Under the pieces are notes generated by a model. It did no database searches and was not told the DNA's origin. It saw only the letters and a list, made by a program, of their open reading frames with translations. A DNA stretch of 64,000 nt, from positions 13,884 to 77,883 of the forward strand of contig DASWCZ010000094.1 in the NCBI GenBank assembly GCA_036395755.1, written 5' to 3'. This DNA is from Thermoanaerobaculia bacterium. Its GTDB lineage: Bacteria; Acidobacteriota; Thermoanaerobaculia; UBA5066; Gp7-AA6. Shown in pieces: positions 1 through 64,000 of this stretch. Both the position numbers and the translations under genes were made by a program. Each line of letters starts with the position of its first letter. The first letter of the stretch is position 1.

Positions 1-1
1 G

Positions 2-292
2 GTGACGGGCCGTGTCCTCGAGGCCGAACGGGTGCCGCGGTCGAACAAGCTCGTGCGGCTGCAGGTCGACCTGGGATCCGAAAAACGCCAGGTCGTCGCC
101 GGCATCGCGAATCGCTACGAGCCGGAAGCGCTCGTGGGGAAGAACGTCGTCATCGTGGCCAACCTGAAACCCGCAAAGCTCATGGGGATCGAGTCCGACG
201 GGATGATCCTCGCGGCAACGGTGGGCGAAGCCCAAGACCCTTCGCTCCTCGAGGTCGCCGCGGACGTTCCGCCGGGGAGCACCGTCAAATAG
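2..292 (+). CDS. metG: methionyl-tRNA synthetase, C-terminal tRNA-binding (EMAP/CsaA-like) domain; 5' partial at window edge
   Basis: Translation (...VAGIANRYEPEALVGKNVVIVANLKPAKLMGIESDGMILAA...) matches the conserved C-terminal tRNA-binding domain of MetRS. The ORF runs off the window start. Confidence 0.75.
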   Translation: MTGRVLEAERVPRSNKLVRLQVDLGSEKRQVVAGIANRYEPEALVGKNVVIVANLKPAKLMGIESDGMILAATVGEAQDPSLLEVAADVPPGSTVK

Positions 293-330
293 CTCCCGCC
301 CGGCTCGCCGACTCGCACTGCCACCTCCAG

Positions 331-1074
331 ATGGCCGACGGCCCGCTGGACGACGTGCTCGCGCGGGCCCGCGGCGCCGGGGTCGAAAGCTTGCTCGTGC
401 CGGGAACCACGGTCGCAGATTCCGCGGATGCCGCGCAGATCGCTGCGACTCACGAAGGCGTTCTCGCCGCGGTCGGCGTCCACCCGCACGAGGCGAAGGG
501 CTTCGAGCCGGATCGGGACGGTCCCGCGCTCGAGACCCTTGCAGCCCGGCCCGAGGTCGCGGCGATCGGCGAGATCGGCCTCGACTTTCACTACGATCTC
601 TCGCCGCGTGAAAGACAGATCGAGGTCCTCGAGTGGATGCTGGACCTCGCGTGGCGTCTCGCGCTGCCGGTCGCCCTGCACAACCGGGAGAGCGGATCCG
701 AGCTCCTCGCGCTTCTTTCCCGACGCGGACCGCGCGAAAACGCGGGCGTCTTCCATTCCTTCACGGAAAGCGCGGAATATGGGAGCAAAGTCCTCAATCT
801 CGGCTTTCGGATCTCGTTCTCCGGGATGATCACGTTCCGGAGCGCGCGCAACATCCGCGAGGCGGCGAAAGGGATTCCGCTCGACGCGTTGCTCGTCGAG
901 ACGGACTCACCGTATCTGGCTCCCGAACCCCACCGCGGCAAGCGCTGCGAACCGGCATTTGTCGTGGAAACCGCGAAGAAGCTGGCGGAGGTGAAAGCGG
1001 TCCCGTTCGACCGTTTGGCGGATGCGACGACTGCGAACTTCGATCGCCTCTTTCGACGACGCGACGCCCCGTGA
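331..1074 (+). CDS. TatD-family metal-dependent hydrolase/DNase
   Basis: TatD motifs: DSHCHL is encoded in-frame at 307-330 just upstream of the first ATG, and GEIGLDFHY, HNRES and ETDSPYL follow. The true start is probably a non-ATG codon overlapping the metG end, so the annotated start is approximate. Confidence 0.8.
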   Translation: MADGPLDDVLARARGAGVESLLVPGTTVADSADAAQIAATHEGVLAAVGVHPHEAKGFEPDRDGPALETLAARPEVAAIGEIGLDFHYDLSPRERQIEVLEWMLDLAWRLALPVALHNRESGSELLALLSRRGPRENAGVFHSFTESAEYGSKVLNLGFRISFSGMITFRSARNIREAAKGIPLDALLVETDSPYLAPEPHRGKRCEPAFVVETAKKLAEVKAVPFDRLADATTANFDRLFRRRDAP

Positions 1075-1442
1075 CGAGCGCGTCCCGCATCCCGCCGCGA
1101 GAGTTCGAGGCGCTCGTCGAAGAGGCGCTCGCCGCGGTCCCTGAACGGTTTCGCCGCTACCTGGAGAACGTCGTCGTGGTCGTGGAGGAGGAGCCCACCG
1201 ACGAGGACTTCGACGAGACCGACACTCCCGACGACCACGAGCTCTTCGGGATATTTCGCGGGGCTCCCTACTTCGAGCGCCAGCGTTTCGTCTCCGACCT
1301 GCCCGCTCAGATCGCCGTCTTCCGCGGCCCGATCCTGCGTTCCTGCGCGACTCGGGGCGAAGCGGTCCGGGAGATTCGCGACACCGTCGTGCACGAGCTC
1401 GGGCATCTGCTCGGGCTCGGGGACGAGGAGATGCCTTACTAG
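1071..1442 (+). CDS. zincin-like metallopeptidase (DUF1025/Zincin_1 family)
   Basis: C-terminal HELGHLLGLGDEEM HExxH motif and ~120 aa size fit the family. A GTG at 1071 overlaps the tatD-family stop. The longer 633..1442 ORF overlaps tatD out of frame and lacks homology in its N-terminus. Confidence 0.6.
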   Translation: MTSASRIPPREFEALVEEALAAVPERFRRYLENVVVVVEEEPTDEDFDETDTPDDHELFGIFRGAPYFERQRFVSDLPAQIAVFRGPILRSCATRGEAVREIRDTVVHELGHLLGLGDEEMPY

Positions 1443-1497
1443 CCGGAAACGCGACTTATCGGATCCGAATCGCCTCTTGTCCGGATACCTGCCGGTT

Positions 1498-3702
1498 TTA
1501 CCGACGCGGGCCGCGGGGTCCCCGGTCGCGATTGGGGTGGCCGGCGTGCTCGCCCTCGCGGCTGCGCCGGTCGTCCTCCTCGGGCCCGACCGGGGCCATG
1601 GCCATCTCGGCTTCGACCTCCTCCTTGGAGAGAGCCTGCTTTCGAGAGAGCTTTATCTTCCCCATCGGGTCGACGGCAATGATCTTGACGGTGACCTCGT
1701 CCCCCTCCTTGACCACGTCCGTCGTCTGCCGGACACGATACGGAGCGAGCTCGGAGATGTGGACGAGCCCGTCCTGACCCGGCAGGATCTCGACGAAGGC
1801 GCCGTACGGCTCCACGCGGCGCACCTTGCCCGTGTAGACCTTCCCGATCTCCGGCTCCTGCGTCAGTCCTTCGATGATCTGGATCGCTCGCAGGGCCGCG
1901 GCCTCGTCGGAAGAAGCGATCGAGACCTTGCCCGAGTCCTCGACGTCGATCTTGCAACCAGTTTCCTCGATGATCGATCGGATCGTCTTCCCTCCCGAGC
2001 CGATGACGTCGCGGATGCGATCTCTCGGGATCTGCATCGTGAAGATCCGGGGCGCATACGGAGAAATGTTCGGCCGCGGCCGGTCGATCGCCGTCGCCAT
2101 CTTCTCCAAGATGTGCAGCCTTCCGACCCGCGCCTGCTCGAGTGCCTGCTCGAGGACCGATCGGGACAGGCCCTGCATCTTGACGTCCATCTGGAGCGCG
2201 GTGATGCCGTCGGCGGAGCCGGCGACCTTGAAGTCCATATCCCCGTAGTGGTCTTCCTGGCCGGCGATATCGGTCAGGATGGCGAACCGGTTTCCGTCGC
2301 CGACGAGCCCCATCGCGACTCCGGCGATCGGGGCCTTGATCGGCACGCCGGCGTCCATCAGTGCGAGCGTCCCGCCGCAGACCGTGGCCATCGACGAAGA
2401 GCCGTTCGACTCGAGGATGTCCGATACGACGCGCACCGTGTAGGGAAACGAGTCCTCGCTCGGGAGCACGGTCGAGAGCGCGCGGCGCGCGAGATTTCCG
2501 TGGCCGATGTCGCGCCGGGACGGTCCCCTCATGAATTTCGTCTCCCCCACGGAAAACGGAGGGAAGTTGTAGTGGAGAAGGAACGTGTGCTCGCTTTCGC
2601 CCTCGTACTCTTCGATGATCTGGGCGTCGTCGGAGGTCCCCAGCGTCGCTGTGACGAGCGCCTGCGTCTCCCCGCGCGTGAAGAGCGCCGATCCGTGCGT
2701 GCGGGGGAGCAGACCCACCTCGACGGAGATCGGCCGGACCTGGTCGAAAGCGCGTCCATCGAGCCGCTTGCTCTCGTTCAGAATCGTCTCGCGGGTCAGG
2801 ATCTTGACGAGGTCGTCGGCGGCGCGCGCGGTCTGGTCGCGCCGCTCGGGCTCGGTCTCGGGCACCATCGAGACCGCCGCCTTCTTGACCGCCTTGATCT
2901 CCGCGTAGGAAGCGATCTTTCCGGGCATGGTCAGGGCCGCCCGCATGGGCGCCTCCCACTGCAGACGGACTTCCGCGAAGACGGCCGGCGGGTACGACTC
3001 GGGCGCCTGCCAGGCCGGCTTATCGAAGCCGCCGCGTTTCTGCAGCTCTTTTTGAGCGGCGACGATCCGGCGGATCGCCTCGTGGCCGAAGAGAATGGCG
3101 TCGAGAATCCTCTGCTCGGAGACCTCCCGGGCGCCCGCCTCGACCATGACGACCGCTTCTTCGGTTCCGGCGACCACGAGGTCGATCTCGGACTTCTCCC
3201 GCTCGGCGTTGGTCGGGTTCAGGACGAACTGCCCGCCGATCGAACCGACGCGCACCGCGCCGATCGGCGAGTAGAACGGAACGCGGGAGCAGGTCAGCGC
3301 GACCGACGCGGCGTTTAAAGCCAGCACGTCCGGATCGTTCTGGCCGTCCGCGGACAGAACGAACGCGATGATCTGGGTTTCGTGGTTGAAGCCTTTCGGA
3401 AAGAGAGGCCGGAGCGGCCGGTCGATCAAACGGGAGGTCAGGATTTCCTTCTCGGTCGGCCGGCCTTCCCGCTTGAACCAGCCCCCGGGGATCCGACCAG
3501 CCGCGTAGGTGTTCTCGCGGTAATCCACCGTCAGCGGGAAGAAATCGGCGTTCTCCTTCGGCTCCTTGGCGAAGACGGCCGTCGCGAGCACGACGCTGTC
3601 GCCGTAACGTACCACGGCGGCGCCGTCCGCCTGTTTCGCGAGCTTTCCAATTTCGATGTCGAGGGATCGGGAGCCCAGAGGGATCGAGGTCTTGTGGATC
3701 AT
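1498..3702 (-). CDS. pnp: polynucleotide phosphorylase (PNPase)
   Basis: 734 aa with two RNase PH domains plus KH and S1 domains. The N-terminus MIHKTSIPLGSRSLDIEIGKLAKQADGAAVVRYGD is canonical PNPase, and it sits downstream of rpsO as in most bacteria. Confidence 0.97.
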   Translation of the reverse strand: MIHKTSIPLGSRSLDIEIGKLAKQADGAAVVRYGDSVVLATAVFAKEPKENADFFPLTVDYRENTYAAGRIPGGWFKREGRPTEKEILTSRLIDRPLRPLFPKGFNHETQIIAFVLSADGQNDPDVLALNAASVALTCSRVPFYSPIGAVRVGSIGGQFVLNPTNAEREKSEIDLVVAGTEEAVVMVEAGAREVSEQRILDAILFGHEAIRRIVAAQKELQKRGGFDKPAWQAPESYPPAVFAEVRLQWEAPMRAALTMPGKIASYAEIKAVKKAAVSMVPETEPERRDQTARAADDLVKILTRETILNESKRLDGRAFDQVRPISVEVGLLPRTHGSALFTRGETQALVTATLGTSDDAQIIEEYEGESEHTFLLHYNFPPFSVGETKFMRGPSRRDIGHGNLARRALSTVLPSEDSFPYTVRVVSDILESNGSSSMATVCGGTLALMDAGVPIKAPIAGVAMGLVGDGNRFAILTDIAGQEDHYGDMDFKVAGSADGITALQMDVKMQGLSRSVLEQALEQARVGRLHILEKMATAIDRPRPNISPYAPRIFTMQIPRDRIRDVIGSGGKTIRSIIEETGCKIDVEDSGKVSIASSDEAAALRAIQIIEGLTQEPEIGKVYTGKVRRVEPYGAFVEILPGQDGLVHISELAPYRVRQTTDVVKEGDEVTVKIIAVDPMGKIKLSRKQALSKEEVEAEMAMAPVGPEEDDRRSREGEHAGHPNRDRGPRGPRR

Positions 3703-3796
3703 GGTCTTTCCTTCTTGTATGGTCGGCCGCCGGTGAAACCGCTCGGCGAGAGAAAGCGCCTGAGTTTCCCTCGCCGGGGAAGGCGAAACGGGCTGT

Positions 3797-3815
3797 CGCC
3801 CGCCCCGGCGGGCGG
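3797..3815 (-). terminator. GC-rich hairpin directly 3' of rpsO in the pnp leader (possible partial terminator or processing site)
   Basis: cgcccgccccggcgggcgg forms a 6-7 bp G/C stem immediately after the rpsO stop codon (3818-3820, minus strand). No clear U-tract follows. Confidence 0.3.
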
Positions 3816-3817
3816 AG

Positions 3818-4093
3818 TTACTTCCGGATGCCGAGGCGCTCGATCAGCCGGTGATAGCGCTCCGGGTCTTCGGACTTCAAATAGTCGAGCAGGCGCCGGC
3901 GGCGCCCGACGAGCTTCAAGAGACCGCGGCGGGAGTGATGGTCCTTCGCGTTCGTCTTGAAGTGCTCGGTCAGGTAGACGATCCGGTTCGTCAGCAGCGC
4001 GACCTGCACCTCGGGCGAGCCCGTGTCGGTGTCGTGGGTACGGTACTGAGAAACGATCGTCGGCTTCTGCGTTCGATGCTCCGTGACGTTCAC
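3818..4093 (-). CDS. rpsO: 30S ribosomal protein S15
   Basis: 91 aa with the ...[40 protein letters not shown]... S15 signature. A GTG start is preceded by GGAGGAG. Confidence 0.95.
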
Positions 4094-4196
4094 TTCTCCT
4101 CCAACCTTCTCATCTCACACTTTTTTCTCAATCGGACAGCCTAGCACACAGAACATGTTGCGGGGACAGGTCCCGCGGACCTGCACCCGCATCAGC

Positions 4197-5126
4197 TCAT
4201 TCGGCGAGGACGAGCTTCGGTCGAATGAGAGCGATTCCGCGGGTCCCGATCGGGCTGACCTGTCCGAGCGCGACCATCTCGTCGGAAGGTCCGACGAGAG
4301 CCACCCAGTCGCCCTCTTTCGAAGCGACGCCGCGCGCCGGGATCGACTGCCCCTTGCGGATCTTCCAGGTCTCGAGCGAAGCCAGGCGGACGCGCTCGAA
4401 CGGAAAGTGAACGCGCGACAGCGGAACCGCATGCGGCGGTTCCAGGCGCTCGTCCGGCGCCATCTCCTCGAAGCGCTCGAGCGCGACGGCCTCGCTCGCG
4501 TGGAAATCCCCGATGCGCGTGCGACGCAGAGACTCGAGGTGCGCCCCGCAGCCGAGCTTCTCGCCCAGGTCGCTCGCGATCGAGCGGATGTACGTCCCGG
4601 ACGAGCAGGAAATCGAGAACGGCAGCTTCCCGTGGGACATTTCGCCGAAGGAGAGCTCCCGGACGCGGACCTTCTTCGGAATCACGGGAACGCTCTCGCC
4701 TTTTCGCGCCATCTCGTAGAACTTGCGTCCACCGACCTTTTTCGCCGAATACGGCGGCGGCGACTGTAGAAACTCGCCGCGAAAGGAGTCCGCGGCCGCC
4801 TCGACCTCTTCGCGCCGCAACCCGGCGGAGTCGCGCTCGGGACCGACGGCCTGGCCTTCGCGATCGAAGGTCGTCGTCGCGCGGCCGAGCCGGATGACCC
4901 CCTCGTAGGACTTGTCCATCAGCGTGAAAAAGCCTTGCAGCCTCGCCGCCTCCCCGGCGCACAGAAGCAGGAGGCCCGTCGCCATCGGGTCGAGCGTTCC
5001 GCTGTGGCCGATGCGGGGAAGCGAGAGCGCCCGGCGCACGCGTTCGACGACGTCGTGGGAGGTGAGCCCGGTCGGCTTGTCGAGGAGAAACAGGAAGCCG
5101 CGGCGAAACGGTTCGGCGGCTCTCAT
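4197..5126 (-). CDS. truB: tRNA pseudouridine(55) synthase
   Basis: LLLDKPTGLTSHDVV and HSGTLDPMATGLLLLC motifs (the latter carrying the catalytic Asp) identify TruB. The C-terminus has a PUA-like region. Confidence 0.93.
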   Translation of the reverse strand: MRAAEPFRRGFLFLLDKPTGLTSHDVVERVRRALSLPRIGHSGTLDPMATGLLLLCAGEAARLQGFFTLMDKSYEGVIRLGRATTTFDREGQAVGPERDSAGLRREEVEAAADSFRGEFLQSPPPYSAKKVGGRKFYEMARKGESVPVIPKKVRVRELSFGEMSHGKLPFSISCSSGTYIRSIASDLGEKLGCGAHLESLRRTRIGDFHASEAVALERFEEMAPDERLEPPHAVPLSRVHFPFERVRLASLETWKIRKGQSIPARGVASKEGDWVALVGPSDEMVALGQVSPIGTRGIALIRPKLVLAE

Positions 5127-5488
5127 GGCTCCTCTTCGCGTCCCGGCAGCACCCGTGAGAGCAGCTCGTCGATCCGCGCGCCCCGGTCGTAGGAGCGGTC
5201 CGGCTCGAAGAAGAGCTCCGGCGCGTAGCGCAGCCCGCAGCGCCGGCCGACCTCGCGCCGCAGAAACCCGGCCGCGCGCGCGAGCCCCGCGCCCGCACGG
5301 TCGAGGGCCGCTTCGTCGCCGTGGGCCGTGAAGAACACCCGGGCGGACTTCAGGTCCGACGGCATCTCGACGTCCGTGATCGTGACGGTCTTGACGTCCG
5401 GGTCGTGCGCTTCGATCAAGAGAAGACTCGAGATCTCCGCTCGGACGAGATCGGCAACGCGCTGGCTGCGGCGGGAATCTTTCTTCAC
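5123..5488 (-). CDS. rbfA: ribosome-binding factor A
   Basis: 121 aa with N-terminal RSQRVADLVRAEIS and a KH-like fold signature. Its 3' end overlaps the truB start by 4 nt, indicating translational coupling. Confidence 0.9.
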   Translation of the reverse strand: MKKDSRRSQRVADLVRAEISSLLLIEAHDPDVKTVTITDVEMPSDLKSARVFFTAHGDEAALDRAGAGLARAAGFLRREVGRRCGLRYAPELFFEPDRSYDRGARIDELLSRVLPGREEEP

Positions 5489-5502
5489 GCGGCCCTCCGA
5501 GC

Positions 5503-5603
5503 TGTCATTCCGAGGGCCGCAGGCCCGAGGAATCTCTTCCTCGGAAAGGGAGGGATCCCTCGCGGAGCCTGTCCCGAGCGAAGGCGAGGGACTCGGGAGG
5601 ACA
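5503..5603. repeat. copy A of a dispersed GC-rich REP/MITE-like intergenic element
   Basis: TGTCATTCCGAGGG...CCCGAGGAATC...GAGGGATCCCTCGCGGAGCCTGTCCCGAGCGAAGGCGAGGGACTCGGGAGGACA. It is nearly identical in architecture to 20021-20099 and, inverted, to 24241-24284. It fills the DUF503-rbfA intergenic gap. Confidence 0.7.
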
Positions 5604-5614
5604 TGGAGAGAGAC

Positions 5615-5902
5615 CTACACATGAATGAACTCATTCCTGTAATTCAGCAGCTCGCCGTCGAGATTCTGTTCCACGAAACTCAAGATCTTCTGCAGGAGGG
5701 CGTCGAGCGGCTTCTCATCCGGGCCGACCGCGGCGACCGCCAGCTCGGCTCTTTCCAGGAGATCCTGCCCGCCGACCTCCGATGCGGAGACCTCGAACTG
5801 GTTTCGGAGCCGACTCTTCAAGCTCTGGACGATCATCCGCTTTTCCTTCAGCCCGCGGCAGCCGGGCAGGTGAAGGTCGAAGACGGCGTAAGCGAGAACC
5901 AT
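5615..5902 (-). CDS. DUF503 family protein (YlxP-like)
   Basis: 95 aa small protein. Its position between infB and rbfA matches the conserved nusA-infB-ylxP-rbfA arrangement. Confidence 0.7.
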   Translation of the reverse strand: MVLAYAVFDLHLPGCRGLKEKRMIVQSLKSRLRNQFEVSASEVGGQDLLERAELAVAAVGPDEKPLDALLQKILSFVEQNLDGELLNYRNEFIHV

Positions 5903-5944
5903 GGTTCAGCGAAGCGGAGCGGGACGATTACGAGCCCGTCTTTC

Positions 5945-8773
5945 TCAGGCTTCCATCACTCCGGCGACCTTGTCGACCTGGTATGCCTCGATCACGTCGC
6001 CCACCTTGACGTCCTGGTAACGGTCGAGAGCGATGCCGCACTCGAAGCCCTGCCGGACCTCCGAGACGTCGTCCTTGAAGCGCCGCAGAGAAGCGACCTT
6101 CCCCTCGTAGATCACGCGGTTGTCCCGCAGCAGCCGGACCTGGGAAGAGCGTCCGATCGAACCCTCGGTGACGTAGCAGCCCGCCGCGATGCCGAACTTC
6201 GGGACCTTGAACGTGTTCCGGACCTCGGCGCGACCCCGGGCGACCTCTTTCAACGTGGGTTCGAGCAGTCCTTCCATCGCCTTCCGGATCTCGTCGGTCA
6301 CGTTGTAGATGATCGTGTGGAGGCGCAGCTCGACGCCGCTCTTGTCCGCCTCCGCCTCGGCCTTCTTCTCCGGCCGTACGTTGAATCCGACGATGATCGC
6401 TCCGGAAGCGGACGCGAGCAGGACGTCATTGATGTTGATCGCGCCGACGCCGACGTGGAGGAGCGAGACCTTCACCTTCTCGTTGGACAGATTCTTCAGG
6501 GCCTGCGACAGGACCTCGGCCGAGCCGGCGACGTCGGCCTTGACGATCAGAGGCAGCTCCTTGATGCGTCCTTCCTGGATCTTGTTGAAGAGCTGGTCGA
6601 GCGAGAGCTTCTGGCTCGCGGCCATCGCCTTCTCGCGTTCCCGAAGCTGGCGGAAAGAGGCGACCGAGCGCGCTTTGGCCTCGTCCGGAACGACCTGGAA
6701 CGTGTCGCCGGCCTGCGGAAGGTCCTCGAAGCCGGTCACCTCGACCGGCGTCGCGGGGCCCGCGTCCGTCAGGCGGTCGCCACGGTCGTCGGTCATCGAG
6801 CGGACGCGGCCGAACACCGATCCGGCGAAGAAGACGTCTCCGACGCGCAAGGTCCCGGACTGGACGAGCACCGTCGCCACGTTGCCCCGCCCCGCTTCGA
6901 CCCTCGCCTCGAGCACCACGCCCCGGGCCTCCTCGGCGACGGAAGCGGTCAACTCCTGCAGGTCCGCGACGATCAGGATCAGCTCGAGCAGCTGGTCGAT
7001 CCCCTGCTTTTTGAGCGCCGAGATTTCCGCCGAGGGAACCTCGCCCCCCCACGACTCGAGGAGGACTCCGTGGTCCGCAAGCTCTTTACGGACCCGATCG
7101 GCGTTGGCGTTCGCCTTGTCGATCTTGTTGATTGCGACCACGATCGGAACCTTCGCGGCGCGGGCGTGGTCGATCGCTTCGACGGTCTGCGGCATCACTC
7201 CGTCGTCCGCCGCGACGACGAGCACGACGATGTCCGTGGCCCGGGCTCCGCGCGCGCGCATCGAGGTGAACGCCTCATGACCGGGAGTATCGAGGAAGAC
7301 GATCGGCCGGCCATGGACTTCGACGCGGTAGGCCCCGATGTGCTGGGTGATGCCTCCCGCCTCTCCTTCGGCGACCTTGGTCTGGCGGATCGCGTCTAAG
7401 AGTGATGTTTTCCCGTGATCGACGTGGCCCATCACGGTTACGACCGGCGCGCGGGGCGACCGGGCGACCGTCGTCACCGGAGCAATTTCCGCGCTTTCCG
7501 GCGCGGTTCGCGCGAGCTCGAGCTCCTCTTCGAACGAGACGACCGCGGCTTCGACGCCGACCTCCTTGGCGATCTGGATGGCGGTCGACGCATCAAGGGT
7601 CTGGTTTACAGTCGCGAGGATTCCCCGCTGCATGAGCAGTCGCTGAATGTCTTTCGCGAGGACGCCGAGCTTTTCGGAGAGCTCCTTGACCGTGACGCCC
7701 TCCGACAGGAAGATCGGGCCGGTCGGCATCGGCTTCTTGAACTCGAGCAGCTTGCCCGAATCGTGCGCGCGCGTCGACTTGGCCGCGCGACGCAGCGCGG
7801 ACTTGGAGACCGGTTTCGCCTCGGCGACGGTCTCGACCTCTTCGGCCCCCTCCGTCTTCTCGATGAGCGGAAGGGTGATGTCGGAGTAGGTGTCTTCCTC
7901 GTACGCGCCGACGAACTCCCGCAGATCGACTTCGTCCGCGACGGTGATCTTCGGCTTCGCCCCGCGCTTCGCGGCGGGCTTCTTGGTGTCCTTCTCGTCT
8001 TCCTTCTTGCGTTTCGTTCCGGCGCGCTCGGCGACGAGCGGCGGGGCCGCGGGCCGAGCGGGGCCCATGCCCGGTCTCGCGCCCGGTCCGGGACGCCCGG
8101 CGAGTCCGGTCGGGCGCAGCGGTGCGCCGGCCGGCCGCATCCCCGGGCCGCCGGGAGTCGGGCGATAGACCGAAGGAGCCGGCCGCCCCGGGCTTCCCGA
8201 AGCGGGCCCCATCGGTCTCGACGGACCCGTCGGACGCATGGCGGGAGAACCCGGCCCGGCGCCGGCGCGGGCCATTGCCGGCGGGCCGCTCGGGCCGAGA
8301 GGTCTTCCCGCCGCAGGCCGCGGGGGAGGCAGCACGATCTTGCGGGGAAGAGCCGGCTTGGCGGGCGGCTCGGGTTCCGGCTCGGAAGGCACGACCGCGG
8401 TGCGGGCCGGTTCCGCCGGCTTCGCGCGGGCCTCCGGCGTCGTCGGCGGCGCAGGCGCGGCGGCGGGACCCGAAGCGGGACGGCGGACGACGGGCTCTGC
8501 CTCCGGCTCCGGACGAGCCGGGGCGGTCTTCTCCACGATCTTGATCCGGGAGAGCGCGCTCTTCTGTGGCCGGAAGGCCTTCGATTCGCTGTCCCGGACG
8601 ATCAGCTGTTTGGGGGCGTGGGTCTTGCCCTGGAGGATGGCCAAGACCGTCGACTCGTCGAGCGCCGCCTGCGGCGATTTGACGTCCACCCCGATCGACT
8701 GGAGCAGGAAGAGAACTTCCTTGCTCCCGATCCCCATCTGCGCGGCGAGCTCTTCGACCCGAATCTTTCCCAT
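5945..8773 (-). CDS. infB: translation initiation factor IF-2
   Basis: 942 aa with a Pro/Ala/Gly-rich N-terminal linker and a GTPase domain (VVTVMGHVDHGKTSLLD, DTPGHEAF, NKIDK). The C-terminal domains are conserved IF-2. Confidence 0.97.
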   Translation of the reverse strand: MGKIRVEELAAQMGIGSKEVLFLLQSIGVDVKSPQAALDESTVLAILQGKTHAPKQLIVRDSESKAFRPQKSALSRIKIVEKTAPARPEPEAEPVVRRPASGPAAAPAPPTTPEARAKPAEPARTAVVPSEPEPEPPAKPALPRKIVLPPPRPAAGRPLGPSGPPAMARAGAGPGSPAMRPTGPSRPMGPASGSPGRPAPSVYRPTPGGPGMRPAGAPLRPTGLAGRPGPGARPGMGPARPAAPPLVAERAGTKRKKEDEKDTKKPAAKRGAKPKITVADEVDLREFVGAYEEDTYSDITLPLIEKTEGAEEVETVAEAKPVSKSALRRAAKSTRAHDSGKLLEFKKPMPTGPIFLSEGVTVKELSEKLGVLAKDIQRLLMQRGILATVNQTLDASTAIQIAKEVGVEAAVVSFEEELELARTAPESAEIAPVTTVARSPRAPVVTVMGHVDHGKTSLLDAIRQTKVAEGEAGGITQHIGAYRVEVHGRPIVFLDTPGHEAFTSMRARGARATDIVVLVVAADDGVMPQTVEAIDHARAAKVPIVVAINKIDKANANADRVRKELADHGVLLESWGGEVPSAEISALKKQGIDQLLELILIVADLQELTASVAEEARGVVLEARVEAGRGNVATVLVQSGTLRVGDVFFAGSVFGRVRSMTDDRGDRLTDAGPATPVEVTGFEDLPQAGDTFQVVPDEAKARSVASFRQLREREKAMAASQKLSLDQLFNKIQEGRIKELPLIVKADVAGSAEVLSQALKNLSNEKVKVSLLHVGVGAININDVLLASASGAIIVGFNVRPEKKAEAEADKSGVELRLHTIIYNVTDEIRKAMEGLLEPTLKEVARGRAEVRNTFKVPKFGIAAGCYVTEGSIGRSSQVRLLRDNRVIYEGKVASLRRFKDDVSEVRQGFECGIALDRYQDVKVGDVIEAYQVDKVAGVMEA

Positions 8774-8782
8774 CGAGCTGGA

Positions 8783-10264
8783 CTACTCCTGAACGATCGT
8801 CTCTTCGGCCGGCGTCGAGGGCTCTTCCTCCTGAGCGCCGGGAACTTCTTCGACTTCTTCCGATTCTTCTTCCGATTCTTCTTCCGATTCCTCGGAGCGG
8901 GGCGAACGAATCTCCTGTTCCGCTGCGCGAGCCGCTTCAAGGAGCCTCTCGGCGGTCGCCGCGCCGATCCCGGGGATTTGGGAGAGTTCCTCCGCGCTCT
9001 TGTCGAGGAGTTCGGCGAGCGATCCGACCCCGGCTTCCGCGAGCTTCTCCGCGGTCTTCCCGCCGATTCCGGGGATCTCGGACACGGGGGTCTGCTTCAA
9101 ACGAGACGCCTCGAGCATTCGCGTCAGAGCTTCGGCGACCTCGCCCTTGACCTCGGTCTCCCCCTTGATCTCGATCTTCAGACCGATCAAAGCCGAGGCG
9201 AGCCGCACGTTCTGACCCTTCTTGCCGATCGCGAGCGAGAGCTGGTCGTCTTCGACGACGCAGTCGAGGCTCATTGTTCCGTCTTCATGGTGGATGGGCG
9301 AGACCCGGGTGATCTTGGCCGGAGCGAGAGCGTTCTGGGCGAAGGTGATCAGGTCGTCGGAGTAAAGGATGACGTCGATCTTCTCGCCGTGGAGCTCCCG
9401 CATGATCGACTGGACCCGGCTTCCGCGCATGCCCACGCAGGCTCCGACCGGATCGACGTCGCGCTCGCGCGAGCGCACCGCGACCTTCGCTCGTTCGCCC
9501 GGCTGGCGGACCGCCCCCTTGATGACGACCGTGCCGTCGTAGATTTCGGGCACTTCCATCTCGAAGAACCGGATCAGGAGCCTCGGGTCGGTCCGAGAAA
9601 GGACGAGCTGCGGACCCTTCGGGTTCCGGTGCACGTCGTAGAGGATCGATCGGATCCGCTCCCCCTGGCCGTAGCGCTCGGCGCGCGATTGCTGATCGCG
9701 CGGGATGATCCCCTCCGTCTTGCCGAGATCGACGATCATGTCGCCGCGCTCGAACCGTTTGACCGTTCCGCTCATGAGCTCGCCGATCTTCGGGAAGTAC
9801 TCGTTGTAGATGTTGTCGCGTTCCGCCTCCCGGACCTTCTGGTAGAGGACCTGCTTCGCGGTCTGGGCGGCAATTCGTCCGAGCCCCATCGTCTCCCGAT
9901 AGACCCGGACTTCGTCGCCGAGAACGACGTCGTCGACCTCGGTCGCGGGCTCGCCTTCGGCGCCTGGCCGCAGAACGCGGACCTCTCCCCGCGTCCCCTG
10001 CTTTGCGACCAACTCGCGGGCTTCCTCCAGAAGGACCTCCGGCGGCGGATCCTCCGATTCGGTGTCGAGCTCCGCGACGACCGTGCGCGGCGAGTACACC
10101 GTCATTGCCCCGGTCTGGCGGTCGATCAGCGTCACCATCGCCTTGTCGTGGTAGAACTTTCTCGCCGCCGAGGACATGGCTTCCTCGAGCGCGCCGAACA
10201 TCTTTTCGGTGTCGATGTCTTTCTCCCGCGAGACCTGTCGGATCACCGACGGATCGATGTTCAT
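8783..10264 (-). CDS. nusA: transcription termination/antitermination factor NusA
   Basis: 493 aa with S1 and KH domains and two C-terminal HhH repeats (IPGIGGKTAEKL..., IPGIGAATAERL). It lies immediately upstream of infB and ends in an acidic SEESEEESEEESEE tail. Confidence 0.95.
   Translation of the reverse strand: MNIDPSVIRQVSREKDIDTEKMFGALEEAMSSAARKFYHDKAMVTLIDRQTGAMTVYSPRTVVAELDTESEDPPPEVLLEEARELVAKQGTRGEVRVLRPGAEGEPATEVDDVVLGDEVRVYRETMGLGRIAAQTAKQVLYQKVREAERDNIYNEYFPKIGELMSGTVKRFERGDMIVDLGKTEGIIPRDQQSRAERYGQGERIRSILYDVHRNPKGPQLVLSRTDPRLLIRFFEMEVPEIYDGTVVIKGAVRQPGERAKVAVRSRERDVDPVGACVGMRGSRVQSIMRELHGEKIDVILYSDDLITFAQNALAPAKITRVSPIHHEDGTMSLDCVVEDDQLSLAIGKKGQNVRLASALIGLKIEIKGETEVKGEVAEALTRMLEASRLKQTPVSEIPGIGGKTAEKLAEAGVGSLAELLDKSAEELSQIPGIGAATAERLLEAARAAEQEIRSPRSEESEEESEEESEEVEEVPGAQEEEPSTPAEETIVQE
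8855..8890. repeat. three perfect tandem copies of the 12-nt unit TTCTTCCGATTC inside the nusA 3' coding region
   Basis: The exact 12-mer occupies 8855-8866, 8867-8878 and 8879-8890. On the coding strand it encodes the SEEESEEESEEE acidic tail of NusA. Confidence 0.9.
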
Positions 10265-10286
10265 CGGACCGTGCTACTCCTCACCA

Positions 10287-10805
10287 TCAGCCCCGGCGCT
10301 CCGGCCACTCGAATTCCAATCGCGCCAGCCGAATATCGCCGAAACGGACATTATAGGTTTTGCGGTTCTCCCCATCAACGACACGGAGCAGGTCTCCGTC
10401 GACGCTCTCGAGCGTTCCGCGCAGATTTCGACTGCCCGAGCCGGGATTGCTCGACCCGTTGGAGGACAGGGCGAGCACGGGCGCGTCGGTCTTCACGCGA
10501 ACGCGCCGTCCGACGAATCTCCTGGCGTCGTCGAGCGAGTAGAGCTTCCGGTCGAGGCCGGCAGAAGAAACTTCGAGCACGTACCCGTGCGGGATCTCAT
10601 CGGACGCGTCTAAGAGAGCCGAAGCCTCTCTCGAGACTGCCTCGCAATCTTGGACGGAGACGGAGCTCCCGTCTTCCCGTTCGAGCACAAGGCGGACGAC
10701 CGCCGCCCGTCCGGTTCCGGACGGCTCGACGGCGAGCAGACGACAACCTTTCTCCCGGGCGATCGCCCGGATTTCCTCGGTCGTCTCCGGTTTCAAGAGC
10801 GGCAT
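10287..10805 (-). CDS. rimP: ribosome maturation factor RimP
   Basis: Product MPLLKPETTEEIRAIAREKGCRLLAVE... is RimP/YhbC-like and the gene sits upstream of nusA. The 223-aa ORF from 10958 has a non-homologous N-terminal extension, so the ATG at 10805 is preferred. Confidence 0.8.
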   Translation of the reverse strand: MPLLKPETTEEIRAIAREKGCRLLAVEPSGTGRAAVVRLVLEREDGSSVSVQDCEAVSREASALLDASDEIPHGYVLEVSSAGLDRKLYSLDDARRFVGRRVRVKTDAPVLALSSNGSSNPGSGSRNLRGTLESVDGDLLRVVDGENRKTYNVRFGDIRLARLEFEWPERRG

Positions 10806-10822
10806 TCCTGACCTTTGAAGAA

Positions 10823-10845
10823 CAAAAAAGCGGGCCTGCGCCCGC
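10823..10845 (-). terminator. intrinsic-terminator-like hairpin with U-tract in the rimP-nusA-infB leader (candidate attenuator)
   Basis: The minus strand reads GGCGGGC-GCAG-GCCCGC followed by UUUUUUGUUCUU, about 18 nt upstream of the rimP ATG. Confidence 0.55.
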
Positions 10846-10860
10846 CACAGTTTCGTCGAG

Positions 10861-10888
10861 AGCCGCCTCTGTTTATCAAATGAGGCGG
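10861..10888. other. 8-bp stem-loop (GCCGCCTC / GAGGCGGC) with an AT-rich 12-nt loop in the divergent rimP/tonB intergenic region
   Basis: GCCGCCTC-TGTTTATCAAAT-GAGGCGGC is a perfect inverted repeat. No U-tract follows on either strand. Confidence 0.4.
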
Positions 10889-11010
10889 CGGGCCGCAACC
10901 GAGCGACCGGATCCCGGGTCGGGAGGAGTCGGCGGACCGGCCGAAAACGAGAATCCACCGGCTGCGTCCCGTGTTAGGGGAGGAGGGCGTATTTCCCCAA
11001 GCGATACAAC

Positions 11011-11997
11011 GTGTTCGAGATCATCGAAAAAGGGCAGAAGCCATTCCCGCTCGAGCGAGCGGTCCTGATCTCGATTGCCGCCCACTTCGTCCTGCTCGCG
11101 CTCTTCCTCGCCGGGCCGGGTCCCGCGGCCCGGGGGGACCGGAAGGGCGGTTTCCTCGCGGACCTTCTGGCTCCCGAGCCCAGGGAGCCGTCCATTCCGG
11201 TCGTCTTCCGCTCCGCGCCCGGTCCCGCTCGCGAGAACCCGCGCCGGTCGGACCTCTCCGACGCCAATCGCCGCGCGGGAGGCGGAGACCGATCCCGACC
11301 GAAGGCGGGCACGCCGTTCGTCCCGAACATGCCCGGCGTCGAAGGCCTCGCGGCGGGCAAGCGGGGAAGCGCGCCCGGTCCGGCGGTGGCGCAATCTCGC
11401 GGGGTCGCGGCGCCGCGCCAGGGAGAGCCGGGAGCCTCGGGGGAGGAGAGCCGCCGACCGACCGTCTTCGGCCCGGCCGGCGAGACCGAGGGGAAGTCGC
11501 CGCTCGCGTCGGGCGGGGCGCCGGCGCGGGAGGGGGAACGGCTCGCCCGGCTCGATCAGGCGATTCGCGACGCGGCGCGGGATATGGCGGGAGGCGGGTC
11601 CCAGGGCGGGGCGGGCTTCCCGAACGCCGACGGAGGCTTCGTCGATTCGGGTCCGCTGTCCTTCGACACGACCTGGTACGACTGGGGCCCTTACGCGGAG
11701 GAGATGGTTCGCCGCATCAAGCTCCACTGGGACATCCCCGAGCTTGCCCGTCTCGGCTGGAAGGGAAAGCTGACGATCCGCTTCTACATCCTGGCCGACG
11801 GCCGGGTCGCGGACGCGACCATCATCCGGCGATCCGGGATACCGCCCTTCGATTTCGCGGCCCTTCAGGCGATCATGAAGTCTTCGCCTTTTCGCCCGCT
11901 CCCCGCGGACCTGAACGAGTCGCGCGAAGGCGTCACCGTAACCTTTTTCTACAACCTGCGTCCCGACAAAGAGGGCCCGTCCGAGCCCACGCGATGA
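11011..11997 (+). CDS. energy transducer TonB-family protein
   Basis: N-terminal TM helix AVLISIAAHFVLLALFL, a Pro/Gly/Ala-rich periplasmic spacer and a C-terminal TonB_C-like domain (KGKLTIRFYILADGRVADATIIRRSGIPPFDFAAL). The GTG start is uncertain. Confidence 0.7.
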   Translation: MFEIIEKGQKPFPLERAVLISIAAHFVLLALFLAGPGPAARGDRKGGFLADLLAPEPREPSIPVVFRSAPGPARENPRRSDLSDANRRAGGGDRSRPKAGTPFVPNMPGVEGLAAGKRGSAPGPAVAQSRGVAAPRQGEPGASGEESRRPTVFGPAGETEGKSPLASGGAPAREGERLARLDQAIRDAARDMAGGGSQGGAGFPNADGGFVDSGPLSFDTTWYDWGPYAEEMVRRIKLHWDIPELARLGWKGKLTIRFYILADGRVADATIIRRSGIPPFDFAALQAIMKSSPFRPLPADLNESREGVTVTFFYNLRPDKEGPSEPTR

Positions 11998-12437
11998 ACG
12001 ACAAAGAAAAGATTCGGACGGCCTTGGAGACCGCGCGAACCGTTGCGATCGTCGGCTGCTCCCCCAACCCGGAGCGGCCCTCGAACGCGATCGGCCGCTA
12101 CCTGATGGACCATGGGTATCAGATCGTCCCGGTCAACCCGGGGCACCCGAGAATCCTGGGAGAGACCTGCTACCGGTCGCTCTCCGAGATCCCGCCGGAG
12201 GTCCGTCTCGACATCGTCGACGTCTTTCGACGGTCGGACCAGGTCGCTCCCGTCGCGGACCAGGCCATCGCCCGGGGCGTTGGCTTCTTCTTCATGCAGC
12301 AGGGGGTCCTGGATCCGGAATCGGCGCGCCGGCTCGAGGAGGCCGGTATCCCGGTCGCGATGGATCGATGCATACTGGTGGAGCATGCGAGCCGGGGTAT
12401 CCCCCGTAGGAATTTCGAAGCGAGTCGAGAGCGTTGA
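11994..12437 (+). CDS. CoA-binding domain protein (YccU/YneT-like)
   Basis: ARTVAIVGCSPNPERPSNAIGRYLMDHGYQIVPVNP matches the CoA_binding_2 family. Its ATG overlaps the tonB-family stop (ATGA). Confidence 0.7.
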   Translation: MNDKEKIRTALETARTVAIVGCSPNPERPSNAIGRYLMDHGYQIVPVNPGHPRILGETCYRSLSEIPPEVRLDIVDVFRRSDQVAPVADQAIARGVGFFFMQQGVLDPESARRLEEAGIPVAMDRCILVEHASRGIPRRNFEASRER

Positions 12438-12483
12438 ATCCCTGCCCGGGGTTGTCGGAGCCGGTGCGCGGGAGCCCCGGGCC

Positions 12484-12537
12484 TTGGACGTTGGACGTTG
12501 GACATTGCCGTTGAACCTTGAATCGAAACCTTGAGCC
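12484..12537. repeat. heptad-periodic TTGnnnn direct repeats upstream of htrA
   Basis: TTGGACG TTGGACG TTGGACA TTGCCG TTGAACC TTGAATC GAAACC TTGAGCC runs with a 7-nt period in an intergenic region. Confidence 0.8.
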
Positions 12538-12590
12538 AGTGAAGAGCCACAGTCCCGCTCGGAAGCGGGCGGAGGAGTAGAAGAAAAACC

Positions 12591-14117
12591 ATGGAGAAAT
12601 CTACCAAACGGGCCCTTTCGTTTTCCGTTCTCATCGCCGCGGCCGTCATTTTCGGAATGGTGGTCGCGAGCTCGGTCAATGTCACTCCGCGTTCGGAGGC
12701 GCAGCGCGAGGCGCCGGCCCGGGCCCGTTCGGGCTCGTTGATCCTGCCCTCGTTCGCCGACATCGCGGACGAAACGATGTCTTCGGTGGTCTCGATCACC
12801 TCGACCGAGATCGTCAAGGGGTCGTCCCGCCGATTCGTTTCCCCCTTCGGCGGTGGAAGCGGAAACGGTGATCCTTTCGAGTTCTTCTTCGGCCCGCAGC
12901 AGCGCCGCGGCGACGGCCAGGGCGACGACGAAGAGCACAAGGAGCAGCAGGGAGGCACCGGTTTCGTCATCTCGGAAGACGGATACATCGCGACGAACTA
13001 CCACGTCATCGAAAACGCGGACAAGGTCGAAGTCCGGCTGTCCAACCGGGAGCGGACGATCGCCCGCATCGTCGGACGCGACCCCGCGACCGACCTCGCC
13101 CTCTTGAAGATCGACGTCAAGCAGCGTCTGACCCCGCTGGCGCTCGGAGACTCCGACCGGCTTCGCGTCGGCGAGTGGGTCATGGCGATCGGCGATCCGC
13201 TGAACTTCGACAAGAGCGTCACCGTCGGCGTCGTGTCGGCGAAGGGGCGCTACGGTTTGACGGGCGACGCCGCGACCCGTTCGTTCGAGAACTTCATCCA
13301 GACCGATGCCGCCATCAACTCCGGCAACTCCGGCGGCCCGCTCATCAACGTCAACGGCGAGGTGATCGGTATCAATACCGCGATGTTCCGCCCGGCGCAG
13401 AACATCGGCTTCGCCGTGCCGGTCAACACGTTGAAGAGCGTTCTTCCACAGCTGCGGGAGAAGGGAAAGGTCACGCGCGGATTCCTCGGAATCAACATCG
13501 AGAACATCGACAGCGACAAGGCCGCAGCCTTCCGGCTGAAGTCTCTCGACGGCGCCTTCGTTCAGTCGGTCGAGCCGGGCAAGCCGGCGGACCGCGCCGG
13601 GATCCGGCCGGGAGACGCGATCGTGCGCGTGGACGAGGTCGCAGTCAAGGACACCCGCGATCTGATCGGATACGTTTCGGGCAAGGCGCCGGGCAGCAAG
13701 GTCCGTCTCGGGGTCATCCGCGACGGCCGGGACATGACGCTGACGGCGGCGCTCGCCGAGCGCGACGTCGCTTCTTCGGGCGAGCAGGCGGACCCGGGAA
13801 AGGCGAGCTCGAAAGACTCGCGGGAACGCATCGGCGTCTCCGTGACCGAGCTGACGACACAGGTCCGCCAGATGCAGGGAGTGCAGAACGGCGCGTCGGG
13901 TCTCTTAGTCGTCCACGTGAAAGAGGTCTCCGCGGCGGCGGACGCCGGCATTCGAGAAGGCGACGTCATCACCGAGGTCAACGGCCGGCATCTCACCTCC
14001 ACCGAGGAGTTCGGCAAAATCGTCTCCGGGGCGCGGAAGGGGGACTACCTGAAGCTCTACATCCAGCGGTCCCGCCCGGCGGTTTCCTTCTTCGCGCTCG
14101 TCAAGATCGAGCAGTAG
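12591..14117 (+). CDS. htrA: Do/DegP/HtrA-family periplasmic serine endoprotease with two PDZ domains
   Basis: Signal/TM N-terminus, trypsin-like domain (GTGFVIS.DGYIATNYHVI; GNSGGPLIN with the catalytic Ser) and two PDZ domains. Confidence 0.92.
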   Translation: MEKSTKRALSFSVLIAAAVIFGMVVASSVNVTPRSEAQREAPARARSGSLILPSFADIADETMSSVVSITSTEIVKGSSRRFVSPFGGGSGNGDPFEFFFGPQQRRGDGQGDDEEHKEQQGGTGFVISEDGYIATNYHVIENADKVEVRLSNRERTIARIVGRDPATDLALLKIDVKQRLTPLALGDSDRLRVGEWVMAIGDPLNFDKSVTVGVVSAKGRYGLTGDAATRSFENFIQTDAAINSGNSGGPLINVNGEVIGINTAMFRPAQNIGFAVPVNTLKSVLPQLREKGKVTRGFLGINIENIDSDKAAAFRLKSLDGAFVQSVEPGKPADRAGIRPGDAIVRVDEVAVKDTRDLIGYVSGKAPGSKVRLGVIRDGRDMTLTAALAERDVASSGEQADPGKASSKDSRERIGVSVTELTTQVRQMQGVQNGASGLLVVHVKEVSAAADAGIREGDVITEVNGRHLTSTEEFGKIVSGARKGDYLKLYIQRSRPAVSFFALVKIEQ

Positions 14118-14131
14118 ACCGGGTTCGAGAC

Positions 14132-14166
14132 GCATTTCCGCACGCCCGCCACCCCGGCGGGCGTGC
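14132..14166 (+). terminator. Rho-independent terminator after htrA
   Basis: GCACGCCCGCC-ACCCC-GGCGGGCGTGC forms an 11-bp stem and is followed by TCGTTTTC. Confidence 0.8.
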
Positions 14167-14221
14167 TCGTTTTCGGGGGAGCCGGGAACAACAGGCGCGC
14201 TCTCCGCATTGAAAGGTCGGG

Positions 14222-15583
14222 ATGAGCCAGAAGATCCTGGTCGTCGACGACGATCGAGGCATCCGCGACACCCTGCGGATGATCCTCGAATACGAAGGAT
14301 ATGAGGTGGCGACCTCGCCAGACGGGAAGACCGCGCTCGCGGACCTGGACGGCGCCCCGGCCGACGCGGTCCTGCTCGACATCAAGATGCCCGGCATGGA
14401 CGGTCTCGAGGTGCTCGACAAGATCGTGGCTCGCGAGGGGGCGCCGCCCGTCCTCATGATCTCGGGGCACGGCGACATCGCCACGGCCGTCGAGTCCACG
14501 CGCCGCGGAGCGGTCGACTTCCTCGAGAAACCGCCGCAGCGCGAGCGCATCCTGGTCTCGATCAAGAACGCGCTCGCCCGCAACCAGCTCCGGGCGGAGA
14601 ACGAGCGGCTGCGAACCGCGCTCGACGAGGAGTCGGTTCTCGTCGGCCGGAGCGCTCCGATGCAGCGTCTGCGTCAAGAGATCGTGCGGGCCGCGCCGAC
14701 GGGCGCCACCGTGCTCATCATGGGAGAGAGCGGCACCGGCAAGGAGCTCGTCGCGCGCGAAGTCCACAAGGCTTCGCGGGTCGCCGGCGGCCCCTTCGTC
14801 CAGGTCAACTGCGCCGCGATTCCCGAAGAGCTGATCGAGTCGGAGCTCTTCGGACACGAGAAGGGCTCGTTCACCGGCGCGGTGCGCCGGCAGACCGGGA
14901 AGTTCGTCGAGGCCGACGGCGGGACGATCTTCTTGGACGAAGTCGGCGACATGTCGGCGAGAACGCAGGCGAAAGTGTTGCGGGTGCTGGAGGCCGGCGA
15001 AGTCGAGCCGGTCGGCGCGCCGCGGGTCCGGCAGGTCAACGTGCGGGTGATCGCGGCGACCAATCGCGACCTGACCGAGGCGATCCGGGAAAACCGCTTC
15101 CGGGAGGACCTCTTCTTCCGCCTGAACGTCGTCCCGATCCGGACCCCGCCGCTGCGCGAGCGGGCGGAGGACATTCCGGACCTGGTCGAGCATTTCACAC
15201 GGCGCTTCTGCGAGCGGGACCACTGCCGGCCCCGCCGGTTTGGATCGTCCGCCCTGGCGTTGTTGAAGGCCCGCTCGTGGCCCGGCAACGTCCGGGAGCT
15301 CAAAAACTTAGTCGAGCGGGTCCTGATCATGACCGACGCCGATCCGATCGATGCGAAGGACCTTCCCCCCGAGGCCCGCGTCTCCCCCACGGAAATCTCC
15401 GAGCGCGGGCTCGCGATGACGACGCTCTCGGAGTTCAAGGAGTTTGCGGAACGCCAGTTCCTCATGGCGAAGCTCCGGGAGAACGGATGGAACATCAGCC
15501 GCACGGCCGAGGTGATCCAGACGCCCCGTTCGAACCTCTACAAGAAGATCGAGCACCACAAGATCAGCCGGGATCAGGGTTAA
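14222..15583 (+). CDS. sigma-54-dependent two-component response regulator (NtrC family)
   Basis: Receiver domain (ILVVDDD...DIKMPGMDG), AAA+ sigma54-activation domain (GESGTGKE, GAFTGA-like FTGA, ESELFGHEKGSFTGA) and a C-terminal Fis-type HTH. Confidence 0.92.
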   Translation: MSQKILVVDDDRGIRDTLRMILEYEGYEVATSPDGKTALADLDGAPADAVLLDIKMPGMDGLEVLDKIVAREGAPPVLMISGHGDIATAVESTRRGAVDFLEKPPQRERILVSIKNALARNQLRAENERLRTALDEESVLVGRSAPMQRLRQEIVRAAPTGATVLIMGESGTGKELVAREVHKASRVAGGPFVQVNCAAIPEELIESELFGHEKGSFTGAVRRQTGKFVEADGGTIFLDEVGDMSARTQAKVLRVLEAGEVEPVGAPRVRQVNVRVIAATNRDLTEAIRENRFREDLFFRLNVVPIRTPPLRERAEDIPDLVEHFTRRFCERDHCRPRRFGSSALALLKARSWPGNVRELKNLVERVLIMTDADPIDAKDLPPEARVSPTEISERGLAMTTLSEFKEFAERQFLMAKLRENGWNISRTAEVIQTPRSNLYKKIEHHKISRDQG

Positions 15584-15585
15584 CC

Positions 15586-15642
15586 TGTCATCCCGAGCGC
15601 GGCGAGGGATCCCTTCCTCGCACGCTCCCGAGGATTCTTCGG
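15586..15642. repeat. copy C (short variant) of the GC-rich REP/MITE-like element
   Basis: TGTCATCCCGAGCGCGGCGAGGGATCCC TTCCTCGCACGCTCCCGAGGATTCTTCGG shares the terminal GTCATCCCGAGCG and CGAGGGATC blocks and the CCCGAGGA(A)T..TTC(C)TCGG block with copies A and B. Confidence 0.6.
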
Positions 15643-15675
15643 CCCTTCCGGCCCCAGAATGACAGGAGAAAAAAT

Positions 15676-16242
15676 TTGTTGGCGGTCGACGACTTCGAAG
15701 AGACCGGGGCGCTTCTGACCGGCCATTTCCGTCTCTCCTCCGGCCTCCACAGCGACCGCTACCTCCAGTGCGCGCGGCTCCTCATGTGGCCGGAGCGCGC
15801 GCAAGCCGCCGGGCGCGAGCTCGCGGAGAAGCTCCTGGAGTTCTCAGCCGCCGCCGTCGTCTCGCCCGCCCTGGGCGGCATCGTGATCGGCCACGAAGTC
15901 GCCCGCGGGCTCGGGACGCGCGCGCTCTTTGCGGAGCGCCGGGACGGCGCGTTCACGCTGCGGCGGGGCTTCGCCCTGGAAGCCGGGGAGCGCGTGGCGG
16001 TCGTCGAGGACGTCTTCACGACCGGCGCTTCGACGCGGGAGGTCTGCGCGACGGTCGAAGCGGCGGGCGGCAGCGTGGTCGCCGTCGGATCGCTCGTGGA
16101 TCGCGGTCTCCCGCCAGGGGCCTTTTCCGTTCCGGCGCGGTCGCTTCTCCGTCTGGCGGTTCCCTCGTGGCCGGCGGCGGACTGTCCGCTCTGTAGCCGC
16201 GGTGTCGCGCTCGAAATTCCCGGCAGCCGCTCCCGCGGATAA
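15676..16242 (+). CDS. pyrE: orotate phosphoribosyltransferase
   Basis: ...TGALLTGHFRLSSGLHSDRYLQCARLL... and the PRPP-binding VAVVEDVFTTGAST motif identify a Thermus-type OPRTase. A TTG start lies 6 nt after an AGGAGA SD. The upstream ATG at 15659 is out of frame. Confidence 0.85.
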   Translation: MLAVDDFEETGALLTGHFRLSSGLHSDRYLQCARLLMWPERAQAAGRELAEKLLEFSAAAVVSPALGGIVIGHEVARGLGTRALFAERRDGAFTLRRGFALEAGERVAVVEDVFTTGASTREVCATVEAAGGSVVAVGSLVDRGLPPGAFSVPARSLLRLAVPSWPAADCPLCSRGVALEIPGSRSRG

Positions 16243-16253
16243 GATCGTCTCGG

Positions 16254-16832
16254 ATGGATCTCCACCGCGTTTGCGTCTACTGCGGGGCGAGTGCGACTCG
16301 GGATCCCGCGGTGGAGGCGGAGGTTCGCAAGTTCGGCCGTGAGATCGCGGCCCGCGGAATCACTCTCGTGTACGGCGGCTCCTCGCTCGGTTTGATGGGG
16401 AGTCTCGCCGACGAGGTCATCTCGGCCGGAGGCAAAGTCATCGGTGTCATTCCCGAAGCGCTCGTCGGCCGGGAGGCGGCGCACAAGCGCGTCACGGAGT
16501 TGAAGGTCGTTCATACGATGCACGACCGGGATCAGACGATGTTCGACCTGGGCGATGCCTTCGTCGCGTTCCCCGGCGGCTTCGGGACGCTCGACCAGGT
16601 TCTCGAAATGATCACGTGGAAACAGCTGGGCATCCATGGCAAGCCCGTGGTGATCGCGAACATCGGCGGCTACTTCGACCCGCTGCTCCAGCAGTTCGAA
16701 AATGCCATCCGTTCCGGCTACGCGCGCCCCCAGGACCGGATCGTCTATGCGGTCGCGGCGAATACGTCCGCAATCCTGACGTTGCTCGAGGGAGCGCCGG
16801 TCCTGTTCCGCAAGCCGGGAGACTGGGCCTAG
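16254..16832 (+). CDS. LOG-family (TIGR00730) cytokinin riboside 5'-monophosphate phosphoribohydrolase-like protein
   Basis: GGGxGLMG-type motif (VYGGSSLGLMGSLAD) and PGGFGTLDQVLEMITWKQLG, both diagnostic of the LOG/lysine-decarboxylase-like family. Confidence 0.85.
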   Translation: MDLHRVCVYCGASATRDPAVEAEVRKFGREIAARGITLVYGGSSLGLMGSLADEVISAGGKVIGVIPEALVGREAAHKRVTELKVVHTMHDRDQTMFDLGDAFVAFPGGFGTLDQVLEMITWKQLGIHGKPVVIANIGGYFDPLLQQFENAIRSGYARPQDRIVYAVAANTSAILTLLEGAPVLFRKPGDWA

Positions 16833-17795
16833 GACGAGGTCGGCGCCGACTTTTCGGGTCCTGTTTTCCGGTTTCCGGCTCCCTGCTCCCTCAATTTCAA
16901 TTCCTCCAGGAGCGTGCGGTTGATTCCGACGAGGTCGGCTAATAGTGCAATCAGGAACGTCTGCGCCCCGACGACGATCAGAACTCCGGCGAGAATGAGC
17001 GACTGGACGTGGCCGCCCGGATTCTGCCCGGCGAAGACGTACCAGAGGTAGCGGACACCGAGGATCGCGCCCGCGAGAAGAAAGATCGCCGCGGCCGCCG
17101 AGAAGATCTTCAACGGCTTGTAGAGCGCGGTGATCCGCAGGACGTTCGCGCCCTGGACCAGAACGTATTTCGTAACCGAGGAATAGAGTCGGGAGCGGCG
17201 CGCAGGCGGCCGGGCCGCGACCGGAACCGACGAGACCCGCAGGTCCTTCGATCCCGCCTGGATCAGGGTTTCGAGCGTGTAGGTCATCTTCGAAAAGACG
17301 TTGACCCGGCGCGCCGCCTCGCGCGATAGCGCGCGGAAACCGGAGGCGGCGTCGGGGATCTCGAGGCCCGACGCCTGGCGGACTGCCCAGCTCCCGACCC
17401 TCTGGAGGATTCGTTTTCCCGGGGAGAAGTGCGCGAGCGAGCCGGGGCCCCGATCCCCCACGACGAGATCCGCTCGGCCGGCCAGAATCGGTGTGACGAG
17501 AGCCGGTATGTCCTCCGCGTCATACTGGAGGTCCGCGTCGAAGTTGACGACGACGTCCGCGCCCATGGCGAGCGCCTCCTCGAGGCCGGCCGAAAAGGCA
17601 GCCGCCAGGCCGCGATGCGCGGGCAGCCGCACCACGCGGTCGGCACCGCCCGCGCGCGCGACGTCGGAGGTCCGATCCATCGAGCCGTCGTCGATGACCA
17701 GAACTGCGACCTCGGAAAATCCGGAAACGGAACGCCCGATCGAGGCGAGCGCCTTCCCGAGGATCGCCTCCTCGTTGAACGCGGGAATCTGGATG
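16829..17795 (-). CDS. polyprenyl-phosphate glycosyltransferase, GT2 (DPM1/GtrB/ArnC-like) with C-terminal TM helices
   Basis: VIQIPAFNEE...DDGSMDRT...NFDADLQYDAEDI DxD region plus two C-terminal TM helices typical of polyprenyl-P sugar synthases. A GTG start at 17795 is preferred. Confidence 0.8.
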
Positions 17796-17802
17796 ACGAG
17801 CT

Positions 17803-20025
17803 TCACGGAAGAGACGCCGCGACGGGACGGAAAGCCCGGATCACGATCGCGGCAAACGCGATCAAACCTACACCGGAAAGGAGGAGCTCCCATCGCGGAA
17901 TCTGGAACTTCCCTTCGACGCGATGCCGGCCGGCGGGGAGCTCGAGACCGAGAAAGATCCCGTCGGCCGCGAAATCCGAGGCTCTCCTGCCGTCGAGAAA
18001 GAGCCGCCAGTACGGTGGAAACCTCTTCTGCGAGGAGACGAGGAGCGAAGGAAGAGGGGTCTCCGTCTCGAGCTCGAATCGCTCGGCAGCGAGTGACACG
18101 ATCCGGATCGCCCCGTCCGAGCCCCGCCGCGGCTCGCCCGAGGCGAGGGCCTGCGCGAAGTCGGGCGCCACAAAGACCGCGCTCGCGAGAGTTTCCCGAT
18201 CGGCCCGCCGCACCTCTTCGATTCCCCCGGGCAAGGCGCGGGAGACGATCCAGAACCTCGGGAAGGCGCTCGGTCTCGCGAAGAGCGTCATGTCCCTTCC
18301 GTTCGCGATCCGCGGAAAGCGGGCCGCGTCCGGCAGAGGCCGCGCGGCGAGGCCCGGAGGATCCATCGCCGCGGCGTCGCGCTCGCTCGCGGCCGCTCCC
18401 GTCGGCGCCGGCGAACCGGGCGGCGCGGCCAGAACGGTGACGTTCAAGAGATCGAGGACCGGCGAACCGGGATCGAGCGACCGCGGGTCGAACAGGAGGT
18501 AGGTCCCGTAACGGCCAAAGGAGAACGGGTCTGCGGCCGAAAGGAGCCGGCGGTAGGCGGCCTCGTGAAGGAGGTGCCCGCGCACGTCCTCGAGATGGAA
18601 GACTTCCGAGACGTTGGGAAGGAGCGTCCAGCCCGCCGCCGCGAATCGGCCGGGCGAAGCCCGCTCCATCCCTTCGAGCCGCTCGATCCCCGGCGTCTTC
18701 GCGAATACCGCCTGGGAAGGCCGGGCGACCGAGTAGAAGTCGAGCGCCAGGAAGGCGAGCGGTATCGCGATCCCGAACGGGGCGACCGTGAGAGCGATGG
18801 TGCGCGCCCCGCTACCTTCCGCGAGCCGCTCGAGCGCCTCCGCCCCGCACGCGGCGAGGACCGCAACCGCGAGGACGATCAGGATCTTGGATCGCGAGAA
18901 GAGCGCGTTGTCGAGAAGCGGAAGGGAGCCGACCGCTTTGAGGAGCCGGCCTCCGCCGTAGAGCGGGAGAACGACCGCGGCGGCGAGGGTTGCCGCCCAA
19001 AGCGCAAGGGCGCGTCGGCGTCTCGAGAAGATCCCGACGGCCGCGAGCGCGGCGGCGACGAGCCCGACGCCCGAAGCCGTTTCGACGTAGTTGTCGCCCG
19101 GGATCCAACCGACGCCGTGGTAGTCCCCGTGCCGGGTCGTCCCCTGGTAGTCGGGAAGGAAGTAGAGGCGAATGTGCCGGAGGGGCAGGGGAAAAGCGCT
19201 CCCCATCCCCTTGCGCAGCGGCTGAAAGCCGGATGCTTCGACGAAGCGGGCCGAGGCGAGGATCGATGGGGTCAGGATTGCGACCGAGATCGCGAGCGAG
19301 AGGGCGAGCTTTGCGAAGGCCCTTCCCGCGTTCTGCCGTTCTCGCGCCGCGCGAAACAGGAAGTACAGCCCGGCCGCGAACGCTCCGTAGAGGATCCAGT
19401 GGGGGAACCCGCCGACCAGGCAGAGGAGGAACGACGCAGCCGCGAAAGAGAGGGCCCGCGCCGGGCGCTTACCATCGAACGCGCGGTCGACGGCCACCAG
19501 CAGAAGCGGATACGTCACGGAGACGGACGTCTGCATCCAGAGGCCCCAGACCGTCTGTCCCGTCGAGAACGCCCAGGTCGCGGCCCCCGCGGCGGCGGCC
19601 AGGTCCGAGAAGCGTCGGCTCCGCAGAAAGAACCAGGCGGCGAGGTACGCGAAGTTGAACTTCAGAAAAAGAATGCCGGTCTCGATCCACGCCTCGGGAA
19701 GGAGGAGCGAGGGAATCGCGACGAAGGGGGAGAGGAAGCCCTGCGCGAGGTGAAAAGGGCCGATCGCGCCGGCGGACACCCACGGGTTCCAGAAGAAGCC
19801 ACGCGGAAAGTCGCGGTAGCGGACGAGGGTGGTCTCGCCGGAAGCCGCAGGATCCGCGAGGAGCGGGTTCTCGGCCTGCAGGACGCCCTCTTCCGTTTGA
19901 CGCCAGGGATGGTGCGCGCGCACGAACTCGTGCGAGGAAAGGACGCGGCCGCGCGCGAGGAGCGGCGCGAAGAGGACGAGATCGAAAGCGAGCAGCGTGG
20001 CGAAGCCGACGCGGCGGCCGGTCAT
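17803..20025 (-). CDS. large polytopic membrane protein, GT-C-like/YfhO-like putative glycosyltransferase
   Basis: 740 aa with more than 10 predicted TM helices in the N-terminal two-thirds and a soluble C-terminal domain, immediately upstream of the polyprenyl-P GT2 gene. The annotated ATG lies inside repeat copy B, so the start is uncertain. Confidence 0.55.
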   Translation of the reverse strand: MTGRRVGFATLLAFDLVLFAPLLARGRVLSSHEFVRAHHPWRQTEEGVLQAENPLLADPAASGETTLVRYRDFPRGFFWNPWVSAGAIGPFHLAQGFLSPFVAIPSLLLPEAWIETGILFLKFNFAYLAAWFFLRSRRFSDLAAAAGAATWAFSTGQTVWGLWMQTSVSVTYPLLLVAVDRAFDGKRPARALSFAAASFLLCLVGGFPHWILYGAFAAGLYFLFRAARERQNAGRAFAKLALSLAISVAILTPSILASARFVEASGFQPLRKGMGSAFPLPLRHIRLYFLPDYQGTTRHGDYHGVGWIPGDNYVETASGVGLVAAALAAVGIFSRRRRALALWAATLAAAVVLPLYGGGRLLKAVGSLPLLDNALFSRSKILIVLAVAVLAACGAEALERLAEGSGARTIALTVAPFGIAIPLAFLALDFYSVARPSQAVFAKTPGIERLEGMERASPGRFAAAGWTLLPNVSEVFHLEDVRGHLLHEAAYRRLLSAADPFSFGRYGTYLLFDPRSLDPGSPVLDLLNVTVLAAPPGSPAPTGAAASERDAAAMDPPGLAARPLPDAARFPRIANGRDMTLFARPSAFPRFWIVSRALPGGIEEVRRADRETLASAVFVAPDFAQALASGEPRRGSDGAIRIVSLAAERFELETETPLPSLLVSSQKRFPPYWRLFLDGRRASDFAADGIFLGLELPAGRHRVEGKFQIPRWELLLSGVGLIAFAAIVIRAFRPVAASLP

Positions 20026-20151
20026 TCCGAGGCGCTGAGCGAGCCCGAGATCCCTCGCGGAGCCTGTCCTGAGCGCATGCGAAGGGCTCGGGATGACAAA
20101 AGGGGACTTCGCTCAGGGTGACAAAAGGTGACTTCGCTCAGGATGACCCGG
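20021..20151. repeat. copy B of the GC-rich REP/MITE-like element plus two tandem 25-nt repeats
   Basis: GTCATTCCGAGGCGCTGAGCGAGCCCGAGATCCCTCGCGGAGCCTGTCCTGAGCGCATGCGAAGGGCTCGGGATGACA is followed by GATGACAAAAGGGGACTTCGCTCAGG and GTGACAAAAGGTGACTTCGCTCAGG. It fills the whole intergenic gap. Confidence 0.7.
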
Positions 20152-20154
20152 AGA

Positions 20155-21078
20155 TTACCGCTTCCTCGCCACGATCACGCGGAAGTACGAGTCTACCCAT
20201 CCCCGCTCGAGGAGATGCTCCTCGAAGGCGATCAAGCGAGATAACGCTCCGGTCGAGTCCTGCCGGAGCCGTTCCATGTCCAGGCAGGGAAAGACGAACC
20301 ACAGGATGTTGCCGCCGTACGGCCGCTCCTCGACGATCTCGAAGAGGCGCGCGGCGGCCGGACGGATCGCGCTCGAGCGAATCGACTCCGAGGGATCGTC
20401 GAGCGGCAGCGGGATGGCAAGCCGAGGCCGGTTCTTCAGCTCGCTCGGAAGAGCGTCGAAGGCGCTTCGCGCGAACCCCCAGTGCTCCTCGGTCCACTCG
20501 GCGCGCGAGGGTCCCATGTACTCGTCGATGTAGACGAGACCTCCCGGAGAGAGCGCCTGTCGGACTTCGGAGAGCACGCGCTCGATCTGTCGAACGTGGT
20601 GCAGCGAGCCGTGAAAGAAGACGATGTCGTAGAGCCCCCGCGGCAGATCGAGAGCGTTCACGTCCTCGATCCGGTAATCGAGCCGCCCGGAAAGGTGCGC
20701 CTCCTCCGCGGCGAACCGCGCCTCTCCGATCGACTCCTCGGAAAAGTCGATTCCCTCCATCGCCTCGCAGATCCCCTTGGCGAGAACATCGCGCTCGAGG
20801 AGACCGGAGCCGCAGCCGATCGAAAGCCCGCGGGAGAAGGGCTTTTTCGCGTACGCCTCCGCGAACCACTCCATCGGCCAGCGGTTCGGGTCTCCGGTGA
20901 CCCTCCGGTTGATCGCCCGGCGGACCAGGGGTTGGGCGCCCCAATAGTGATCTTCCGCGTCGCGAGCGGTCTCGGCGTTCCAGAAACGGCGGGCAGCCGC
21001 GGTTTCGGCGCGCTCCTCTCGAAGAGAAGTCCAGCGCCGCACGAGCGAGGAGAAAGACGCCCGAAGCGCGGATGACAT
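20155..21078 (-). CDS. class I SAM-dependent methyltransferase
   Basis: SAM-binding motif [14 protein letters not shown] and acidic loop [12 protein letters not shown]. The ATG at 21078 (MSSALRAS...) is preferred over the longer ORF. Confidence 0.75.
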
Positions 21079-21135
21079 TGGAAGTGTCGGCTCAATATAG
21101 CAGCCCGATTCGGCTCGCGGAAAACGCGGCACGCA

Positions 21136-21164
21136 TTGCGCCCGGCGGGCGGGTCTGCTAGATT
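21136..21164 (+). promoter_or_regulatory. sigma70-like promoter candidate (TTGCGC-17 nt-TAGATT) upstream of the tRNA-Val genes, overlapping a perfect GATTGCGCAATC palindrome
   Basis: -35 TTGCGC at 21136-21141 and -10 TAGATT at 21159-21164 with a 17-nt spacer. The 12-bp palindrome at 21160-21171 is a possible operator. Confidence 0.35.
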
Positions 21165-21289
21165 GCGCAATCCTCCGAAGACCCATCGGAGCGGATCTTT
21201 TTCAATCAGGGACGAAGGCCGGGATGAAAACGCCCCCGCGGGCTTCCGGCCGGTAGCCCCCCGGACGGCGGTTCGCTGCCGGGACGAAC

Positions 21290-21364
<75 letters not shown>

Positions 21365-21378
21365 ATTGTTCGAGGCGG

Positions 21379-21454
21379 AGGCGCTTAGCTCAGCTGGGAG
21401 AGCGCTACCTTCACACGGTAGAGGTCAACGGTTCGATCCCGTTAGCGCCTACCA
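21379..21454 (+). tRNA. tRNA-Val (anticodon CAC)
   Basis: Acceptor AGGCGCT/AGCGCCT, anticodon loop TTCACAC, T-loop TTCGATC and encoded CCA. Confidence 0.9.
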
Positions 21455-21467
21455 GAGAAGACATGAC

Positions 21468-21497
21468 GACGCGGGGTGACCCGCGTTTTCGATTTTT
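21468..21497 (+). terminator. Rho-independent terminator after the tRNA-Val pair, 40 nt upstream of thrS
   Basis: GACGCGGG-GTGA-CCCGCGT(T) stem-loop followed by TTTCGATTTTTTGG. Confidence 0.7.
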
Positions 21498-21537
21498 TGG
21501 CGACGGAAACGACGGAAACTTTCGGAATCGGGAGAAC

Positions 21538-23490
21538 ATGGAAGCGCTGGCGGAGAAGGTGACGATCCGGCTACCCGACGGGACGACCCTCGAGGTCCCG
21601 AAGGGCACGACGGTCCGCGAGGTCGCGGAGCGGATCGGCCCGCGTCTGGCCAAAGACGCGGTCGCGGGGAAGGTCGATGGACGCATCGTCGATCTCGTCA
21701 CGCCTCTCGCCTCCGACGCGTCGCTCGAGATCGTGACGTGGAAATCGCCTGACGCAGTGCCGATCTATCGTCACTCCACCGCACACCTGACGGCGCAGGC
21801 GGTCAAGCGGCTCTTTCCCGAAGTCCAGATCGGAATCGGGCCGCCGATCGAGAACGGCTACTACTATGACTTCCTCCCCGCGCGGCCTTTTACGCCCGAG
21901 GACCTCGAGAAGATCGAGGCCGAGATGCGGAAGATCATCGCCGAGGACTGGAAGATCGAGCGACAGGAGATGCCGGTCTCCGAAGCGATCGAAATCTTCG
22001 AAGGCCAGAAGGATCCGCTGAAGGTCCAGATCGCCCGCGAGCTTCCCGACGACCGCGTCTCGTGCTACCGGCAGGGGGAGTTCATCGACCTCTGCCGCGG
22101 TCCGCACGTTGCCTCGACCGGACGGCTCGGCGTCTTCAAGCTGACCCACACGGCCGGCGCCTACTGGAAAGGGGACGAGAAGAACCCGATGCTCCAGCGC
22201 ATCTACGGGGCGTCGTTCCTGACCCAGAAGGAGCTCGATGGATACTTGAAAGGCCTCGAGGAGGCGAGAGCGCGCGACCATCGCAGGCTCGGCCGTGAGC
22301 TCGACCTCTTCACGTTCCACCCGCTCGCGCCGGCGTCCCCTTTCTTTCTGCCGAAGGGAGCCGCGCTCTACAACGGGCTGCTCGCGTACCTGCGCGACGA
22401 GTACCGGCGCCGGGGGTACGAGGAGGTCGTCACGCCCCAGATTTTCGACTCCGAGCTCTTCCGGATCTCCGGTCACTACGACAACTACCGGGACAACATG
22501 TACTTCACGGAGATCGAGGAGCGGGAGTTCGGGGTCAAGCCGATGAACTGCCCCGGGCACCACCTGATATTCAAGGAGCGGCTCTGGTCGTACCGCGAGC
22601 TGCCGGTGCGTTTCGCCGATTTCGGACGGCTCCACCGTTACGAGCGATCGGGCGTGACGGCCGGCCTGACGCGCGTACGCACGTTCTCCCAGGACGACTC
22701 CCACATCTACTGCCCGATCGACCAGATCGAGTCGGAGATCGCGGCATTCGTCGACTTCTTGGACGACGTCTACCGGACTTTCGAGTTCCATGACGTCGAT
22801 ATCTCGCTCGGAACCCGGCCGGACCAGCGAATTGGTTCGGACGAGAACTGGGACAAGGCGGAGGCCGTCCTGGCCACGTCGCTCGAAACGCTCGGACGTC
22901 CTTACGTCGTGAGCGCGAAGGACGGCAACTTCTACGGTCCCAAGATCGACTTCCGGGTGAAAGATGCCATCGGGCGCCCATGGCAGCTGGGTACGATGCA
23001 GGTCGACTTTGCCCAACCCGAGCTTTTCGATCTCACCTACATCGGCGAAGACGGGAAACCCCACCGTCCCGTCGTGCTCCACCGGGCGATCCTGGGGTCC
23101 GTCGAGCGCTTTCTCGGAATCTTTATCGAGCACACGGCGGGCAACTTCCCGTTCTGGATCGCTCCGGTCCAGGCGGTGGTGCTGCCGGTATCCGATCGTT
23201 TCGCGGCCGCCGCCCGCCCCGTTGCGGAGCGCCTCGCCGCGGCGGGCCTGCGAGTCGAAACGGACGAGCGCAACGAGAAGCTCGGCGCTCGCATCCGCAA
23301 GGCGGAGCTTCAGAAAGTGCCCGCGATGCTGGTCGTCGGCGAGAAGGAAGTGACGGCGGGCACGGTTTCGGTCCGGCTGCGGCATGGAGGAGACGCGGGA
23401 TCGATGACCGTCGACGCGTTCCTGGACGCCGCCGGGAAGGCGGTCTCGCAGAAGAGTCGTGAGCTCACGACGGAGGTGAAAGATCGATAA
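21538..23490 (+). CDS. thrS: threonyl-tRNA synthetase
   Basis: 650 aa with a TGS domain N-terminus ([24 protein letters not shown]), class II core motifs and an anticodon-binding C-terminus. The ATG is preceded by GGGAGAAC. Confidence 0.95.
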
Positions 23491-24019
23491 GAAAACGATT
23501 CGAATCAACGACCAGATCCGGTGGAAGGAGGTCCGCCTGATCGGCGCTGAGGGCGAGCCCCTCGGAGTCGTGGCGATGGCCGAAGCGCTCGAAAAGGCGA
23601 AGGAAGCGAGCCTCGACTTGGTCGAGATCGCGCCGACGGCAAACCCGCCCGTCTGCCGGATCATGAACTTCGGAAAGTTCATCTATCAGCAGAAGAAGAA
23701 ACAGCAGGACTCGAAAAAGAAGCAGAAGACGACCCAGGTGAAAGAAGTGAAATTTCGACCGAACATCGACGACCACGATTACGACTTCAAGATCAAGAAC
23801 ATCCTGAAGTTCCTCGCCCACGGCGACAAGGTCAAGGCGACCGTCCAGTTCCGCGGCCGCGAGATGGCGCGCCGGGAGAACGGGCAGCGGGTCCTCGATC
23901 GGCTGTTGATCGATCTCGCGGGGAAGGCGGTGGCGGAGTCGCGTTCGGAGATGCTTGGAAACCGCCTCTACCAGATCCTCGCGCCGGTCAAGGTGCACGA
24001 GAAGGCGGCGAGAGCGTAG
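23483..24019 (+). CDS. infC: translation initiation factor IF-3 with a non-AUG start (AUC at 23483 or AUU at 23498)
   Basis: The conserved N-terminus [17 protein letters not shown]...[23 protein letters not shown] lies upstream of the first ATG (23570). An in-frame TGA at 23477 bounds the ORF. ATC at 23483 sits 6 nt after GGAGG. The gene overlaps the thrS 3' end. Confidence 0.8.
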
Positions 24020-24032
24020 GAGGAGTGATTCG

Positions 24033-24230
24033 ATGCCCAAGATCAAGACCCACCGTGGCGCCGCGAAGCGTTTCAAGCGAACCGCGTCGGGAAAGTTCAA
24101 GAGGGCGAAGGCGTACAAGAGCCACATCCTGACGAAGAAAGCACCGGGCCGGAAACGCGGACTCGCCCAGTCGACGTCCGTCTCCCACTCGGACCAAAAG
24201 CGCGTCCGGGAGATGCTGCCCTACGCATAA
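24033..24230 (+). CDS. rpmI: 50S ribosomal protein L35
   Basis: [36 protein letters not shown]... is the L35 signature. An AGGAGG SD precedes the ATG. Confidence 0.93.
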
Positions 24231-24240
24231 ATACCGTTCT

Positions 24241-24284
24241 GCCATCCCGAGTCCCTCGCATTCGCTCGGGACAGGCTCCGCGAG
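24241..24284. repeat. copy D (inverted orientation) of the GC-rich REP/MITE-like element
   Basis: CCATCCCGAGTCCCTCGCATTCGCTCGGGACAGGCTCCGCGAGG is the near-exact reverse complement of the A-copy core, with 2 mismatches over about 40 nt. It lies between rpmI and rplT. Confidence 0.7.
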
Positions 24285-24328
24285 GACCGCAGAGCTCAGA
24301 ACGACATGAGAGAGCCAGGAGGAGTCCG

Positions 24329-24691
24329 ATGCCCCGCGTCAAAAGAGGACCGAAACGAAAGAACCGGCGAGCCAAGACGCTCGCGCTGGCCAAGGGTTAC
24401 TACGGGACGAAATCGAAGTCGTACCGTATGGCAAAGCTCGCCGTCGAAAAGTCGCTCCTGTACGCGTATCGGGATCGCAAGGCGAGGAAGCGCGACTTCC
24501 GCGGTCTCTGGATCGTCCGCATCAACGCCGCCGCCCGGGAGAACGAAATCTCCTACAGCCGGTTGATGGATGGGTTGAAGAAGGCCGGCAACGACATCAA
24601 CCGCAAGATGCTCGCGGACCTCGCGGTCACCGATCCGGCGGCATTCAGTCACTTGGTCGGCGTCGCCAAACAAGCGCTTCAGTCGGCGTGA
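24329..24691 (+). CDS. rplT: 50S ribosomal protein L20
   Basis: [70 protein letters not shown] is canonical L20. Confidence 0.95.
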
Positions 24692-25764
24692 TGACGGGGT
24701 CGAGCCCCGTCTCGTCTTCGGACACGATCTCGCAGCTGCTCGAATCCTTTCGCGAGGAGGCGGCGCGCGGTGTCGCCTCGCGCTCGGAGTTCGAAGCCTT
24801 GAAGGGTCGCTACCTTGGCCGCGAGAAAGGCCTCGTTCCCGCACTCTTCACGCGTATGCGCGAGCTCCCGCCCGAGGACCGCGCTGGCTATGGAGCCCGC
24901 GCGAACGCCGCCAAGAGCGAGGTGGAGGAAGGCATCGCGCGTCTCGGGCAGGCGCTCGCCCGAGAAGAAGCGGAAGGTCGCGAGCGCGCCGCTGCGGTGG
25001 ACGTCACCCTGCCGGGGCGCCGGACGAGGGCCGGCTCGCTCCACCCGGTCACTCTCGTGCGCCGGCGGATCGAGGAGATCTTCCTGCGGATGGGCTACTC
25101 GATCGCGGACGGGCCCGAGATCGAAAACGACTTCCACAACTTCGAGTCGCTGAACTTTCCGCCGGAGCACCCTGCGCGCGACGCGCAGGACACGCTCTTC
25201 CTCCACAGGAGTGCGGAATCGCCACTCCTCCTGCGCACCCACACCTCGCCCGTGCAGATCCGCGAGATGCGAAAGCGCGGCGCGCCGTTGAAGATCATCG
25301 CGCCCGGCAGGGTCTATCGGAACGAATCGGTCGACGCGACCCATCAGCCGGTTTTCCACCAGGTGGAAGCGCTCGTCGTGGACCGCGGGATCTCCATGGC
25401 CGACTTGAAAGGCACCGTCGAAACGTTCTTCGAGGCCCTCTTCGGCACGGGGACGAAAGTCCGCATCATCCCCACCTTCTTTCCTTTCGTCGAGCCGGGC
25501 GCCGACGTCCACGTGACCTGCATCTTCTGCAAGGGCGCGGGATGCCGGACGTGCAAGGGGTCCGGTTGGATGGAGATGGCGGGAGCCGGGGAGGTCCATC
25601 CGGCGGTGCTCCGCGCCTGCGGGATCGATCCGGAGGAGTGGAGCGGTTTCGCTTTCGGCCTCGGCCTCGACCGCGTCGCGATGATGCTCTACGAGTTTCC
25701 GGACCTGAGGCTGCTCTTCGATGGGGACGAGCGGTTCCTCTCGCAGTTCGCCTCACTCTCATGA
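24688..25764 (+). CDS. pheS: phenylalanyl-tRNA synthetase alpha subunit
   Basis: Class II motifs ([51 protein letters not shown]). The start overlaps the rplT stop. Confidence 0.95.
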
Positions 25765-27863
25765 AGTTCTCTCTCGACTGGCTGGGCGACCACGTTGCGG
25801 TCGCGGACGCCGGCGGAGCCGACGGCGTGCGCCGGTGGCTCGATCGCGCCGGGCTGCCGGTCGCGTCCTCGGAGGAGGCAGGCGGCGACGTCCTTTTCGA
25901 CGTCGAGATCACGCCCAACCGGCCAGACGCGATGAATCACCGCGGCCTTGCGCGCGAGATCGCGGCGATGTCGGGCGTGTCGTTCGAGCACGGAGCCGGC
26001 CTCAGAGCCGGCGAGCCTCGCTCCGAAGGTCCGGCCGCTCAGGAGCTCTCGTCGGTCGAGATCGGAGTTCCGCGCCTGTGTCGCCGCTTCGGCGCTCGCG
26101 TCGTCCGTGGTGTCCGGAGCGCCGGGTCCGCGGATCACGTACGCGCCCGCCTGGCTTCGATCGGCGTGAAACCGATCGACGCCGTCGTGGACGCGACGAA
26201 CTACGCGCTTTGGGACATCGGCCAGCCGCTGCATGCGTTCGACCTCGATCAACTCCGCGGTGGACGCATCGTCGTGCGCAAGGCGAAACGGGGAGAGAAG
26301 CTGGTCACGTTGGACGGCGTCGAACGGGAGCTCGAGTCGACCGACGTCGTCGTCGCCGATGCGGAGCGCGCGGTTTCCCTGGCTGGGATCATGGGAGGTC
26401 TCGACACGGCCGTCTCGGAGAAGACGACGAACGTCCTTCTCGAGGCGGCGTGGTGGGACCCGGTCGCCATCCGGAGGACGTCCCGTCGGCTGGGAATGCA
26501 CACGGACGCCTCGCACCGTTTCGAGCGCGGGGCGGATCCGGAGGCGATCCCGGAGGCGCTCGACCTCGCCGCGCGCCTCCTGCTCAGCGCTGCGGGCGGC
26601 ACGCTCGCGCCGGGCCGGATCGACGCGCGCGGAAGCGCGCTCGGCCGCCGCCGCGCCGTCCTGCGAGTGGAAAGGCTGCGCCTCCTCTCCGGCGACGAAC
26701 GCCTCGACCTCGACTTCGCGGCGGAAGCGCTCGCGCGATTGGGCTTCGTAATCGCGAAGCGGAGCAGGAAGCGGCTGACTGTCGAAGTGCCGAGCTTTCG
26801 CCCGGACGTCGCGATCGAGGAAGACCTCGTCGAGGAAGTGCTCCGCGTCTGGGGTTACGATCGCCTTCCGTCGCGCGTTCCTTTGACCGCAGGCGCCGGC
26901 GGGCACCTCCAGCCGCTCCGGCTCGTCGAGGAGAAGCTCTCCGACGAAGCGGTCGCGGCGGGCCTGCACGAGACTTTTTCGTATCCCTTTGTCGACCGCG
27001 AGGCTGACGAGTCGTCTTTTTCCGCGTGGCTGGAGGCGACTGGAACCGCGAAGGCTCCGCTCTCGGTCGCGAACCCCGTGGACGCGTCGCGTCGCGACCT
27101 GCGCGCGACGCTCCTTCCGGGGCTGCTCGACGCGGTCTCGCGCAACTTCCGGCACGGGGCTCGCGAGATCGCGCTCTTCGAAGTTGGCCGCGCGTTCGGA
27201 GCGGAGGGCGATCCTTCGCGCCCGGAGAGCTTCGAGTCGCGTCGATTCGCCTTCGCGATAGGGGGGGACGTCCGGTCGCACTGGAGCGTGCCGGTCGCCT
27301 CGCGCGCGGCGGACTTCTTCGACGTCAAGGGTCTCTTGGAAAGGCTCCTCGAGCCTTGGGCCGACCCCGCGCGGCTCGCCTGGAAGCCTTTCCGCGCGGA
27401 CGCCTTCGCGGCCGGCGCCGCGGCGCTTTGTGAGACCGGCGACGGCCGGCTTCTCGGAGTGGCGGGCGTGGTGAGTGAAGCGGAGCGTGAACGGCGACGG
27501 CTGCCCGAAGGCGTGTGTATCGCCGAAATTCTCGTCGAAGCGATCCCGCGGGACGGCCGGGAAGCGCGCTATGTCGGCTACTCGGCTTTCCCGCCGATCG
27601 TGGCCGACCTTTCGTTCGCCCATTCGCGCGATCTCGGCTGGGAGAGACTCGAAGCGTTCGCCCGGAAGCTCGACCTTCCGAACCTGGAGTCGTTGAAGCT
27701 CCTCGACCGTTACGAAGGGTCGGGGGTCCCCGAGGGAGAAGTGAGGACCACGATCCGGTTGACCTTCCGCTCTCCCGAGAGAACGCTCGAACAGGGGGAA
27801 GTCAATCGAGAAAGAGATCGGCTCGCGGCGGCGCTCGGCCAAGAGCTCGCCGTCCGCTTCTGA
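25761..27863 (+). CDS. pheT: phenylalanyl-tRNA synthetase beta subunit
   Basis: Canonical N-terminus MKFSLDWL plus B3/4, B5 and FDX-ACB-like segments. The ATG overlaps the pheS stop (ATGA). Confidence 0.9.
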   Translation: MKFSLDWLGDHVAVADAGGADGVRRWLDRAGLPVASSEEAGGDVLFDVEITPNRPDAMNHRGLAREIAAMSGVSFEHGAGLRAGEPRSEGPAAQELSSVEIGVPRLCRRFGARVVRGVRSAGSADHVRARLASIGVKPIDAVVDATNYALWDIGQPLHAFDLDQLRGGRIVVRKAKRGEKLVTLDGVERELESTDVVVADAERAVSLAGIMGGLDTAVSEKTTNVLLEAAWWDPVAIRRTSRRLGMHTDASHRFERGADPEAIPEALDLAARLLLSAAGGTLAPGRIDARGSALGRRRAVLRVERLRLLSGDERLDLDFAAEALARLGFVIAKRSRKRLTVEVPSFRPDVAIEEDLVEEVLRVWGYDRLPSRVPLTAGAGGHLQPLRLVEEKLSDEAVAAGLHETFSYPFVDREADESSFSAWLEATGTAKAPLSVANPVDASRRDLRATLLPGLLDAVSRNFRHGAREIALFEVGRAFGAEGDPSRPESFESRRFAFAIGGDVRSHWSVPVASRAADFFDVKGLLERLLEPWADPARLAWKPFRADAFAAGAAALCETGDGRLLGVAGVVSEAERERRRLPEGVCIAEILVEAIPRDGREARYVGYSAFPPIVADLSFAHSRDLGWERLEAFARKLDLPNLESLKLLDRYEGSGVPEGEVRTTIRLTFRSPERTLEQGEVNRERDRLAAALGQELAVRF

Positions 27864-27873
27864 GGAGGAAGAA

Positions 27874-28116
27874 ATGGACCCGACGAAAGTTTTCGAAGTT
27901 CTCGACCGGAAGGTCGAGAAGCTCCTCTCCCGGCTCTCGAGCCTGGAGGGAGAGAATGATCGGTTGAAGAGCGAGCTCGCTTCCGCGCGCCGATTCGAGA
28001 AGGACGCCGCCGACTCGAAGGGATTGGTGGAGCGGCTGGAAAGAGAACAGGAAGTCGTCCGCGAGAGGCTGGAAAGACTCGTCGTGACGCTCGAGGCGGC
28101 GGACAAGAAGGGCTGA
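27874..28116 (+). CDS. ZapB-like coiled-coil cell-division protein
   Basis: 80 aa, entirely heptad-repeat coiled coil (FEVLDRKVEKLLSRLSSLEGENDRLKSEL...), located directly upstream of zapA. Confidence 0.55.
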   Translation: MDPTKVFEVLDRKVEKLLSRLSSLEGENDRLKSELASARRFEKDAADSKGLVERLEREQEVVRERLERLVVTLEAADKKG

Positions 28117-28206
28117 GTCGATCCACCTTCGTGCGTAAACCATTGACTCCGCTGGTCGACAAAAACTACACTCAGCCATTGAAAGGAGCCCTCTCAAGGC
28201 CATCGC

Positions 28207-28500
28207 GTGGAGAAGCGGGGCAGCATCACGCAGGTGGAGATCTTCGGCCAGACTTACAACGTCCGGGCCGAAGGTGACAGCACCTACATTCATGACCTGG
28301 CCCGCCTCGTCGACTCGCGAATGAAAGAAGTAGCGGAAAGGACAGCGACGGTGGATACGACGAAAATTGCCATCCTGGCTGCCTTGAACATCACGGATGA
28401 TCTTTACCAAGCGGAGAAGCGTCGGACAGGCGAGCCCGCAGACTTTCGGGTCCGGGCCGAACGCCTGATTCGAAAACTGGACGACGCCCTGGGAGCCTGA
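28207..28500 (+). CDS. zapA: cell division protein ZapA
   Basis: 97 aa with ZapA-like N-terminus (ITQVEIFGQTYNVRAEGD..YIHDLARLVDSRMKEV) and a coiled-coil C-terminus. GTG start. Position after pheT matches Firmicutes-like synteny. Confidence 0.7.
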   Translation: MEKRGSITQVEIFGQTYNVRAEGDSTYIHDLARLVDSRMKEVAERTATVDTTKIAILAALNITDDLYQAEKRRTGEPADFRVRAERLIRKLDDALGA

Positions 28501-28668
28501 AGGCGAGGCGTCGGCAACCCCGACTGCGTCGGGGACACGAGTGAAACGAGCGGTCGCGTTGAAAGAAGAAACGGTCGTCCCCATTCAGAACCCTCGTCGG
28601 AAGAGTCGCTTCCGGGAAGTCGTGTAGCCGCGTCTCGACTTCGGCGCCCCCTGGCGTGGGGAGCCGAA

Positions 28669-30234
28669 ATGAACACATCCGTCGCGATCCCGATCGCGAC
28701 CGCCGCCATGGCGGTCGTCTTCGCCGTGGTCGCGTATTTCCTGCTCAAGAGGCGGGTCGCTCGCGAACGCGCTTCGATCCGTCTGGAGGCGGACCGTGTG
28801 CTGGCGGAAGCGACCCGGGCATCCGAAGCGCGCCTCCGCGAAGCGGCCATCGAGGCGAAAGAGAAGGTTCTCGCCGCCCAGGTCGAGTTCGACAAGACGA
28901 TCCAGATCCGCCGCCAGGACGTGGCGGCGTTGGAGAAAAGGGTCGCCCAGAAGGAGGAGAACCTCGACCGGAAGCTCGCCCAGCACGAGAAACGGGATGA
29001 GGAGTTCGCCCGCAAGGAGCGCGCCTTAGCGGACGCCCTGAAGGGGGTCGAGAACGCCCGCGCCGAGGCGGAGGGGCTGATCGAGGAGCAGCAGAAGCGC
29101 CTCGAGCAGATTTCGGGTCTGACGGCCGCCGACGCGAAGCGGGACCTGATCCGGTCGATCGAGAACGAAGCCCGAGTGGAAGCCTCCGGACTCATGCGAC
29201 GCATCGAGGAGGAAGCGGTCGAGCAGGCGACGCAGAAGGCCCGCCACCAGATCGGCATGGCAATCCAGAGACTGGCCTCCGACACCGTCGTCGAAGCGAC
29301 CGTCTCGGTCGTCGAGCTTCCGTCGGACGACTTGAAGGGGCGGATCATCGGACGCGAGGGGCGCAACATCCGGGCGCTCGAAGCGGCGACCGGTGTGGAC
29401 TTGATCATCGACGACACTCCCGAGGCGATCGTCATCAGCGCGTTCGAGCCGATCCGGCGCGAGGTCGCCCGGCTGGCGTTGGAAAAGTTGATCGTCGACG
29501 GTCGGATCCATCCGGCGCGGATCGAAGAGGTCGTCGAGAAGGTCCGCTCGGAGCTCTGGGAAAAGATCCGGCAGGAAGGGGAGGCGACTGCTCTCGAGTT
29601 CGCGATCCCCGACCTTCACCCCGAGCTCATCAAGCTGCTCGGGCGTTTGAAGTTTCGCACCTCGTACGGCCAGAACGTGCTTCAACACTCCAAGGAGGTC
29701 GCGTGGCTCGCGACGAGCATGGCCGGCGAGCTCGGGGCCAAGACGGAAATTGCCAAGCGCGCCGGGCTGCTGCACGACATCGGAAAGGCGATCGACCGCG
29801 AGCAGGAAGGAACCCACCTCGAGCTCGGCCGCGAGGTCCTGAAGAAGTTCGGGGAGGCCGACGACGTGATCCACGCGATGGAGTGCCATCACGGCGACTA
29901 CGAGCCGCGCTCGCTCGAAGCCGTTCTCGTCAACGGCGCCGACGCGCTCTCCGCGGCGCGTCCCGGAGCGCGCCGCGAGATTCTTGAGACGTACGTCAAG
30001 CGGCTCGAGAAGCTCGAGCATATCGCCGACGGCTTCAAAGGAGTTCAGAAGGCGTTCGCCATTCAGGCGGGCCGGGAGTTGCGCATCGTCGTCGAGGCGA
30101 ATCGCGTCACGGACGACGAGGCTCTCTGGCTATCGCGCGACATCGCCCGCAAGATCGAAGCGGAGCTTCAGTATCCCGGTCAGATCAAGGTCACCGTGAT
30201 CCGGGAAACCCGATCCGTCGAGTACGCCCGGTAG
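28669..30234 (+). CDS. rny: ribonuclease Y
   Basis: 521 aa with an N-terminal TM helix, coiled coil, KH domain ([15 protein letters not shown]) and HD domain ([13 protein letters not shown]...LLHDIGKA). The C-terminus is conserved. Confidence 0.95.
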
Positions 30235-30243
30235 CCCGGAAGG

Positions 30244-31026
30244 ATGAACATCCTCTTCGTCGGCGACGTGGTCGGCTCTCCCGGCCGGCGGGCCCTCGAC
30301 CGGGCGCTCCTCCCGCTCATCGACCGGAAGAAGGTCGACTTCACGATCGTCAACGTCGAGAACGCAGCCGGAGGGTTCGGCTTGACGATCGAGCTCTTCG
30401 AAGAGCTCTCGAAGCTCCCCATCGACGTCTTCTCCTCCGGCAACCACATCTGGGACAAAAAGGAGATCTACGCGGTCCTCGACTCCTCCGATCGGTTGCT
30501 CCGCCCGGCCAACTACCCGCCGGGCAACCCCGGGCGCGGATCGACCGTGCAGTCGACCGCTTCGGGGGTGCCGGTCGCGGTGCTGAACCTCCAGGGGCAG
30601 GTGTTCATGCCGGCCCACGCGGATTCTCCGTTCCGCGTCGCGGACGAGGAGCTCGCGCGGTTGAAAGAGGTCAAAGTCATCGTGGTGGACATGCACGCCG
30701 AGGCGACGTCGGAGAAAGTGGCCATCGGCTGGTACCTGGATGGCCGGGTCTCGGCCGTCCTCGGCACCCATACCCACGTTCAGACGGCCGACGAGACCGT
30801 GCGTCCGGGGGGCACCGCGTACCTGACCGACGCGGGCATGACAGGCGCCTACGAAGGCGTGATCGGCTTCGCGCGTGAACGCATCATCGAGAAGTTCCTG
30901 GCGCAGACCCCCAAGTCCTTCGAGACGGCCAAGCGCGACATCCGCCTTTGCGGCGCGCTCGTCGCGGTGGACGAGACGAGCGGTCGCGCCACCGGGATCG
31001 AGCGGATCGCGGTGAAGGTGGAGTGA
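30244..31026 (+). CDS. TIGR00282/YmdB-family metallophosphoesterase
   Basis: MNILFVGDVVGSPGR...VNVENAAGGFG...GNHIWDKKE and GTHTHVQTADE are YmdB-family motifs. The gene lies immediately downstream of rny as in Firmicutes. Confidence 0.85.
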   Translation: MNILFVGDVVGSPGRRALDRALLPLIDRKKVDFTIVNVENAAGGFGLTIELFEELSKLPIDVFSSGNHIWDKKEIYAVLDSSDRLLRPANYPPGNPGRGSTVQSTASGVPVAVLNLQGQVFMPAHADSPFRVADEELARLKEVKVIVVDMHAEATSEKVAIGWYLDGRVSAVLGTHTHVQTADETVRPGGTAYLTDAGMTGAYEGVIGFARERIIEKFLAQTPKSFETAKRDIRLCGALVAVDETSGRATGIERIAVKVE

Positions 31027-31877
31027 GGTTCGGGAGCACCGTGCCGAGAGAGAAACTGTCGGCGATCGTCACGAGCTTCAACGAAGCCATCAACATCAGG
31101 GAGTGCCTCGAAAGCGTCACGTTCGCCGACGAGGTGCTCCTCGTCGACTCGTTCTCAGCCGACTCGACTCTCGATCTCGCCCGGCAGGTCCCCGGCGTCC
31201 GAATCCTCCAGCGCGAGTACTTCGGGTCGGCGGCGCAGAAGAACTGGGCGATGGACCAGACCGTCCACCCGTGGGTCCTGATCGTCGACGCGGACGAGCG
31301 CGTCACGCCCGGTCTGGCGCGGGAGATCCAGGATCTGCTGGAACGCGGGCCGGAGGCGAGCTTCTACTCAATCCGGCGTCGCAATCTCTTTCTCGACCGG
31401 CTCATCCGCCATTCGGGCTGGTCCACGGACAAGGTCGTGCGCCTGCTGCGGCGCGGCGCCGCGCGCTATCCGCGGCGGAGGGTCCATGCCGACATCCGGC
31501 CCGAAGGCCCCGCGCCGACGCTCAACAGTTCGCTGCTCCATTACACGTTCCGGTCGCTCGGACAGTATCTGGAGAAGCTCCACCGGTATGCGGAGTGGGG
31601 CGCCGCGGACGCCTATCGCCGGGGAAAGGACTCCGGCGCGCTGCAGCTGTTTTTCCGTCCAGCCTGGAGGTTCGTGCGGACGTACGTGTTCCAGGCGGGT
31701 TTCTTGGACGGCCGCCACGGCCTCGTACTGTGCATGCTTCAGGCTTACGGAGTCTTCCTGAAGTGGGCGAAGCTCTGGGAGTGGCGCCGGTTCGATCACA
31801 ACGGGTGGAAATTCGAGCTCCCCGCATACGATGATTCCGAAGAAACCTGGGGAGGAGCGGCGACCGCCGCCGAGTGA
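31023..31877 (+). CDS. GT2 glycosyltransferase (LPS core KdtX/WaaE-like)
   Basis: SAIVTSFNEAINIRECLESV...VLLVDSFSADST...VLIVDADERV GT-A motifs. A GTG start overlaps the ymdB-like stop; an alternative GTG lies at 31041. Confidence 0.75.
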   Translation: MRFGSTVPREKLSAIVTSFNEAINIRECLESVTFADEVLLVDSFSADSTLDLARQVPGVRILQREYFGSAAQKNWAMDQTVHPWVLIVDADERVTPGLAREIQDLLERGPEASFYSIRRRNLFLDRLIRHSGWSTDKVVRLLRRGAARYPRRRVHADIRPEGPAPTLNSSLLHYTFRSLGQYLEKLHRYAEWGAADAYRRGKDSGALQLFFRPAWRFVRTYVFQAGFLDGRHGLVLCMLQAYGVFLKWAKLWEWRRFDHNGWKFELPAYDDSEETWGGAATAAE

Positions 31878-31882
31878 CGTCG

Positions 31883-32362
31883 ATGTTCCGGCGAGAAAGA
31901 CCTTCGCTTCCGCTCGGTCCCGGTGACGAAGCTCCCGACTTCGCGCTGCCCGATTCGACGGGTGCCGTGCAGCGTCTCTCCGACTTCCGCGGGAAGACGG
32001 TCGTCCTCTGGTTCTATCCGAAGGCGCGCACTCCCGGGTGAACGATCGAAGGCCGCGGGTTCCGCGACCTCGCTGGCGATTTCAAGAAGGCGAACACCCA
32101 GATTCTGGGGATCTCCTTCGATCCCGTGAAGACGAACGCCGCCTTCGTCCGGAAGGAGGGCTTTCCTTTCCCGCTCCTCTCCGACGAGCGGCGTCGAGTC
32201 GGCCTAGCGTATGGCGCCTGCGGCTCGCCCGATGCGCGCTCCGCGCGGCGGATCTCCTACGTGATCGGCGGGGACGGCCGCATCGAGAAGGCTTATCCCG
32301 CGGTGTCGCCGGCGTCCCACGCGCGCGATGTGCTCGCCTTTCTCGCCGAGAGCCGCGCATAG
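31883..32362 (+). CDS. bcp: Bcp/PrxQ-type peroxiredoxin with in-frame TGA (32039-32041) at the peroxidatic-Cys position; candidate selenoprotein (or pseudogene/base-call error)
   Basis: One reading frame from ATG 31883 to TAG 32362 gives LPDSTGAVQRLSDFRGKTVVLWFYPKARTPG-U-TIEGRGFRDLAGDFKKANTQILGISFDPVKTNAAFVRKEGFPFPLLSD..., colinear with E. coli Bcp. The TGA aligns with the Cys of TPGCT. The ORF caller split it into 31883-32041 and 32126-32362. Confidence 0.6.
32047..32072 (+). other. SECIS-like stem-loop 17 nt downstream of the in-frame UGA of bcp
   Basis: CGAAGGCCGCGGGUUCCGCGACCUCG has an inner 4-bp GC stem and an outer helix with one mismatch and one bulge. The GGUUC apical loop starts 17 nt after the UGA, within the reported bacterial SECIS window. 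Confidence 0.4.
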
Positions 32363-33399
32363 AACTCGCGAGCTTTCCGCGCGAACACCTCCGGACTGAA
32401 CTCGAGCGCCCGTCGGCGGCCGAGCTCGCCCATTCGGAGCCGCTCGCCCGTCGAATCGTGGAGACGCCGGAGCGCCGGCGCGAGGTCGGCTGCGCTCCCG
32501 ACGACGATCCCCTCGCGTCCGTCGGTCACGAGGTCGAGGACTCCCGGCATGTCCCGGGCGACGACCGGGACCCCCGAGGCCATCGCTTCCAGGAGCGCCC
32601 GCTGACCCTGCTCCGATCCGGAGGCGGTGAAGAGAAACACGTCCATCGCGCGGTAGAGCTCCGGCAAGCCTTCCTCCTCGTATCCCGCCCAGAAATTCCG
32701 CCCGGCCGTTCCCAGGGATGCGGCGTGCGCCTCGAGCTCCGGCCGCAGCTCTCCCTTTCCTACGTGAAGGAGAACCGCGTCGGAAGCGAGCGCTTGCGCC
32801 GCCTCGATGGCTTCGCGATGGCCGCGACCCTCGGCGATCTTCCCGACGGTGCCGACGACGAAGCTTCCGTCGGGCACCCCGAGAGCGCGAAGACGTTCTG
32901 GCCGTCTCGCGTCCGGTCGAAACCGCTCCCGATCGACGACCGGCGAATGAACCGGGCCGGTCCGGCCCGACCGAGAGGCGATCGTGCGGTTGGCAAACGC
33001 AAAAGAGTCGGTCGAGCGAAAGAGGGCGCGCGAAAAAACGTCGCGGCGCAGGGCGTCGGAGTGGTGGAGGGTGCGGGCGAGGAGAACGTCCGTGCCGCGC
33101 ACGGCCGCCGCCGCGACGAAGTGGTCGTGGGAAAGGTGGCAGTGGACGACGTCGTAGGTCTCCCGGAGGAGAGTCTCCCTGACGAGCCGGACGTCGTGCC
33201 AGTAGCCGGTCGGGGTCCGCGATCGGGATAAGAGCGGCCGCGCCCAGCCGAGAGGCAGGAGCCGCCGGGCGAGGGGCGTGTCACGAACAAAGCCGAACTG
33301 CGCTTCCACGCCGGCCGCGACGAGCGCCGCCGTCTGTTGGAAGACGACCGCCGCCGCGCCGGTCCATTTCTCGCCGGTCACCAGGTGCAGGACGCGCAT
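32293..33399 (-). CDS. GT4-family (group 1) glycosyltransferase
   Basis: GT-B retaining-type motifs ([41 protein letters not shown]). It is convergent with bcp and the ORFs overlap by about 70 nt. Confidence 0.8.
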
Positions 33400-33432
33400 G
33401 AAAAGAAGGTATCAGCAGTAAACTTCGCCGCG

Positions 33433-33723
33433 ATGGCCGTGGATCCGGAGCTGCTCGCGATTCTCGTCTGCCCCAAGACCAAGGGCCCGCTCGAGCTCGT
33501 GGACTTGGACGACGAGGCGCGCCGAGCCCTCGTCGAGAAGTACCGCGAGAAATTCCGCGACGAGGAGCCTGTGGTCACCCAGGGTCTCCTGTCCAGGACG
33601 GCGGACCTCGTGTATCCGATCGTTTCCGACATTCCGGTCATGCTGATCGACGAGGCGCTGCCGGCCTCCGCGGGGTCTGATCCCCGCAGGGGGTCAGACC
33701 CCGACTCGAGACGGAAGACGTAA
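33433..33723 (+). CDS. Trm112/YcaR-like (DUF343) small protein
   Basis: [22 protein letters not shown]...[10 protein letters not shown] matches the UPF0434/Trm112 family, which is often embedded in LPS gene clusters. The ATG at 33433 is preferred over the longer ORF. Confidence 0.7.
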
Positions 33724-33889
33724 GACGAAGAGGCCATTCATCCGCAGAGCGCTCTTTCCTCTCCTCGTTCTCTTCGCCCTCCTTTCTTCGCAGATTTCGA
33801 TCGGCTACGGTCTCTTCATCCTCCTCGTCGCGGGCTGGCTCGGCACGGGATGGCGGCTCGAGAGCGTTCGGCGCGCGCTGGTTCATCCC

Positions 33890-34909
33890 TTGACCGCTCT
33901 CGCGGGCGTCTTCGCGCTCCTCGTCGTGATGTCGGTCGTCTTCTCCGTCGATCCCGGCGCGAGCGTCCGGGCGCTCCCGAGCCTCTCACTCTTCCTCCTG
34001 CTGCCGATCTCGATCGACCTGGTGGACAGTCTGCGGCGAGCCCGGGCGATTCTTCTCGCGGTTGCGGCGAGCGGGACGGCGATGGCGCTCTTGGGTCTCG
34101 CCCAGCTCGCGCGCGGAGGACCGAATCTGCAGAGCCGGATTCACGCGAATCTGTCCCACTACATGACGCTCTCGGGACTCACCCTTCTCGCCGGATGCGT
34201 CCTCCTCGCATTTCTCTTCGAGGGCCGCGGCGGGCAACGGTGGCTGGGGGTCGCCGCGCTCGCCCCGTTCGCGGCGATGATCTTCACGCTCACGCGCGGC
34301 GCCTACGTCGGAGCCGTCGTGGCCGTCGCCGCCTATCTGGCTGTGCGCCGCCCTCTCGGGCTCCTCGTCCTCGCACCGGCGCTCGTGGCGATCTTCCTTC
34401 TGCTGCCCGCCGGCGTCCGCGGGCGCGCGGCGTCGATCGCCGACCCGACGGACCGCACCAACCGCGACCGGATTGCAATGGCGAACGCCGGAAGGCGGAT
34501 GATCGTCGACCGCCCGATCTTCGGCCTCGGTCCCGAGCTCGTGAAGCCGTACTACACCCTCTATCGCGACCCGGACGCGCCCCGCTGGAGAGTGCCGCAT
34601 CTCCACGACAACGTCCTCCAGATCGCGGCTGCAAACGGAGTCTTCGCCGCGGCCGCGTACCTCGGCCTTCTGGCGCTCTTTTTCGCGCGAGCCGCCGCGG
34701 TCCTGCGGAGGGAGCGCACCGCCGGTCGAGGCCTCATCGCCGCGGCGACATTCCTCGGCGTCGCGGCCGCGACGGTCGCGGGCCTCTTCGAGTACAACTT
34801 CGGCGACAAGGAAGTGTTGATGGCCACGCTGCCGCTTCTCGCTCTCCCGTTCTGTCGCGGGATGACGGAATCCGAAGAGGGCGGGCGTTCGCCCCGGATA
34901 CAATCGTGA
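33890..34909 (+). CDS. O-antigen ligase/polymerase family membrane protein (Wzy_C domain)
   Basis: Multiple TM helices and the Wzy_C-like segment FTLTRGAYVGAVVAV. The ORF caller starts at TTG 33890, but the TM-rich in-frame sequence (KRPFIRRALFPLLVLFALL...) extends back to about 33725 without a canonical start. Confidence 0.65.
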   Translation: MTALAGVFALLVVMSVVFSVDPGASVRALPSLSLFLLLPISIDLVDSLRRARAILLAVAASGTAMALLGLAQLARGGPNLQSRIHANLSHYMTLSGLTLLAGCVLLAFLFEGRGGQRWLGVAALAPFAAMIFTLTRGAYVGAVVAVAAYLAVRRPLGLLVLAPALVAIFLLLPAGVRGRAASIADPTDRTNRDRIAMANAGRRMIVDRPIFGLGPELVKPYYTLYRDPDAPRWRVPHLHDNVLQIAAANGVFAAAAYLGLLALFFARAAAVLRRERTAGRGLIAAATFLGVAAATVAGLFEYNFGDKEVLMATLPLLALPFCRGMTESEEGGRSPRIQS

Positions 34910-34914
34910 GCCGG

Positions 34915-36342
34915 ATGTTTCCCCGCCCGGTCCCGGCCGCCGCGCCGCCGCGCCCTTACACGGTCTCGGAGCTCCTTGCCGAGGTCGGGGGCAGCCTGCG
35001 CGCGTCGTGGCGCGACGTCGCGGTGACGGGCGAGATCGCTCGTTGGGAAGTGCGCGGCGGTCACGGATACTTCACGCTGAAGGACCGCACCGGATGCTTG
35101 AACGCGATCATTTTCGCGTCCGATCGCGAGCGGATTCCGTTCCGCGTCGAGCCGGGGCTCGAAGTGGTCGCGCGCGGCTCGCTCGACCTGTGGCCGCCGC
35201 AGGGCAAGTTCCAGCTGAAGGCGTACCAGATCGAGCCGGTCGGGGCCGGAGCGCTGCAGCTCGCTTTCGAGCAGCTGAAGGCGCGGCTCTCGGCGGAGGG
35301 CCTGTTCGATGCCTCCCGCAAGCGGCGAATCCCGCTGTTTCCGCGGTCGATCGCTCTCGTCACGTCGCCCGACGGAGCGGCGATTCGCGACATCCTGAAC
35401 GTGCTCCGGCGCCGGCACGACGGGCTCGCGATCACGATCTATCCCGCGCGGGTGCAGGGCGTCGGCGCCGCGGCGGAGATCGCCGACGGGATCCATGCGC
35501 TCAACCGGCGGGGAGGTTTCGACGTTCTGATCGTCACCCGCGGAGGAGGATCACCGGAGGACCTCGCCCCGTTCAACGACGAAAGGGTCGCCCGCGCTCT
35601 CGCCGGCTCCGGCATCCCGACGATCTCGGCCGTCGGCCACGAGACCGACGTCTCGATCGCTGACCTCGCCGCGGACCTGCGCGCCGCGACGCCGTCGGCG
35701 GCCGCGGAGCTCGTGGTCGAGAGAAAAGAGGAGCTGTGTCGGCGCGCCGAAGGCTGGCGGCTCCGGGTCGAGCGGGCGATTCGGTCACGCCTCGTACTCG
35801 GCCGAGCGCGGGTCGCCGAGGAGAAGCGCGCGGAGGGCCTCCTGCGCTTCCGCTACCGGCTGCGCGAGCGGAGCGAGCGCGTGGCGCAGGACCTCGCCGC
35901 GTTGAAGGGCGCACTCGAACGGCGCCCCGCCCGCCTCGCCGCGCGGCTCGAGAGCGTACGGCGCGCTCTCACCGCCTTTCCGCGCTTGGCGGAGCTCTCC
36001 CGAAAGATGGATGCCGCCGCGAACCGGCGCCGGATGCTGGAAGACCGGATGAACCGCGCGCTCGAGCGACGCATCGGATCTCTGCGCGAGTGCGGTGAGA
36101 AGCTCGGCCTAGTGAACCCCTTCTCGATCCTCGCGCGCGGATACGCGGTCGCCTACCGGGAAGGAACGAAGTCTCCGCTCCTTTCGGCTGCGTCGGTCCG
36201 ACCCGGCGAGCGGATCCGGGTCCGGCTCCACGAGGGAGAGCTCCGAGCGATCGTCCGGGGGACGCCGCTTCCGCGCCCGCCGCGGCCGCCGGAGGGCGAC
36301 TTCGGGCCGCTCTTCTCCGACGCGGCGGAGGAAAAACCGTGA
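34915..36342 (+). CDS. xseA: exodeoxyribonuclease VII large subunit
   Basis: N-terminal OB fold (YTVSELLAEVGGSLRASWRDVAVTGEIARWEVRGGHGYFTLKD), catalytic core (IALVTSPDGAAIRDIL, VLIVTRGGGSPEDL, ISAVGHETDVSIAD) and a coiled-coil C-terminus. ATG 34915 or GTG 34906 are possible starts. Confidence 0.92.
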   Translation: MFPRPVPAAAPPRPYTVSELLAEVGGSLRASWRDVAVTGEIARWEVRGGHGYFTLKDRTGCLNAIIFASDRERIPFRVEPGLEVVARGSLDLWPPQGKFQLKAYQIEPVGAGALQLAFEQLKARLSAEGLFDASRKRRIPLFPRSIALVTSPDGAAIRDILNVLRRRHDGLAITIYPARVQGVGAAAEIADGIHALNRRGGFDVLIVTRGGGSPEDLAPFNDERVARALAGSGIPTISAVGHETDVSIADLAADLRAATPSAAAELVVERKEELCRRAEGWRLRVERAIRSRLVLGRARVAEEKRAEGLLRFRYRLRERSERVAQDLAALKGALERRPARLAARLESVRRALTAFPRLAELSRKMDAAANRRRMLEDRMNRALERRIGSLRECGEKLGLVNPFSILARGYAVAYREGTKSPLLSAASVRPGERIRVRLHEGELRAIVRGTPLPRPPRPPEGDFGPLFSDAAEEKP

Positions 36343-36620
36343 CCACGCGCGTCTCGAGGAAGGAGCGCAGCTTCGAGGAAGCGATGGAGCGCCTCGAAGC
36401 GATCGTCTCGGAGATCGAATCCGACGAGCTCGGGCTGGAGAAGCAGTTCGAGCTCTTCAAGGAGGGAATGGCTCTCGCCCGCTTCTGTGACGCGAAGTTG
36501 AAGGAAGTCGGCAAGTCCGTCGAGCTCGTCCTGAAGGAGTCGGGCGAGGAATGGAAGACCGTCCCGTTCGATGCGGGGCCGATCGCGGGCGAGGACTCGG
36601 ACGACGACGACCGCGACTGA
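36339..36620 (+). CDS. xseB: exodeoxyribonuclease VII small subunit
   Basis: 93 aa with SFEEAMERLEAIVSEIESDELGLEKQFELFKEGMALARFCDAKLKEV, canonical XseB. GTG start overlaps the xseA stop. Confidence 0.9.
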   Translation: MTTRVSRKERSFEEAMERLEAIVSEIESDELGLEKQFELFKEGMALARFCDAKLKEVGKSVELVLKESGEEWKTVPFDAGPIAGEDSDDDDRD

Positions 36621-37512
36621 ACGCAATATCGTCGCCTACCTCTCCGCGCGCCGGGCAGAGATCGACTCCGAGCTCGAGCGACTCGTGCCGCCCGGGTCGC
36701 GCTGGCCCGAAACGCTCCATCGCGCCGTGCGCCACAGTCTCTTCGCGGGAGGCAAGCGGCTTCGCCCGATACTGTGCCTCGCGGCGGCCGAAGCCCTGGG
36801 AGCTTCCGCGCAAGACGTGCTCGCGCCGGCCTGCGGGCTCGAGCTCCTCCACACGTACTCACTCGTCCACGACGACCTTCCGGCCATGGACGACGCGCCG
36901 CTGCGCCGCGGCGCGCCGACCTCCCACGTCGTGTTCGGGGAGGCGACGGCGATCCTCGCCGGCGACGCCCTCCTGACCCTCGGCCTCGCGGTCCTCGCGC
37001 GCCATCCCGAGGGGCGACGCTACGCCGCGGTGAAGCTCCAGGTCTTAGACGTCGTCACGCAGGCGATCGGCAGCGAGGGAATGATCGGCGGCCAGGTGTC
37101 GGATCTCGAGGCGGAGAGGGAGGGTCTGCGGTCGCCCGAGATCCTTTTCTCGATCCACGACGCCAAGACGGGTCGCCTGATTCGGGCCTCCGCAACCGCC
37201 GGCGGGCTCTATGCGTTCGCCTCCGACGATGTGCTCGCAAGGCTCGACGCTTACGGCCGCGCGCTCGGCCTGGCCTTTCAGATCAAGGACGATCTGCTCG
37301 ACGTCGAATCCGACGCCGCGACGCTCGGGAAGCGGTCCGGGAGCGACTCCGAAGCGCAGAAGCTCACCTTTCCCGCGGTTTGGGGGCTCGACCGCTCGCG
37401 GGAGATCCTCGCGGAGAAGACCGAAGAGGCGATTGCCGAGGCCCGCGCGCTCCCGGCAGGGGGCGGACGGCTCGTCGATCTCGCGCGATTCGTCCAGCAA
37501 CGGCGGTCGTAG
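36571..37512 (+). CDS. polyprenyl diphosphate synthase (FPP/GGPP synthase, IspA-like)
   Basis: FARM (LVHDDLPAMDDAPLRRG) and SARM (FQIKDDLLD) aspartate-rich motifs plus GGKRLRP. Sits in the usual xseB-ispA position. The start at 36571 overlaps xseB by 50 nt. Confidence 0.88.
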   Translation: MRGRSRARTRTTTTATERNIVAYLSARRAEIDSELERLVPPGSRWPETLHRAVRHSLFAGGKRLRPILCLAAAEALGASAQDVLAPACGLELLHTYSLVHDDLPAMDDAPLRRGAPTSHVVFGEATAILAGDALLTLGLAVLARHPEGRRYAAVKLQVLDVVTQAIGSEGMIGGQVSDLEAEREGLRSPEILFSIHDAKTGRLIRASATAGGLYAFASDDVLARLDAYGRALGLAFQIKDDLLDVESDAATLGKRSGSDSEAQKLTFPAVWGLDRSREILAEKTEEAIAEARALPAGGGRLVDLARFVQQRRS

Positions 37513-37528
37513 CAGACCGCTTCCGCTG

Positions 37529-38542
37529 ATGCGCGCTTTCGTCCAGACCCGAATCGGAGCTTTCGAGGAACGTGACTTGCCGCCGCCCCGCGCCGGACCG
37601 GGCGAGGTCGTGCTCCGAGTGCGCGCGGCCCTGACCTGCGGAACGGACCGCAAGCTGCTGACGCGCGGACATCCCCGGATCGCCCTGCCCGTGACGATGG
37701 GACACGAAGCGTGCGGCGAGATCGCGGAAGTCGGGCAGAGCGTCGAAGGCTTTCGCGCCGGGGACCGGGTCGTGCCCGGCATCTCGGGGCCGTGTGGCAG
37801 ATGTCGCGAGTGTCGCCGCGGATTCGAGAATCTCTGCGCGGCGGGGCATGGCGACCGGACGTGGGGCGCCTTCGCGGAGCTCTTGAGGGTGCCCGCGTCG
37901 GTGGTGGCTCGAAATCTCCATCGCGTCCCCGAGGGTGTGGCCGACGAGACCGCCGCTTTCCTCGATCCTCTCGCTTCGGTCCTTCACGGCTGGAGCCGGC
38001 TCGGCCCGACGAGTGGAAGACTTCTCGTCTACGGGGCAGGGGCGCTCGGTCTCCTGTGGGCCGCCACGGCCCGCCTGCGCGGCATTCCGACGACCGTCGC
38101 CGCGAGAGGCGGGGACGACCGGCTCGCGATCGCGCGGCGGTACGGCGCCCGGGTCGTCGACCTCGAGCACGATCGGCCCGAAACGCTTTCGGACGGCCCG
38201 GAAGGCGTTCCCGAGTCGGCGGTCGACTGCACGGGCGACGAGTCCGTGTGGCGCCTGCTGCCCGATCTCGTCCTCCCGGGAGGGAAGGTGCTGCTCTTCG
38301 GCGGCTGTGCCCCCGGCGCGACGGTCACGTACGACGCCGCGCGCCTCCACTACTCCGAGATCTCGCTCCTCGGCTCGTTCCACTATCGCCCCGAGGAAGC
38401 GCGCGAGGCGATGAGAATGCTTTCCTCGGGAGAGATTGATCCGGCGCCGCTCGTGACCGACCGCGGGGGCCTCTCCGATCTCCCGAGGTTCCTCGCGGCG
38501 GAGGCGCGCCGCGAAGGGATCCGATACGCGGTGTCTCCGTGA
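37529..38542 (+). CDS. zinc-dependent medium-chain alcohol dehydrogenase (MDR family)
   Basis: Catalytic Zn motif (TCGTDRKLLTRGHPRIALPVTMGHEACGEI), structural Zn cysteines (GPCGRCRECRRGFENLC) and Rossmann fold (LLVYGAGALG). Confidence 0.85.
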   Translation: MRAFVQTRIGAFEERDLPPPRAGPGEVVLRVRAALTCGTDRKLLTRGHPRIALPVTMGHEACGEIAEVGQSVEGFRAGDRVVPGISGPCGRCRECRRGFENLCAAGHGDRTWGAFAELLRVPASVVARNLHRVPEGVADETAAFLDPLASVLHGWSRLGPTSGRLLVYGAGALGLLWAATARLRGIPTTVAARGGDDRLAIARRYGARVVDLEHDRPETLSDGPEGVPESAVDCTGDESVWRLLPDLVLPGGKVLLFGGCAPGATVTYDAARLHYSEISLLGSFHYRPEEAREAMRMLSSGEIDPAPLVTDRGGLSDLPRFLAAEARREGIRYAVSP

Positions 38543-39588
38543 AGGCGGTGCGCGTCGAGACGGATGCTTCGGTGTCGGTCGTGGAAGTTCCCGTGCCGCG
38601 CATCGGGCCGGGAGAAGCGCTCCTGCGAACGCGCGCTTGCGGGATCTGCGGTTCCGACCTCCTCGGCTGGTACGTTCGCGAGAAGACGGGCACCATCCTC
38701 GGCCACGAGGTCGCCGGCGAGATCGTCGAGGTCGGCGCCGGCGTCGACGGTTTCACGGCAGGCGACCGGGTCGTCCCGCACCATCACGCGCCGTGCGGCG
38801 AGTGCGATGAGTGCGGCAACGGCCGGCCCGTTCACTGCCGCGAGTGGCGAAGGTCCTTCCTCGATCCGGGCGGGATGGCGGAGTTCGTCCGGATCCCGGC
38901 GGCCAACCTCTCGCGGGACACTCAGAAAACGCCGGCCTTCCTGACGGACGAGGAAGCGACCTTCGTCGAGCCGCTCGCGACGGTGGTCAAGGCGTTCCGG
39001 CGCGGACGTTACACGCCGTCGCGCTCTCTCCTGGCGGTCGGGCTGGGAACGACGGGGCAGCTCGCGATCCGTCTCGCGAAATCGCTCGGAGCCTCGAAGG
39101 TTGCCGGAGCCGACCGGGTCGCTTCGCGGCTCGACCTGGCGAAGAGGAGCGGCGCGACGGAGGCGTTCGACGTTTCCCTGGCGACGCTCCCCGGAGCCGG
39201 AAGCTTCGACTTCGTGTTCGTCGGGCCGGGAAAAGCCTCGGTCATCGAATCGGCATTGGGGGCGGTGGCGCCGGGAGGAACGCTCCTCGCGTTCACGATG
39301 GCGGCGCCGGAGGAGCGCCTGGCGCTCTCGCCGCACGACCTCTATTTCCGCGAGGTCGAGATCGTGCCGTCGTACTCCGCGGGACCCGGCGACATGCGGG
39401 AAGCGCTTTCGCTTCTCTCTTCGCGACGCGTCGAGGTCGCGGACCTCGTCACGCACCGCTTCGGAATCGATCGCGCGCGTGAGGCCTTCGAGCGAGCCGC
39501 CGATCCCGAGGGCTCCGTGAAAGTCCTTCTGACCTTCGAGAATGTCGCGGGGACAGGCCCTGCGGGCCTGCACCCGCCACCGAACTAA
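38539..39588 (+). CDS. second zinc-dependent MDR alcohol dehydrogenase (tandem paralogue)
   Basis: CGICGSDLLGW...LGHEVAGEI and CGECDECGNGRPVHC Zn motifs. GTG start overlaps the previous stop. Confidence 0.85.
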   Translation: MKAVRVETDASVSVVEVPVPRIGPGEALLRTRACGICGSDLLGWYVREKTGTILGHEVAGEIVEVGAGVDGFTAGDRVVPHHHAPCGECDECGNGRPVHCREWRRSFLDPGGMAEFVRIPAANLSRDTQKTPAFLTDEEATFVEPLATVVKAFRRGRYTPSRSLLAVGLGTTGQLAIRLAKSLGASKVAGADRVASRLDLAKRSGATEAFDVSLATLPGAGSFDFVFVGPGKASVIESALGAVAPGGTLLAFTMAAPEERLALSPHDLYFREVEIVPSYSAGPGDMREALSLLSSRRVEVADLVTHRFGIDRAREAFERAADPEGSVKVLLTFENVAGTGPAGLHPPPN

Positions 39589-39593
39589 GAAGC

Positions 39594-40328
39594 GTGGTCC
39601 GCCTCCGGCTCGACCGGCTGCTCGTCCTGCGCGGTCTCGCCCCGACGCGGGAGAAGGCGCAGGCGATGATCCTCTCCGGCGCCGTCTCGGTCGCCGGCCG
39701 CCGCGCCGACAAGGCGGGCACGCCGATCGAAGAGACCCAGGAGGTCACGGTCGAAGGTCGACCACATCCCTATGTCTCCCGCGGCGGCGTCAAGCTCGCC
39801 GCCGCGCTCGAGGCTTTCCGGCTCGACCCGAGTGGGCTCGTCTGCCTCGACGTCGGCGCGTCGACCGGCGGCTTCACGGACTGCTTTCTCCAGCGGGGCG
39901 CCGCGAAGGTCTACGCCGTGGACGTCGGGTACGGGCAGCTCGACGCGAAGCTCCGCAACGATTCGCGGGTCGTCGTCCGCGAGAGAGTCAACGCACGCTC
40001 TCTCTCGCGCGAGCACGTGCCCGAGCCGGTCGGTCTCGCCGCCGTCGACGTCTCCTTCATCTCTGCGCGGCTCATCCTGCCGGCGGTCGCTTCGCTGGTC
40101 GTGAAACGGGGCGCGGTCGTCGTCCTCGTGAAACCCCAGTTCGAAGCGGGGCGCGCCGAGGTCGGCAAAGGCGGAATCGTGCGCTCCGAAGACGTCCGCA
40201 GACGAGTCGTCGCCGAGGCGGAAGATTTCGGTCGCCGTCTCGGGCTCGAGTGGATCGGCTCGATTCCGTCTCCCATCCGGGGAGCCCGCGGCAACGAGGA
40301 GTTTCTCGTCGCCTTTCGTGTAAATTGA
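39594..40328 (+). CDS. tlyA: TlyA-family rRNA 2'-O-methyltransferase (hemolysin A-like)
   Basis: N-terminal S4 domain (LRLDRLLVLRGLAPTREKAQAMILSGAV) and FtsJ-like MTase domain (LDVGASTGGFTDC...KVYAVDVG). The tlyA-nadK adjacency is conserved. Confidence 0.88.
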   Translation: MVRLRLDRLLVLRGLAPTREKAQAMILSGAVSVAGRRADKAGTPIEETQEVTVEGRPHPYVSRGGVKLAAALEAFRLDPSGLVCLDVGASTGGFTDCFLQRGAAKVYAVDVGYGQLDAKLRNDSRVVVRERVNARSLSREHVPEPVGLAAVDVSFISARLILPAVASLVVKRGAVVVLVKPQFEAGRAEVGKGGIVRSEDVRRRVVAEAEDFGRRLGLEWIGSIPSPIRGARGNEEFLVAFRVN

Positions 40329-40333
40329 GCGGG

Positions 40334-41230
40334 ATGAAGGGGTCGCGGTCTCGTGCTCCGCGTCCGCAGCACGCGCGATTCCGGCGCGTCGGCCTCGCTT
40401 GCAAGCGCACTTTGAAAGCCGCTCTCTCGCTGGCGCAGGCGCTCGAGGGGGCCCTCCAGAGCCGGGGCCTCGAGGTCCGATTCGACTCGGACAGCGCGGA
40501 GGCGCTCGGACGTCCGGACGGACTGCCGCGCGATCGTCTCGCTCGCGCCGTCGATCTCGTGATCGTGATCGGAGGAGACGGAACGCTTCTCTCGGTGGCA
40601 CGCTCCGCTCCGACGTCGACGCCGGTCCTCGGAGTCAACGTCGGGGTCCTGGGATTTTTAGCCGGCCTCTCGCGATCGGAGGCGCTCCCGCGCTTGGACG
40701 AGGTCCTGGCGGGCGAGTTCCGGGAAGACCGGCGGCTCCGTCTCTCGGTCGCCGTCACCGGCCTTCCGCGCCCGGCGAGGTTCCACGCCCTGAACGACGC
40801 GGTTCTGAACAAGGAGGCGCTGGCCCGGATCTCGACGTTCCGGGTCGAGCTCGATGGGCGCCCGGTCGCGGAATTCCGCGCCGACGGCGTGATCGTCGCG
40901 ACCCCGACCGGTTCGACGGCCTACAACCTCTCGGCGGGCGGACCTATTCTCCACCCGCAGCTCCCCGCGGTCGTCGTGACGCCGATCTGTCCTCACACGC
41001 TGTCGCAGCGTCCTCTCGTGGTGCCGGCCGACACGGTGATCGGCCTTCGGGTCTTGGATGCGCCGACGGAGGGAGGGGTGTATCTCACTTTGGACGGACA
41101 GGAAGGACTTCCGATCGGGCCGGAGTGCTCCGTCGAGATCCGGCCGGCTTCGTCCACGGTGACGCTCCTCCGGCCCCCCGAAGACGACCACTTCCGCAAC
41201 CTGGCGGAGAAGTTGAACTGGGGAATCTGA
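40334..41230 (+). CDS. nadK: NAD kinase
   Basis: GGDG motif (VIVIGGDGTLLSVAR) and NE/D and DGxxxxTPTGSTAYNLSAGGP motifs. Confidence 0.92.
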   Translation: MKGSRSRAPRPQHARFRRVGLACKRTLKAALSLAQALEGALQSRGLEVRFDSDSAEALGRPDGLPRDRLARAVDLVIVIGGDGTLLSVARSAPTSTPVLGVNVGVLGFLAGLSRSEALPRLDEVLAGEFREDRRLRLSVAVTGLPRPARFHALNDAVLNKEALARISTFRVELDGRPVAEFRADGVIVATPTGSTAYNLSAGGPILHPQLPAVVVTPICPHTLSQRPLVVPADTVIGLRVLDAPTEGGVYLTLDGQEGLPIGPECSVEIRPASSTVTLLRPPEDDHFRNLAEKLNWGI

Positions 41231-41231
41231 C

Positions 41232-44200
41232 GTGAACCGTCCGCAAACGCCTTCGCCTGCCGGGGAGGAGATTCACCATCCCGCGCTTCATCTCTCTCCC
41301 CTCCGGCTCTTTGCCGTCGTCGTCGTCTTCCTCGTGCTCGCGAGCTATGCCGTGTGGAACTCGGAAAGGTTCCAGAACCTGTTTCAGGGGCTTTCGCAGA
41401 CGAGGCTCTCTGCGGCGCTCGGACGGCCGGTGACTTTCCGGCAGGTCGAGGTTCGTTTCCTGCCCCCTTCCGTCCAGCTCGCCGACGTCCGGATCGGCAA
41501 CGACCCAAGACTCGGCCCGGAGCCGTTTCTCTCTGCGGACGAGGTGTCGATCGGCGGAGGGGTTTCCCTGACCGGGCAGGAGCTCCGGCTCGGCCGCATC
41601 CGCGCGGTTCATCCGAAGGTCTCTCTCGTGCAGTTTCCCGACGGATCCTGGAACCTGCCCTCCGGCATCAACCGGCCGGCGCGCAAAGGAGGTCTGAAGG
41701 TTCGCGTCGGCGAAGTCGTCATTCAACAGGGGGTCTTCGAGCTCGATGGGCGGAAAGCGCAGTTGGACGTCGTCCTCGAGGACTTCGCGGGCAACCTGTC
41801 GGCGATCGGGGAGGATCACTACAGCGGCGCCCTCACCTCCCGGAAGATGACCCTCTCTCTTCCGGACGCGGAGCCGATCGTCTCGGATCTCTCGACGCGC
41901 TTCCACATGGAGCCCGCGCACGGGATCGTGCTCGAAACGCTCGCGGTCGCCGGATCGTTCGGTAAGTTGACCGCGGCAGGCGCGATCGAAATGGGTGTTT
42001 CCGCCCGCACGACCTTCGTCGCGTCGGGGAACGTCTCGGTCACGGAAGTCGAGCGGATCTTTCATTCTCACCTCGGGTTCGCGGGCGACGCGCGCGTGGA
42101 CGCGCGGCTGGACGTCCCGGCGGGAGGGGATTTCCGTATCGCGGGAAAGATCGCGGCGCCACGGATCGATGCGAAGGGGTTTCTTCTGGACGACGTCGAG
42201 GCGTCGGTGGATGCGCGGCGGGAGGAGCTCGTCGCACACATCGAGCGCGGCCGCTATGCCGGCGGGGAGGCGCAGGGGCTCGTCCGCATCGCGAGCCTCG
42301 TGGCGAAGCCGCGTCTCTTCACGATCGCGCTCGAGGGGCGGGGGCTCTCTCTCGAGCGCTTCTTCGCCGACCTTCACCTTCCCGGCACGGGACTCTCCGG
42401 AGCGGCGGACCTGACGCTCGCGATGCGCTTCGCGGAAGAGGCCGGCATCGAGCACGCCGATGGCGGCGGATCGATCGAGATTCGACCCGGACCCGCGGCG
42501 TCGCTCTACGCGGGACGCCACGGCCTGCCGACCGGCGGAGGCGGTCCGCTCTCCGTCGTCGACGGCCGCATCGGATTCGAAGGAGTGACGCTGCGTTTCC
42601 CGCAGACGACGGTGGATCTGACGGGAGGCATGTCGATCGGCCGCTGGAGTCCGGACTTCGATCTCCATCTGACGTCCCGCGACCTTTCCGAGGTGGACCG
42701 GCTCTTCCAGAACCTGCTCGCCGCAACGGGCGGCAGGCCCGCTCCGCTCGGGCTCGGCGGCACCGGAGAGGTCACCGGCCACCTCGCCGGGACCTGGGGC
42801 GATCCGGACGCCACGGTCCAGTTCTCCGCCGAAGACGCGCTCTGGGCGGGCGTCCGGTTCGGAAGCGTCCGCGGAACGGCCGACATCCGCGAGGGAGCGT
42901 TCGTCTTCCGGCCGCTGCGCGCCTACGAGGGAGAGGCGAGCCTCTCGCTGGATGGAACCGTCCGCTACCGGGAAGAGCCGGGGCGACCCAAGCTCGACGT
43001 GCAGATCGCCGCGCACGAATATCCCGTCAAGAGACTGCTCGACTACCTCGCCCTCGATTACCCGGTGGAGGGATTCGTTTCCGGCGGCTTCCCCATCGCC
43101 GGATCGGCGACTTCGCTTTCGGGCGGAGGCCCGATCACCCTCCGAGATGCGGTGATCTGGGGACAGAAAGTGCCGCTCGTCTCCGGACGAGTCCTCTTCT
43201 CGCCGGGACGGTTCGAACTCGCCGAGGTGCGCGCGGAGCTCGGCGGCGGGATGGTCGGCGGGAGCGGTTCGATCGCGATCGAGGAGAAGACCTTCCAAGC
43301 GCGGTTCGCCGGCGACGCCCTTCCGATCCAGTCGATTACGGCGCTCTCCGATTTTGCCGACCGGGTCTCCGGGAAGCTGTCGTTTCAGGTGTCGGGATCG
43401 GGAAAGATCGACCGCCCCGATCTGACGGTGACCGCGACCCTCGCCGACGCGACCGTTTTCGGCCACCGCCTGCCGGACAAGAGCGAGCCGCGGCTCGAAG
43501 CGAAGATCGTCACGGGAGAGCTCACCGGCTCCGTCGCCGTGAAAGATCGCTGGAACGTGACGGCTGCCGGAAACGTCTTCGAGCCGGGATCCCGCGTCTC
43601 GGTCTCGCTCGACGCGAGAGATCTCGCCGCGCTCCTGCTCTTCACGCCGCTCGACCTCGCGCCCGGACGCGGCGGCGCGCTGGCGGTCCGGGGAGTGTTG
43701 ACCCTCCCCGCGAAAGCGGGTGAGTTTCTCTCCGGCCTCTTCACGGTCACCGAGGCCCGGCTCGACTTCCCGGACCGGCCCGGTGTGCTCCGGACCTCCG
43801 GGGACGTCCGGATCGTGCTCGGAAAGCACGAGCTCGTTTTCGACGAGTTCCACGCGGTCGGGGAGGGAACCGATCTGAAGGTGCAGGGCTCGATGGATTT
43901 CGCCGGCTCGAAGGCGCTCTCGGTCGCGGTGGCCGGACCGATCGACGCCTCGCTCGTGTCTCTCGCTCTGCCCGATACCGCACTTTCCGGAAGGCTCTCG
44001 GTCGACGTCCGCGCCGCCGGAACGCTGCAGACGCCGTCTCTCTCGGGGACCGTCCGGATCGAGAACGGCAAGTACCGGCTGACCGGCCTGACACAGATCT
44101 TGGACGACATCGACGGCGTCATCTCGTTCCACGGCTCGAGCGCCGCGATCGACGGCATCCGCGCGCGCGTCGGGGGCGGTGACCTGCTGGCGGCGGGAAG

Positions 44201-45191
44201 CGTGAATCTCGAGGGGTTGAAGCTCTCGAACTTCCGGATGACGATCCAGGCCCGTCACGTCGCGCTGCGGTATCCCGAAGACATGCGGCTCGTCGTGGAC
44301 GCCGATCTGGTCGCGAGCGGCGTTCCGGGCGGAAACGTGGTGCGCGGCGAGGTCACGCTCCTGCGGGGGACGTACTCCCGGGATTTCGGCGTGACGCTTT
44401 CGGACCTGCTCGTGCGAAGCCGGCCGAGCGGTGCGATCGCCGCGCGAGAACCGTGGAAGGATCAGACGGTTCTCGAGGTGAGGATCGTCTCTGCCGCGGC
44501 TCTCGAGGTCCGCAACAACGTCGCGCGTTTGACCGCGGAGGTGGATCTCGTCGCGCGCGGGACGGTCGCGCAGCCGATCGTGCTCGGTCAGATCCTCTTC
44601 GACGAAGGGGGGCGCATCACTTTCCGCGACGTCCAGTACGAAATCGAATCGGGCACGGTCACATTCGCGAATACGGCCCGCATCGCGCCGATCGTGGACC
44701 TGCGCGCGCGAGCGGAGGTCAAGGGGTACGACCTGGTCGTCAACCTCGTGGGAACCTGGCCGCGGATCCAGTCGACGTTCACCTCGGATCCGCCGCTCTC
44801 CGATGACGCGGTCATCGGGTTGCTTCTGACCGGCGCTGCGCCGAACCAGCGCGCCGGCGCCGAAGAGAATCAGTCGCTGGTGACGGCCGCGGGCGGAGTC
44901 GTGGCGGGGGCGGTGACCGGATCGCTCGCGCGCCGCACTCAGAGGCTCTTCCGGCTCGATCGCTTCCAGATCGATCCCGTCTTCACCGGAAGCCAGCTGA
45001 CCGACATCCGCTCGACGGTCGGCAAGCAGATCACTCCGGAGCTGCTCGTGACGTATTCGCAATCTCTGAACTCGGACAAGGAATCGGTCGTTCAGCTCGA
45101 GTGGCGGGTGACGCAAACGATCACGCTGCAGGCGCTCCGCGACGAGAACGGGATCTACTCGATCAACGTGCGGCGGCGGCAGCGGTTTTGA
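41232..45191 (+). CDS. tamB: TamB/AsmA-family translocation-and-assembly-module protein (DUF490 C-terminus)
   Basis: 1319 aa with an N-terminal signal-anchor helix, a long beta-rich repetitive periplasmic region and a conserved DUF490-like C-terminus (...QSLNSDKESVVQLEWRVTQTITLQA...). GTG start 2 nt after the nadK stop. Confidence 0.7.
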   Translation: MNRPQTPSPAGEEIHHPALHLSPLRLFAVVVVFLVLASYAVWNSERFQNLFQGLSQTRLSAALGRPVTFRQVEVRFLPPSVQLADVRIGNDPRLGPEPFLSADEVSIGGGVSLTGQELRLGRIRAVHPKVSLVQFPDGSWNLPSGINRPARKGGLKVRVGEVVIQQGVFELDGRKAQLDVVLEDFAGNLSAIGEDHYSGALTSRKMTLSLPDAEPIVSDLSTRFHMEPAHGIVLETLAVAGSFGKLTAAGAIEMGVSARTTFVASGNVSVTEVERIFHSHLGFAGDARVDARLDVPAGGDFRIAGKIAAPRIDAKGFLLDDVEASVDARREELVAHIERGRYAGGEAQGLVRIASLVAKPRLFTIALEGRGLSLERFFADLHLPGTGLSGAADLTLAMRFAEEAGIEHADGGGSIEIRPGPAASLYAGRHGLPTGGGGPLSVVDGRIGFEGVTLRFPQTTVDLTGGMSIGRWSPDFDLHLTSRDLSEVDRLFQNLLAATGGRPAPLGLGGTGEVTGHLAGTWGDPDATVQFSAEDALWAGVRFGSVRGTADIREGAFVFRPLRAYEGEASLSLDGTVRYREEPGRPKLDVQIAAHEYPVKRLLDYLALDYPVEGFVSGGFPIAGSATSLSGGGPITLRDAVIWGQKVPLVSGRVLFSPGRFELAEVRAELGGGMVGGSGSIAIEEKTFQARFAGDALPIQSITALSDFADRVSGKLSFQVSGSGKIDRPDLTVTATLADATVFGHRLPDKSEPRLEAKIVTGELTGSVAVKDRWNVTAAGNVFEPGSRVSVSLDARDLAALLLFTPLDLAPGRGGALAVRGVLTLPAKAGEFLSGLFTVTEARLDFPDRPGVLRTSGDVRIVLGKHELVFDEFHAVGEGTDLKVQGSMDFAGSKALSVAVAGPIDASLVSLALPDTALSGRLSVDVRAAGTLQTPSLSGTVRIENGKYRLTGLTQILDDIDGVISFHGSSAAIDGIRARVGGGDLLAAGSVNLEGLKLSNFRMTIQARHVALRYPEDMRLVVDADLVASGVPGGNVVRGEVTLLRGTYSRDFGVTLSDLLVRSRPSGAIAAREPWKDQTVLEVRIVSAAALEVRNNVARLTAEVDLVARGTVAQPIVLGQILFDEGGRITFRDVQYEIESGTVTFANTARIAPIVDLRARAEVKGYDLVVNLVGTWPRIQSTFTSDPPLSDDAVIGLLLTGAAPNQRAGAEENQSLVTAAGGVVAGAVTGSLARRTQRLFRLDRFQIDPVFTGSQLTDIRSTVGKQITPELLVTYSQSLNSDKESVVQLEWRVTQTITLQALRDENGIYSINVRRRQRF

Positions 45192-48100
45192 GGCGTCATC
45201 CGACTCGAAAGAGGCAGCACGCCGTAACGCCGCGCGCCGTTCGAGCCCTTTTGCTCGTCCTGCTCCTCGGCCGCGCGGGCTACGCGGCCGGCCAGCAACC
45301 GTCCGAGCCGCCGCCGCTCTACGGGCGGACGGTCGTCTCTCTCGCGTACACCTCCGATGGTCCGGTCGACCACGACGAAGTCGCGCGGCTCATCTCGATC
45401 CAGTCGGGCCAGCCTCTGACCGAGGAGGCGACGGGATCCACGATCCGCCATCTCTTCGCGACCCGGCGCTTCTCCGACGTCCGCGTCGAGGCGGAGCCGG
45501 CGGAAGGGGGGGTCGCGGTGACCGTCCACCTCTTTCGCTCCTTCCGGGTCAACCCGCTGAAGTTCGACGACGGGGTCTCCGTTTCGAAGGAAGAGATGCG
45601 CCGCGCCATTCCGTTCTCGGAAGGCTCGGTTTTCCAGTCGGAAGAGCTCGAGGAAGGAGCGAGCGCGCTGAAAAGGCGCCTGGACGCCGAGGGCTACATC
45701 GCTTCGACAATCCAGCCGGAGGTCTTCTTCGACCGCAAGACCTTCGACGCCCGGGTCGTCTACCACATCGATGCGGGCAAGTCCGCCCGCACGGCTCCGC
45801 CTCTCTTCGACGGCGAGACGAAGCCGTTCACGCGGGAGGAGCTCCTGAAGAAGGCACACTTAGAGGAGGGCGACCGGTACCGGGAGTCGAAAGCCCGGGC
45901 CGACGCGGACCGCCTCACGAAGTTCCTTCACAAGAACGCGCGTCTTCGAGGGACGGTCGAGCTGATCGCCGCGCAGCCGACCAAGGACGGGCGGGTGATG
46001 CCGGTCTATCGCGTGACCGTGGGTCCTCGCGTCGTGTTCCAGGCCCGCGGTATCCGCGAACGTCGGGTCCGCCGCGAAGTGGGCGATCTCCTGGAAGGAC
46101 AGATCTTCGACGAAGACCTGATCCTCCAGTACACCGAGAAGGCGAGGCGCGCGCTTCAGCTCAAGGGGCACTACCGCGCGAAGGTGGATTACGCGATGGC
46201 GGAGCAGGGAGACGTCCTTACCGTGTCGATCACTGTCGACGAGGGGCGGAAGTTCGCCGTCGAAAAAATCGCGATCGCCGGGAATGACTCCGTTTCCGAC
46301 AAACAGTTGAAGAAGCTGATGGTCAGCCAGGAGAAGGGGCTGCCGCTCTTGCGGCCCGGCCGCCTCGTCGACTCCGTCCTGAAGGACGACGTCGACGCGA
46401 TGCTCGGCTACTACCAGACCCGGGGCTGGGTGAATGTCCGCATCTCCGATCCGCAGGTGACCGAGGGCTCGAAGCCCGACCGTCTGATCGTCAACATTCA
46501 CGTGACGGAAGGGCCGCGGGCGGTGGTCGCAAGCCGGAAGGTCGTCGGAGCCGAGCACCTCTCTCCCGACGAACTCGAGAAGATCTTGACGGTCGATCCG
46601 GGAAAACCGTTCAACCCGAACCTGGTCCGGCAGGACTCCTTCGCCCTGCAGAACCGCTATCGCGACCGCGGGTGGCGGGAGGCTTCGGTCAAGGACAACT
46701 GGACCCTGTCGCCCGACGGAACGTCGGCGGACGTGGTGTACGACGTCGAGGAGGGGACGAGGTCGTTCTTCGGTAAGACGATCGTGCGCGGCAACACCCG
46801 CACCGGCACCGACCGGATGACGCGCCTCGTCACGTGGAAGGAAGGAGATCCGTTTTCGGAGCAGGAGGTCCTGACGACCCAGAGGAACCTGACCCGGACG
46901 GGGGTCTTCCGCCGCGTCGAGCTTCGCCCGCAGCCGGCGGACCCGTCGAATCAGACACGGCCGGTCGAGATCGCGGTGCAGGAGGGACGGCCGCTCTCTC
47001 TCCTGTACGGCGTCGGCTATCAGTACGCGCCGGACGCGCTCGAGAACCGCAGCGACCCGTTCGCGATCGTCGGCGTGTCCTACAACAACCTTTTCGGCAC
47101 GATGCGCTCGGCTTCGATCGAAGCTCAGTACGCGCCGATCTCCCAGCGCCGCCGGCTGGTCCTGACCTTTCGCGAGCCGTTTCTCTTCAACCGCAACATT
47201 CCCCTGACCGTTCTCGGCTTTTTCACCCGCGAGCCGATCCAGACGATCGACATCACGCGCGTGGGCTCGGTCGTCGAGTCTTCACGCCTGTACGGTCGCT
47301 ATCTCCGTCTCGGGCTGCGCTACGAGTATCAGCGGATCGAGCCGGTGAACGCGCGCCGGGATCTTTCGATCATTGAGCGGGAGTTCAGCAAGTTCGACCA
47401 GCCCATCCGACAGTCGGCGATCGGCCCGAATTTGTTTTACGATCGGCGAGACGACATCATCGATCCGCGCGACGGCTATTACCTGACCGCGGCGAGCAAA
47501 TATGCGTTTCCCTTCCTCTCGGCGAACGCGCGGTACACGAAGATCTCGGGGCAGGCCGCGTACTTCCGCCCGTTCGGCGGCGGCGTGTTCGCGGTCGCGG
47601 CGCGCGCCGGGGCGATCTTCCCGTACGGCGGTGCAACGGGAGTCCCCGTTCCGATCGCGGAGCGTTTTTTCGCGGGCGGCCGATCGACCAACCGCGCGTT
47701 CGACACGGACCTTCTCGGCGTCCCCGGAGCCACGGTAGATCCGGACACCCGCGCGACGCTCCATTCCGGTGACGGAATCGGATCCTGCGCCACAAGCTAT
47801 CCGCAGCTTCTGGCCGACCATCCCGAGCTTTCTTCCTACGACTGCGATGCCGGCCCGCGAATCGTCGGCGGCAACGGATTTCTCGGGTTGAACGCCGAGT
47901 TCCGCTTCCCCATATTCGGAAACCTGGGGGGTACCCTGTTCTACGACGCCGCGCAGGTCTGGAAGCGACCCGGGGACATCCGGGTTGCCCTCGAGGGAGC
48001 GGACGGCCTGCGGCAGGGGGTCGGGGTCGGGCTGCGCTACATGACGCCGATCGGCCCGGTCCGGGTCGAGTACGGCTGGCCGGTCGATGCGCGAACCGTT

Positions 48101-48211
48101 CCCTTCGAGATCGTGGCGGTCGACGACAAGGGCGCCCCGATTTTCCGCGTGCCCGCCGGCACCCGCAAGGAGACCGGCAAGTTCTTCTTCTCGATCGGGT
48201 ATCCGTTCTAA
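45188..48211 (+). CDS. Omp85-family outer-membrane protein assembly factor (BamA/TamA-like) with POTRA repeats
   Basis: Signal peptide (RAVRALLLVLLLGRAGYAAG), multiple POTRA-like repeats and a C-terminal 16-strand Omp85 barrel ending in an aromatic residue (...FFFSIGYPF). A TTG start overlapping the tamB stop is assumed. Confidence 0.75.
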   Translation: MRRHPTRKRQHAVTPRAVRALLLVLLLGRAGYAAGQQPSEPPPLYGRTVVSLAYTSDGPVDHDEVARLISIQSGQPLTEEATGSTIRHLFATRRFSDVRVEAEPAEGGVAVTVHLFRSFRVNPLKFDDGVSVSKEEMRRAIPFSEGSVFQSEELEEGASALKRRLDAEGYIASTIQPEVFFDRKTFDARVVYHIDAGKSARTAPPLFDGETKPFTREELLKKAHLEEGDRYRESKARADADRLTKFLHKNARLRGTVELIAAQPTKDGRVMPVYRVTVGPRVVFQARGIRERRVRREVGDLLEGQIFDEDLILQYTEKARRALQLKGHYRAKVDYAMAEQGDVLTVSITVDEGRKFAVEKIAIAGNDSVSDKQLKKLMVSQEKGLPLLRPGRLVDSVLKDDVDAMLGYYQTRGWVNVRISDPQVTEGSKPDRLIVNIHVTEGPRAVVASRKVVGAEHLSPDELEKILTVDPGKPFNPNLVRQDSFALQNRYRDRGWREASVKDNWTLSPDGTSADVVYDVEEGTRSFFGKTIVRGNTRTGTDRMTRLVTWKEGDPFSEQEVLTTQRNLTRTGVFRRVELRPQPADPSNQTRPVEIAVQEGRPLSLLYGVGYQYAPDALENRSDPFAIVGVSYNNLFGTMRSASIEAQYAPISQRRRLVLTFREPFLFNRNIPLTVLGFFTREPIQTIDITRVGSVVESSRLYGRYLRLGLRYEYQRIEPVNARRDLSIIEREFSKFDQPIRQSAIGPNLFYDRRDDIIDPRDGYYLTAASKYAFPFLSANARYTKISGQAAYFRPFGGGVFAVAARAGAIFPYGGATGVPVPIAERFFAGGRSTNRAFDTDLLGVPGATVDPDTRATLHSGDGIGSCATSYPQLLADHPELSSYDCDAGPRIVGGNGFLGLNAEFRFPIFGNLGGTLFYDAAQVWKRPGDIRVALEGADGLRQGVGVGLRYMTPIGPVRVEYGWPVDARTVPFEIVAVDDKGAPIFRVPAGTRKETGKFFFSIGYPF

Positions 48212-48670
48212 CGGAGAAGCGTCTCGAGCGACCGGCGCGCGCTCTTGGAATCCCGCGACTTCCGCACCATCACGAGAATCGTGTCGTCCCCTGCGATCGT
48301 GCCAGCGAGCTCGCGACGGCGCGCCTCGTCGATCGCGATCGCCACGGCATTCGCGCGGCCCGGCAGCGTCTGGACGAGGAAAAAGGCTTCTCCGGCGGCG
48401 AGGGCCGTCACGAACTCCCGGAACGCGTTGCGCAGATTCTCCTCGGAGGAGGAGGTCGCAGCAGGCGTCCCGTTCGGGATCGCGTAGCGGTATGCGCCGG
48501 TCGGGTCGGCGACCTTGACGAGACCGAGCCGCTTGACGTCGCGGGAGACGGTCGCCTGAGTCACGGCGGCGCCGCGCCGGCGGAGCTCCCGCGCGAGCTC
48601 CGCCTGGGTTCCGACCGGCTGGCCGGACACGATCGCGCGGATGGCCCGCTCCCGCGCCGCCTTGTTCACG
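48208..48670 (-). CDS. argR: arginine repressor
   Basis: N-terminal winged HTH (ERAIRAIVSGQPVGTQAELARELRRRGAAVTQATVSRDVKRLGLVKV) and C-terminal arginine-binding oligomerisation domain (GTIAGDDTILV). GTG start at 48670 is preferred over the longer ORF. Confidence 0.85.
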
Positions 48671-50162
48671 CGATCTCCCCGTCGAGAAGCTTCCCTTCGC
48701 GGTGCGCCCGGTAGATCGGCGGCGCTCTGCGGCGGGAGAGCCACGCGCGGGCGCCCTCGATCTCCTGCTCCGCGAGCCCGATCTGCGCGGACACGGCTTC
48801 CGGCGCCGGCCCGCCTCTCGAGCGGCGGGAACGGACGGACCGATCGGCGGAGAGAGATGCGGCCACGTCGGCGCCCGCGTCGGGACATGCGGTCGCGAGG
48901 ACCTCCGGCGGGAGGTCGGCGAGCGAGCTACCGCGTTTCTCCGCCTCGCGGACCGCGCGGCCGGCCTGCTCGTGGGCGGTGCGGAACGGGACGCCGCGGC
49001 CGACGAGGTGGTCGGCGAGGTCGGTCGCCGTCGCATGTCCCTCCGCGAGAGCGCCGGACAGGCGTTCTCGATGGAAGACGAGGCCCGCCGATACGCGCCG
49101 CGCCGCGCCTAGGCATCCGCGGATCGTGTCCAGAGCGTCGAACACGGCCTCCTTGTCTTCCTGGAGGTCGCTGTCGTACGCGAGGGGAAGACCCTTCAAC
49201 ACGACGAGGAGCGCGGTCAGATCGCCGATCACGCGGCCGGCTTTGCCGCGGATGAGCTCCGCCGGCTCCGGATTCTTCTTCTGTGGCATCAGGCTCGAAC
49301 CCTTGGCGACCGAGTCGTCCAGAGAAGCGAAGCCGAACTCCGACGAAGTCCAGAGGACGACTTCCTCCGCCCATCGCGAGAGGTGCACCGCCGTGAGAGC
49401 GCAGGCGAAAACCGCCTCGACGGCGAAATCGCGGTCGGCGACCGCGTGGATGCTGTTGGCGAAGGTCTCTTCGAGCCCGAGCAGCTGCGCCGCCCGCCGG
49501 GGCTCGATCGGGTGCGGCGTTCCCGCGACCGCGGCCGCGCCGAGCGGAGAAATTCCGGCGCTCGCGTGGGCGCGCTCGAAGCGGTGACGGTCCGAGGCAA
49601 TCGACCACAGGTGCGCGAGCAGGTGGTGGGCGAGGCTGACCGGCTGTCCCCGCTGGAGGTGCGTGTACCCGGGCATCCAGGTCTCGCGATGCCCGCGAGC
49701 CGCGGAGAGCCAGGTCTCCTCGAGCGCCACCAGAGTTTCCAGGATCTGCTCGATCGCTTCGCGAACGAAAAGCCGCAGCGCGGTCACGGTCTGGTCGTTG
49801 CGGCTGCGCGCGGTGTGCAGGCGGCCCGCGGGCTCCCCGATGCGGCCGAAGAGCTCCCTTTCGATCCACGAGTGGACGTCTTCGTCATCGCCATCGACCG
49901 CGAGACGCCCTTCCTCGAGGTCGGTCAGGAGGGAGGAGAGTCCCGAGAGGATCGCCGCCGCGTCGTTTGGCGAGAGCACGCCGGTCTCGCGGAGCATCCG
50001 GGCGTGGGCGAGGCTTCCGACCACGTCGTGCCGGACGAGGCGGCGGTCGAACGCCAGCGAAGACGTGAAGCGGTGGATGTCCGGGTCGAGATCGCTCTCG
50101 AACCGCCCGCCCCAGAGCTTCCGCGGGCGCGGGGGAGCTGCCGTGGAGCGCTCGTCCTTCAC
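48666..50162 (-). CDS. argH: argininosuccinate lyase
   Basis: Fumarate-lyase signature GSSLMPQKKNP and RLWGGRFE N-terminus. The 938-aa ORF is argH plus a spurious extension. GTG at 50162 overlaps the argG stop. Confidence 0.92.
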   Translation of the reverse strand: MKDERSTAAPPRPRKLWGGRFESDLDPDIHRFTSSLAFDRRLVRHDVVGSLAHARMLRETGVLSPNDAAAILSGLSSLLTDLEEGRLAVDGDDEDVHSWIERELFGRIGEPAGRLHTARSRNDQTVTALRLFVREAIEQILETLVALEETWLSAARGHRETWMPGYTHLQRGQPVSLAHHLLAHLWSIASDRHRFERAHASAGISPLGAAAVAGTPHPIEPRRAAQLLGLEETFANSIHAVADRDFAVEAVFACALTAVHLSRWAEEVVLWTSSEFGFASLDDSVAKGSSLMPQKKNPEPAELIRGKAGRVIGDLTALLVVLKGLPLAYDSDLQEDKEAVFDALDTIRGCLGAARRVSAGLVFHRERLSGALAEGHATATDLADHLVGRGVPFRTAHEQAGRAVREAEKRGSSLADLPPEVLATACPDAGADVAASLSADRSVRSRRSRGGPAPEAVSAQIGLAEQEIEGARAWLSRRRAPPIYRAHREGKLLDGEIA

Positions 50163-51400
50163 TCGCTCGTGACCGGCGCCGGCTCCGGCGCCGGCCGAGC
50201 GGTCTCGCGGCGCACGGCCGCGACGACCCGCGTGGGCAGCGCCCAGAGGTTGTTGAACCCGGCCGCGTCCTTCTGATCGTAGACGCCGTCCTCTCCGAAC
50301 GTCGCGAGGTCGTGCCGGTAGAGCGAGTACGGCGAGGTCCGGGAAACTGCGAGACAGAAGCCTTTGAAGAGCGTCAACCGGACGCTGCCGCTGACCCACC
50401 GGTGCGAGCTCTCCAGGAAGGCGTCGAAGGACGCCCGCAACGGAGAGTGCCAGAGCCCGTTGTAAACGAGCTCGGCGTACCGGGGTGAGATGGTCTCGCG
50501 GAAGTGGTGGGTCTCGCGGTCGAGCGTCAGGGATTCGAGATCCGAGAGCGCCGCCATGAGGACGGTTCCGGCCGGGGTCTCGTAGACACCGCGGCTCTTC
50601 ATTCCGACCAGGCGGTTTTCGACGAGGTCGATCCGGCCGACCCCGTGCGCGCCGGCGAGCGTGTTGAGCGCGGCCACGAGCTCTTCGGGCCGGAGCCGGC
50701 GGCCGTTGACGCCGACCGGAAATCCGCGCTCGAACTCGATCTCCACGACTTCGGGCTCGTCGGGCGCCTTCGCGGGATCGCAGGTCGTCTGGAACATGTC
50801 TTCGGAAGGTGCAACCGCGGGATCCTCCAGGATCCCCCCCTCGTACGAGGTGTGCCAGAGGTTCTGGTCGATCGAGTAGGGCTTCGCCGCCGTGACGGGC
50901 ACGGGAATGCCGTGCCGCGCGGCATAGGCAATCTCGTCCTCGCGCGACTTGAGCGTCCACTCGCGCCACGGCGCGATGATCGGCAGCTCCGGGGCAAGAG
51001 CCCGGTAGGCGAGCTCGAAGCGAACCTGGTCGTTCCCTTTTCCCGTGCAGCCGTGCGCGAGCGCGTCGCAGCCGGTCTCCTTCGCGACCTCGACCTGGAC
51101 GCGCGCGATCAAGGGCCGCGCGAGCGCGGTGCCGAGCAAGTAGCGGCCTTCGTAGACCGCACCGGCGCGGAGCGCCGGAAAGACGTAGTCCGAGACGAAG
51201 ACGTTCTTGACGTCGACGACGCGGCATTCGATCGCGCCGCTCGCGAGGGCTTTCCGCTCGACGGCGGCGAAGTTCTCGATCTGCCCGACGTTCGCCACGA
51301 CCGCGACGACCTGGCAGCCGTACGCTTCTCGCAGCCAGGGAATGATGACCGACGTATCGAGACCTCCGGAGTACGCGAGCGCGACCTTTTCGACGTTCAC
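50159..51400 (-). CDS. argG: argininosuccinate synthase
   Basis: AYSGGLDTS PP-loop and GCTGKGNDQVRFE motifs. GTG at 51400 is preceded on the minus strand by AGGAAGGGA. Confidence 0.93.
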   Translation of the reverse strand: MNVEKVALAYSGGLDTSVIIPWLREAYGCQVVAVVANVGQIENFAAVERKALASGAIECRVVDVKNVFVSDYVFPALRAGAVYEGRYLLGTALARPLIARVQVEVAKETGCDALAHGCTGKGNDQVRFELAYRALAPELPIIAPWREWTLKSREDEIAYAARHGIPVPVTAAKPYSIDQNLWHTSYEGGILEDPAVAPSEDMFQTTCDPAKAPDEPEVVEIEFERGFPVGVNGRRLRPEELVAALNTLAGAHGVGRIDLVENRLVGMKSRGVYETPAGTVLMAALSDLESLTLDRETHHFRETISPRYAELVYNGLWHSPLRASFDAFLESSHRWVSGSVRLTLFKGFCLAVSRTSPYSLYRHDLATFGEDGVYDQKDAAGFNNLWALPTRVVAAVRRETARPAPEPAPVTSE

Positions 51401-52650
51401 GCGATTTCCCTTCCTTTCTCCGATCGTGTTTCCGGCGACGAGACCGCGGCGAGAGCCTCGTCGAGGATTCGCACCGCCGCATCCACCTCCGCCGCTGAGA
51501 CGATAAGCGGGGGAGCGAATCGCAAGGTGTTGGGCCGGACGGCGTTCACGAGAAGGCCGCGCGCGAGACACGCCTCGACGACCGGGGCCGCCTCGATCGA
51601 CAGGTCCGCGCCGACCAACAGACCCTCGCCGCGGATCTCCCCCAAGAACGGCTGGCTCTCCCGCAGCTTTTCGAGGCCCTTTGCGAGAAGCGTTCCCATT
51701 GCCGCGGCGTTCCCGACGAGACCCTCCCTTTCGATCGCGTCGAGGACGGCGCAGATCGCGGCGGAGGCGAGCGCGTTGCCGCCGAACGTCGAGCCGTGGT
51801 CTCCCGGCACGAAGTGCGACGCGGCCTCCTCCGTCGCGAGGACGACGCCCGCCGGTACCCCGCCGGCGACGCCTTTGGCGAGCGTCACGACGTCGGGCCG
51901 GATGCCGGAATGCTCGAACGCGAACATCTTGCCGGTGCGCCCGATCCCCGTCTGGACCTCGTCGAAGAGGAGGAGCAGATCGTTCCGCTCGGCGAGCGCG
52001 GAGAGGCCCGCGAGGTATCCGTTCGAAGGCGGGACGATGCCGCCCTCTCCCTGCACGGGCTCGACTAAAATCGCAACGGTCGCTGGAGTCACTGCACGGC
52101 GCATCGCGTCCAAATCGTCGTAGGGGACGAACCGGAAGCCGGCCGGCATCGGCTCGAACCCCAACTGATAACGGGCGTTTCCGGTGGCCGCAAGAGTTGC
52201 GAGCGTCCGGCCGTGGAACGAGTTGTGGGTCACCAGGATCTCGTGGGAGTCTGGCCCCTTCACGGATTTCCCGCGCTTCCTTGCGAGCTTGATCGCGGCT
52301 TCGTTGGCCTCCGCGCCGCTGTTGCAGAAGAACGCGCGGGGAAGCCCGGCGAGAGCGGTCAAGCGCCGTGCCGCCTCGACCTGTTCCGGGATCTGGTAGA
52401 GGTTCGAGACGTGGACGTAGCGCGCCGCCTGTCCGGAGATCGCGCGGACGAGCGCCGGGTGGGCGTGGCCGAGGCAGGACACCGCGATCCCGCCGATGAA
52501 GTCCAGGTACTCCCGCCCCTCCAGGTCGAAGAGCCGAACGCCCCGTCCGTGCGAGAAAGCGACCGGCGCGCGCTTGTAGTTGCGGAAGAGGACGCGGTCC
52601 GCTTCCCGGATCACCGAAGCGGTGCCGGCGAGCTCGCGTTTCTCGGTCAT
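51397..52650 (-). CDS. argD: acetylornithine aminotransferase
   Basis: Class III PLP aminotransferase (GIAVSCLGHAHP, LLLFDEVQTGIGRTGKMFAFEH, TLAKGVAGG with the PLP lysine). Confidence 0.92.
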   Translation of the reverse strand: MTEKRELAGTASVIREADRVLFRNYKRAPVAFSHGRGVRLFDLEGREYLDFIGGIAVSCLGHAHPALVRAISGQAARYVHVSNLYQIPEQVEAARRLTALAGLPRAFFCNSGAEANEAAIKLARKRGKSVKGPDSHEILVTHNSFHGRTLATLAATGNARYQLGFEPMPAGFRFVPYDDLDAMRRAVTPATVAILVEPVQGEGGIVPPSNGYLAGLSALAERNDLLLLFDEVQTGIGRTGKMFAFEHSGIRPDVVTLAKGVAGGVPAGVVLATEEAASHFVPGDHGSTFGGNALASAAICAVLDAIEREGLVGNAAAMGTLLAKGLEKLRESQPFLGEIRGEGLLVGADLSIEAAPVVEACLARGLLVNAVRPNTLRFAPPLIVSAAEVDAAVRILDEALAAVSSPETRSEKGREIA

Positions 52651-53581
52651 GCGGGCGACGCCAGCGCCATGGGCTCGGGCGTGACGGGGTGGATCATCGT
52701 GCCGACGCCGGACCGGGTGAAGAGCTCGAGGAGGAGCGAGTGCGGCGTCTCTGCGCCGACGATGTGCGCGGAGGGAACGCCTCCTTCGACGGCCGCGAGC
52801 GCGGCTTCGACTTTCGGGATCATGCCGCGGGAAACGACGCCGCCGGTCACGAGAGTGCGCGCTTCCTCCGGCGAAAGCTCGGAGAGGAGCTCGCGGCCTC
52901 CCGAGATTTCCCGATAGATCCCGGGGACGTCGGTCAGCAGGACCAGCTTGTCCGCGCGCATGGCCACCGCGAGCGCGGCGGCCGCCGTGTCGGCGTTCAA
53001 GTTGTACGCGCGTCCGTCGGACCCGACGCCGAGCGATGCGACGACGGGAAGGAAGCCTTCTCCGAGCAGGACTTCCACGATCCGCGGCTCGACCCGGTCG
53101 ACCTCGCCGACGAAACCGAGCTCGAGCGAGCGAGCGTGCGGCTTCGCGTGCAGAACCCGCGCGTCTTTCCCGGAGACGCCCACAGCGCGGCCGCCGGCGT
53201 GCGCAATCAGGTTCACAAGCCGCTTGTTGACGGCGCCACCGAGAACCCGCTCGACGATCTCCATCGTCTTCGCGTCGGTCACCCGGAGTCCGTCCACGAA
53301 TTGCGAAGATCCTCCGGCGCTCTCGATCTCGCGAGTGATCTCCGGGCCGCCGCCGTGCACGAGGATCGGGCGGACGCCCGCCTGCTGGAGGAGGACGAGG
53401 TCCTCGGGCACCGTCCCTGTCGCGGCCGAATCGACGGCGCTGCCGCCGAACTTGACCACGACTGTTCTGCCCCGCCACGCCGCGACGTAGCGGAGCGCCT
53501 GCGCGAGCGAAGACCCGATCGCGTCGGGATTGGCCGAGAAGCCGTTCCAGGTTCCGCTCATGTCGTGTAGCTCCCGTTGAT
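52647..53581 (-). CDS. argB: acetylglutamate kinase
   Basis: Amino-acid kinase family (VVVKFGGSAV, ILVHGGGPEI, NLNADTAAAALA). The start is tentative and overlaps the argJ 3' end. Confidence 0.9.
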
Positions 53582-54796
53582 CCGCACGTACTCCTCCGAG
53601 AGGTCGCAGGTCCAGACGCGCGAGGCGCCGGTCCCGACGCTCAGGCGGATGCGGATCGCAATTTCTTTTCCCTCGAGCACCGCCGCGGCGGCGTCCCACA
53701 CTTCCGGCAGGCCCAGGCCGCCGCGGACGACCGCGAGCTCTCCAAAGAAGACGTCCGTCGTCTCCTCGGCCATCTCGACGCCGGAGCGCCCGAGCGCCGC
53801 CAGGATCCTTCCCCAGTTTGGCTCGCCGCCGTGGAGAGCGGTCTTGACGAGCAGCGAGTTGGCGACCGTCATCGCGGCCTGGTGCGCCTCGGCATCAGAG
53901 ACCGCTCCCTCGACCGCGATCGAGACGAGCTTCGTCGCGCCCTCTCCGTCGCGCACAACCATGCGCGCGAGCTCCGACGCGACGGCGGTCAAACCCGCCG
54001 TGAAGCGCGAGAACGACTCGCCGTTCGTGATGGGAGCGCCGCCGGCCCGGCCGTTCGCGAGCACGAGGAGCGTGTCGTTGGTGCTCGTGTCGCCGTCGAC
54101 GGTGATCGAGTTGAACGACCCGGCGACCGCGTGCGTCAGCGCCCGCCGCAGAACGGCGGGGGGCAGGGCCGCGTCCGTCGTCAGGAAGCAGAGCGTGGTC
54201 GCGAGGCTCGGATGGATCATTCCCGCGCCCTTCGCCATCCCTCCGATCGTCACTTCGACCCCGTCGATCTCGAGTTCCACCGCGCAGGTTTTCGGGAAGG
54301 TGTCGGTGGTCCGGATGGCTTCCGCGGCGGCGTTTCCTCCGCCGGCGGAGAGATCCGCGGCGGCGCGGGGGATCCCCCGCCGGATGGCGTCCATGGGAAG
54401 GGGGACGCCGATCACCCCGGTGGACGCGACGAGAACCAGCCCGGCGTCGAGACCCAGCGCCTCGCCTGCGATTCGCGCCATCTCGGCGGCGTCGGCGAGG
54501 CCGGGCTCGCCGGTGCACGCGTTGGCGTTGCCGCTGTTGACGACGACGGCCTGCGCTCGCCCCGAGGCGATCGCGCGCTGTGTGTACTTGACCGGCGCGG
54601 CTTTCACCCTGTTCGTCGTGAAGACGCCGGCCGCGGAGCAGGGAACCTCCGAGACGAGAAGCGCGAGGTCTGGATTTTCCCGCTTGACGCCGCTGTGGAT
54701 TCCGGCTGCGCGGAAGCCCGTCGGGCTGGCGGCGTTTCCGTCCGTGCGGGTGACCGTCTCGGCGTCGGTCAGGGTCTGGCCGGACCTCTTCATCAC
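53558..54796 (-). CDS. argJ: bifunctional ornithine acetyltransferase/N-acetylglutamate synthase
   Basis: ArgJ family. Self-cleavage site ATLCFLTTDA, where Thr follows the conserved ATML-like motif. Confidence 0.9.
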   Translation of the reverse strand: MMKRSGQTLTDAETVTRTDGNAASPTGFRAAGIHSGVKRENPDLALLVSEVPCSAAGVFTTNRVKAAPVKYTQRAIASGRAQAVVVNSGNANACTGEPGLADAAEMARIAGEALGLDAGLVLVASTGVIGVPLPMDAIRRGIPRAAADLSAGGGNAAAEAIRTTDTFPKTCAVELEIDGVEVTIGGMAKGAGMIHPSLATTLCFLTTDAALPPAVLRRALTHAVAGSFNSITVDGDTSTNDTLLVLANGRAGGAPITNGESFSRFTAGLTAVASELARMVVRDGEGATKLVSIAVEGAVSDAEAHQAAMTVANSLLVKTALHGGEPNWGRILAALGRSGVEMAEETTDVFFGELAVVRGGLGLPEVWDAAAAVLEGKEIAIRIRLSVGTGASRVWTCDLSEEYVRINGSYTT

Positions 54797-55830
54797 GGAT
54801 ACATCCCGGCCGCCCAGAGACCTTCGGTCTCCGGGAGGCCGAACATCAGGTTCATGTTCTGGATCGCCTGGCCTGCCGCGCCCTTGACGAGGTTATCGAT
54901 CGCGGAGACGACGACCGCCAGGCCGCGCTGCCCGTCGACGCGCACGGCGACGTCGCAGAAGTTCGCGCCGAGCGTCGCTTTCGTCTGGGGAAGATCGTGC
55001 TCGAGAACGCGGACGAAGGGCTCCTTCGCGTAGGCCGTCTGATAGAGCGCGAGCAGGTCGGCGGCGTCGAGCTTCTCCGCGAGCGGCGCATAGCACGTCG
55101 CTAAGATCCCGCGGGTCATCGGCGCGAGGTGCGGGGCGAAATACACGGATACCGGACTGCCGGCCTCCGCGAACGTCTGCTCCATTTCGGGACCGTGTTG
55201 GTGCTCGCCCAGCTTGTACGGCTTGACGTTCTCATTGACCTCGGAAAAGTGCGTCGCGGCGGACGGACTGCGGCCCGCGCCGGAGACGCCCGACTTCGCA
55301 TCCACGATCACGGGCCCGCGGACGTGGCCGCTCGCCAGCAGCGGGAGAAGCGCGAGCGCCGCCGCCGTGGGATAGCAGCCGGGGTTGGCGACCAGGCGCG
55401 CGGAGCGGACTCTCTCCCGGTTGGCTTCGGGAAGCCCGTAGACAGCCTCCTGGAGGAGCGGGGCGGCGCCGTGGTCGGAACCGTACCAGCGGGCGTAGGT
55501 CGCCGCGTCCTTCAAGCGGAAGTCGGCCCCGAGGTCGATCACCCGCGCGGTGCCCTCGAGGAGCGTCGGAACCGCCTCGATCGCGGCGCCATGGGGAAGC
55601 GCGAGAAAGACCACGTCGGAGTCCTCTGCCATCTGCCGCCAGCCGGTGCCGTTTAACTTGTGATCGGCGAAGCCCCGGAGGTTCGGAAAGACGTCCGCAA
55701 GCGGACGTCCCTGCTCGCGGAACGCCGTCAGGTGCACGACTTGAACGCCCGGATGATGCGCGAGCCAGCGAACGAGCTCCCCGCCCGCGTACCCCGACGC
55801 CCCTGCCACGCTCGCCCGGATCCGGTCCAT
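54793..55830 (-). CDS. argC: N-acetyl-gamma-glutamyl-phosphate reductase
   Basis: N-terminal NAD(P) fold (IRASVAGASGYAGGELVRWL) and catalytic Cys region (LVANPGCYPTAA). Confidence 0.92.
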   Translation of the reverse strand: MDRIRASVAGASGYAGGELVRWLAHHPGVQVVHLTAFREQGRPLADVFPNLRGFADHKLNGTGWRQMAEDSDVVFLALPHGAAIEAVPTLLEGTARVIDLGADFRLKDAATYARWYGSDHGAAPLLQEAVYGLPEANRERVRSARLVANPGCYPTAAALALLPLLASGHVRGPVIVDAKSGVSGAGRSPSAATHFSEVNENVKPYKLGEHQHGPEMEQTFAEAGSPVSVYFAPHLAPMTRGILATCYAPLAEKLDAADLLALYQTAYAKEPFVRVLEHDLPQTKATLGANFCDVAVRVDGQRGLAVVVSAIDNLVKGAAGQAIQNMNLMFGLPETEGLWAAGMYP

Positions 55831-55867
55831 CTGTATATTTATACATACTGCCGGATTTAATTGCAAG
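55829..55867 (-). promoter_or_regulatory. ARG-box operator pair overlapping a near-consensus sigma70 promoter for argCJBDGH-argR; mRNA probably leaderless or near-leaderless
   Basis: Box 1 at 55829-55846 (aTcTGtATatttATaCAt) fits TnTGnATwwwwATnCAnw. A degenerate box 2 at 55850-55867 lies 3 nt away. On the minus strand, TTGCAA (-35; plus 55861-55866), a 17-nt spacer and TATAAA (-10; plus 55838-55843) sit 7 nt before the argC ATG. This is a sharp AT-rich island in a GC-rich genome. Confidence 0.6.
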
Positions 55868-55882
55868 ACGGCGGCGCGACTC

Positions 55883-57127
55883 CTACCGAAACGTGCCGGG
55901 AGAAAAGCTGTAAACCCGGGAGGGCTCGGGGAACTCCTCGGGAGGGAAGAGGGATTCCTGGATCGCCCGCGCGCCCAGCGTTTTCCCTCGCCAGGCGAGG
56001 AACCCGCGGGCGCGGGATGCGACGGCCCCGAGCTTCGAGAAACTCGCGAGGTCGAGCCCCGTAACCGAGCGGCGGAGTGACAGAAGACGGTCGACGATCC
56101 GCGGACCGAGGCCCGGCACCCGGAGCAACGTTTCCCGATCGGCGCTCGCGGCGTCGACGGGGTATCGCTCCGGATGGGCGAGCGCCCACGTGAGTTTCGG
56201 GTCGCGCGAGAGAGGCAGGTTCCCGTCCGCCCCGTACACGAGGTCCTCCGGCTCGAAGCCGTACTCGCGAAGGAGGTGGTCGGCCTGGTAGAGCCGGTTC
56301 TCGCGTAGGACTGGCGTCTCCCGCTCGTCTTCGAGAGGCGTGTCCTCGATGGGTCGGAACGCGGCGAAGTGCGGATGGTGGAGAGCGCGTTCGCGCCAGA
56401 GGCGATGGCTCGTCTCGAGGAAGTCTCGGTCGGCCTCGGGCCCGATGCCAACGACGAATTGCGCGGTCGTCCCCGCCGCCGCGGCGCGTCCCGCGGGACG
56501 CGGATCCCCTTTGGCCCGCCGCGCTCCGAGCGACCGCGATCGATCGCGCACCCTGCGGAGGAGAGCGAGACCGTCCGCGAAGTTCTTCTCCGGCGCGACC
56601 CGGTCGAGCGTCGCCTGGCACGCCGCTTCGAGGTTGTACGAGACGCGGTCGCACAGATCCACCAGCCGGTCGATCTGCTCCGCCTCGGCGCCGGCGACAG
56701 CCTTCGCGTGGAGGTATCCCGTGTAGCGGCGGCGCAACCGCAGGATTTCGACGAGCTCGATCAACCGGTCCATCGCGAAGCGGGCACTCTTCGGGATTCC
56801 GGTCGTGACGAAGAGCCCGGAGACCCACCCGCGCCCGTAGGCCGTTAAGAAAACGTCGGCGAGCGTCGAGGGGGAGAGCGCGTGCCGCGGGATTTCGCGG
56901 CCGGCTCGCATCGGGCAGTAGTCACACGAGAAGGCGCAGGCGTTGGTGAGCAGGATCCGGAAGAGGAGGGTCTTCCCGAAACCGCGGTCCGCGAACGACC
57001 GGATGTTGATGGGATCGAGAGGCTGCCGTGCCCGGAGTCTCGTCGCGAGATCCGTCAGTGGCCCGTTCCCCTCCCGGTCGGAGAGGGCCTGGGACATGAG
57101 GAGTCGGATCTTCTCCTCGGTCTCCAT
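55883..57127 (-). CDS. radical SAM protein with C-terminal helix-hairpin-helix, putative DNA modification/repair radical SAM family
   Basis: CxxxCxxC cluster (NACAFSCDYCPM) about 65 aa from the N-terminus, about 410 aa total, and a C-terminal HhH (LLRVPGLGPRIVDRLL). It resembles the HhH-linked DNA-associated radical SAM family rather than SPL. Assignment made from memory of the family architecture. Confidence 0.6.
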   Translation of the reverse strand: METEEKIRLLMSQALSDREGNGPLTDLATRLRARQPLDPINIRSFADRGFGKTLLFRILLTNACAFSCDYCPMRAGREIPRHALSPSTLADVFLTAYGRGWVSGLFVTTGIPKSARFAMDRLIELVEILRLRRRYTGYLHAKAVAGAEAEQIDRLVDLCDRVSYNLEAACQATLDRVAPEKNFADGLALLRRVRDRSRSLGARRAKGDPRPAGRAAAAGTTAQFVVGIGPEADRDFLETSHRLWRERALHHPHFAAFRPIEDTPLEDERETPVLRENRLYQADHLLREYGFEPEDLVYGADGNLPLSRDPKLTWALAHPERYPVDAASADRETLLRVPGLGPRIVDRLLSLRRSVTGLDLASFSKLGAVASRARGFLAWRGKTLGARAIQESLFPPEEFPEPSRVYSFSPGTFR

Positions 57128-57160
57128 GAGGCGTAATTATGGCGTAAGTCAGTCGGCCGG

Positions 57161-58525
57161 TCAAGCCTGCTCGGGCTCTAACGACGGCACCCCGGCGGGC
57201 GCGATAGCGAGGAGGCGCTCCTCCTGCGCGAGAACCGAGCGAAGCTCTTCCAGGTCCTCTACCGTGGAGTCGGCCAGGCCCGCGAACGGCGCTTCCGAAA
57301 GCGCCTCGCGGTACGGCAGCGACGCGATCCCGCCGTCGCGCAGAGCGTCCAAGAGCTCGCGGGTGCGAAAGGCGTCGAAGGAGGAGTGGAGCCGGCGCAG
57401 GACCGTGATCTCGTCGCCCGGTTCCTGGACTGCCGCGCGCACGGCGGCGAAAGCTCCCATGTTGCCGAGCGCCTCTTCCAGCAGGTCGGCGCGGAAGAAC
57501 GGGTTTTCCCGCGGAAGGGCGGTCAGTGGCGCCGAGAGATCGGGGCCCCGCCGCGCGATTGCGCCGAGCACGCGAAGCCAGGCGGCTAAGTGGGCATAGA
57601 CGAGCGGGTGATGAAGGCGGAACGACTTCCCGGCCCCGCGCTTGCCGACGAGGACCGAGAGCGCCTGCCCGGTGGAGATGGGAACCCGCGTCGAGATCCT
57701 GCCGGCCAGCTGGATCGGACTTCCCGCCAGTCGCTCGATCGCGCCGATTTTCGCGAGATCGTTCAAGATCGTGAAATCCTCGATTTCCCTTTTCTTCGGA
57801 AACCCGTCGACCCGGGCGTACGCGGACGCCTGGATCGCGAGGCACGACCCCATGCTCTGGTAGGCGTACGGCGACCCGGCCCACGCCAGGCCGAGCGTCT
57901 GGTAGCGCAGCGAGATCTCGTACAGGCGACCGGCGCGGGCGAGCGACCCTTGTTCGGAGAACCGGTGCTCGAAGAAATAGATCGCGGCCGCGGCGCGGTC
58001 AGCCCCGACCCCGGCGATCTGCTCGAAGTAGTCGCCGGGCAGAACCGTGTCGGCATCGGTCGCGTGGATCCAGGGCGATGCGATGCGGCCCGCCGCTCGC
58101 AGGCGGAGCACGAGATCGCACCCGATTTTCCGAGCGAGGCCGATGCCCTGCCCGGGCGGCAGAAAGTGACCGGGAGCGGAGCGATCGATGACGAGCAGCC
58201 GGCCGTGGGGATGATCGGAGAAACGAGCCGGAGGGTCCGTGGAAACGGTCCGGGACGGACCGAAGACCCGGGCGATCTCTTGCAGAACCGCCCGGTTCGC
58301 CTCGTGGACTTCCGTCGGCGAATCGGCGCGCGCGTTGACGACGACGATCACGAGCACAGGACCCATGGGGCCGGCCGGAACGGAGCGGATCGTTTCGAGG
58401 AGGCTGTCGTTCTCGGCGTACGCCGCGATCTCGAGCGCGTGCCCGAAATCTTCCTCGATCGAATTCGCGAGGGCCACTTCAGGCTCGGCGCCGCGAGCGA
58501 GGTATTCCGGGATGGTCTTCGTCAC
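57161..58525 (-). CDS. GT2-like (GT-A fold, SpsA-like) glycosyltransferase-domain protein with about 200-aa C-terminal extension
   Basis: VLVIVVVNARADSP...GQGIGLARKIGCDLV...WIHATDADTVLPGDYF (DxD) ...EDFTILNDLAKIG resembles GT2 family motifs. The C-terminal 200 aa has no recognisable domain. Confidence 0.5.
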   Translation of the reverse strand: MTKTIPEYLARGAEPEVALANSIEEDFGHALEIAAYAENDSLLETIRSVPAGPMGPVLVIVVVNARADSPTEVHEANRAVLQEIARVFGPSRTVSTDPPARFSDHPHGRLLVIDRSAPGHFLPPGQGIGLARKIGCDLVLRLRAAGRIASPWIHATDADTVLPGDYFEQIAGVGADRAAAAIYFFEHRFSEQGSLARAGRLYEISLRYQTLGLAWAGSPYAYQSMGSCLAIQASAYARVDGFPKKREIEDFTILNDLAKIGAIERLAGSPIQLAGRISTRVPISTGQALSVLVGKRGAGKSFRLHHPLVYAHLAAWLRVLGAIARRGPDLSAPLTALPRENPFFRADLLEEALGNMGAFAAVRAAVQEPGDEITVLRRLHSSFDAFRTRELLDALRDGGIASLPYREALSEAPFAGLADSTVEDLEELRSVLAQEERLLAIAPAGVPSLEPEQA

Positions 58526-58537
58526 CCTCGGCGCGGA

Positions 58538-58819
58538 TCAGCCTCCGCTGACCGCGGGCAGGATCGCGATCTCGCAATCGTCCGGAATCGGTGTCGCGAG
58601 CCCGTCGCCGAAACGGACGCAGTCCGCGCCGACGAAGAGGTTGACGTGGGGGCGGACCTCGCCCCGCTCGTCCAGAACGCGCCGCGCGACGCCCGGATAT
58701 TTCGCGGCGAGCGCGGCGAGCGCCTCGGCGAGCGTTGCCGGGCAGCTCTCCAGGTCGACCCGGGAACGGCCCTCGGCGAAGTCGCGCAGCGGGCCGGGCA
58801 CGAAGAAATGGACCGGCAT
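58538..58819 (-). CDS. MoaD/ThiS-family ubiquitin-fold sulfur-carrier-like protein ending in Gly-Gly
   Basis: 93 aa from MPVHFFVPGPLRDFAEG... to ...DDCEIAILPAVSGG-stop, a classic beta-grasp MoaD/ThiS pattern with a C-terminal GG. The ATG overlaps the upstream BNR-gene stop by 1 nt. Confidence 0.65.
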   Translation of the reverse strand: MPVHFFVPGPLRDFAEGRSRVDLESCPATLAEALAALAAKYPGVARRVLDERGEVRPHVNLFVGADCVRFGDGLATPIPDDCEIAILPAVSGG

Positions 58820-60033
58820 CAGGCCGCCTTCTTCCGCCGCCGCCGCTCGACCGTCCGCGGTTTTGCGGCCGGCACCCGGGCCCGCGCTTTCGCACGGCCG
58901 CTCACCGTCGCGGCGCGGACGCACGTGACGGCCGGAAGATTCTCCGCTACGAGCGACCAGCTCTCTCCCTCGTCGCGCGAGGCGTAGAGGCGTCCATCCC
59001 GCGTCCCGAAGTACACGCCCACCGGGTCCTCACGGTCGACCGCGAGGGCATCGCGCAGGACCGTGTCGTAGCAGTTCGTCTGAGGGAGGCCGCGGGCGAG
59101 CGGCTTCCACGACCGGGCGCCGTCGCGCGTTCGATACACGCGGAGCTTCCCCTCCGGCGGGCAGCGAAACTCATCCGACTGGAGCGGGACGATGTAGACC
59201 GTTTCGGCGTTGCGCGGATGGATCGCCATCGCGAAGCCGAAGTCGGACGGGACTCCTTTCGCCGCTTCGCGCCACGTGTCGCCTCCGTCGTCCGATCGGT
59301 AGAGGCCGAAGTGGTGCTGCAGGAAGAGGCGATCCGGCTGCGACGGATGCCGCGCGACCTTGTGGACGCACTGTCCGAACTCCGGCTCCTTCTCCTTCAG
59401 GAAGTCGGCCCGGATGCCGCGGTTTCTCGCCTGCCACGTCTTGCCGCCGTCGTCGGTGCGGTACACGCCGCCGGTGGACGTCGCGATCGTCAGGCGCTCG
59501 CGCCGCGCCGGATCGGTCAGGATCGTGTGGAGACAGAGCCCGCCGCCCCCCGGCATCCAGCGCGCCCGGTGCGGGTGGTTCCACAGGCCCTCGTTCAGGG
59601 ACCAGCTCTCCCCGGCATCCCGCGTCTCGAAGAGCGCGGACGGTTCGACCCCGCAGAAGATACGGTCGGGCTCGTCGTCTAAACCCGGCTCGATCTGCCA
59701 GACGTTTGCGAGCGAAGCTCCCGAGGTCTCTGGAAAGGAGATCCGCGGCACGTCCGGCCGGCTCCAGCGGCGCCCGAAATCGTCGCTCGCGCAGAGCTCC
59801 GCTCCCCAGTGGAGACTCTTGGGCGCCGCCCAGATTCGGTGGCGTCCGTCGCGCCCGTCGTAGGCCATCGCATAGACCGACTGGCCCGCGAAATGCGGGC
59901 CGCCGACGTCCCACCTCCGCCGCGAGCGGTCGGAGCGGAAGAGAAAAGCTCCTTTGATGGTGCCGACCAGAAGAACGACGTCCCCGTCGCGAGCCGTGAT
60001 GGGTTTGGCGGAGATCGCAGGACGGGAGGGCAC
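58819..60033 (-). CDS. BNR/Asp-box repeat protein (sialidase/Ycf48-like beta-propeller)
   Basis: Five or more Asp-box motifs (TRDAGESWS, TDDGGKTWQ, SDDGGDTWRE, TRDGARSWK, SRDEGESWS) and a basic C-terminal tail. Confidence 0.75.
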   Translation of the reverse strand: MPSRPAISAKPITARDGDVVLLVGTIKGAFLFRSDRSRRRWDVGGPHFAGQSVYAMAYDGRDGRHRIWAAPKSLHWGAELCASDDFGRRWSRPDVPRISFPETSGASLANVWQIEPGLDDEPDRIFCGVEPSALFETRDAGESWSLNEGLWNHPHRARWMPGGGGLCLHTILTDPARRERLTIATSTGGVYRTDDGGKTWQARNRGIRADFLKEKEPEFGQCVHKVARHPSQPDRLFLQHHFGLYRSDDGGDTWREAAKGVPSDFGFAMAIHPRNAETVYIVPLQSDEFRCPPEGKLRVYRTRDGARSWKPLARGLPQTNCYDTVLRDALAVDREDPVGVYFGTRDGRLYASRDEGESWSLVAENLPAVTCVRAATVSGRAKARARVPAAKPRTVERRRRKKAA

Positions 60034-60042
60034 GTCCGCATG

Positions 60043-60636
60043 CTACTCCTTCGTCCACGAGTGAAAAAGTGCTTCGACCTTTTCTTTCAGCTCCTCGAGC
60101 GAGCCGTCGTTGACCAATACATCGGTGGCGCGCCGCCGCGCCTCCTCCGGGGAGATCTGCGCCGCCATCCGGCGCCGGGCATCGTCGAGGTCGCCGCCTT
60201 TCCCGCTCCAGCGCGCGATCCGTTCCTCATCCGGCGCGACGACGAGCAGCACGCGGTCATAGCGGTTCTCTTTCGCGGCCTCGAGGAGCTGGGACGCCTC
60301 GGCGACGGCGACGCTTGCGCCCTTTCTCCGGGCTTCTTCGAACAGCCGTTCGATCTCGGCTCCCACCATCGGATGAATCCGCGACTCGAGCGCATGACGC
60401 TTCGCCGGGTCGGCAAAGACGATCTGCGCGAGACGAGTCCGATCCACCGCGCCGCGCGGATCCAGGACTTCGGTTCCGAAGAGCTCGGCGGCCGCTTTCT
60501 CTCCGGGTCCGCCCGGACGGTAGAGGTCGGCGACGATGCGATCCGCGTCGAAGACCGCGGCGCCGAGCGCGGAGAGATGCGCCGCGACCGTCGACTTGCC
60601 CGACGCGAGCCCGCCCGTCAAGCCGATTCGAAGCAC
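60043..60636 (-). CDS. coaE: dephospho-CoA kinase
   Basis: P-loop IGLTGGLASGKST and FDADRIVADLY, conserved CoaE motifs, in a 197-aa protein. Confidence 0.9.
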   Translation of the reverse strand: MLRIGLTGGLASGKSTVAAHLSALGAAVFDADRIVADLYRPGGPGEKAAAELFGTEVLDPRGAVDRTRLAQIVFADPAKRHALESRIHPMVGAEIERLFEEARRKGASVAVAEASQLLEAAKENRYDRVLLVVAPDEERIARWSGKGGDLDDARRRMAAQISPEEARRRATDVLVNDGSLEELKEKVEALFHSWTKE

Positions 60637-60639
60637 GGA

Positions 60640-61937
60640 TCAGGGAGCCGGCGCGCGAACGACTTCCCCCGCTTTCATCACGAAATCCACCCTCGACAGG
60701 ACGCCGACGTCCTTCAGGGGATCCCCGGGGACCGCGACGAGGTCCGCCCGCGCGCCCTTCTCGACGACGCCGATCTTCCCCGCGAGCCCCAGGAGCTCCG
60801 CGGCGACCGTCGTCGCGCTGCGGACGGCTTCGAGAGCCGACATTCCGACGCGGACTTCGTGCTCGAACTCCCGGGCCTGGTTGATCTCGGTCCAGGGGAA
60901 GCCGCCGGCGTCGGTTCCGAAGGCGATCTTCACACCGGCCTGCCGGCAGTTCGCGATCGATCGCGCGTGCGACTTGGGATCTCGGCCCAGATTCGACGAC
61001 CTTCCTTCGCGCGCGGCTCGGCCACGTAGGCGGTAACCGTCAGCGTGGGGGACAGAAAGATCCCCCTGCGCGCCATCTCGCGCGCGAGCTCCGGCCGGAT
61101 CGAGTCGCCGTGCTCGATCGAGTCCACTCCCGCTTCGACCGCGATTCGCGCGCCGGTGTCGGAAGTCGCATGCGCCGCCACTTTCGCGCCGCGCGTGTGA
61201 GCCTCGGAGACGACCGCCGCGAGCTCTTCCTTCGTCCAGTTCGGCGGCGAATCGACGTAGCCGTCCGACGTCGTGTGAAGGCCGCCGGTGTTCGCGTAGA
61301 TCTTGACCCAGTCCGTTCCGTAGGACAGCTGCTCCCGCACGGCGCGGCGGCATCCGTCCGCGCCGTCGCAGAGCTGCACGCCGGTCGGAAATTTCCAGTC
61401 CGGGCGGAAGTGGAGAATCGGGTACGTCCCCGTCGTCGATAGGGCGGGACCCGCGACCTGGAGGCGGGGCCCCGGGATCACCCCCTCGTTGACTGCGTCG
61501 CGCAGCGCCACGTCGTCATAGGAGGCGCCCTCGGTCTCCAGGTCGCGGAGCGTGGTAAAGCCGTGCTCGAGCGCGATCTTGAGCGCGCGCACCGCCCGCG
61601 CCACCCGGTGCGCTGGGTATTCCTTCAGGATCTGCTGCTCGTACTCGGCCTCCGTCGCGTCCCCCTGGAGAAGCACGTGCGTATGGGTATCGATCAGACC
61701 GGGCAGGAGAGTCCGATCTCCCAGGTCGATCACGCGAGCGCCGGCGGGCGCTTCACGCGCGACCTCCTCGACGAGATCGCCGCGGACGACGACGACGGGC
61801 CGGTCGACGTATCGGCCGGTTTTCACGTCGAGGAGGCGGGCAACTTTCACGGCGATGGGCGGCGCGTCCGGCGCAGCCGCCGCGAGGGAGGCAAACAGGA
61901 GCGTCGCCAGCGCGGCGATAGCGAGCACCGTCTTCAC
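60640..61937 (-). pseudogene. secreted amidohydrolase (metal-dependent, imidazolonepropionase/Xaa-Pro-dipeptidase-like) interrupted by a frameshift near 60985-61005
   Basis: The N-terminal part (signal peptide, DTHTHV metal motif, ...LSPTLTVTAYV) is in one frame (60930-61937). The C-terminal part (...SHARSIANCRQAGVKIAFGTDAGG...ARADLVAV...) is in another (60640-61353). Both halves are good amidohydrolase sequence. Confidence 0.6.
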
Positions 61938-61953
61938 AGTCGTCGAGAGGATC

Positions 61954-62694
61954 TTATCGGAGCTTGCGCGCGTGACGGAGGCCGCGTTCGTATCCGCGGC
62001 GGAAGTCGTCCGTCCCGAAATGCTCGGGATGAAGATGCCGCAGGTCGTTCGATGCCTCTTCGTAGCGGCGGCCGCGAAAGCGGGGCCGCATCGCCGCTTC
62101 GAAGCCTCGACGGTAGGCGGGCTCCGCAGCCGCGAAGCTCGCCCCGTCGCGCTCGTAGTCGGCCCTCTCGGCGTCGCGGATCCCGACCCACCAGCTCTCT
62201 CTCGCGGCGTCCAGGCTTTCTGCCCCCTCGGCCTCGAGCGCCGCCCGCGTGCGGGCCACCTGGTCCTCTTCGACCAGCGCGAAGACGACCGAGTGACCTC
62301 GCCTCAACGCGTCTTCGTAGAGGTAGAGCTCGTCCTTTGGAAGACCGCGGGACATCTTTTCTTCCAGCGCGCCGCCGGCGATCGCGCCGCCAACCGCCCC
62401 TCCGGCGCCGAAGAGCGCCCAGGCGAGCACGCCTGTCGCGACGACCGGCCCCACACCGGGGATCAAGAGGCTCGCCGCCGCCGCGCCCGCCGCGCCGCCG
62501 ACCACGCCGCCGAGAGCCTTGCCCATGCCGGACCCTTCGGTCTCGCTCGTCGCAACGCGGGAATGAATCTCCGCCTCCGAGCTGGCCGGGGTCAGAACGC
62601 TCACGCTTTCGCGAGAAACGCCCCCCCGGACCATGGCATCGGCAGCCCGCCTGGCCGGCTCCGCTTTACGGAAGATTCCGACGACCGACTCCAC
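61954..62694 (-). CDS. membrane protein with glycine-zipper TM segment (general-stress/DUF1269-like), function unknown
   Basis: GGVVGGAAGAAAASLLIPGVGPVVATGVLAWALFGAGGAVGGAIAGG glycine-zipper motif followed by a charged C-terminal domain. The 448-aa ORF upstream part overlaps the BON gene out of frame, so the start (GTG 62694 or ATG 62634) is uncertain. Confidence 0.5.
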   Translation of the reverse strand: MESVVGIFRKAEPARRAADAMVRGGVSRESVSVLTPASSEAEIHSRVATSETEGSGMGKALGGVVGGAAGAAAASLLIPGVGPVVATGVLAWALFGAGGAVGGAIAGGALEEKMSRGLPKDELYLYEDALRRGHSVVFALVEEDQVARTRAALEAEGAESLDAARESWWVGIRDAERADYERDGASFAAAEPAYRRGFEAAMRPRFRGRRYEEASNDLRHLHPEHFGTDDFRRGYERGLRHARKLR

Positions 62695-62705
62695 GACCGG
62701 GGAGT

Positions 62706-63254
62706 CTAGCTCTTCGCCTCGGCCGACTCCCAGCGATCGAGGACGCGCTCCGCCTTGCGGCGGGCAGCGCCCTGCGGCCCGGGGATGTCGTCGCCCGATG
62801 CGTACATCTCGAGCCGGTTCTCTACGTTGACGACCCCGGAGACCCCGCGGACGGCCGAGAGGAGATCGTCGAGCTCGCCCATCACGACCGGCCCGCAGAG
62901 CGTCACGGTCCCGGCGAGCGCCGTGACGTCGATCGGTCGCGGATTCGAGACCGAGCGGCCGAGCTCCGCACGCACGCGCTCCTCCAGCACCGCGTCGTCG
63001 ACCGCCTCGGTCTGCGTCATCGCCTTCACCTGCGCCGCTACGCCGCGGGCGCGGTTTCTCCAGTCCCGCGAGCGGACGCCGAGAGTGTCGCTCGCGCGGT
63101 TCACCGCCCGAACCGCCCTGTCCCGGACGAGAGCGCGGCGCCTCTTCCCGCGCTCCGGATCGAGCACGTACATCAGGGCCGCCCCGAGCCCGAGCCCGCC
63201 GATCAGCATTCCCGCGGTCCGGATCGCCGCATCGCTGTCTTTCAAAAACTTCAT
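62706..63254 (-). CDS. BON-domain (OsmY-like) protein with N-terminal TM helix
   Basis: N-terminal TM helix (AGMLIGGLGLGAALMYVL) and C-terminal BON-like domain (DDAVLEERVRAELGRS...LAGTVTLCGPVVMGELDDLLSAVRGVSGVVNVEN). Confidence 0.65.
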   Translation of the reverse strand: MKFLKDSDAAIRTAGMLIGGLGLGAALMYVLDPERGKRRRALVRDRAVRAVNRASDTLGVRSRDWRNRARGVAAQVKAMTQTEAVDDAVLEERVRAELGRSVSNPRPIDVTALAGTVTLCGPVVMGELDDLLSAVRGVSGVVNVENRLEMYASGDDIPGPQGAARRKAERVLDRWESAEAKS

Positions 63255-63381
63255 CCGAGGTCCTCCACCAGAAAGATTTGTAAGGAGAAAAATCGAGCAA
63301 GAAGCGGGCCAGAGAAAAGAAGCCCCAGGTGCACTTCGCCGAGCGCCGAAAAGAAGTGGCTCGAGAAAAGAGTCGATGCAG

Positions 63382-63768
63382 TCATCGCCTCTCCCTCTCG
63401 ATTTCGTCCAACAGCGCGCGGATTCGATCCCGCTCCTCCGGGGTCGCCTTCCTCGCGGACAGCGCCCGCATGACCAGTCGGGAAGACGAGCCGCCGAATG
63501 CCCGGTCGACCAGGTCTCCGACGATCTGCTGCTCGGTGCGTTCGCGGGGAAGACGGGGCGCGTAACGATGCGCCCGCTCCCTCTCGTCGCGGCGGACCAG
63601 CCCCTTCTTTGTCATGATCTGGAGAAGCTTCAGGACGGTGGTGTAGCCGGTGGGCCGCCGGGCGTCGAGCGTCTGCTGGACCTGCCGGACCGTGGACGGC
63701 CCCGCGTCCCAGAGCACGCTCAAGATCTCGAGCTCCGACGGCGTGGGACGGGGAGGATCCTTCGTCAT
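63382..63768 (-). CDS. BlaI/MecI/CopY-family transcriptional repressor
   Basis: Winged HTH (PSELEILSVLWDAGPSTVRQVQQTL...YTTVLKLLQIMTKKGLVRRDERERAHRYAP) and a C-terminal dimerisation helix, 128 aa. Confidence 0.85.
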   Translation of the reverse strand: MTKDPPRPTPSELEILSVLWDAGPSTVRQVQQTLDARRPTGYTTVLKLLQIMTKKGLVRRDERERAHRYAPRLPRERTEQQIVGDLVDRAFGGSSSRLVMRALSARKATPEERDRIRALLDEIERERR

Positions 63769-63794
63769 GTCCGTTCCCGGATTTGCAAACCTAA

Positions 63795-63810
63795 TACGAA
63801 CGTTTTCGTA
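63795..63810. promoter_or_regulatory. inverted repeat TACGAA-CGTT-TTCGTA upstream of the BlaI-family gene (candidate operator)
   Basis: Perfect 6-bp arms, 27-42 nt upstream of the repressor start, within an AT-rich segment. Confidence 0.4.
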
Positions 63811-63845
63811 AAGGGAGAATTTTTCGATGGCGTGCGGGTAACTAG

Positions 63846-63939
63846 CCGCCGAATTTAATTAGGTAAAAATAACCTATCGCCGAATTATTCCTGGCCAAGA
63901 AGGAAGTCGAGCCGATCGCCCGGCGAGAATTCGGCGGGC
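63846..63939. repeat. three copies of a CGCCGAATT motif (two direct, one inverted) flanking an AGGTAAAAATAACCT hairpin
   Basis: GCCGCCGAATTT (63846-63857), ATCGCCGAATTA (63876-63887) and GAATTCGGCGG (63928-63938) in the AT-rich intergenic DNA at the window edge. Confidence 0.5.
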
Positions 63940-64000
63940 GGCTCGCCTTTCCGGAAGAGCCGGGCCCGCGCGATTCCGCGAAGGGAGGCGTTCCCACCTT

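Follow-up and report, generated by a model that had tools for sequence, protein, structure and literature searches.

A dispersed family of TGTC-tagged palindromic units occupies intergenic spacers in a Thermoanaerobaculia bacterium and in many other bacterial phyla

Results

Related repeat copies occupy four intergenic spacers of the window, the 64-kb stretch of Thermoanaerobaculia DNA analyzed here, at 5503-5603, 15585-15665, 20020-20148 and 24240-24306. All four elements of the preliminary description were recovered at or near the positions given there; the limits of the first stand, while those of the other three were refined (the second had been placed at 15586-15642). The copies are built from two modules. 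The simple unit of about 30 nt comprises the tag TGTC, a 5-bp stem beginning with AT, the loop GAGCGnAGCGA and a CTG or CTC tail, and the long unit of about 50 nt follows the pattern GATYCCTCGCGGAGCCTGTCCYGAGCG..CGARGG.CTCGGRATGACA. The parts are as follows, with E-values for long units from a hidden Markov model (HMM) trained solely on copies from other genomes and phyla.

5503-5536, plus strand: first copy (A), simple unit; TGTC at 5503-5506, stem ATTCC (5507-5511) with GGAAT (5529-5533), loop GAGGGCCGCAGGCCCGA, tail CTC; from the sequence, the regex census and the simple-unit HMM (5502-5536, E 0.034)
5554-5603, plus strand: first copy, long unit GATCCCTCGCGGAGCCTGTCCCGAGCGAAGGCGAGGGACTCGGGAGGACA (E 1.8e-13)
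15585-15613, plus strand: second copy, left simple unit C-TGTC-ATCCC-GAGCGCGGCGA-GGGAT-CCC; regex census and simple-unit HMM (E 1.4e-6)
15631-15665, minus strand: second copy, right inverted simple unit CTGTC-ATTCT-GGGGCCGGAAGGGCCGA-AGAAT-CC
20020-20048, plus strand: third copy (B), degenerate simple unit GGTC-ATTCC-GAGGCGCTGAGCGAGCCCGA; from the sequence
20049-20098, plus strand: third copy, long unit GATCCCTCGCGGAGCCTGTCCTGAGCGCATGCGAAGGGCTCGGGATGACA (E 5.5e-18)
20099-20148, minus strand: third copy, two truncated heads GGTCATCCTGAGCGAAGTCACCTTT and TGTCACCCTGAGCGAAGTCCCCTTT; simple-unit HMM (20107-20124, E 8e-4; 20132-20147, E 3e-3)
24240-24287, minus strand: fourth copy (D), long unit CCTCGCGGAGCCTGTCCCGAGCGAATGCGAGGGACTCGGGATGGCA with degenerate tag TGCC (E 1.8e-12)
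24288-24306, minus strand: fourth copy, degenerate inverted head TGTCGTTCTGAGCTCTGCG

The second copy is thus a pair of inverted simple units (CTGTCAT...ATGACAG), the third combines a degenerate simple unit, a long unit and two truncated heads, and the fourth joins a minus-strand long unit to a degenerate inverted head. The truncated heads had been described as two 25-nt tandem units; they are present, yet they belong to this family as heads (reverse complement TGTCAYCCTGAGCGAAG) and are not a separate repeat. Tags are found at 5503, 15586, 20098 (minus) and 20123 (minus) as TGTC, and in the degenerate forms GGTC at 20020 and TGCC at 24240. The core GGAGCCTGTCCYGAGCG occurs three times in the window (5564 plus, 20059 plus, 24263 minus) against 0.13 expected, a count reached in none of 100 shuffles. 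The long units of the first and third copies are 88% identical over 50 nt. That of the fourth is 93% complementary to the first over 46 nt, which bears out the presence of both orientations, with three mismatches rather than the two counted before. The long-unit HMM matched exactly the three long units listed and gave no further significant match in the 64 kb; the simple-unit HMM matched 15585-15611, three heads within 20086-20147, and 5502-5536.

Pfam searches agree with the names proposed earlier for the flanking genes (RbfA, DUF503, a sigma-54 response regulator, a methyltransferase, L35 and L20). The gene called pyrE is a phosphoribosyltransferase, matched only by a generic PRTase domain (E 4e-6), and the membrane-protein gene beside the third copy has a weak YfhO-like match. 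A spacer of 126 nt separates the minus-strand genes DUF503 (stop at 5615) and rbfA (start at 5488) and houses the long unit of the first copy; that of the fourth occupies the 98-nt rpmI-rplT spacer. In the second copy, the left unit starts 2 nt past the TAA stop of the regulator (15581-15583), and the right unit is followed by GGAG and an in-frame TTG at 15676, which serves here as the presumed start codon of the pyrE-like gene. The truncated heads of the third copy stop 6 nt short of the methyltransferase stop codon (20155-20157). Two copies lie within operons, as had been proposed. All four share one orientation relative to their genes, and in all of them the mRNA strand is the one that folds less well, a difference that is clear in A, B and D.

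The minus-strand gene for the 740-aa membrane protein has its ATG at 20023-20025 (CAT), within the degenerate simple unit of the third copy; this start had been regarded as probably misplaced. In the window and in its relatives L004 and L006, however, the conserved protein begins two codons past this ATG, which lies in the GGAATGAC end of the element, and no alternative start is present upstream of the conserved part, so that the repeat element most likely supplies the true start codon.

A regex census retrieved 80 fully paired simple units against 24 expected. Their arms are mostly ATCCC/GGGAT (41), followed by ATTCC/GGAAT (14), ATCCT/AGGAT (9), ATTCT/AGAAT (5) and ACCCC/GGGGT (4), and the first two stem pairs are A-T in 69 of the 80. 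The tag is TGTC in 73 units and CGTC in four, the loop GAGCGnAGCGA is present in 62, and the tails are CTG (46), CTC (9), CTA (7) and CCC (7), with CCA not among the commonest. In the fold of the unit, the 5' TGTC is unpaired and a 5-bp stem leads into tandem G.A mismatches that flank a GCGnAGC mini-hairpin; three nucleotides form the tail. Beyond the five Watson-Crick pairs follow G.A, A.G, G-C, C-G and a GnA loop; with the G.A pairs counted, the stem spans nine positions with a 3-nt loop, and by Watson-Crick pairing alone it has 5 bp and an 11-nt loop. GCGNAGC forms an extraordinarily stable DNA mini-hairpin that is much less stable as RNA and binds SSB poorly (PMC13037366).

The long unit resembles one unit whose loop holds a second in opposite orientation. 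Its basal stem is preserved through compensatory changes: pair 8-48 is CG in 20 sequences and UA in 20, pair 7-49 is UA in 34 and CG in 5, pair 26-39 is UA in 35 and CG in 7, and the observed covariation score was reached in none of 500 shuffles. Wobble-type mismatches occur on both strands: four are G.U at pair 6-50, and at pair 10-46 there are six C.A, which correspond to G.U on the opposite strand. Hairpin formation, as predicted earlier, is supported. In thermodynamic folding, single consensus units do no better than shuffled sequences (z about 0), and an alternative two-hairpin fold is likewise 93.5% compatible.

The core extends far beyond the window. An exact 20-nt match was found in more than 115 genome stretches among the matches listed, including contigs of 0.2-4.5 Mb. 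The carriers are assigned to Acidobacteriota, Chloroflexota, Gemmatimonadota, Proteobacteria, Hydrogenedentota, Nitrospirota, Planctomycetota and others, many of them being metagenome-assembled genomes (MAGs) in which the phylum labels of some short contigs could be binning errors. Over 45-50 nt, the core is nearly identical letter by letter in uncultivated bacteria from many phyla. The family is dispersed, in both orientations and beside unrelated genes, which substantiates the REP-like repeat family proposed before. Each genome carries a subfamily of its own, such as GACCCC...GGGGTGAC in one Lambdaproteobacteria MAG, and units also occur singly, truncated, nested and as 50-53-nt tandem arrays. 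The variant specific to the window was found in only three metagenome contigs, all orthologous, and is hence not of high copy number. By heuristic gene calls, 20 classifiable sites are co-directional, 11 convergent and five divergent; outside the window there is no orientation bias (nine same, nine opposite, 11 convergent, five divergent). Across 115 loci, neither a recurrent neighbor gene nor an inserted element was found next to the units.

Comparison with relatives indicates turnover at orthologous sites. In L006 (about 90% identity), the regulator/pyrE spacer is empty: 15588-15673 is absent, and GA stands in place of the element plus GGAGAAAAA. No target-site duplication accompanies the filled site. 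The comparison has no sharp boundary and is not a clean insertion, and thus leaves room for a deletion in L006. At the position of the long unit 20049-20098, L001 and L004 have a simple unit and L006 has a long one, and the head at 24288-24306 is intact (TCGGAATGACAG) in all three. Units were thus gained, lost and exchanged between relatives of about 90% identity. The rpmI-rplT long unit is kept in relatives at 84-90% identity and is still there at 84-85%. Orthologous long units differ at 1/43, 2/43 and 3/50 positions, against 18-19% at four-fold degenerate sites (P 0.0016-0.011), and thus evolve more slowly than these sites. Divergence at least equal to that of four-fold sites is seen in the remaining spacer, with 16/53 differences plus gaps, and in the simple-unit dimer, with 15/91.

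A search for a cognate RAYT with E. coli RayT (tblastn, phmmer) and a HUH-Y motif scan found no transposase or nuclease gene linked to any unit in about 1.4 Mb, made up of the 64-kb window, 115 genome loci and 34 viral loci, a weak test as these are loci rather than whole genomes. The only RAYT-like gene in this material, in L139, is flanked by its own GTGG-tagged REPs.

Discussion

Among known kinds of element, the CGTC/TGTC-tagged REP superfamily (Di Nocera, De Gregorio & Rocco 2013, BMC Genomics 14:522, PMC3733652) comes closest, and it too lacks a transposase. As described there, the superfamily includes Neisseria dRS3 (classed under CGTC-1) and Rickettsia RPE-4/RPE-6, has 8-9-bp stems, 4-5-nt loops, a CCA tail and the tag variants TGTC (frequent) and CCTC, and is hosted by Proteobacteria, Chlorobi, Bacteroidetes, Spirochaetes and Thermotogae. 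Measured against this description of its four families, the units share an unpaired terminal tetranucleotide tag (TGTC being the frequent CGTC variant there), A-T as the first two stem pairs, a 3-nt tail and the inverted dimers that make up most copies there. Both are intergenic, chiefly between co-directional and convergent genes, have similar units in several phyla, and lack a dedicated or flanking transposase and, here, a shared neighbor gene. They differ in the 5-bp Watson-Crick stem followed by tandem G.A pairs and the GCGnAGC mini-hairpin, in the CTG/CTC tail, in the nested long unit (about 50 nt, beyond the published range) and the 50-53-nt arrays, and in their hosts, most of which belong to Acidobacteriota, Chloroflexota, Gemmatimonadota and further uncultivated lineages.

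REP/BIME/REPIN elements of E. coli and Pseudomonas, mobilized by RAYT (TnpA-REP, a Y1 HUH transposase), likewise are short hairpins with a conserved 5' tetranucleotide foot that form genome-specific subfamilies and inverted doublets able to fold into a larger hairpin, and lie in operon spacers without target-site duplication. Their foot is GT[AG]G instead of TGTC, a single-copy RAYT is flanked by the same REPs, and REPIN families are lineage-specific, unlike the core described here. Class 3 TnpA-Y1-associated repeats (CAGA-GCCGC-GA-CC-GTnA-GG-GA-GCG) of Acidobacteria, Planctomycetes and Legionella, with about 600 copies in Solibacter usitatus (Quentin et al. 2018, BMC Genomics 19:475), resemble the units in the 5' foot, in a stem with tandem G.A mismatches and a closing G..A loop, and in occurring in Acidobacteria, there at high copy number. 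Their sequence differs, was absent from the window and all 166 loci searched, and flanks its own transposase gene.

Bacterial MITEs (Correia/NEMIS, Nezha, Chunjie) are similar in length (about 70-130 nt), inverted ends, insertion in operons and the ability to give neighbors start codons or Shine-Dalgarno-like sequence. A classical MITE, i.e., a deletion derivative of a DDE-transposase IS moved by cut-and-paste via terminal inverted repeats (TGTCATYCCGAG...CTCGGRATGACA), would fit the inverted 11-12-nt ends that bound every composite of 66-130 nt, and the one empty orthologous site. We nevertheless give this origin the least credence of those weighed, and very little: the filled site has no target-site duplication, and there is neither a parent IS nor an autonomous copy. 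The left units differ among the four copies, which are thus not copies of one element but mosaics, and the supposed terminal repeats are heads of independent 30-nt hairpin units, which are also found single, truncated and arrayed. Outward-facing ends 0.4-3.5 kb apart enclose ordinary genes only, never a transposase. Of the REP/MITE-like label used previously, the REP part is kept and the strict MITE part is not.

Functions at the RNA level fare little better. Terminators or attenuators had been suggested, but no copy is followed by a T-tract, two are inside operons, and the copies coincide with none of the 23 terminator-like sites found between 5000 and 24900. More broadly, the units could be selected as RNA (a cis leader, ribosomal-protein operator, mRNA stabilizer or processing site, or small RNA), the long unit at rpmI-rplT having been recruited for L20 control. 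The common orientation of the four window copies, their certain location within transcription units and the retention of the rpmI-rplT copy to 84% identity beside a spacer free to change speak for such a role. We consider it very unlikely, as the core is found in many phyla beside unrelated genes, in either orientation and also between convergent genes, tolerates wobble-type mismatches on both strands, and places its poorer-folding strand in the window mRNA. Rfam gave no matching family for the repeat, even at E up to 10; its only matches in the window are two tRNA-Val genes, copy A gave nothing above E about 0.7, and 16 carrier loci were without match. A gene-specific regulatory leader was rejected because neighbor genes across phyla are unrelated and one orthologous site is empty.

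dRS3 repeats are integration sites for Neisseria filamentous prophages. By analogy, the units might be immobile DNA sites, bound by a nucleoid or replication protein or serving as landing sites of an IS110/Piv-type or tyrosine recombinase. Their retention through selection on a conserved protein, encoded by the host or by an element, would explain both the identity across phyla and the slow evolution of orthologous long units, and the unbiased orientation relative to transcription and missing transposase association would fit. This explanation appears unlikely, though less so than the preceding two: no recurrent gene or inserted element adjoins the units in 115 loci, a binding site needs no covarying stem, and the subfamilies, nested units and tandem arrays indicate that the units themselves multiply.

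The elements are probably mosaics of REP-type palindromic units whose TGTC-tagged family is a relative of the CGTC-tagged REP superfamily. We infer that such units would multiply as folded single-stranded DNA that inserts beside or inside other units, so that inverted dimers, nested units and tandem arrays of 50-53 nt could arise. A trans-acting factor with sequence specificity would bring this about, for which a HUH-type single-strand nuclease or transposase, encoded away from the repeats, is the likeliest candidate. Elements resident in operons would be co-transcribed as stem-loops without terminating transcription, and may at most modulate mRNA stability or the coupling of neighboring cistrons.

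Modular repeats in intergenic spacers

Four intergenic spacers of the window contain members of one TGTC-tagged, REP-like repeat family. They lie where a preliminary description, made from the sequence alone, had placed them, and Pfam matches bear out the names given there to the flanking genes.

5503-5603: copy A; simple unit, 17-nt spacer and long unit; between the genes for DUF503 and RbfA (minus strand)
15585-15665: second copy; two inverted simple units (CTGTCAT...ATGACAG); between the genes for a sigma-54 response regulator and a phosphoribosyltransferase (pyrE-like)
20020-20148: third copy; degenerate simple unit, long unit and two truncated heads; between the genes for a 740-aa membrane protein (weak YfhO-like match) and a methyltransferase
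24240-24306: fourth copy; long unit on the minus strand and a decayed inverted head; between the genes for L35 and L20 (rpmI-rplT)

The second copy extends beyond the limits first assigned to it (15586-15642), and the tandem 25-mers reported behind the third copy exist but are two truncated heads of the same repeat family. The row DUF503-rbfA-truB-rpsO comes after large ORFs read as nusA and infB, and IF-2 domains are recorded for the upstream gene in syntenic metagenome contigs. A 17-nt core, GGAGCCTGTCCYGAGCG, occurs three times in the window (5564 and 20059 on the plus strand, 24263 on the minus strand) against an expectation of 0.13, and 0 of 100 shuffles reached three occurrences. A repeat finder aligned 5554-5603 with 20049-20098 at 88% identity and 24240-24285 with 5558-5603 at 93% complementarity.

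All four copies are mosaics put together from two modules. On its tag-carrying strand the simple unit reads TGTC / ATYCC / GAGCGnAGCGA / GGRAT / CTG. The tag is unpaired and is followed by a 5-bp stem beginning with A-T; inside this stem, two tandem G.A mismatches enclose a GCGnAGC hairpin, and the last 3 nt form a tail. The long unit of ~50 nt has the consensus (C)AGATYCC-TCGCG-GAGCC-TGTC-CY-GA-GC-GnA-G(n)C-GA-RG-GGCTC-GGRAT-GACA, in short form CCTCGCGGAGCCTGTCCYGAGCG..CGARGG.CTCGGRATGACA, and looks like a simple unit that carries in its loop a second, inverted unit with a TGTC tag of its own. An HMM trained solely on copies from other genomes recovered exactly the three long units of the window (E 5.5e-18, 1.8e-13, and 1.8e-12) and a simple-unit HMM recovered the remaining heads; neither model gave a further significant match across the 64 kb.

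A second, unrelated hairpin repeat and a pair of tRNA genes were also observed in the window.

4163-4188, minus strand: hairpin repeat GGGTGCAGGTCCGCGGGACCTGTCCC in the truB-rpsO spacer
39550-39575, minus strand: second copy of this hairpin repeat; 3 mismatches, one compensatory stem change (T-A to C-G)
21290-21364 and 21379-21454, plus strand: two adjacent tRNA-Val genes (anticodons GAC and CAC) upstream of thrS; sole Rfam and ARAGORN matches in the window

The truB-rpsO copy of the unrelated repeat is tandemly duplicated (about 50 extra nt) in near-identical strains (contigs L123, L125, and L126, around 4210-4300), a copy-number polymorphism within one population.

Covarying stems

A nested-hairpin model pairs 91.9% of the cells in an alignment of 44 long units (A1). 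Compensatory changes are found at pairs 8-48 (CG 20, UA 20), 7-49 (UA 34, CG 5), and 26-39 (UA 35, CG 7), and wobble-type departures occur on both strands. Not one of 500 shuffles attained this level of covariation, and every slid control collapsed; the 5' half of the middle helix is uninformative, as it was fixed by the search pattern. The thermodynamic optimum of the long unit is another fold with two hairpins. This fold is 93.5% compatible with the alignment, shows no compensatory change, and has its first hairpin contradicted in 23 of the 44 sequences. Its second helix pairs the inner with the outer head, which may reflect their shared origin as inverted heads.

The stem of the simple unit covaries as well. 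Among simple units chosen by tag and loop anchors only, 80 had fully paired arms as compared to 24 expected with shuffled partners, with arms such as ATCCC/GGGAT, ATTCC/GGAAT, ATCCT/AGGAT, ATTCT/AGAAT, and ACCCC/GGGGT, and 62 of these 80 carried the loop GAGCGnAGCGA. GCGNAGC is the 'mini-hairpin DNA' motif, whose stability is extraordinary in DNA and far lower in RNA, and to which SSB binds poorly (PMC13037366). With nearest-neighbour parameters, single consensus units were no more stably folded than their shuffles (z about 0), and whole composites folded better than shuffles (z -2.3 to -3.5, better strand).

Dispersal across phyla

The 20-mer CCTCGCGGAGCCTGTCCYGA was present in at least 115 genome stretches when scanned against 185,579 species-representative genomes. 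The carriers among the matches listed, mostly MAGs whose short contigs are possibly misassigned, comprise Thermoanaerobaculia and other Acidobacteriota, Dehalococcoidia and other Chloroflexota, alpha-, gamma-, 'delta-', and 'lambda'-proteobacteria, Gemmatimonadales, Hydrogenedentota, Nitrospirota, Nitrospinota, Planctomycetota, Verrucomicrobiota, WOR-3, a Peribacterales MAG, and one isolate, Microlunatus flavus. Several matches are located on contigs of 0.2-4.5 Mb, and mis-binning therefore does not explain the cross-phylum spread. Large carrier contigs include CAWFHK010000001.1 (Acidobacteriota, 4.46 Mb) as well as CAXVYR010000004.1 and CAVXWG010000014.1 (2.4 Mb). The full 45-nt unit is identical between one Verrucomicrobiia and one Acidobacteriota contig. 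At the same time each genome has its own variant, for example GACCCC...GGGGTGAC in one Lambdaproteobacteria MAG and GGGGATTCC...CCCGAGCGAATGCGAGGGG in one Hydrogenedentota MAG, which is the signature of within-genome multiplication. The family is thus dispersed over genomes and phyla with genome-specific subfamilies. In 686 kb of carrier DNA more than 500 bp away from seed matches, 4 extra long and 21 extra simple units were found, which extrapolates to ~30 long and ~150 simple units per 5 Mb.

Carriage by phages or plasmids was considered as a vehicle between phyla and rejected. The simple unit was found in 34 viral contigs; neither the 2.9 million viral contigs searched nor the PLSDB plasmids yielded a match to the long unit.

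Units also form tandem arrays in Thermoanaerobaculia and other Acidobacteriota. In such an array a simple unit comes first, followed by a 50-53-nt repeat in n copies, each starting with AGATCCCTCGCGGAGCCTGTCCTGAGCGG, and by a closing AGATCCCTCGCTTCGCTCGGGATGACAG.

L054, 45-167: array
L078, 1301-1372: array
L055 (Thermoanaerobaculia MAG DASRPJ01), 1285-1844: array
several Acidobacteriota loci: arrays

The array repeat starts with the 5' half of the long unit, and each array has a simple unit at one edge and the 3' half of a simple unit at the other. Each added repeat is seemingly joined after the motif AGATCCCTCGC, which would make this motif an insertion target carried by the element itself. 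We dismissed a CRISPR-like reading of the arrays because their variable parts ('spacers') are diverged copies of one another.

Turnover and constraint between relatives

Syntenic metagenome contigs were retrieved via the L20 and DUF503 proteins. Contigs L002, L003, and L005 are from the same population as the window (99.6-99.98% identity across almost the entire aligned length); relatives at about 90% identity, which are non-independent lineages, are represented by L001, L004, and L006. The contig of the window is carried by soil populations (JGI 3300012350 and 3300012354). The regulator/pyrE spacer measures 92-93 nt in the window and L001 versus 7 nt in L006, where a single G (at 1324) stands for window positions 15588-15673, and the filled and empty sites reveal neither a target-site duplication nor a sharp boundary. 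The element at this site is a presence/absence polymorphism, by gain or by loss. With the repeat, the regulator stop and the pyrE-like start are 92 nt apart and a GGAG Shine-Dalgarno motif for the pyrE-like gene directly follows the 3' end of the element; without it, the distance is 7 nt and such a motif is missing. Insertion or loss consequently alters operon spacing and the ribosome-binding site. The membrane-protein/methyltransferase spacer (96-195 nt among syntenic contigs) contains the long unit in the window and L006 and the simple unit GATCTCTCGC-TTCG-CTCGGGATGACA in L001 and L004. This swap of long and simple units at one exact site supports the nested-unit reading. Units are therefore gained, lost, or exchanged between close relatives.

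The ATG of the 740-aa YfhO-like gene (20025-20023, minus strand) lies inside the GGAATGAC end of the third copy, which had been taken as a sign of a misplaced start. However, the conserved protein sequence GRRxGxATLLxFDLVLFAPLLARGR starts two codons past this ATG in the window, L004, and L006, with no other start in between, so the annotated start is probably right and supplied by the repeat. In L001 the GGAATGAC end is lost and another, upstream ATG is used, resulting in a different N-terminus.

Four-fold degenerate sites of the neighbouring translation genes are 18-19% different, as compared to 1/43, 2/43, and 3/50 differences in orthologous long units (P 0.0016, 0.0087, and 0.011 versus the four-fold rate). 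The remainder of the rpmI-rplT spacer differs at 16 of 53 positions plus gaps, and the divergence of the simple-unit dimer (15/91 differences) cannot be told apart from that of four-fold sites. When metagenomes were scanned with a 30-mer specific to the window variant, three contigs only were obtained, all of them orthologous rpmI-rplT spacers from relatives at 84-85% identity, and the unit is kept in place and orientation in all three; given the exact-match search, only the 12-13 flanking bases, which are also identical, are an unbiased sign of conservation. These comparisons indicate that the long unit at the rpmI-rplT site is old and constrained, and that the lineage-specific variant of the window is not a high-copy element.

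Candidate roles and partner genes

The repeats had been proposed to act, inter alia, as transcription terminators. The region from 5000 to 24900 has 23 terminator-like sites, none of them at a copy, and all copies lack a T-tract. No Rfam family was found for the repeats in the window, copy A, or 16 carrier loci, at the gathering threshold or at E up to 10. All four copies in the window are antisense to their flanking genes; in other genomes, where gene calls were heuristic, 9 units were in the same and 9 in the opposite orientation, 11 in convergent, and 5 in divergent spacers. The balance of 9 to 9 speaks against a general strand-specific RNA role, and we attribute the 4/4 in the window to chance rather than to a transcription-linked orientation. 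As stem-loops in RNA the elements are probably close to neutral, affecting the stability of the mRNA or the coupling of cistrons modestly at most. If any copy has been recruited to serve the host, the best candidate is the one between rpmI and rplT.

When 2808 ORFs from the 115 loci listed were clustered all against all, no partner gene emerged; recurrent ORFs near units at these loci were only those overlapping the repeats, generic ABC ATPases, and histidine kinases. Outward-facing ends enclosed only ordinary housekeeping or phage genes, and an autonomous element between them was likewise rejected. The preliminary description had suggested looking for a cognate REP-associated tyrosine transposase (RAYT). 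Searches of about 1.4 Mb with E. coli RayT (tblastn, phmmer) and an HUH...Y motif regex found none tied to the units, and the sole RAYT-like gene encountered, on a viral contig, is unrelated and has its own GTGG-tagged repeats.

L139 (IMG/VR IMGVR_UViG_3300027905_000668), 1169-1817, minus strand: RAYT-like Y1 HUH gene (NHVH ... WQ ... YIERNP)

This gene adjoins a terminase-like ORF in a phage-like contig and has palindromes of about 90 nt, starting with GTGGCGCAGGCTTCCAGCCTG, on both flanks. Being flanked by its own palindromes, it looks like a REPtron on a virus or prophage.

Discussion

A REP-type repeat is as a rule restricted to one lineage and linked to a RAYT transposase; the CGTC-tagged REP branch has been an unexplained exception to this since 2013. 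This superfamily is the closest described kind to the TGTC-tagged repeats of the window: its tag is CGTC and often TGTC, its stems are AT-first with a 3-nt tail, units form inverted dimers and prefer co-directional and convergent spacers, and similar units occur in five phyla without a dedicated transposase (PMC3733652). Compared by these described features with the four CGTC families, the window family is alike in tag, AT-stem, location, and absence of a transposase; it is unlike them in nested long unit, arrays, and host range, and apparently also in stem/loop geometry and tail. The class 3 TnpA-Y1 repeats of Solibacter have the G.A-interrupted architecture in common with the window family; identity with them was rejected, as their sequence is another one and they were not found in the material searched. 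The long-unit sequence was unmatched in a literature search with DNA strings and with the peptides that the repeats would encode.

The repeats are tolerated inside operons and the long unit is constrained in sequence. Multiplication of the units probably proceeds through folded single-stranded DNA. This is suggested by the DNA-specific mini-hairpin motif and by a 5' foot joined to a hairpin, a layout also seen in REPs and at IS200/IS605 ends; moreover, no target-site duplication is seen, and units are inserted next to or within others. Multiplication would be carried out by a trans-acting, sequence-specific factor, which would account for cross-phylum identity and slow evolution. We put forward only tentatively, and at rather low probability, that the long unit is a pan-bacterial, sequence-constrained nested hairpin read by a trans-acting machine. 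Candidates for this machine are a single-strand nuclease, of the orphan HUH or another type, and a conserved replication/repair factor reading GCGnAGC-type DNA mini-hairpins. Dependence on it would explain near-identity in more than 10 phyla, evolution slower than at four-fold sites, and the lack of an adjoining transposase.

For genome annotation, the repeat units matter because they get translated into spurious 'hypothetical proteins', break metagenome assemblies, and can provide start codons and shift operon spacing; annotators are advised to mask them. Much of the uncultivated bacterial diversity harbours the TGTC-tagged branch with its distinctive nested 50-nt unit, and the covarying stem, turnover at orthologous sites, and unusual constraint of this branch make its upkeep and spread testable by phylogenetic profiling and biochemistry. 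If a trans-acting machine does read the long unit, the unit would stand for a new class of DNA, selfish or domesticated and dependent on its host, and the question of how CGTC-type REPs spread would be answered.

Follow-up and report, generated by a model that had tools for sequence, protein, structure and literature searches.

The 64-kb stretch of DNA analyzed here (the window) carries an intact gene for a Bcp/PrxQ-type peroxiredoxin with a UGA at the codon of the peroxidatic cysteine. From comparison with homologous genes and from an RNA hairpin that follows the UGA, the gene very probably encodes a thioredoxin-fold peroxiredoxin of the Bcp/PrxQ type whose peroxidatic residue is predicted to be selenocysteine (Sec).

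The peroxiredoxin frame starts with ATG at 31883 on the plus strand, ends with the TAG stop codon at 32360 to 32362, and contains exactly one in-frame stop, the TGA at 32039 to 32041, with no other disruption (Table 1). The initial annotation had described one frame broken solely by this TGA, and the sequence agrees. As it had also pointed out, the gene appears as two fragments in the mechanical list of open reading frames (31874 to 32041, 55 amino acids, and 32126 to 32362, 78 amino acids), although the first piece is listed from 31874. The ATG is located 5 nt past the TGA stop codon (31875 to 31877) of an upstream GT2 glycosyltransferase gene, and the protein start MF(R/G)R is kept in the related loci L001 and L086. 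The read-through product contains the motifs WFYPKARTPG*TIEGRGFRD, GISFDP, and LLSD. With Cys substituted at the TGA, the product matched Pfam AhpC-TSA (PF00578) at 5.9e-33 from residue 13 to 136, covering profile positions 1 to 123 of 124, and the top matches in the PDB were BCP structures (5enu, 1.2e-24; 5epf; and 3gkk/5iiz), which bears out the earlier claim of an end-to-end Bcp-type product. When the two halves were searched singly, they matched contiguous parts of the same profile (1 to 40 and 44 to 123), thereby placing the TGA at the position of the peroxidatic Cys, the catalytic Cys of the TPGC motif, as had been proposed. The active site read through the TGA is WFYP46KART50PGU53. The best NCBIfam model was Bcp NF006960 (PRK09437) with 111.8 bits, below its equivalog cutoff of 140, followed by PrxQ NF053650 with 100.5 bits, below its cutoff of 260; the BCP/PrxQ placement therefore rests on best matches and not on equivalog status.

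Table 1. Features of the peroxiredoxin gene and its predicted recoding element in the window
Feature	Positions	Strand	Details
Bcp/PrxQ-type peroxiredoxin CDS	31883..32362	+	159 residues, predicted Sec (U) at residue 53; from reading frame and Pfam match
Pro46-Thr50 codons, PxxxTxxU active-site motif	32018..32032	+	P46 and T50 invariant in 85/85 Sec and Cys forms
UGA codon predicted to be read as Sec, replacing the peroxidatic Cys of PxxxTxxC	32039..32041	+	TGA in 66, TGC/TGT in 19 at the aligned codon
Extended hairpin	32047..32072	+	Outer CGA/UCG helix, bulged A32050; -12.0 kcal/mol
Core hairpin, putative SECIS	32051..32069	+	5' arm 32051-32058, GUU loop 32059-32061, 3' arm 32062-32069
Conserved active-site Arg123 codon (RRISYVI)	32249..32251	+	R123 invariant in 85/85 sequences

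The state of this codon was compared among 85 Bcp-type genes from the window and 83 loci, 80 of which came from a one-genome-per-species scan and three from metagenome contigs. The search pattern for the loci was placed upstream of the TGA codon and introduces no bias toward TGA. The comparison of orthologues, which had been recommended as a check, found TGA in 66 of the 85 genes and a Cys codon in the other 19. The hosts of the TGA forms are mostly Acidobacteriota (Thermoanaerobaculia, Polarisedimenticolia, and Blastocatellia), with some Eisenbacteria and Myxococcota. One of the TGA forms is found in L001, a 28-kb ENA contig that carries the protein P0025 and shares synteny with the window; both have the gene order rny, ymdB, GT2, the split peroxiredoxin gene, a convergent GT1 gene, trm112, and wzy, with TGA at the same codon. 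In a neighbor-joining tree, the window sequence and L001 to L006 form an all-Sec clade nested in an all-Sec clade of 37 sequences, and the state changes between Sec and Cys about 15 times over the whole tree. On both sides of the TGA, the genes stay conserved as coding sequence.

The hairpin downstream of the UGA had been described with one mismatch and one bulge and with a loop that starts 17 nt after the UGA, inside the 16- to 37-nt range of bacterial SECIS elements. The RNA of the window folds in this way, with a C.A mismatch at 32053/32067 in the core and a bulged A, at -12.0 kcal/mol for the 26 nt from 32047 to 32072 and -8.9 kcal/mol for the 19-nt core. The spacing of 17 nt between the UGA and the apical loop was confirmed, and the hairpin itself begins 10 nt past the UGA. 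The lower stability of the core, -8.9 kcal/mol, is due to the C.A mismatch of the window copy (GGC in place of GGU), which is common to L002, L003, L004, L018, and L027; most relatives have a U-A pair there. Beyond the core, only one further outer pair of the extended helix is supported among relatives, 32050/32070, which is paired in 52 of 65 distinct sequences. A recent review (PMC13188914) quotes the following constraints for bacterial SECIS elements: an apical loop of 3 to 9 nt with G in the first two loop positions, an upper stem of 4 to 16 bp, a distance of 16 to 37 nt from the UGA, and a minimum free energy of at most -7.5 kcal/mol. The window hairpin lies within all four, with a GUU (or GGUUC) loop, an upper stem of 5 perfect bp or of 8 bp with one mismatch, the 17-nt spacing, and a folding energy of -8.9 to -12.0 kcal/mol. 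In its context of 67% GC, the single-sequence fold was no more stable than shuffled sequence (z = -0.64), and the significance of the hairpin thus comes only from its relatives. No SECIS family of Rfam was matched in a scan of the window at gathering thresholds, and a permissive scan of 31980 to 32160 gave only chance matches (E > 0.7); because no Rfam family matched this element, the result says nothing either way.

Among the relatives, the TGA forms share the consensus UGA ACG nnn GAR GGU (U/C)GC GGG UUC CGC GAC CUC, which forms a stem of 8 to 9 bp with a GUU loop. Across the 66 sequences, 92.1% of the stem cells are paired, compared with 37 to 53% in controls whose 3' partners were slid by 1 to 3 columns. 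Compensatory changes were found at two pairs. A G-C pair is replaced by C-G in ten sequences, which have Ser UCC or Thr ACC at position +5 together with Arg CGG at +8, and a U-A pair is replaced by G-C in three sequences, where GGG is accompanied by GCC or GCU and Asp is changed to Ala. RNAalifold recovered only the inner 5 bp, and the full 9-bp helix was assessed by explicit pair counts in its place.

Because the sequence of the stem also codes for the conserved peptide EG(C/R/S)GFRD, part of its conservation reflects the protein, and the Cys-form homologues are the essential control for this constraint. At three sites, one synonymous codon is fixed in the TGA forms alone, namely GGG (65 of 66), UUC (65 of 66), and GGU (48 of 66). 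Of these, GGU is a rare codon at this GC content and is needed for pairing with the A of GAC. Among the 11 high-GC Cys forms, these sites are occupied by GGC, GGA, or GGG, by a mixture of Gly and Ser codons, and mainly by UUU, and the difference in codon usage between them and the TGA forms is significant (Fisher p of about 5e-6 to 7e-5). All eight stem pairs are formed in 48 of the 66 TGA forms, compared with five to seven of the eight in the 11 high-GC Cys forms (Mann-Whitney p = 1e-6). The same difference is seen between near-identical proteins: the TGA form L059 has GGU...GAC, whereas its Cys sisters L075 and L048 have GGC, and L048 has CGG at +8.

A covariance model was then built on 59 TGA forms, with the window and L001 to L006 held out. 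The model scored the window at 57.6 bits (E of about 1e-15) and L001 to L006 at 54 to 62 bits, compared with 8.8 to 41 bits for the 19 Cys-form genes. Together with the four published constraints, this result answers the SECIS fit that had been listed as a check. Judged from these comparisons of sequences, the hairpin is under selection at synonymous sites, covaries, and is specific to the UGA forms. Another match of the model in the window, within nusA at 9452 to 9503 on the minus strand (23.5 bits, GGCGAACGAGCGAAGGTCGCGG...CGCGAC), was rejected as chance, since the site lacks a TGA and the reading frame of nusA is unbroken.

Two departures from the common pattern were observed. In four TGA forms (L054:10130-10177, L074:10136-10183, L077:4912-4959, and L082:10136-10183), residue +5 is Ile, Asn, or Gln, the canonical stem is broken, and the RNA folds into a shifted hairpin, which in L074 is UUGGAUUC/GAGUCCAA with a 7-nt loop, CGGGAUA. 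A Cys-form relative, L078, keeps a fold similar to that of the L074 type. The shifted hairpin may represent either a SECIS element in another register or a remnant. In addition, the metagenome contig L087 (893 to 940, protein P0007) has TTA (Leu) at the Sec codon; its hairpin, GGTCGCGGGTTCCGCGACC, is perfect, and the covariance model gives it 56.6 bits. This TTA reflects either an error at one base in assembly or sequencing, or an allele that was inactivated recently.

By analogy with the known bacterial mechanism, the hairpin would act as a SECIS element that recruits SelB with Sec-tRNASec, and the UGA would be read as Sec in place of a stop. The decoding genes were searched for by tblastn with SelA, SelB, and SelD of E. 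coli, SelA of Solibacter and other Acidobacteriota, and a partial SelB of Solibacter against the window and the 83 loci. Over the 64 kb of the window and about 1.3 Mb of sequence flanking the related loci, no selA, selB, selD, or tRNA-Sec was found, as expected for so small a sample, and ARAGORN detected no tRNA-Sec in the window and 60 loci. The only SelB-like match in the window was infB, encoding IF2 (5945 to 8773, minus strand), and was rejected; outside the window, the SelB queries gave a weak stretch of 26% identity in L083. A weak match of an acidobacterial SelA (P0190) in L062 (31% over 116 amino acids, E = 1.6e-4) is probably unrelated. SelA is abundant in other Acidobacteriota (Bryobacteraceae). 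In a protein database search with Solibacter SelA, the best 120 matches were all 72 to 100% identical to the query; the few named organisms among them were Bryobacteraceae or Acidobacteriia, and none of these 120 matches provided a link to the Thermoanaerobaculia genomes of interest. The Sec trait has also been reported for Acidobacteria (PMC1794560). These data document the Sec trait for other members of the phylum.

Three other explanations of the UGA were considered. The one that survives best, although we regard it as improbable, is that the UGA is recoded, but not, or not only, as Sec, either with Cys delivered by SelB on a tRNASec-like tRNACys of the selC* type or through an acidobacterial allo-tRNA acting as an opal suppressor. 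Both selC* tRNACys with opal anticodons and acidobacterial allo-tRNAs, which are proposed nonsense suppressors, are documented (PMC5389517), and a SelB-dependent Cys route would share the hairpin, so that the comparative data fit Sec and Cys alike. However, selC* was reported in Firmicutes, Thermodesulfobacteria, Nitrospirae, and Proteobacteria and not in Acidobacteria, and every genome containing selC* also had the full Sec apparatus (PMC5389517). Moreover, no such tRNA was found in the window or the flanks, and maintaining a UGA and a hairpin for mere Cys would be unparsimonious, given that a single step leads to TGC and that the state has switched about 15 times. A related idea, that the UGA and hairpin are decoded in two ways, as Sec when selenium is at hand and, when it is lacking, as Cys or some other residue inserted by a suppressor resembling tRNASec, seems similarly doubtful to us; if it were true, a housekeeping Bcp peroxidase would switch its chemistry with the selenium supply.

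The initial annotation had left room for an inactivating mutation or a base-call error, in which case TGC would have become TGA and the protein would end at residue 52. TGC is one base from TGA, and the TTA of L087 shows that single-base variants or errors occur at this codon. Nevertheless, 66 genes assembled independently of each other carry the same TGA, among them the gene of the syntenic L001, and this excludes a private mutation or base-call error. The coding conservation on either side of the TGA, the Pfam matches of both halves, the otherwise undisrupted frame, and the purifying selection on the hairpin at synonymous sites, seen in TGA forms only, also argue against a pseudogene, and we assign this explanation a negligible probability. 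A reading of UGA as Trp or Gly throughout the genome (genetic code 4 or 25), under which the W in homologues called by JGI would be right, is just as implausible, because three genes of the window terminate at TGA (ymdB, straight after matching its Pfam profile in full, 253/253, infB, and the upstream GT2 gene), the acidobacterial genome with 67% GC is unlike the known code-4 and code-25 lineages, and a peroxidatic site occupied by Trp would have no catalytic activity. Elsewhere in the window, TGA serves as a normal stop codon. No other in-frame TGA candidate was found in the 64 kb, and two coding-like cases proved to be ordinary gene ends, those of a MoaD/ThiS-like gene (...GG stop) and of the gene before coaE. 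Reading of the UGA as Sec remains by far the most probable explanation.

Next, we examined the type of enzyme that such a protein would be. At position +5 the window protein has Arg58, and the resolving Cys of the CxxxxC arrangement, a feature that is variable within the BCP/PrxQ subfamily, is lacking. Of the 66 Sec forms, 30 have Cys at +5, 19 have Arg, and 11 have Ser, with Arg in the clade of the window. The only Cys of the window protein, C113, was rejected as a resolving residue; it is Ala in 25 of the 66 Sec forms and is absent from L004 and L006, the two closest species-level relatives, which have no Cys anywhere in the protein. With Arg at +5 and closest relatives that are devoid of Cys, the clade of the window most likely uses a 1-Sec mechanism that depends on an external thiol reductant, as these residues suggest and as the initial annotation had claimed. 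In this mechanism, with chemistry as in other peroxiredoxins, Sec53 activated by Thr50 and Arg123 would reduce peroxide and become a selenenic acid, and the oxidized Sec would then probably be regenerated directly by a thioredoxin- or glutaredoxin-type thiol reductant external to the enzyme.

Since the +5 codon is itself part of the putative SECIS stem, substitutions at the resolving position are coupled to RNA pairing. A change from Cys UGC to Arg CGC converts a U.G pair to C-G, and Ser UCC at +5 comes with a compensating Arg CGG. The RNA structure and the enzyme mechanism (2-Cys-like or 1-Sec) would therefore constrain each other. A SECIS element inside a conserved protein motif is an example of overlapping constraints, in which the covariation extends across the boundaries of codons and amino acids.

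The peroxiredoxin gene belongs to a conserved cluster at 28669 to 34909 of the window, consisting of rny, ymdB, GT2, the peroxiredoxin gene, GT1 (minus strand), a trm112-like gene, and a wzy-like gene. The convergent GT1-family glycosyltransferase gene (32293 to 33399, minus strand) overlaps the 3' end of the peroxiredoxin gene by 70 nt (32293 to 32362), and the same 70-nt overlap is found in L001 (10249 to 10318). Elsewhere in the window, a truB-(rbfA)-infB-nusA block is located at 4197 to 10264 on the minus strand, and two adjacent tRNA-Val genes with anticodons GAC and CAC are located at 21290 to 21454 on the plus strand. In some related loci, the Bcp gene is followed 5 to 8 kb further downstream by a second, different peroxiredoxin paralogue (LYFYPKDFTGG*TLEAHNF), whose peroxidatic codon is an in-frame TGA in L016 (17567 to 17569) and L023 (15862 to 15864) and TGC or TGT in L020, L021, L024, L026, and L031. 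No convincing hairpin could be defined from the two TGA copies, and the window has no copy of this paralogue.

The closest relatives in protein databases fall into two groups. The first consists of 105-amino-acid proteins that begin just past the Sec position (P0005, P0008, and P0025), and the second of full-length proteins with W, or in one case L, where Cys belongs. W is present at the active site of P0002 to P0006 and P0016 to P0039. The DNA of P0002 (locus L086) has TGA at the W codon, thereby indicating that this W is a translation-table artifact. Split calls are found in L001 (9839 to 10318), L002, and L003, where ENA and some JGI callers give products of 52 and 105 amino acids. Public gene calls for the family are thus systematically wrong, with the W verified for P0002 and L086. 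Because the gene is split or mistranslated and the Sec form is the majority in our sample (66 of 85), inventories of peroxide defense and counts of the selenoproteome of soil Acidobacteriota in public databases are likely understated or wrong. The results also suggest selenium dependence of a housekeeping peroxidase in these bacteria.

Finally, we compared the window gene with known systems. Sec-containing TxxU peroxiredoxins are an already established family, of which the window gene is a member and the representative of a large acidobacterial clade; it changes nothing in what is known on Sec decoding or peroxiredoxins. Zhang et al. (2006; PMC1794560) described twelve TxxU members, for which five Cys-to-Sec events were inferred, and the 2026 review lists the family as Prx, PF00578, TxxU (PMC13188914). 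A full-text literature search found no paper that pairs Thermoanaerobaculia with selenocysteine. The Bcp-like members of the 2006 set come from Geobacter metallireducens, Anaeromyxobacter dehalogenans_1, Syntrophobacter fumaroxidans, and Syntrophus aciditrophicus (PMC1794560). The TxxU family shares with the window protein the AhpC/TSA fold, the Bcp-like pattern FYPK..T.GUT.E, and U at the peroxidatic position. Over 152 residues, the window protein shares 43% identity with that of G. metallireducens (FYPKDSTPGUTKEANGFRD), which is likewise without Cys at +5. Compared as proteins with the deltaproteobacterial TxxU members, the window protein differs in its lineage (Acidobacteriota, Thermoanaerobaculia-like metagenome-assembled genomes), in the Arg at +5 of its clade, and in that the Sec form is the majority among its close homologues in the sample.

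The Cys-type BCP/PrxQ proteins, which gave the best structure and NCBIfam matches (E. coli Bcp, NF006960; Xanthomonas campestris, 3gkk/5iiz; Burkholderia, 5enu; and M. tuberculosis, 5epf), share the PxxxTxxC motif, the conserved Arg, a length of about 150 to 160 amino acids, and the thioredoxin fold with the window protein, but have Cys at the peroxidatic site and in many cases a resolving Cys at +5. PrxU of Eubacterium acidaminophilum (NF040737) is also a peroxiredoxin with Sec at the peroxidatic position. However, it belongs to another subfamily (AhpC/Prx1-like, with a model of 233 positions), and the window protein, which scores 44.3 bits against the equivalog cutoff of 270, is not a member. 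The Prx-like thiol:disulfide oxidoreductases (UxxC/UxxU) have a PF00578-related thioredoxin fold and Sec in a redox motif (PMC13188914), as predicted for the window protein, which in contrast is of the TxxU type, with TPGU-TIEG and no Cys at +3.
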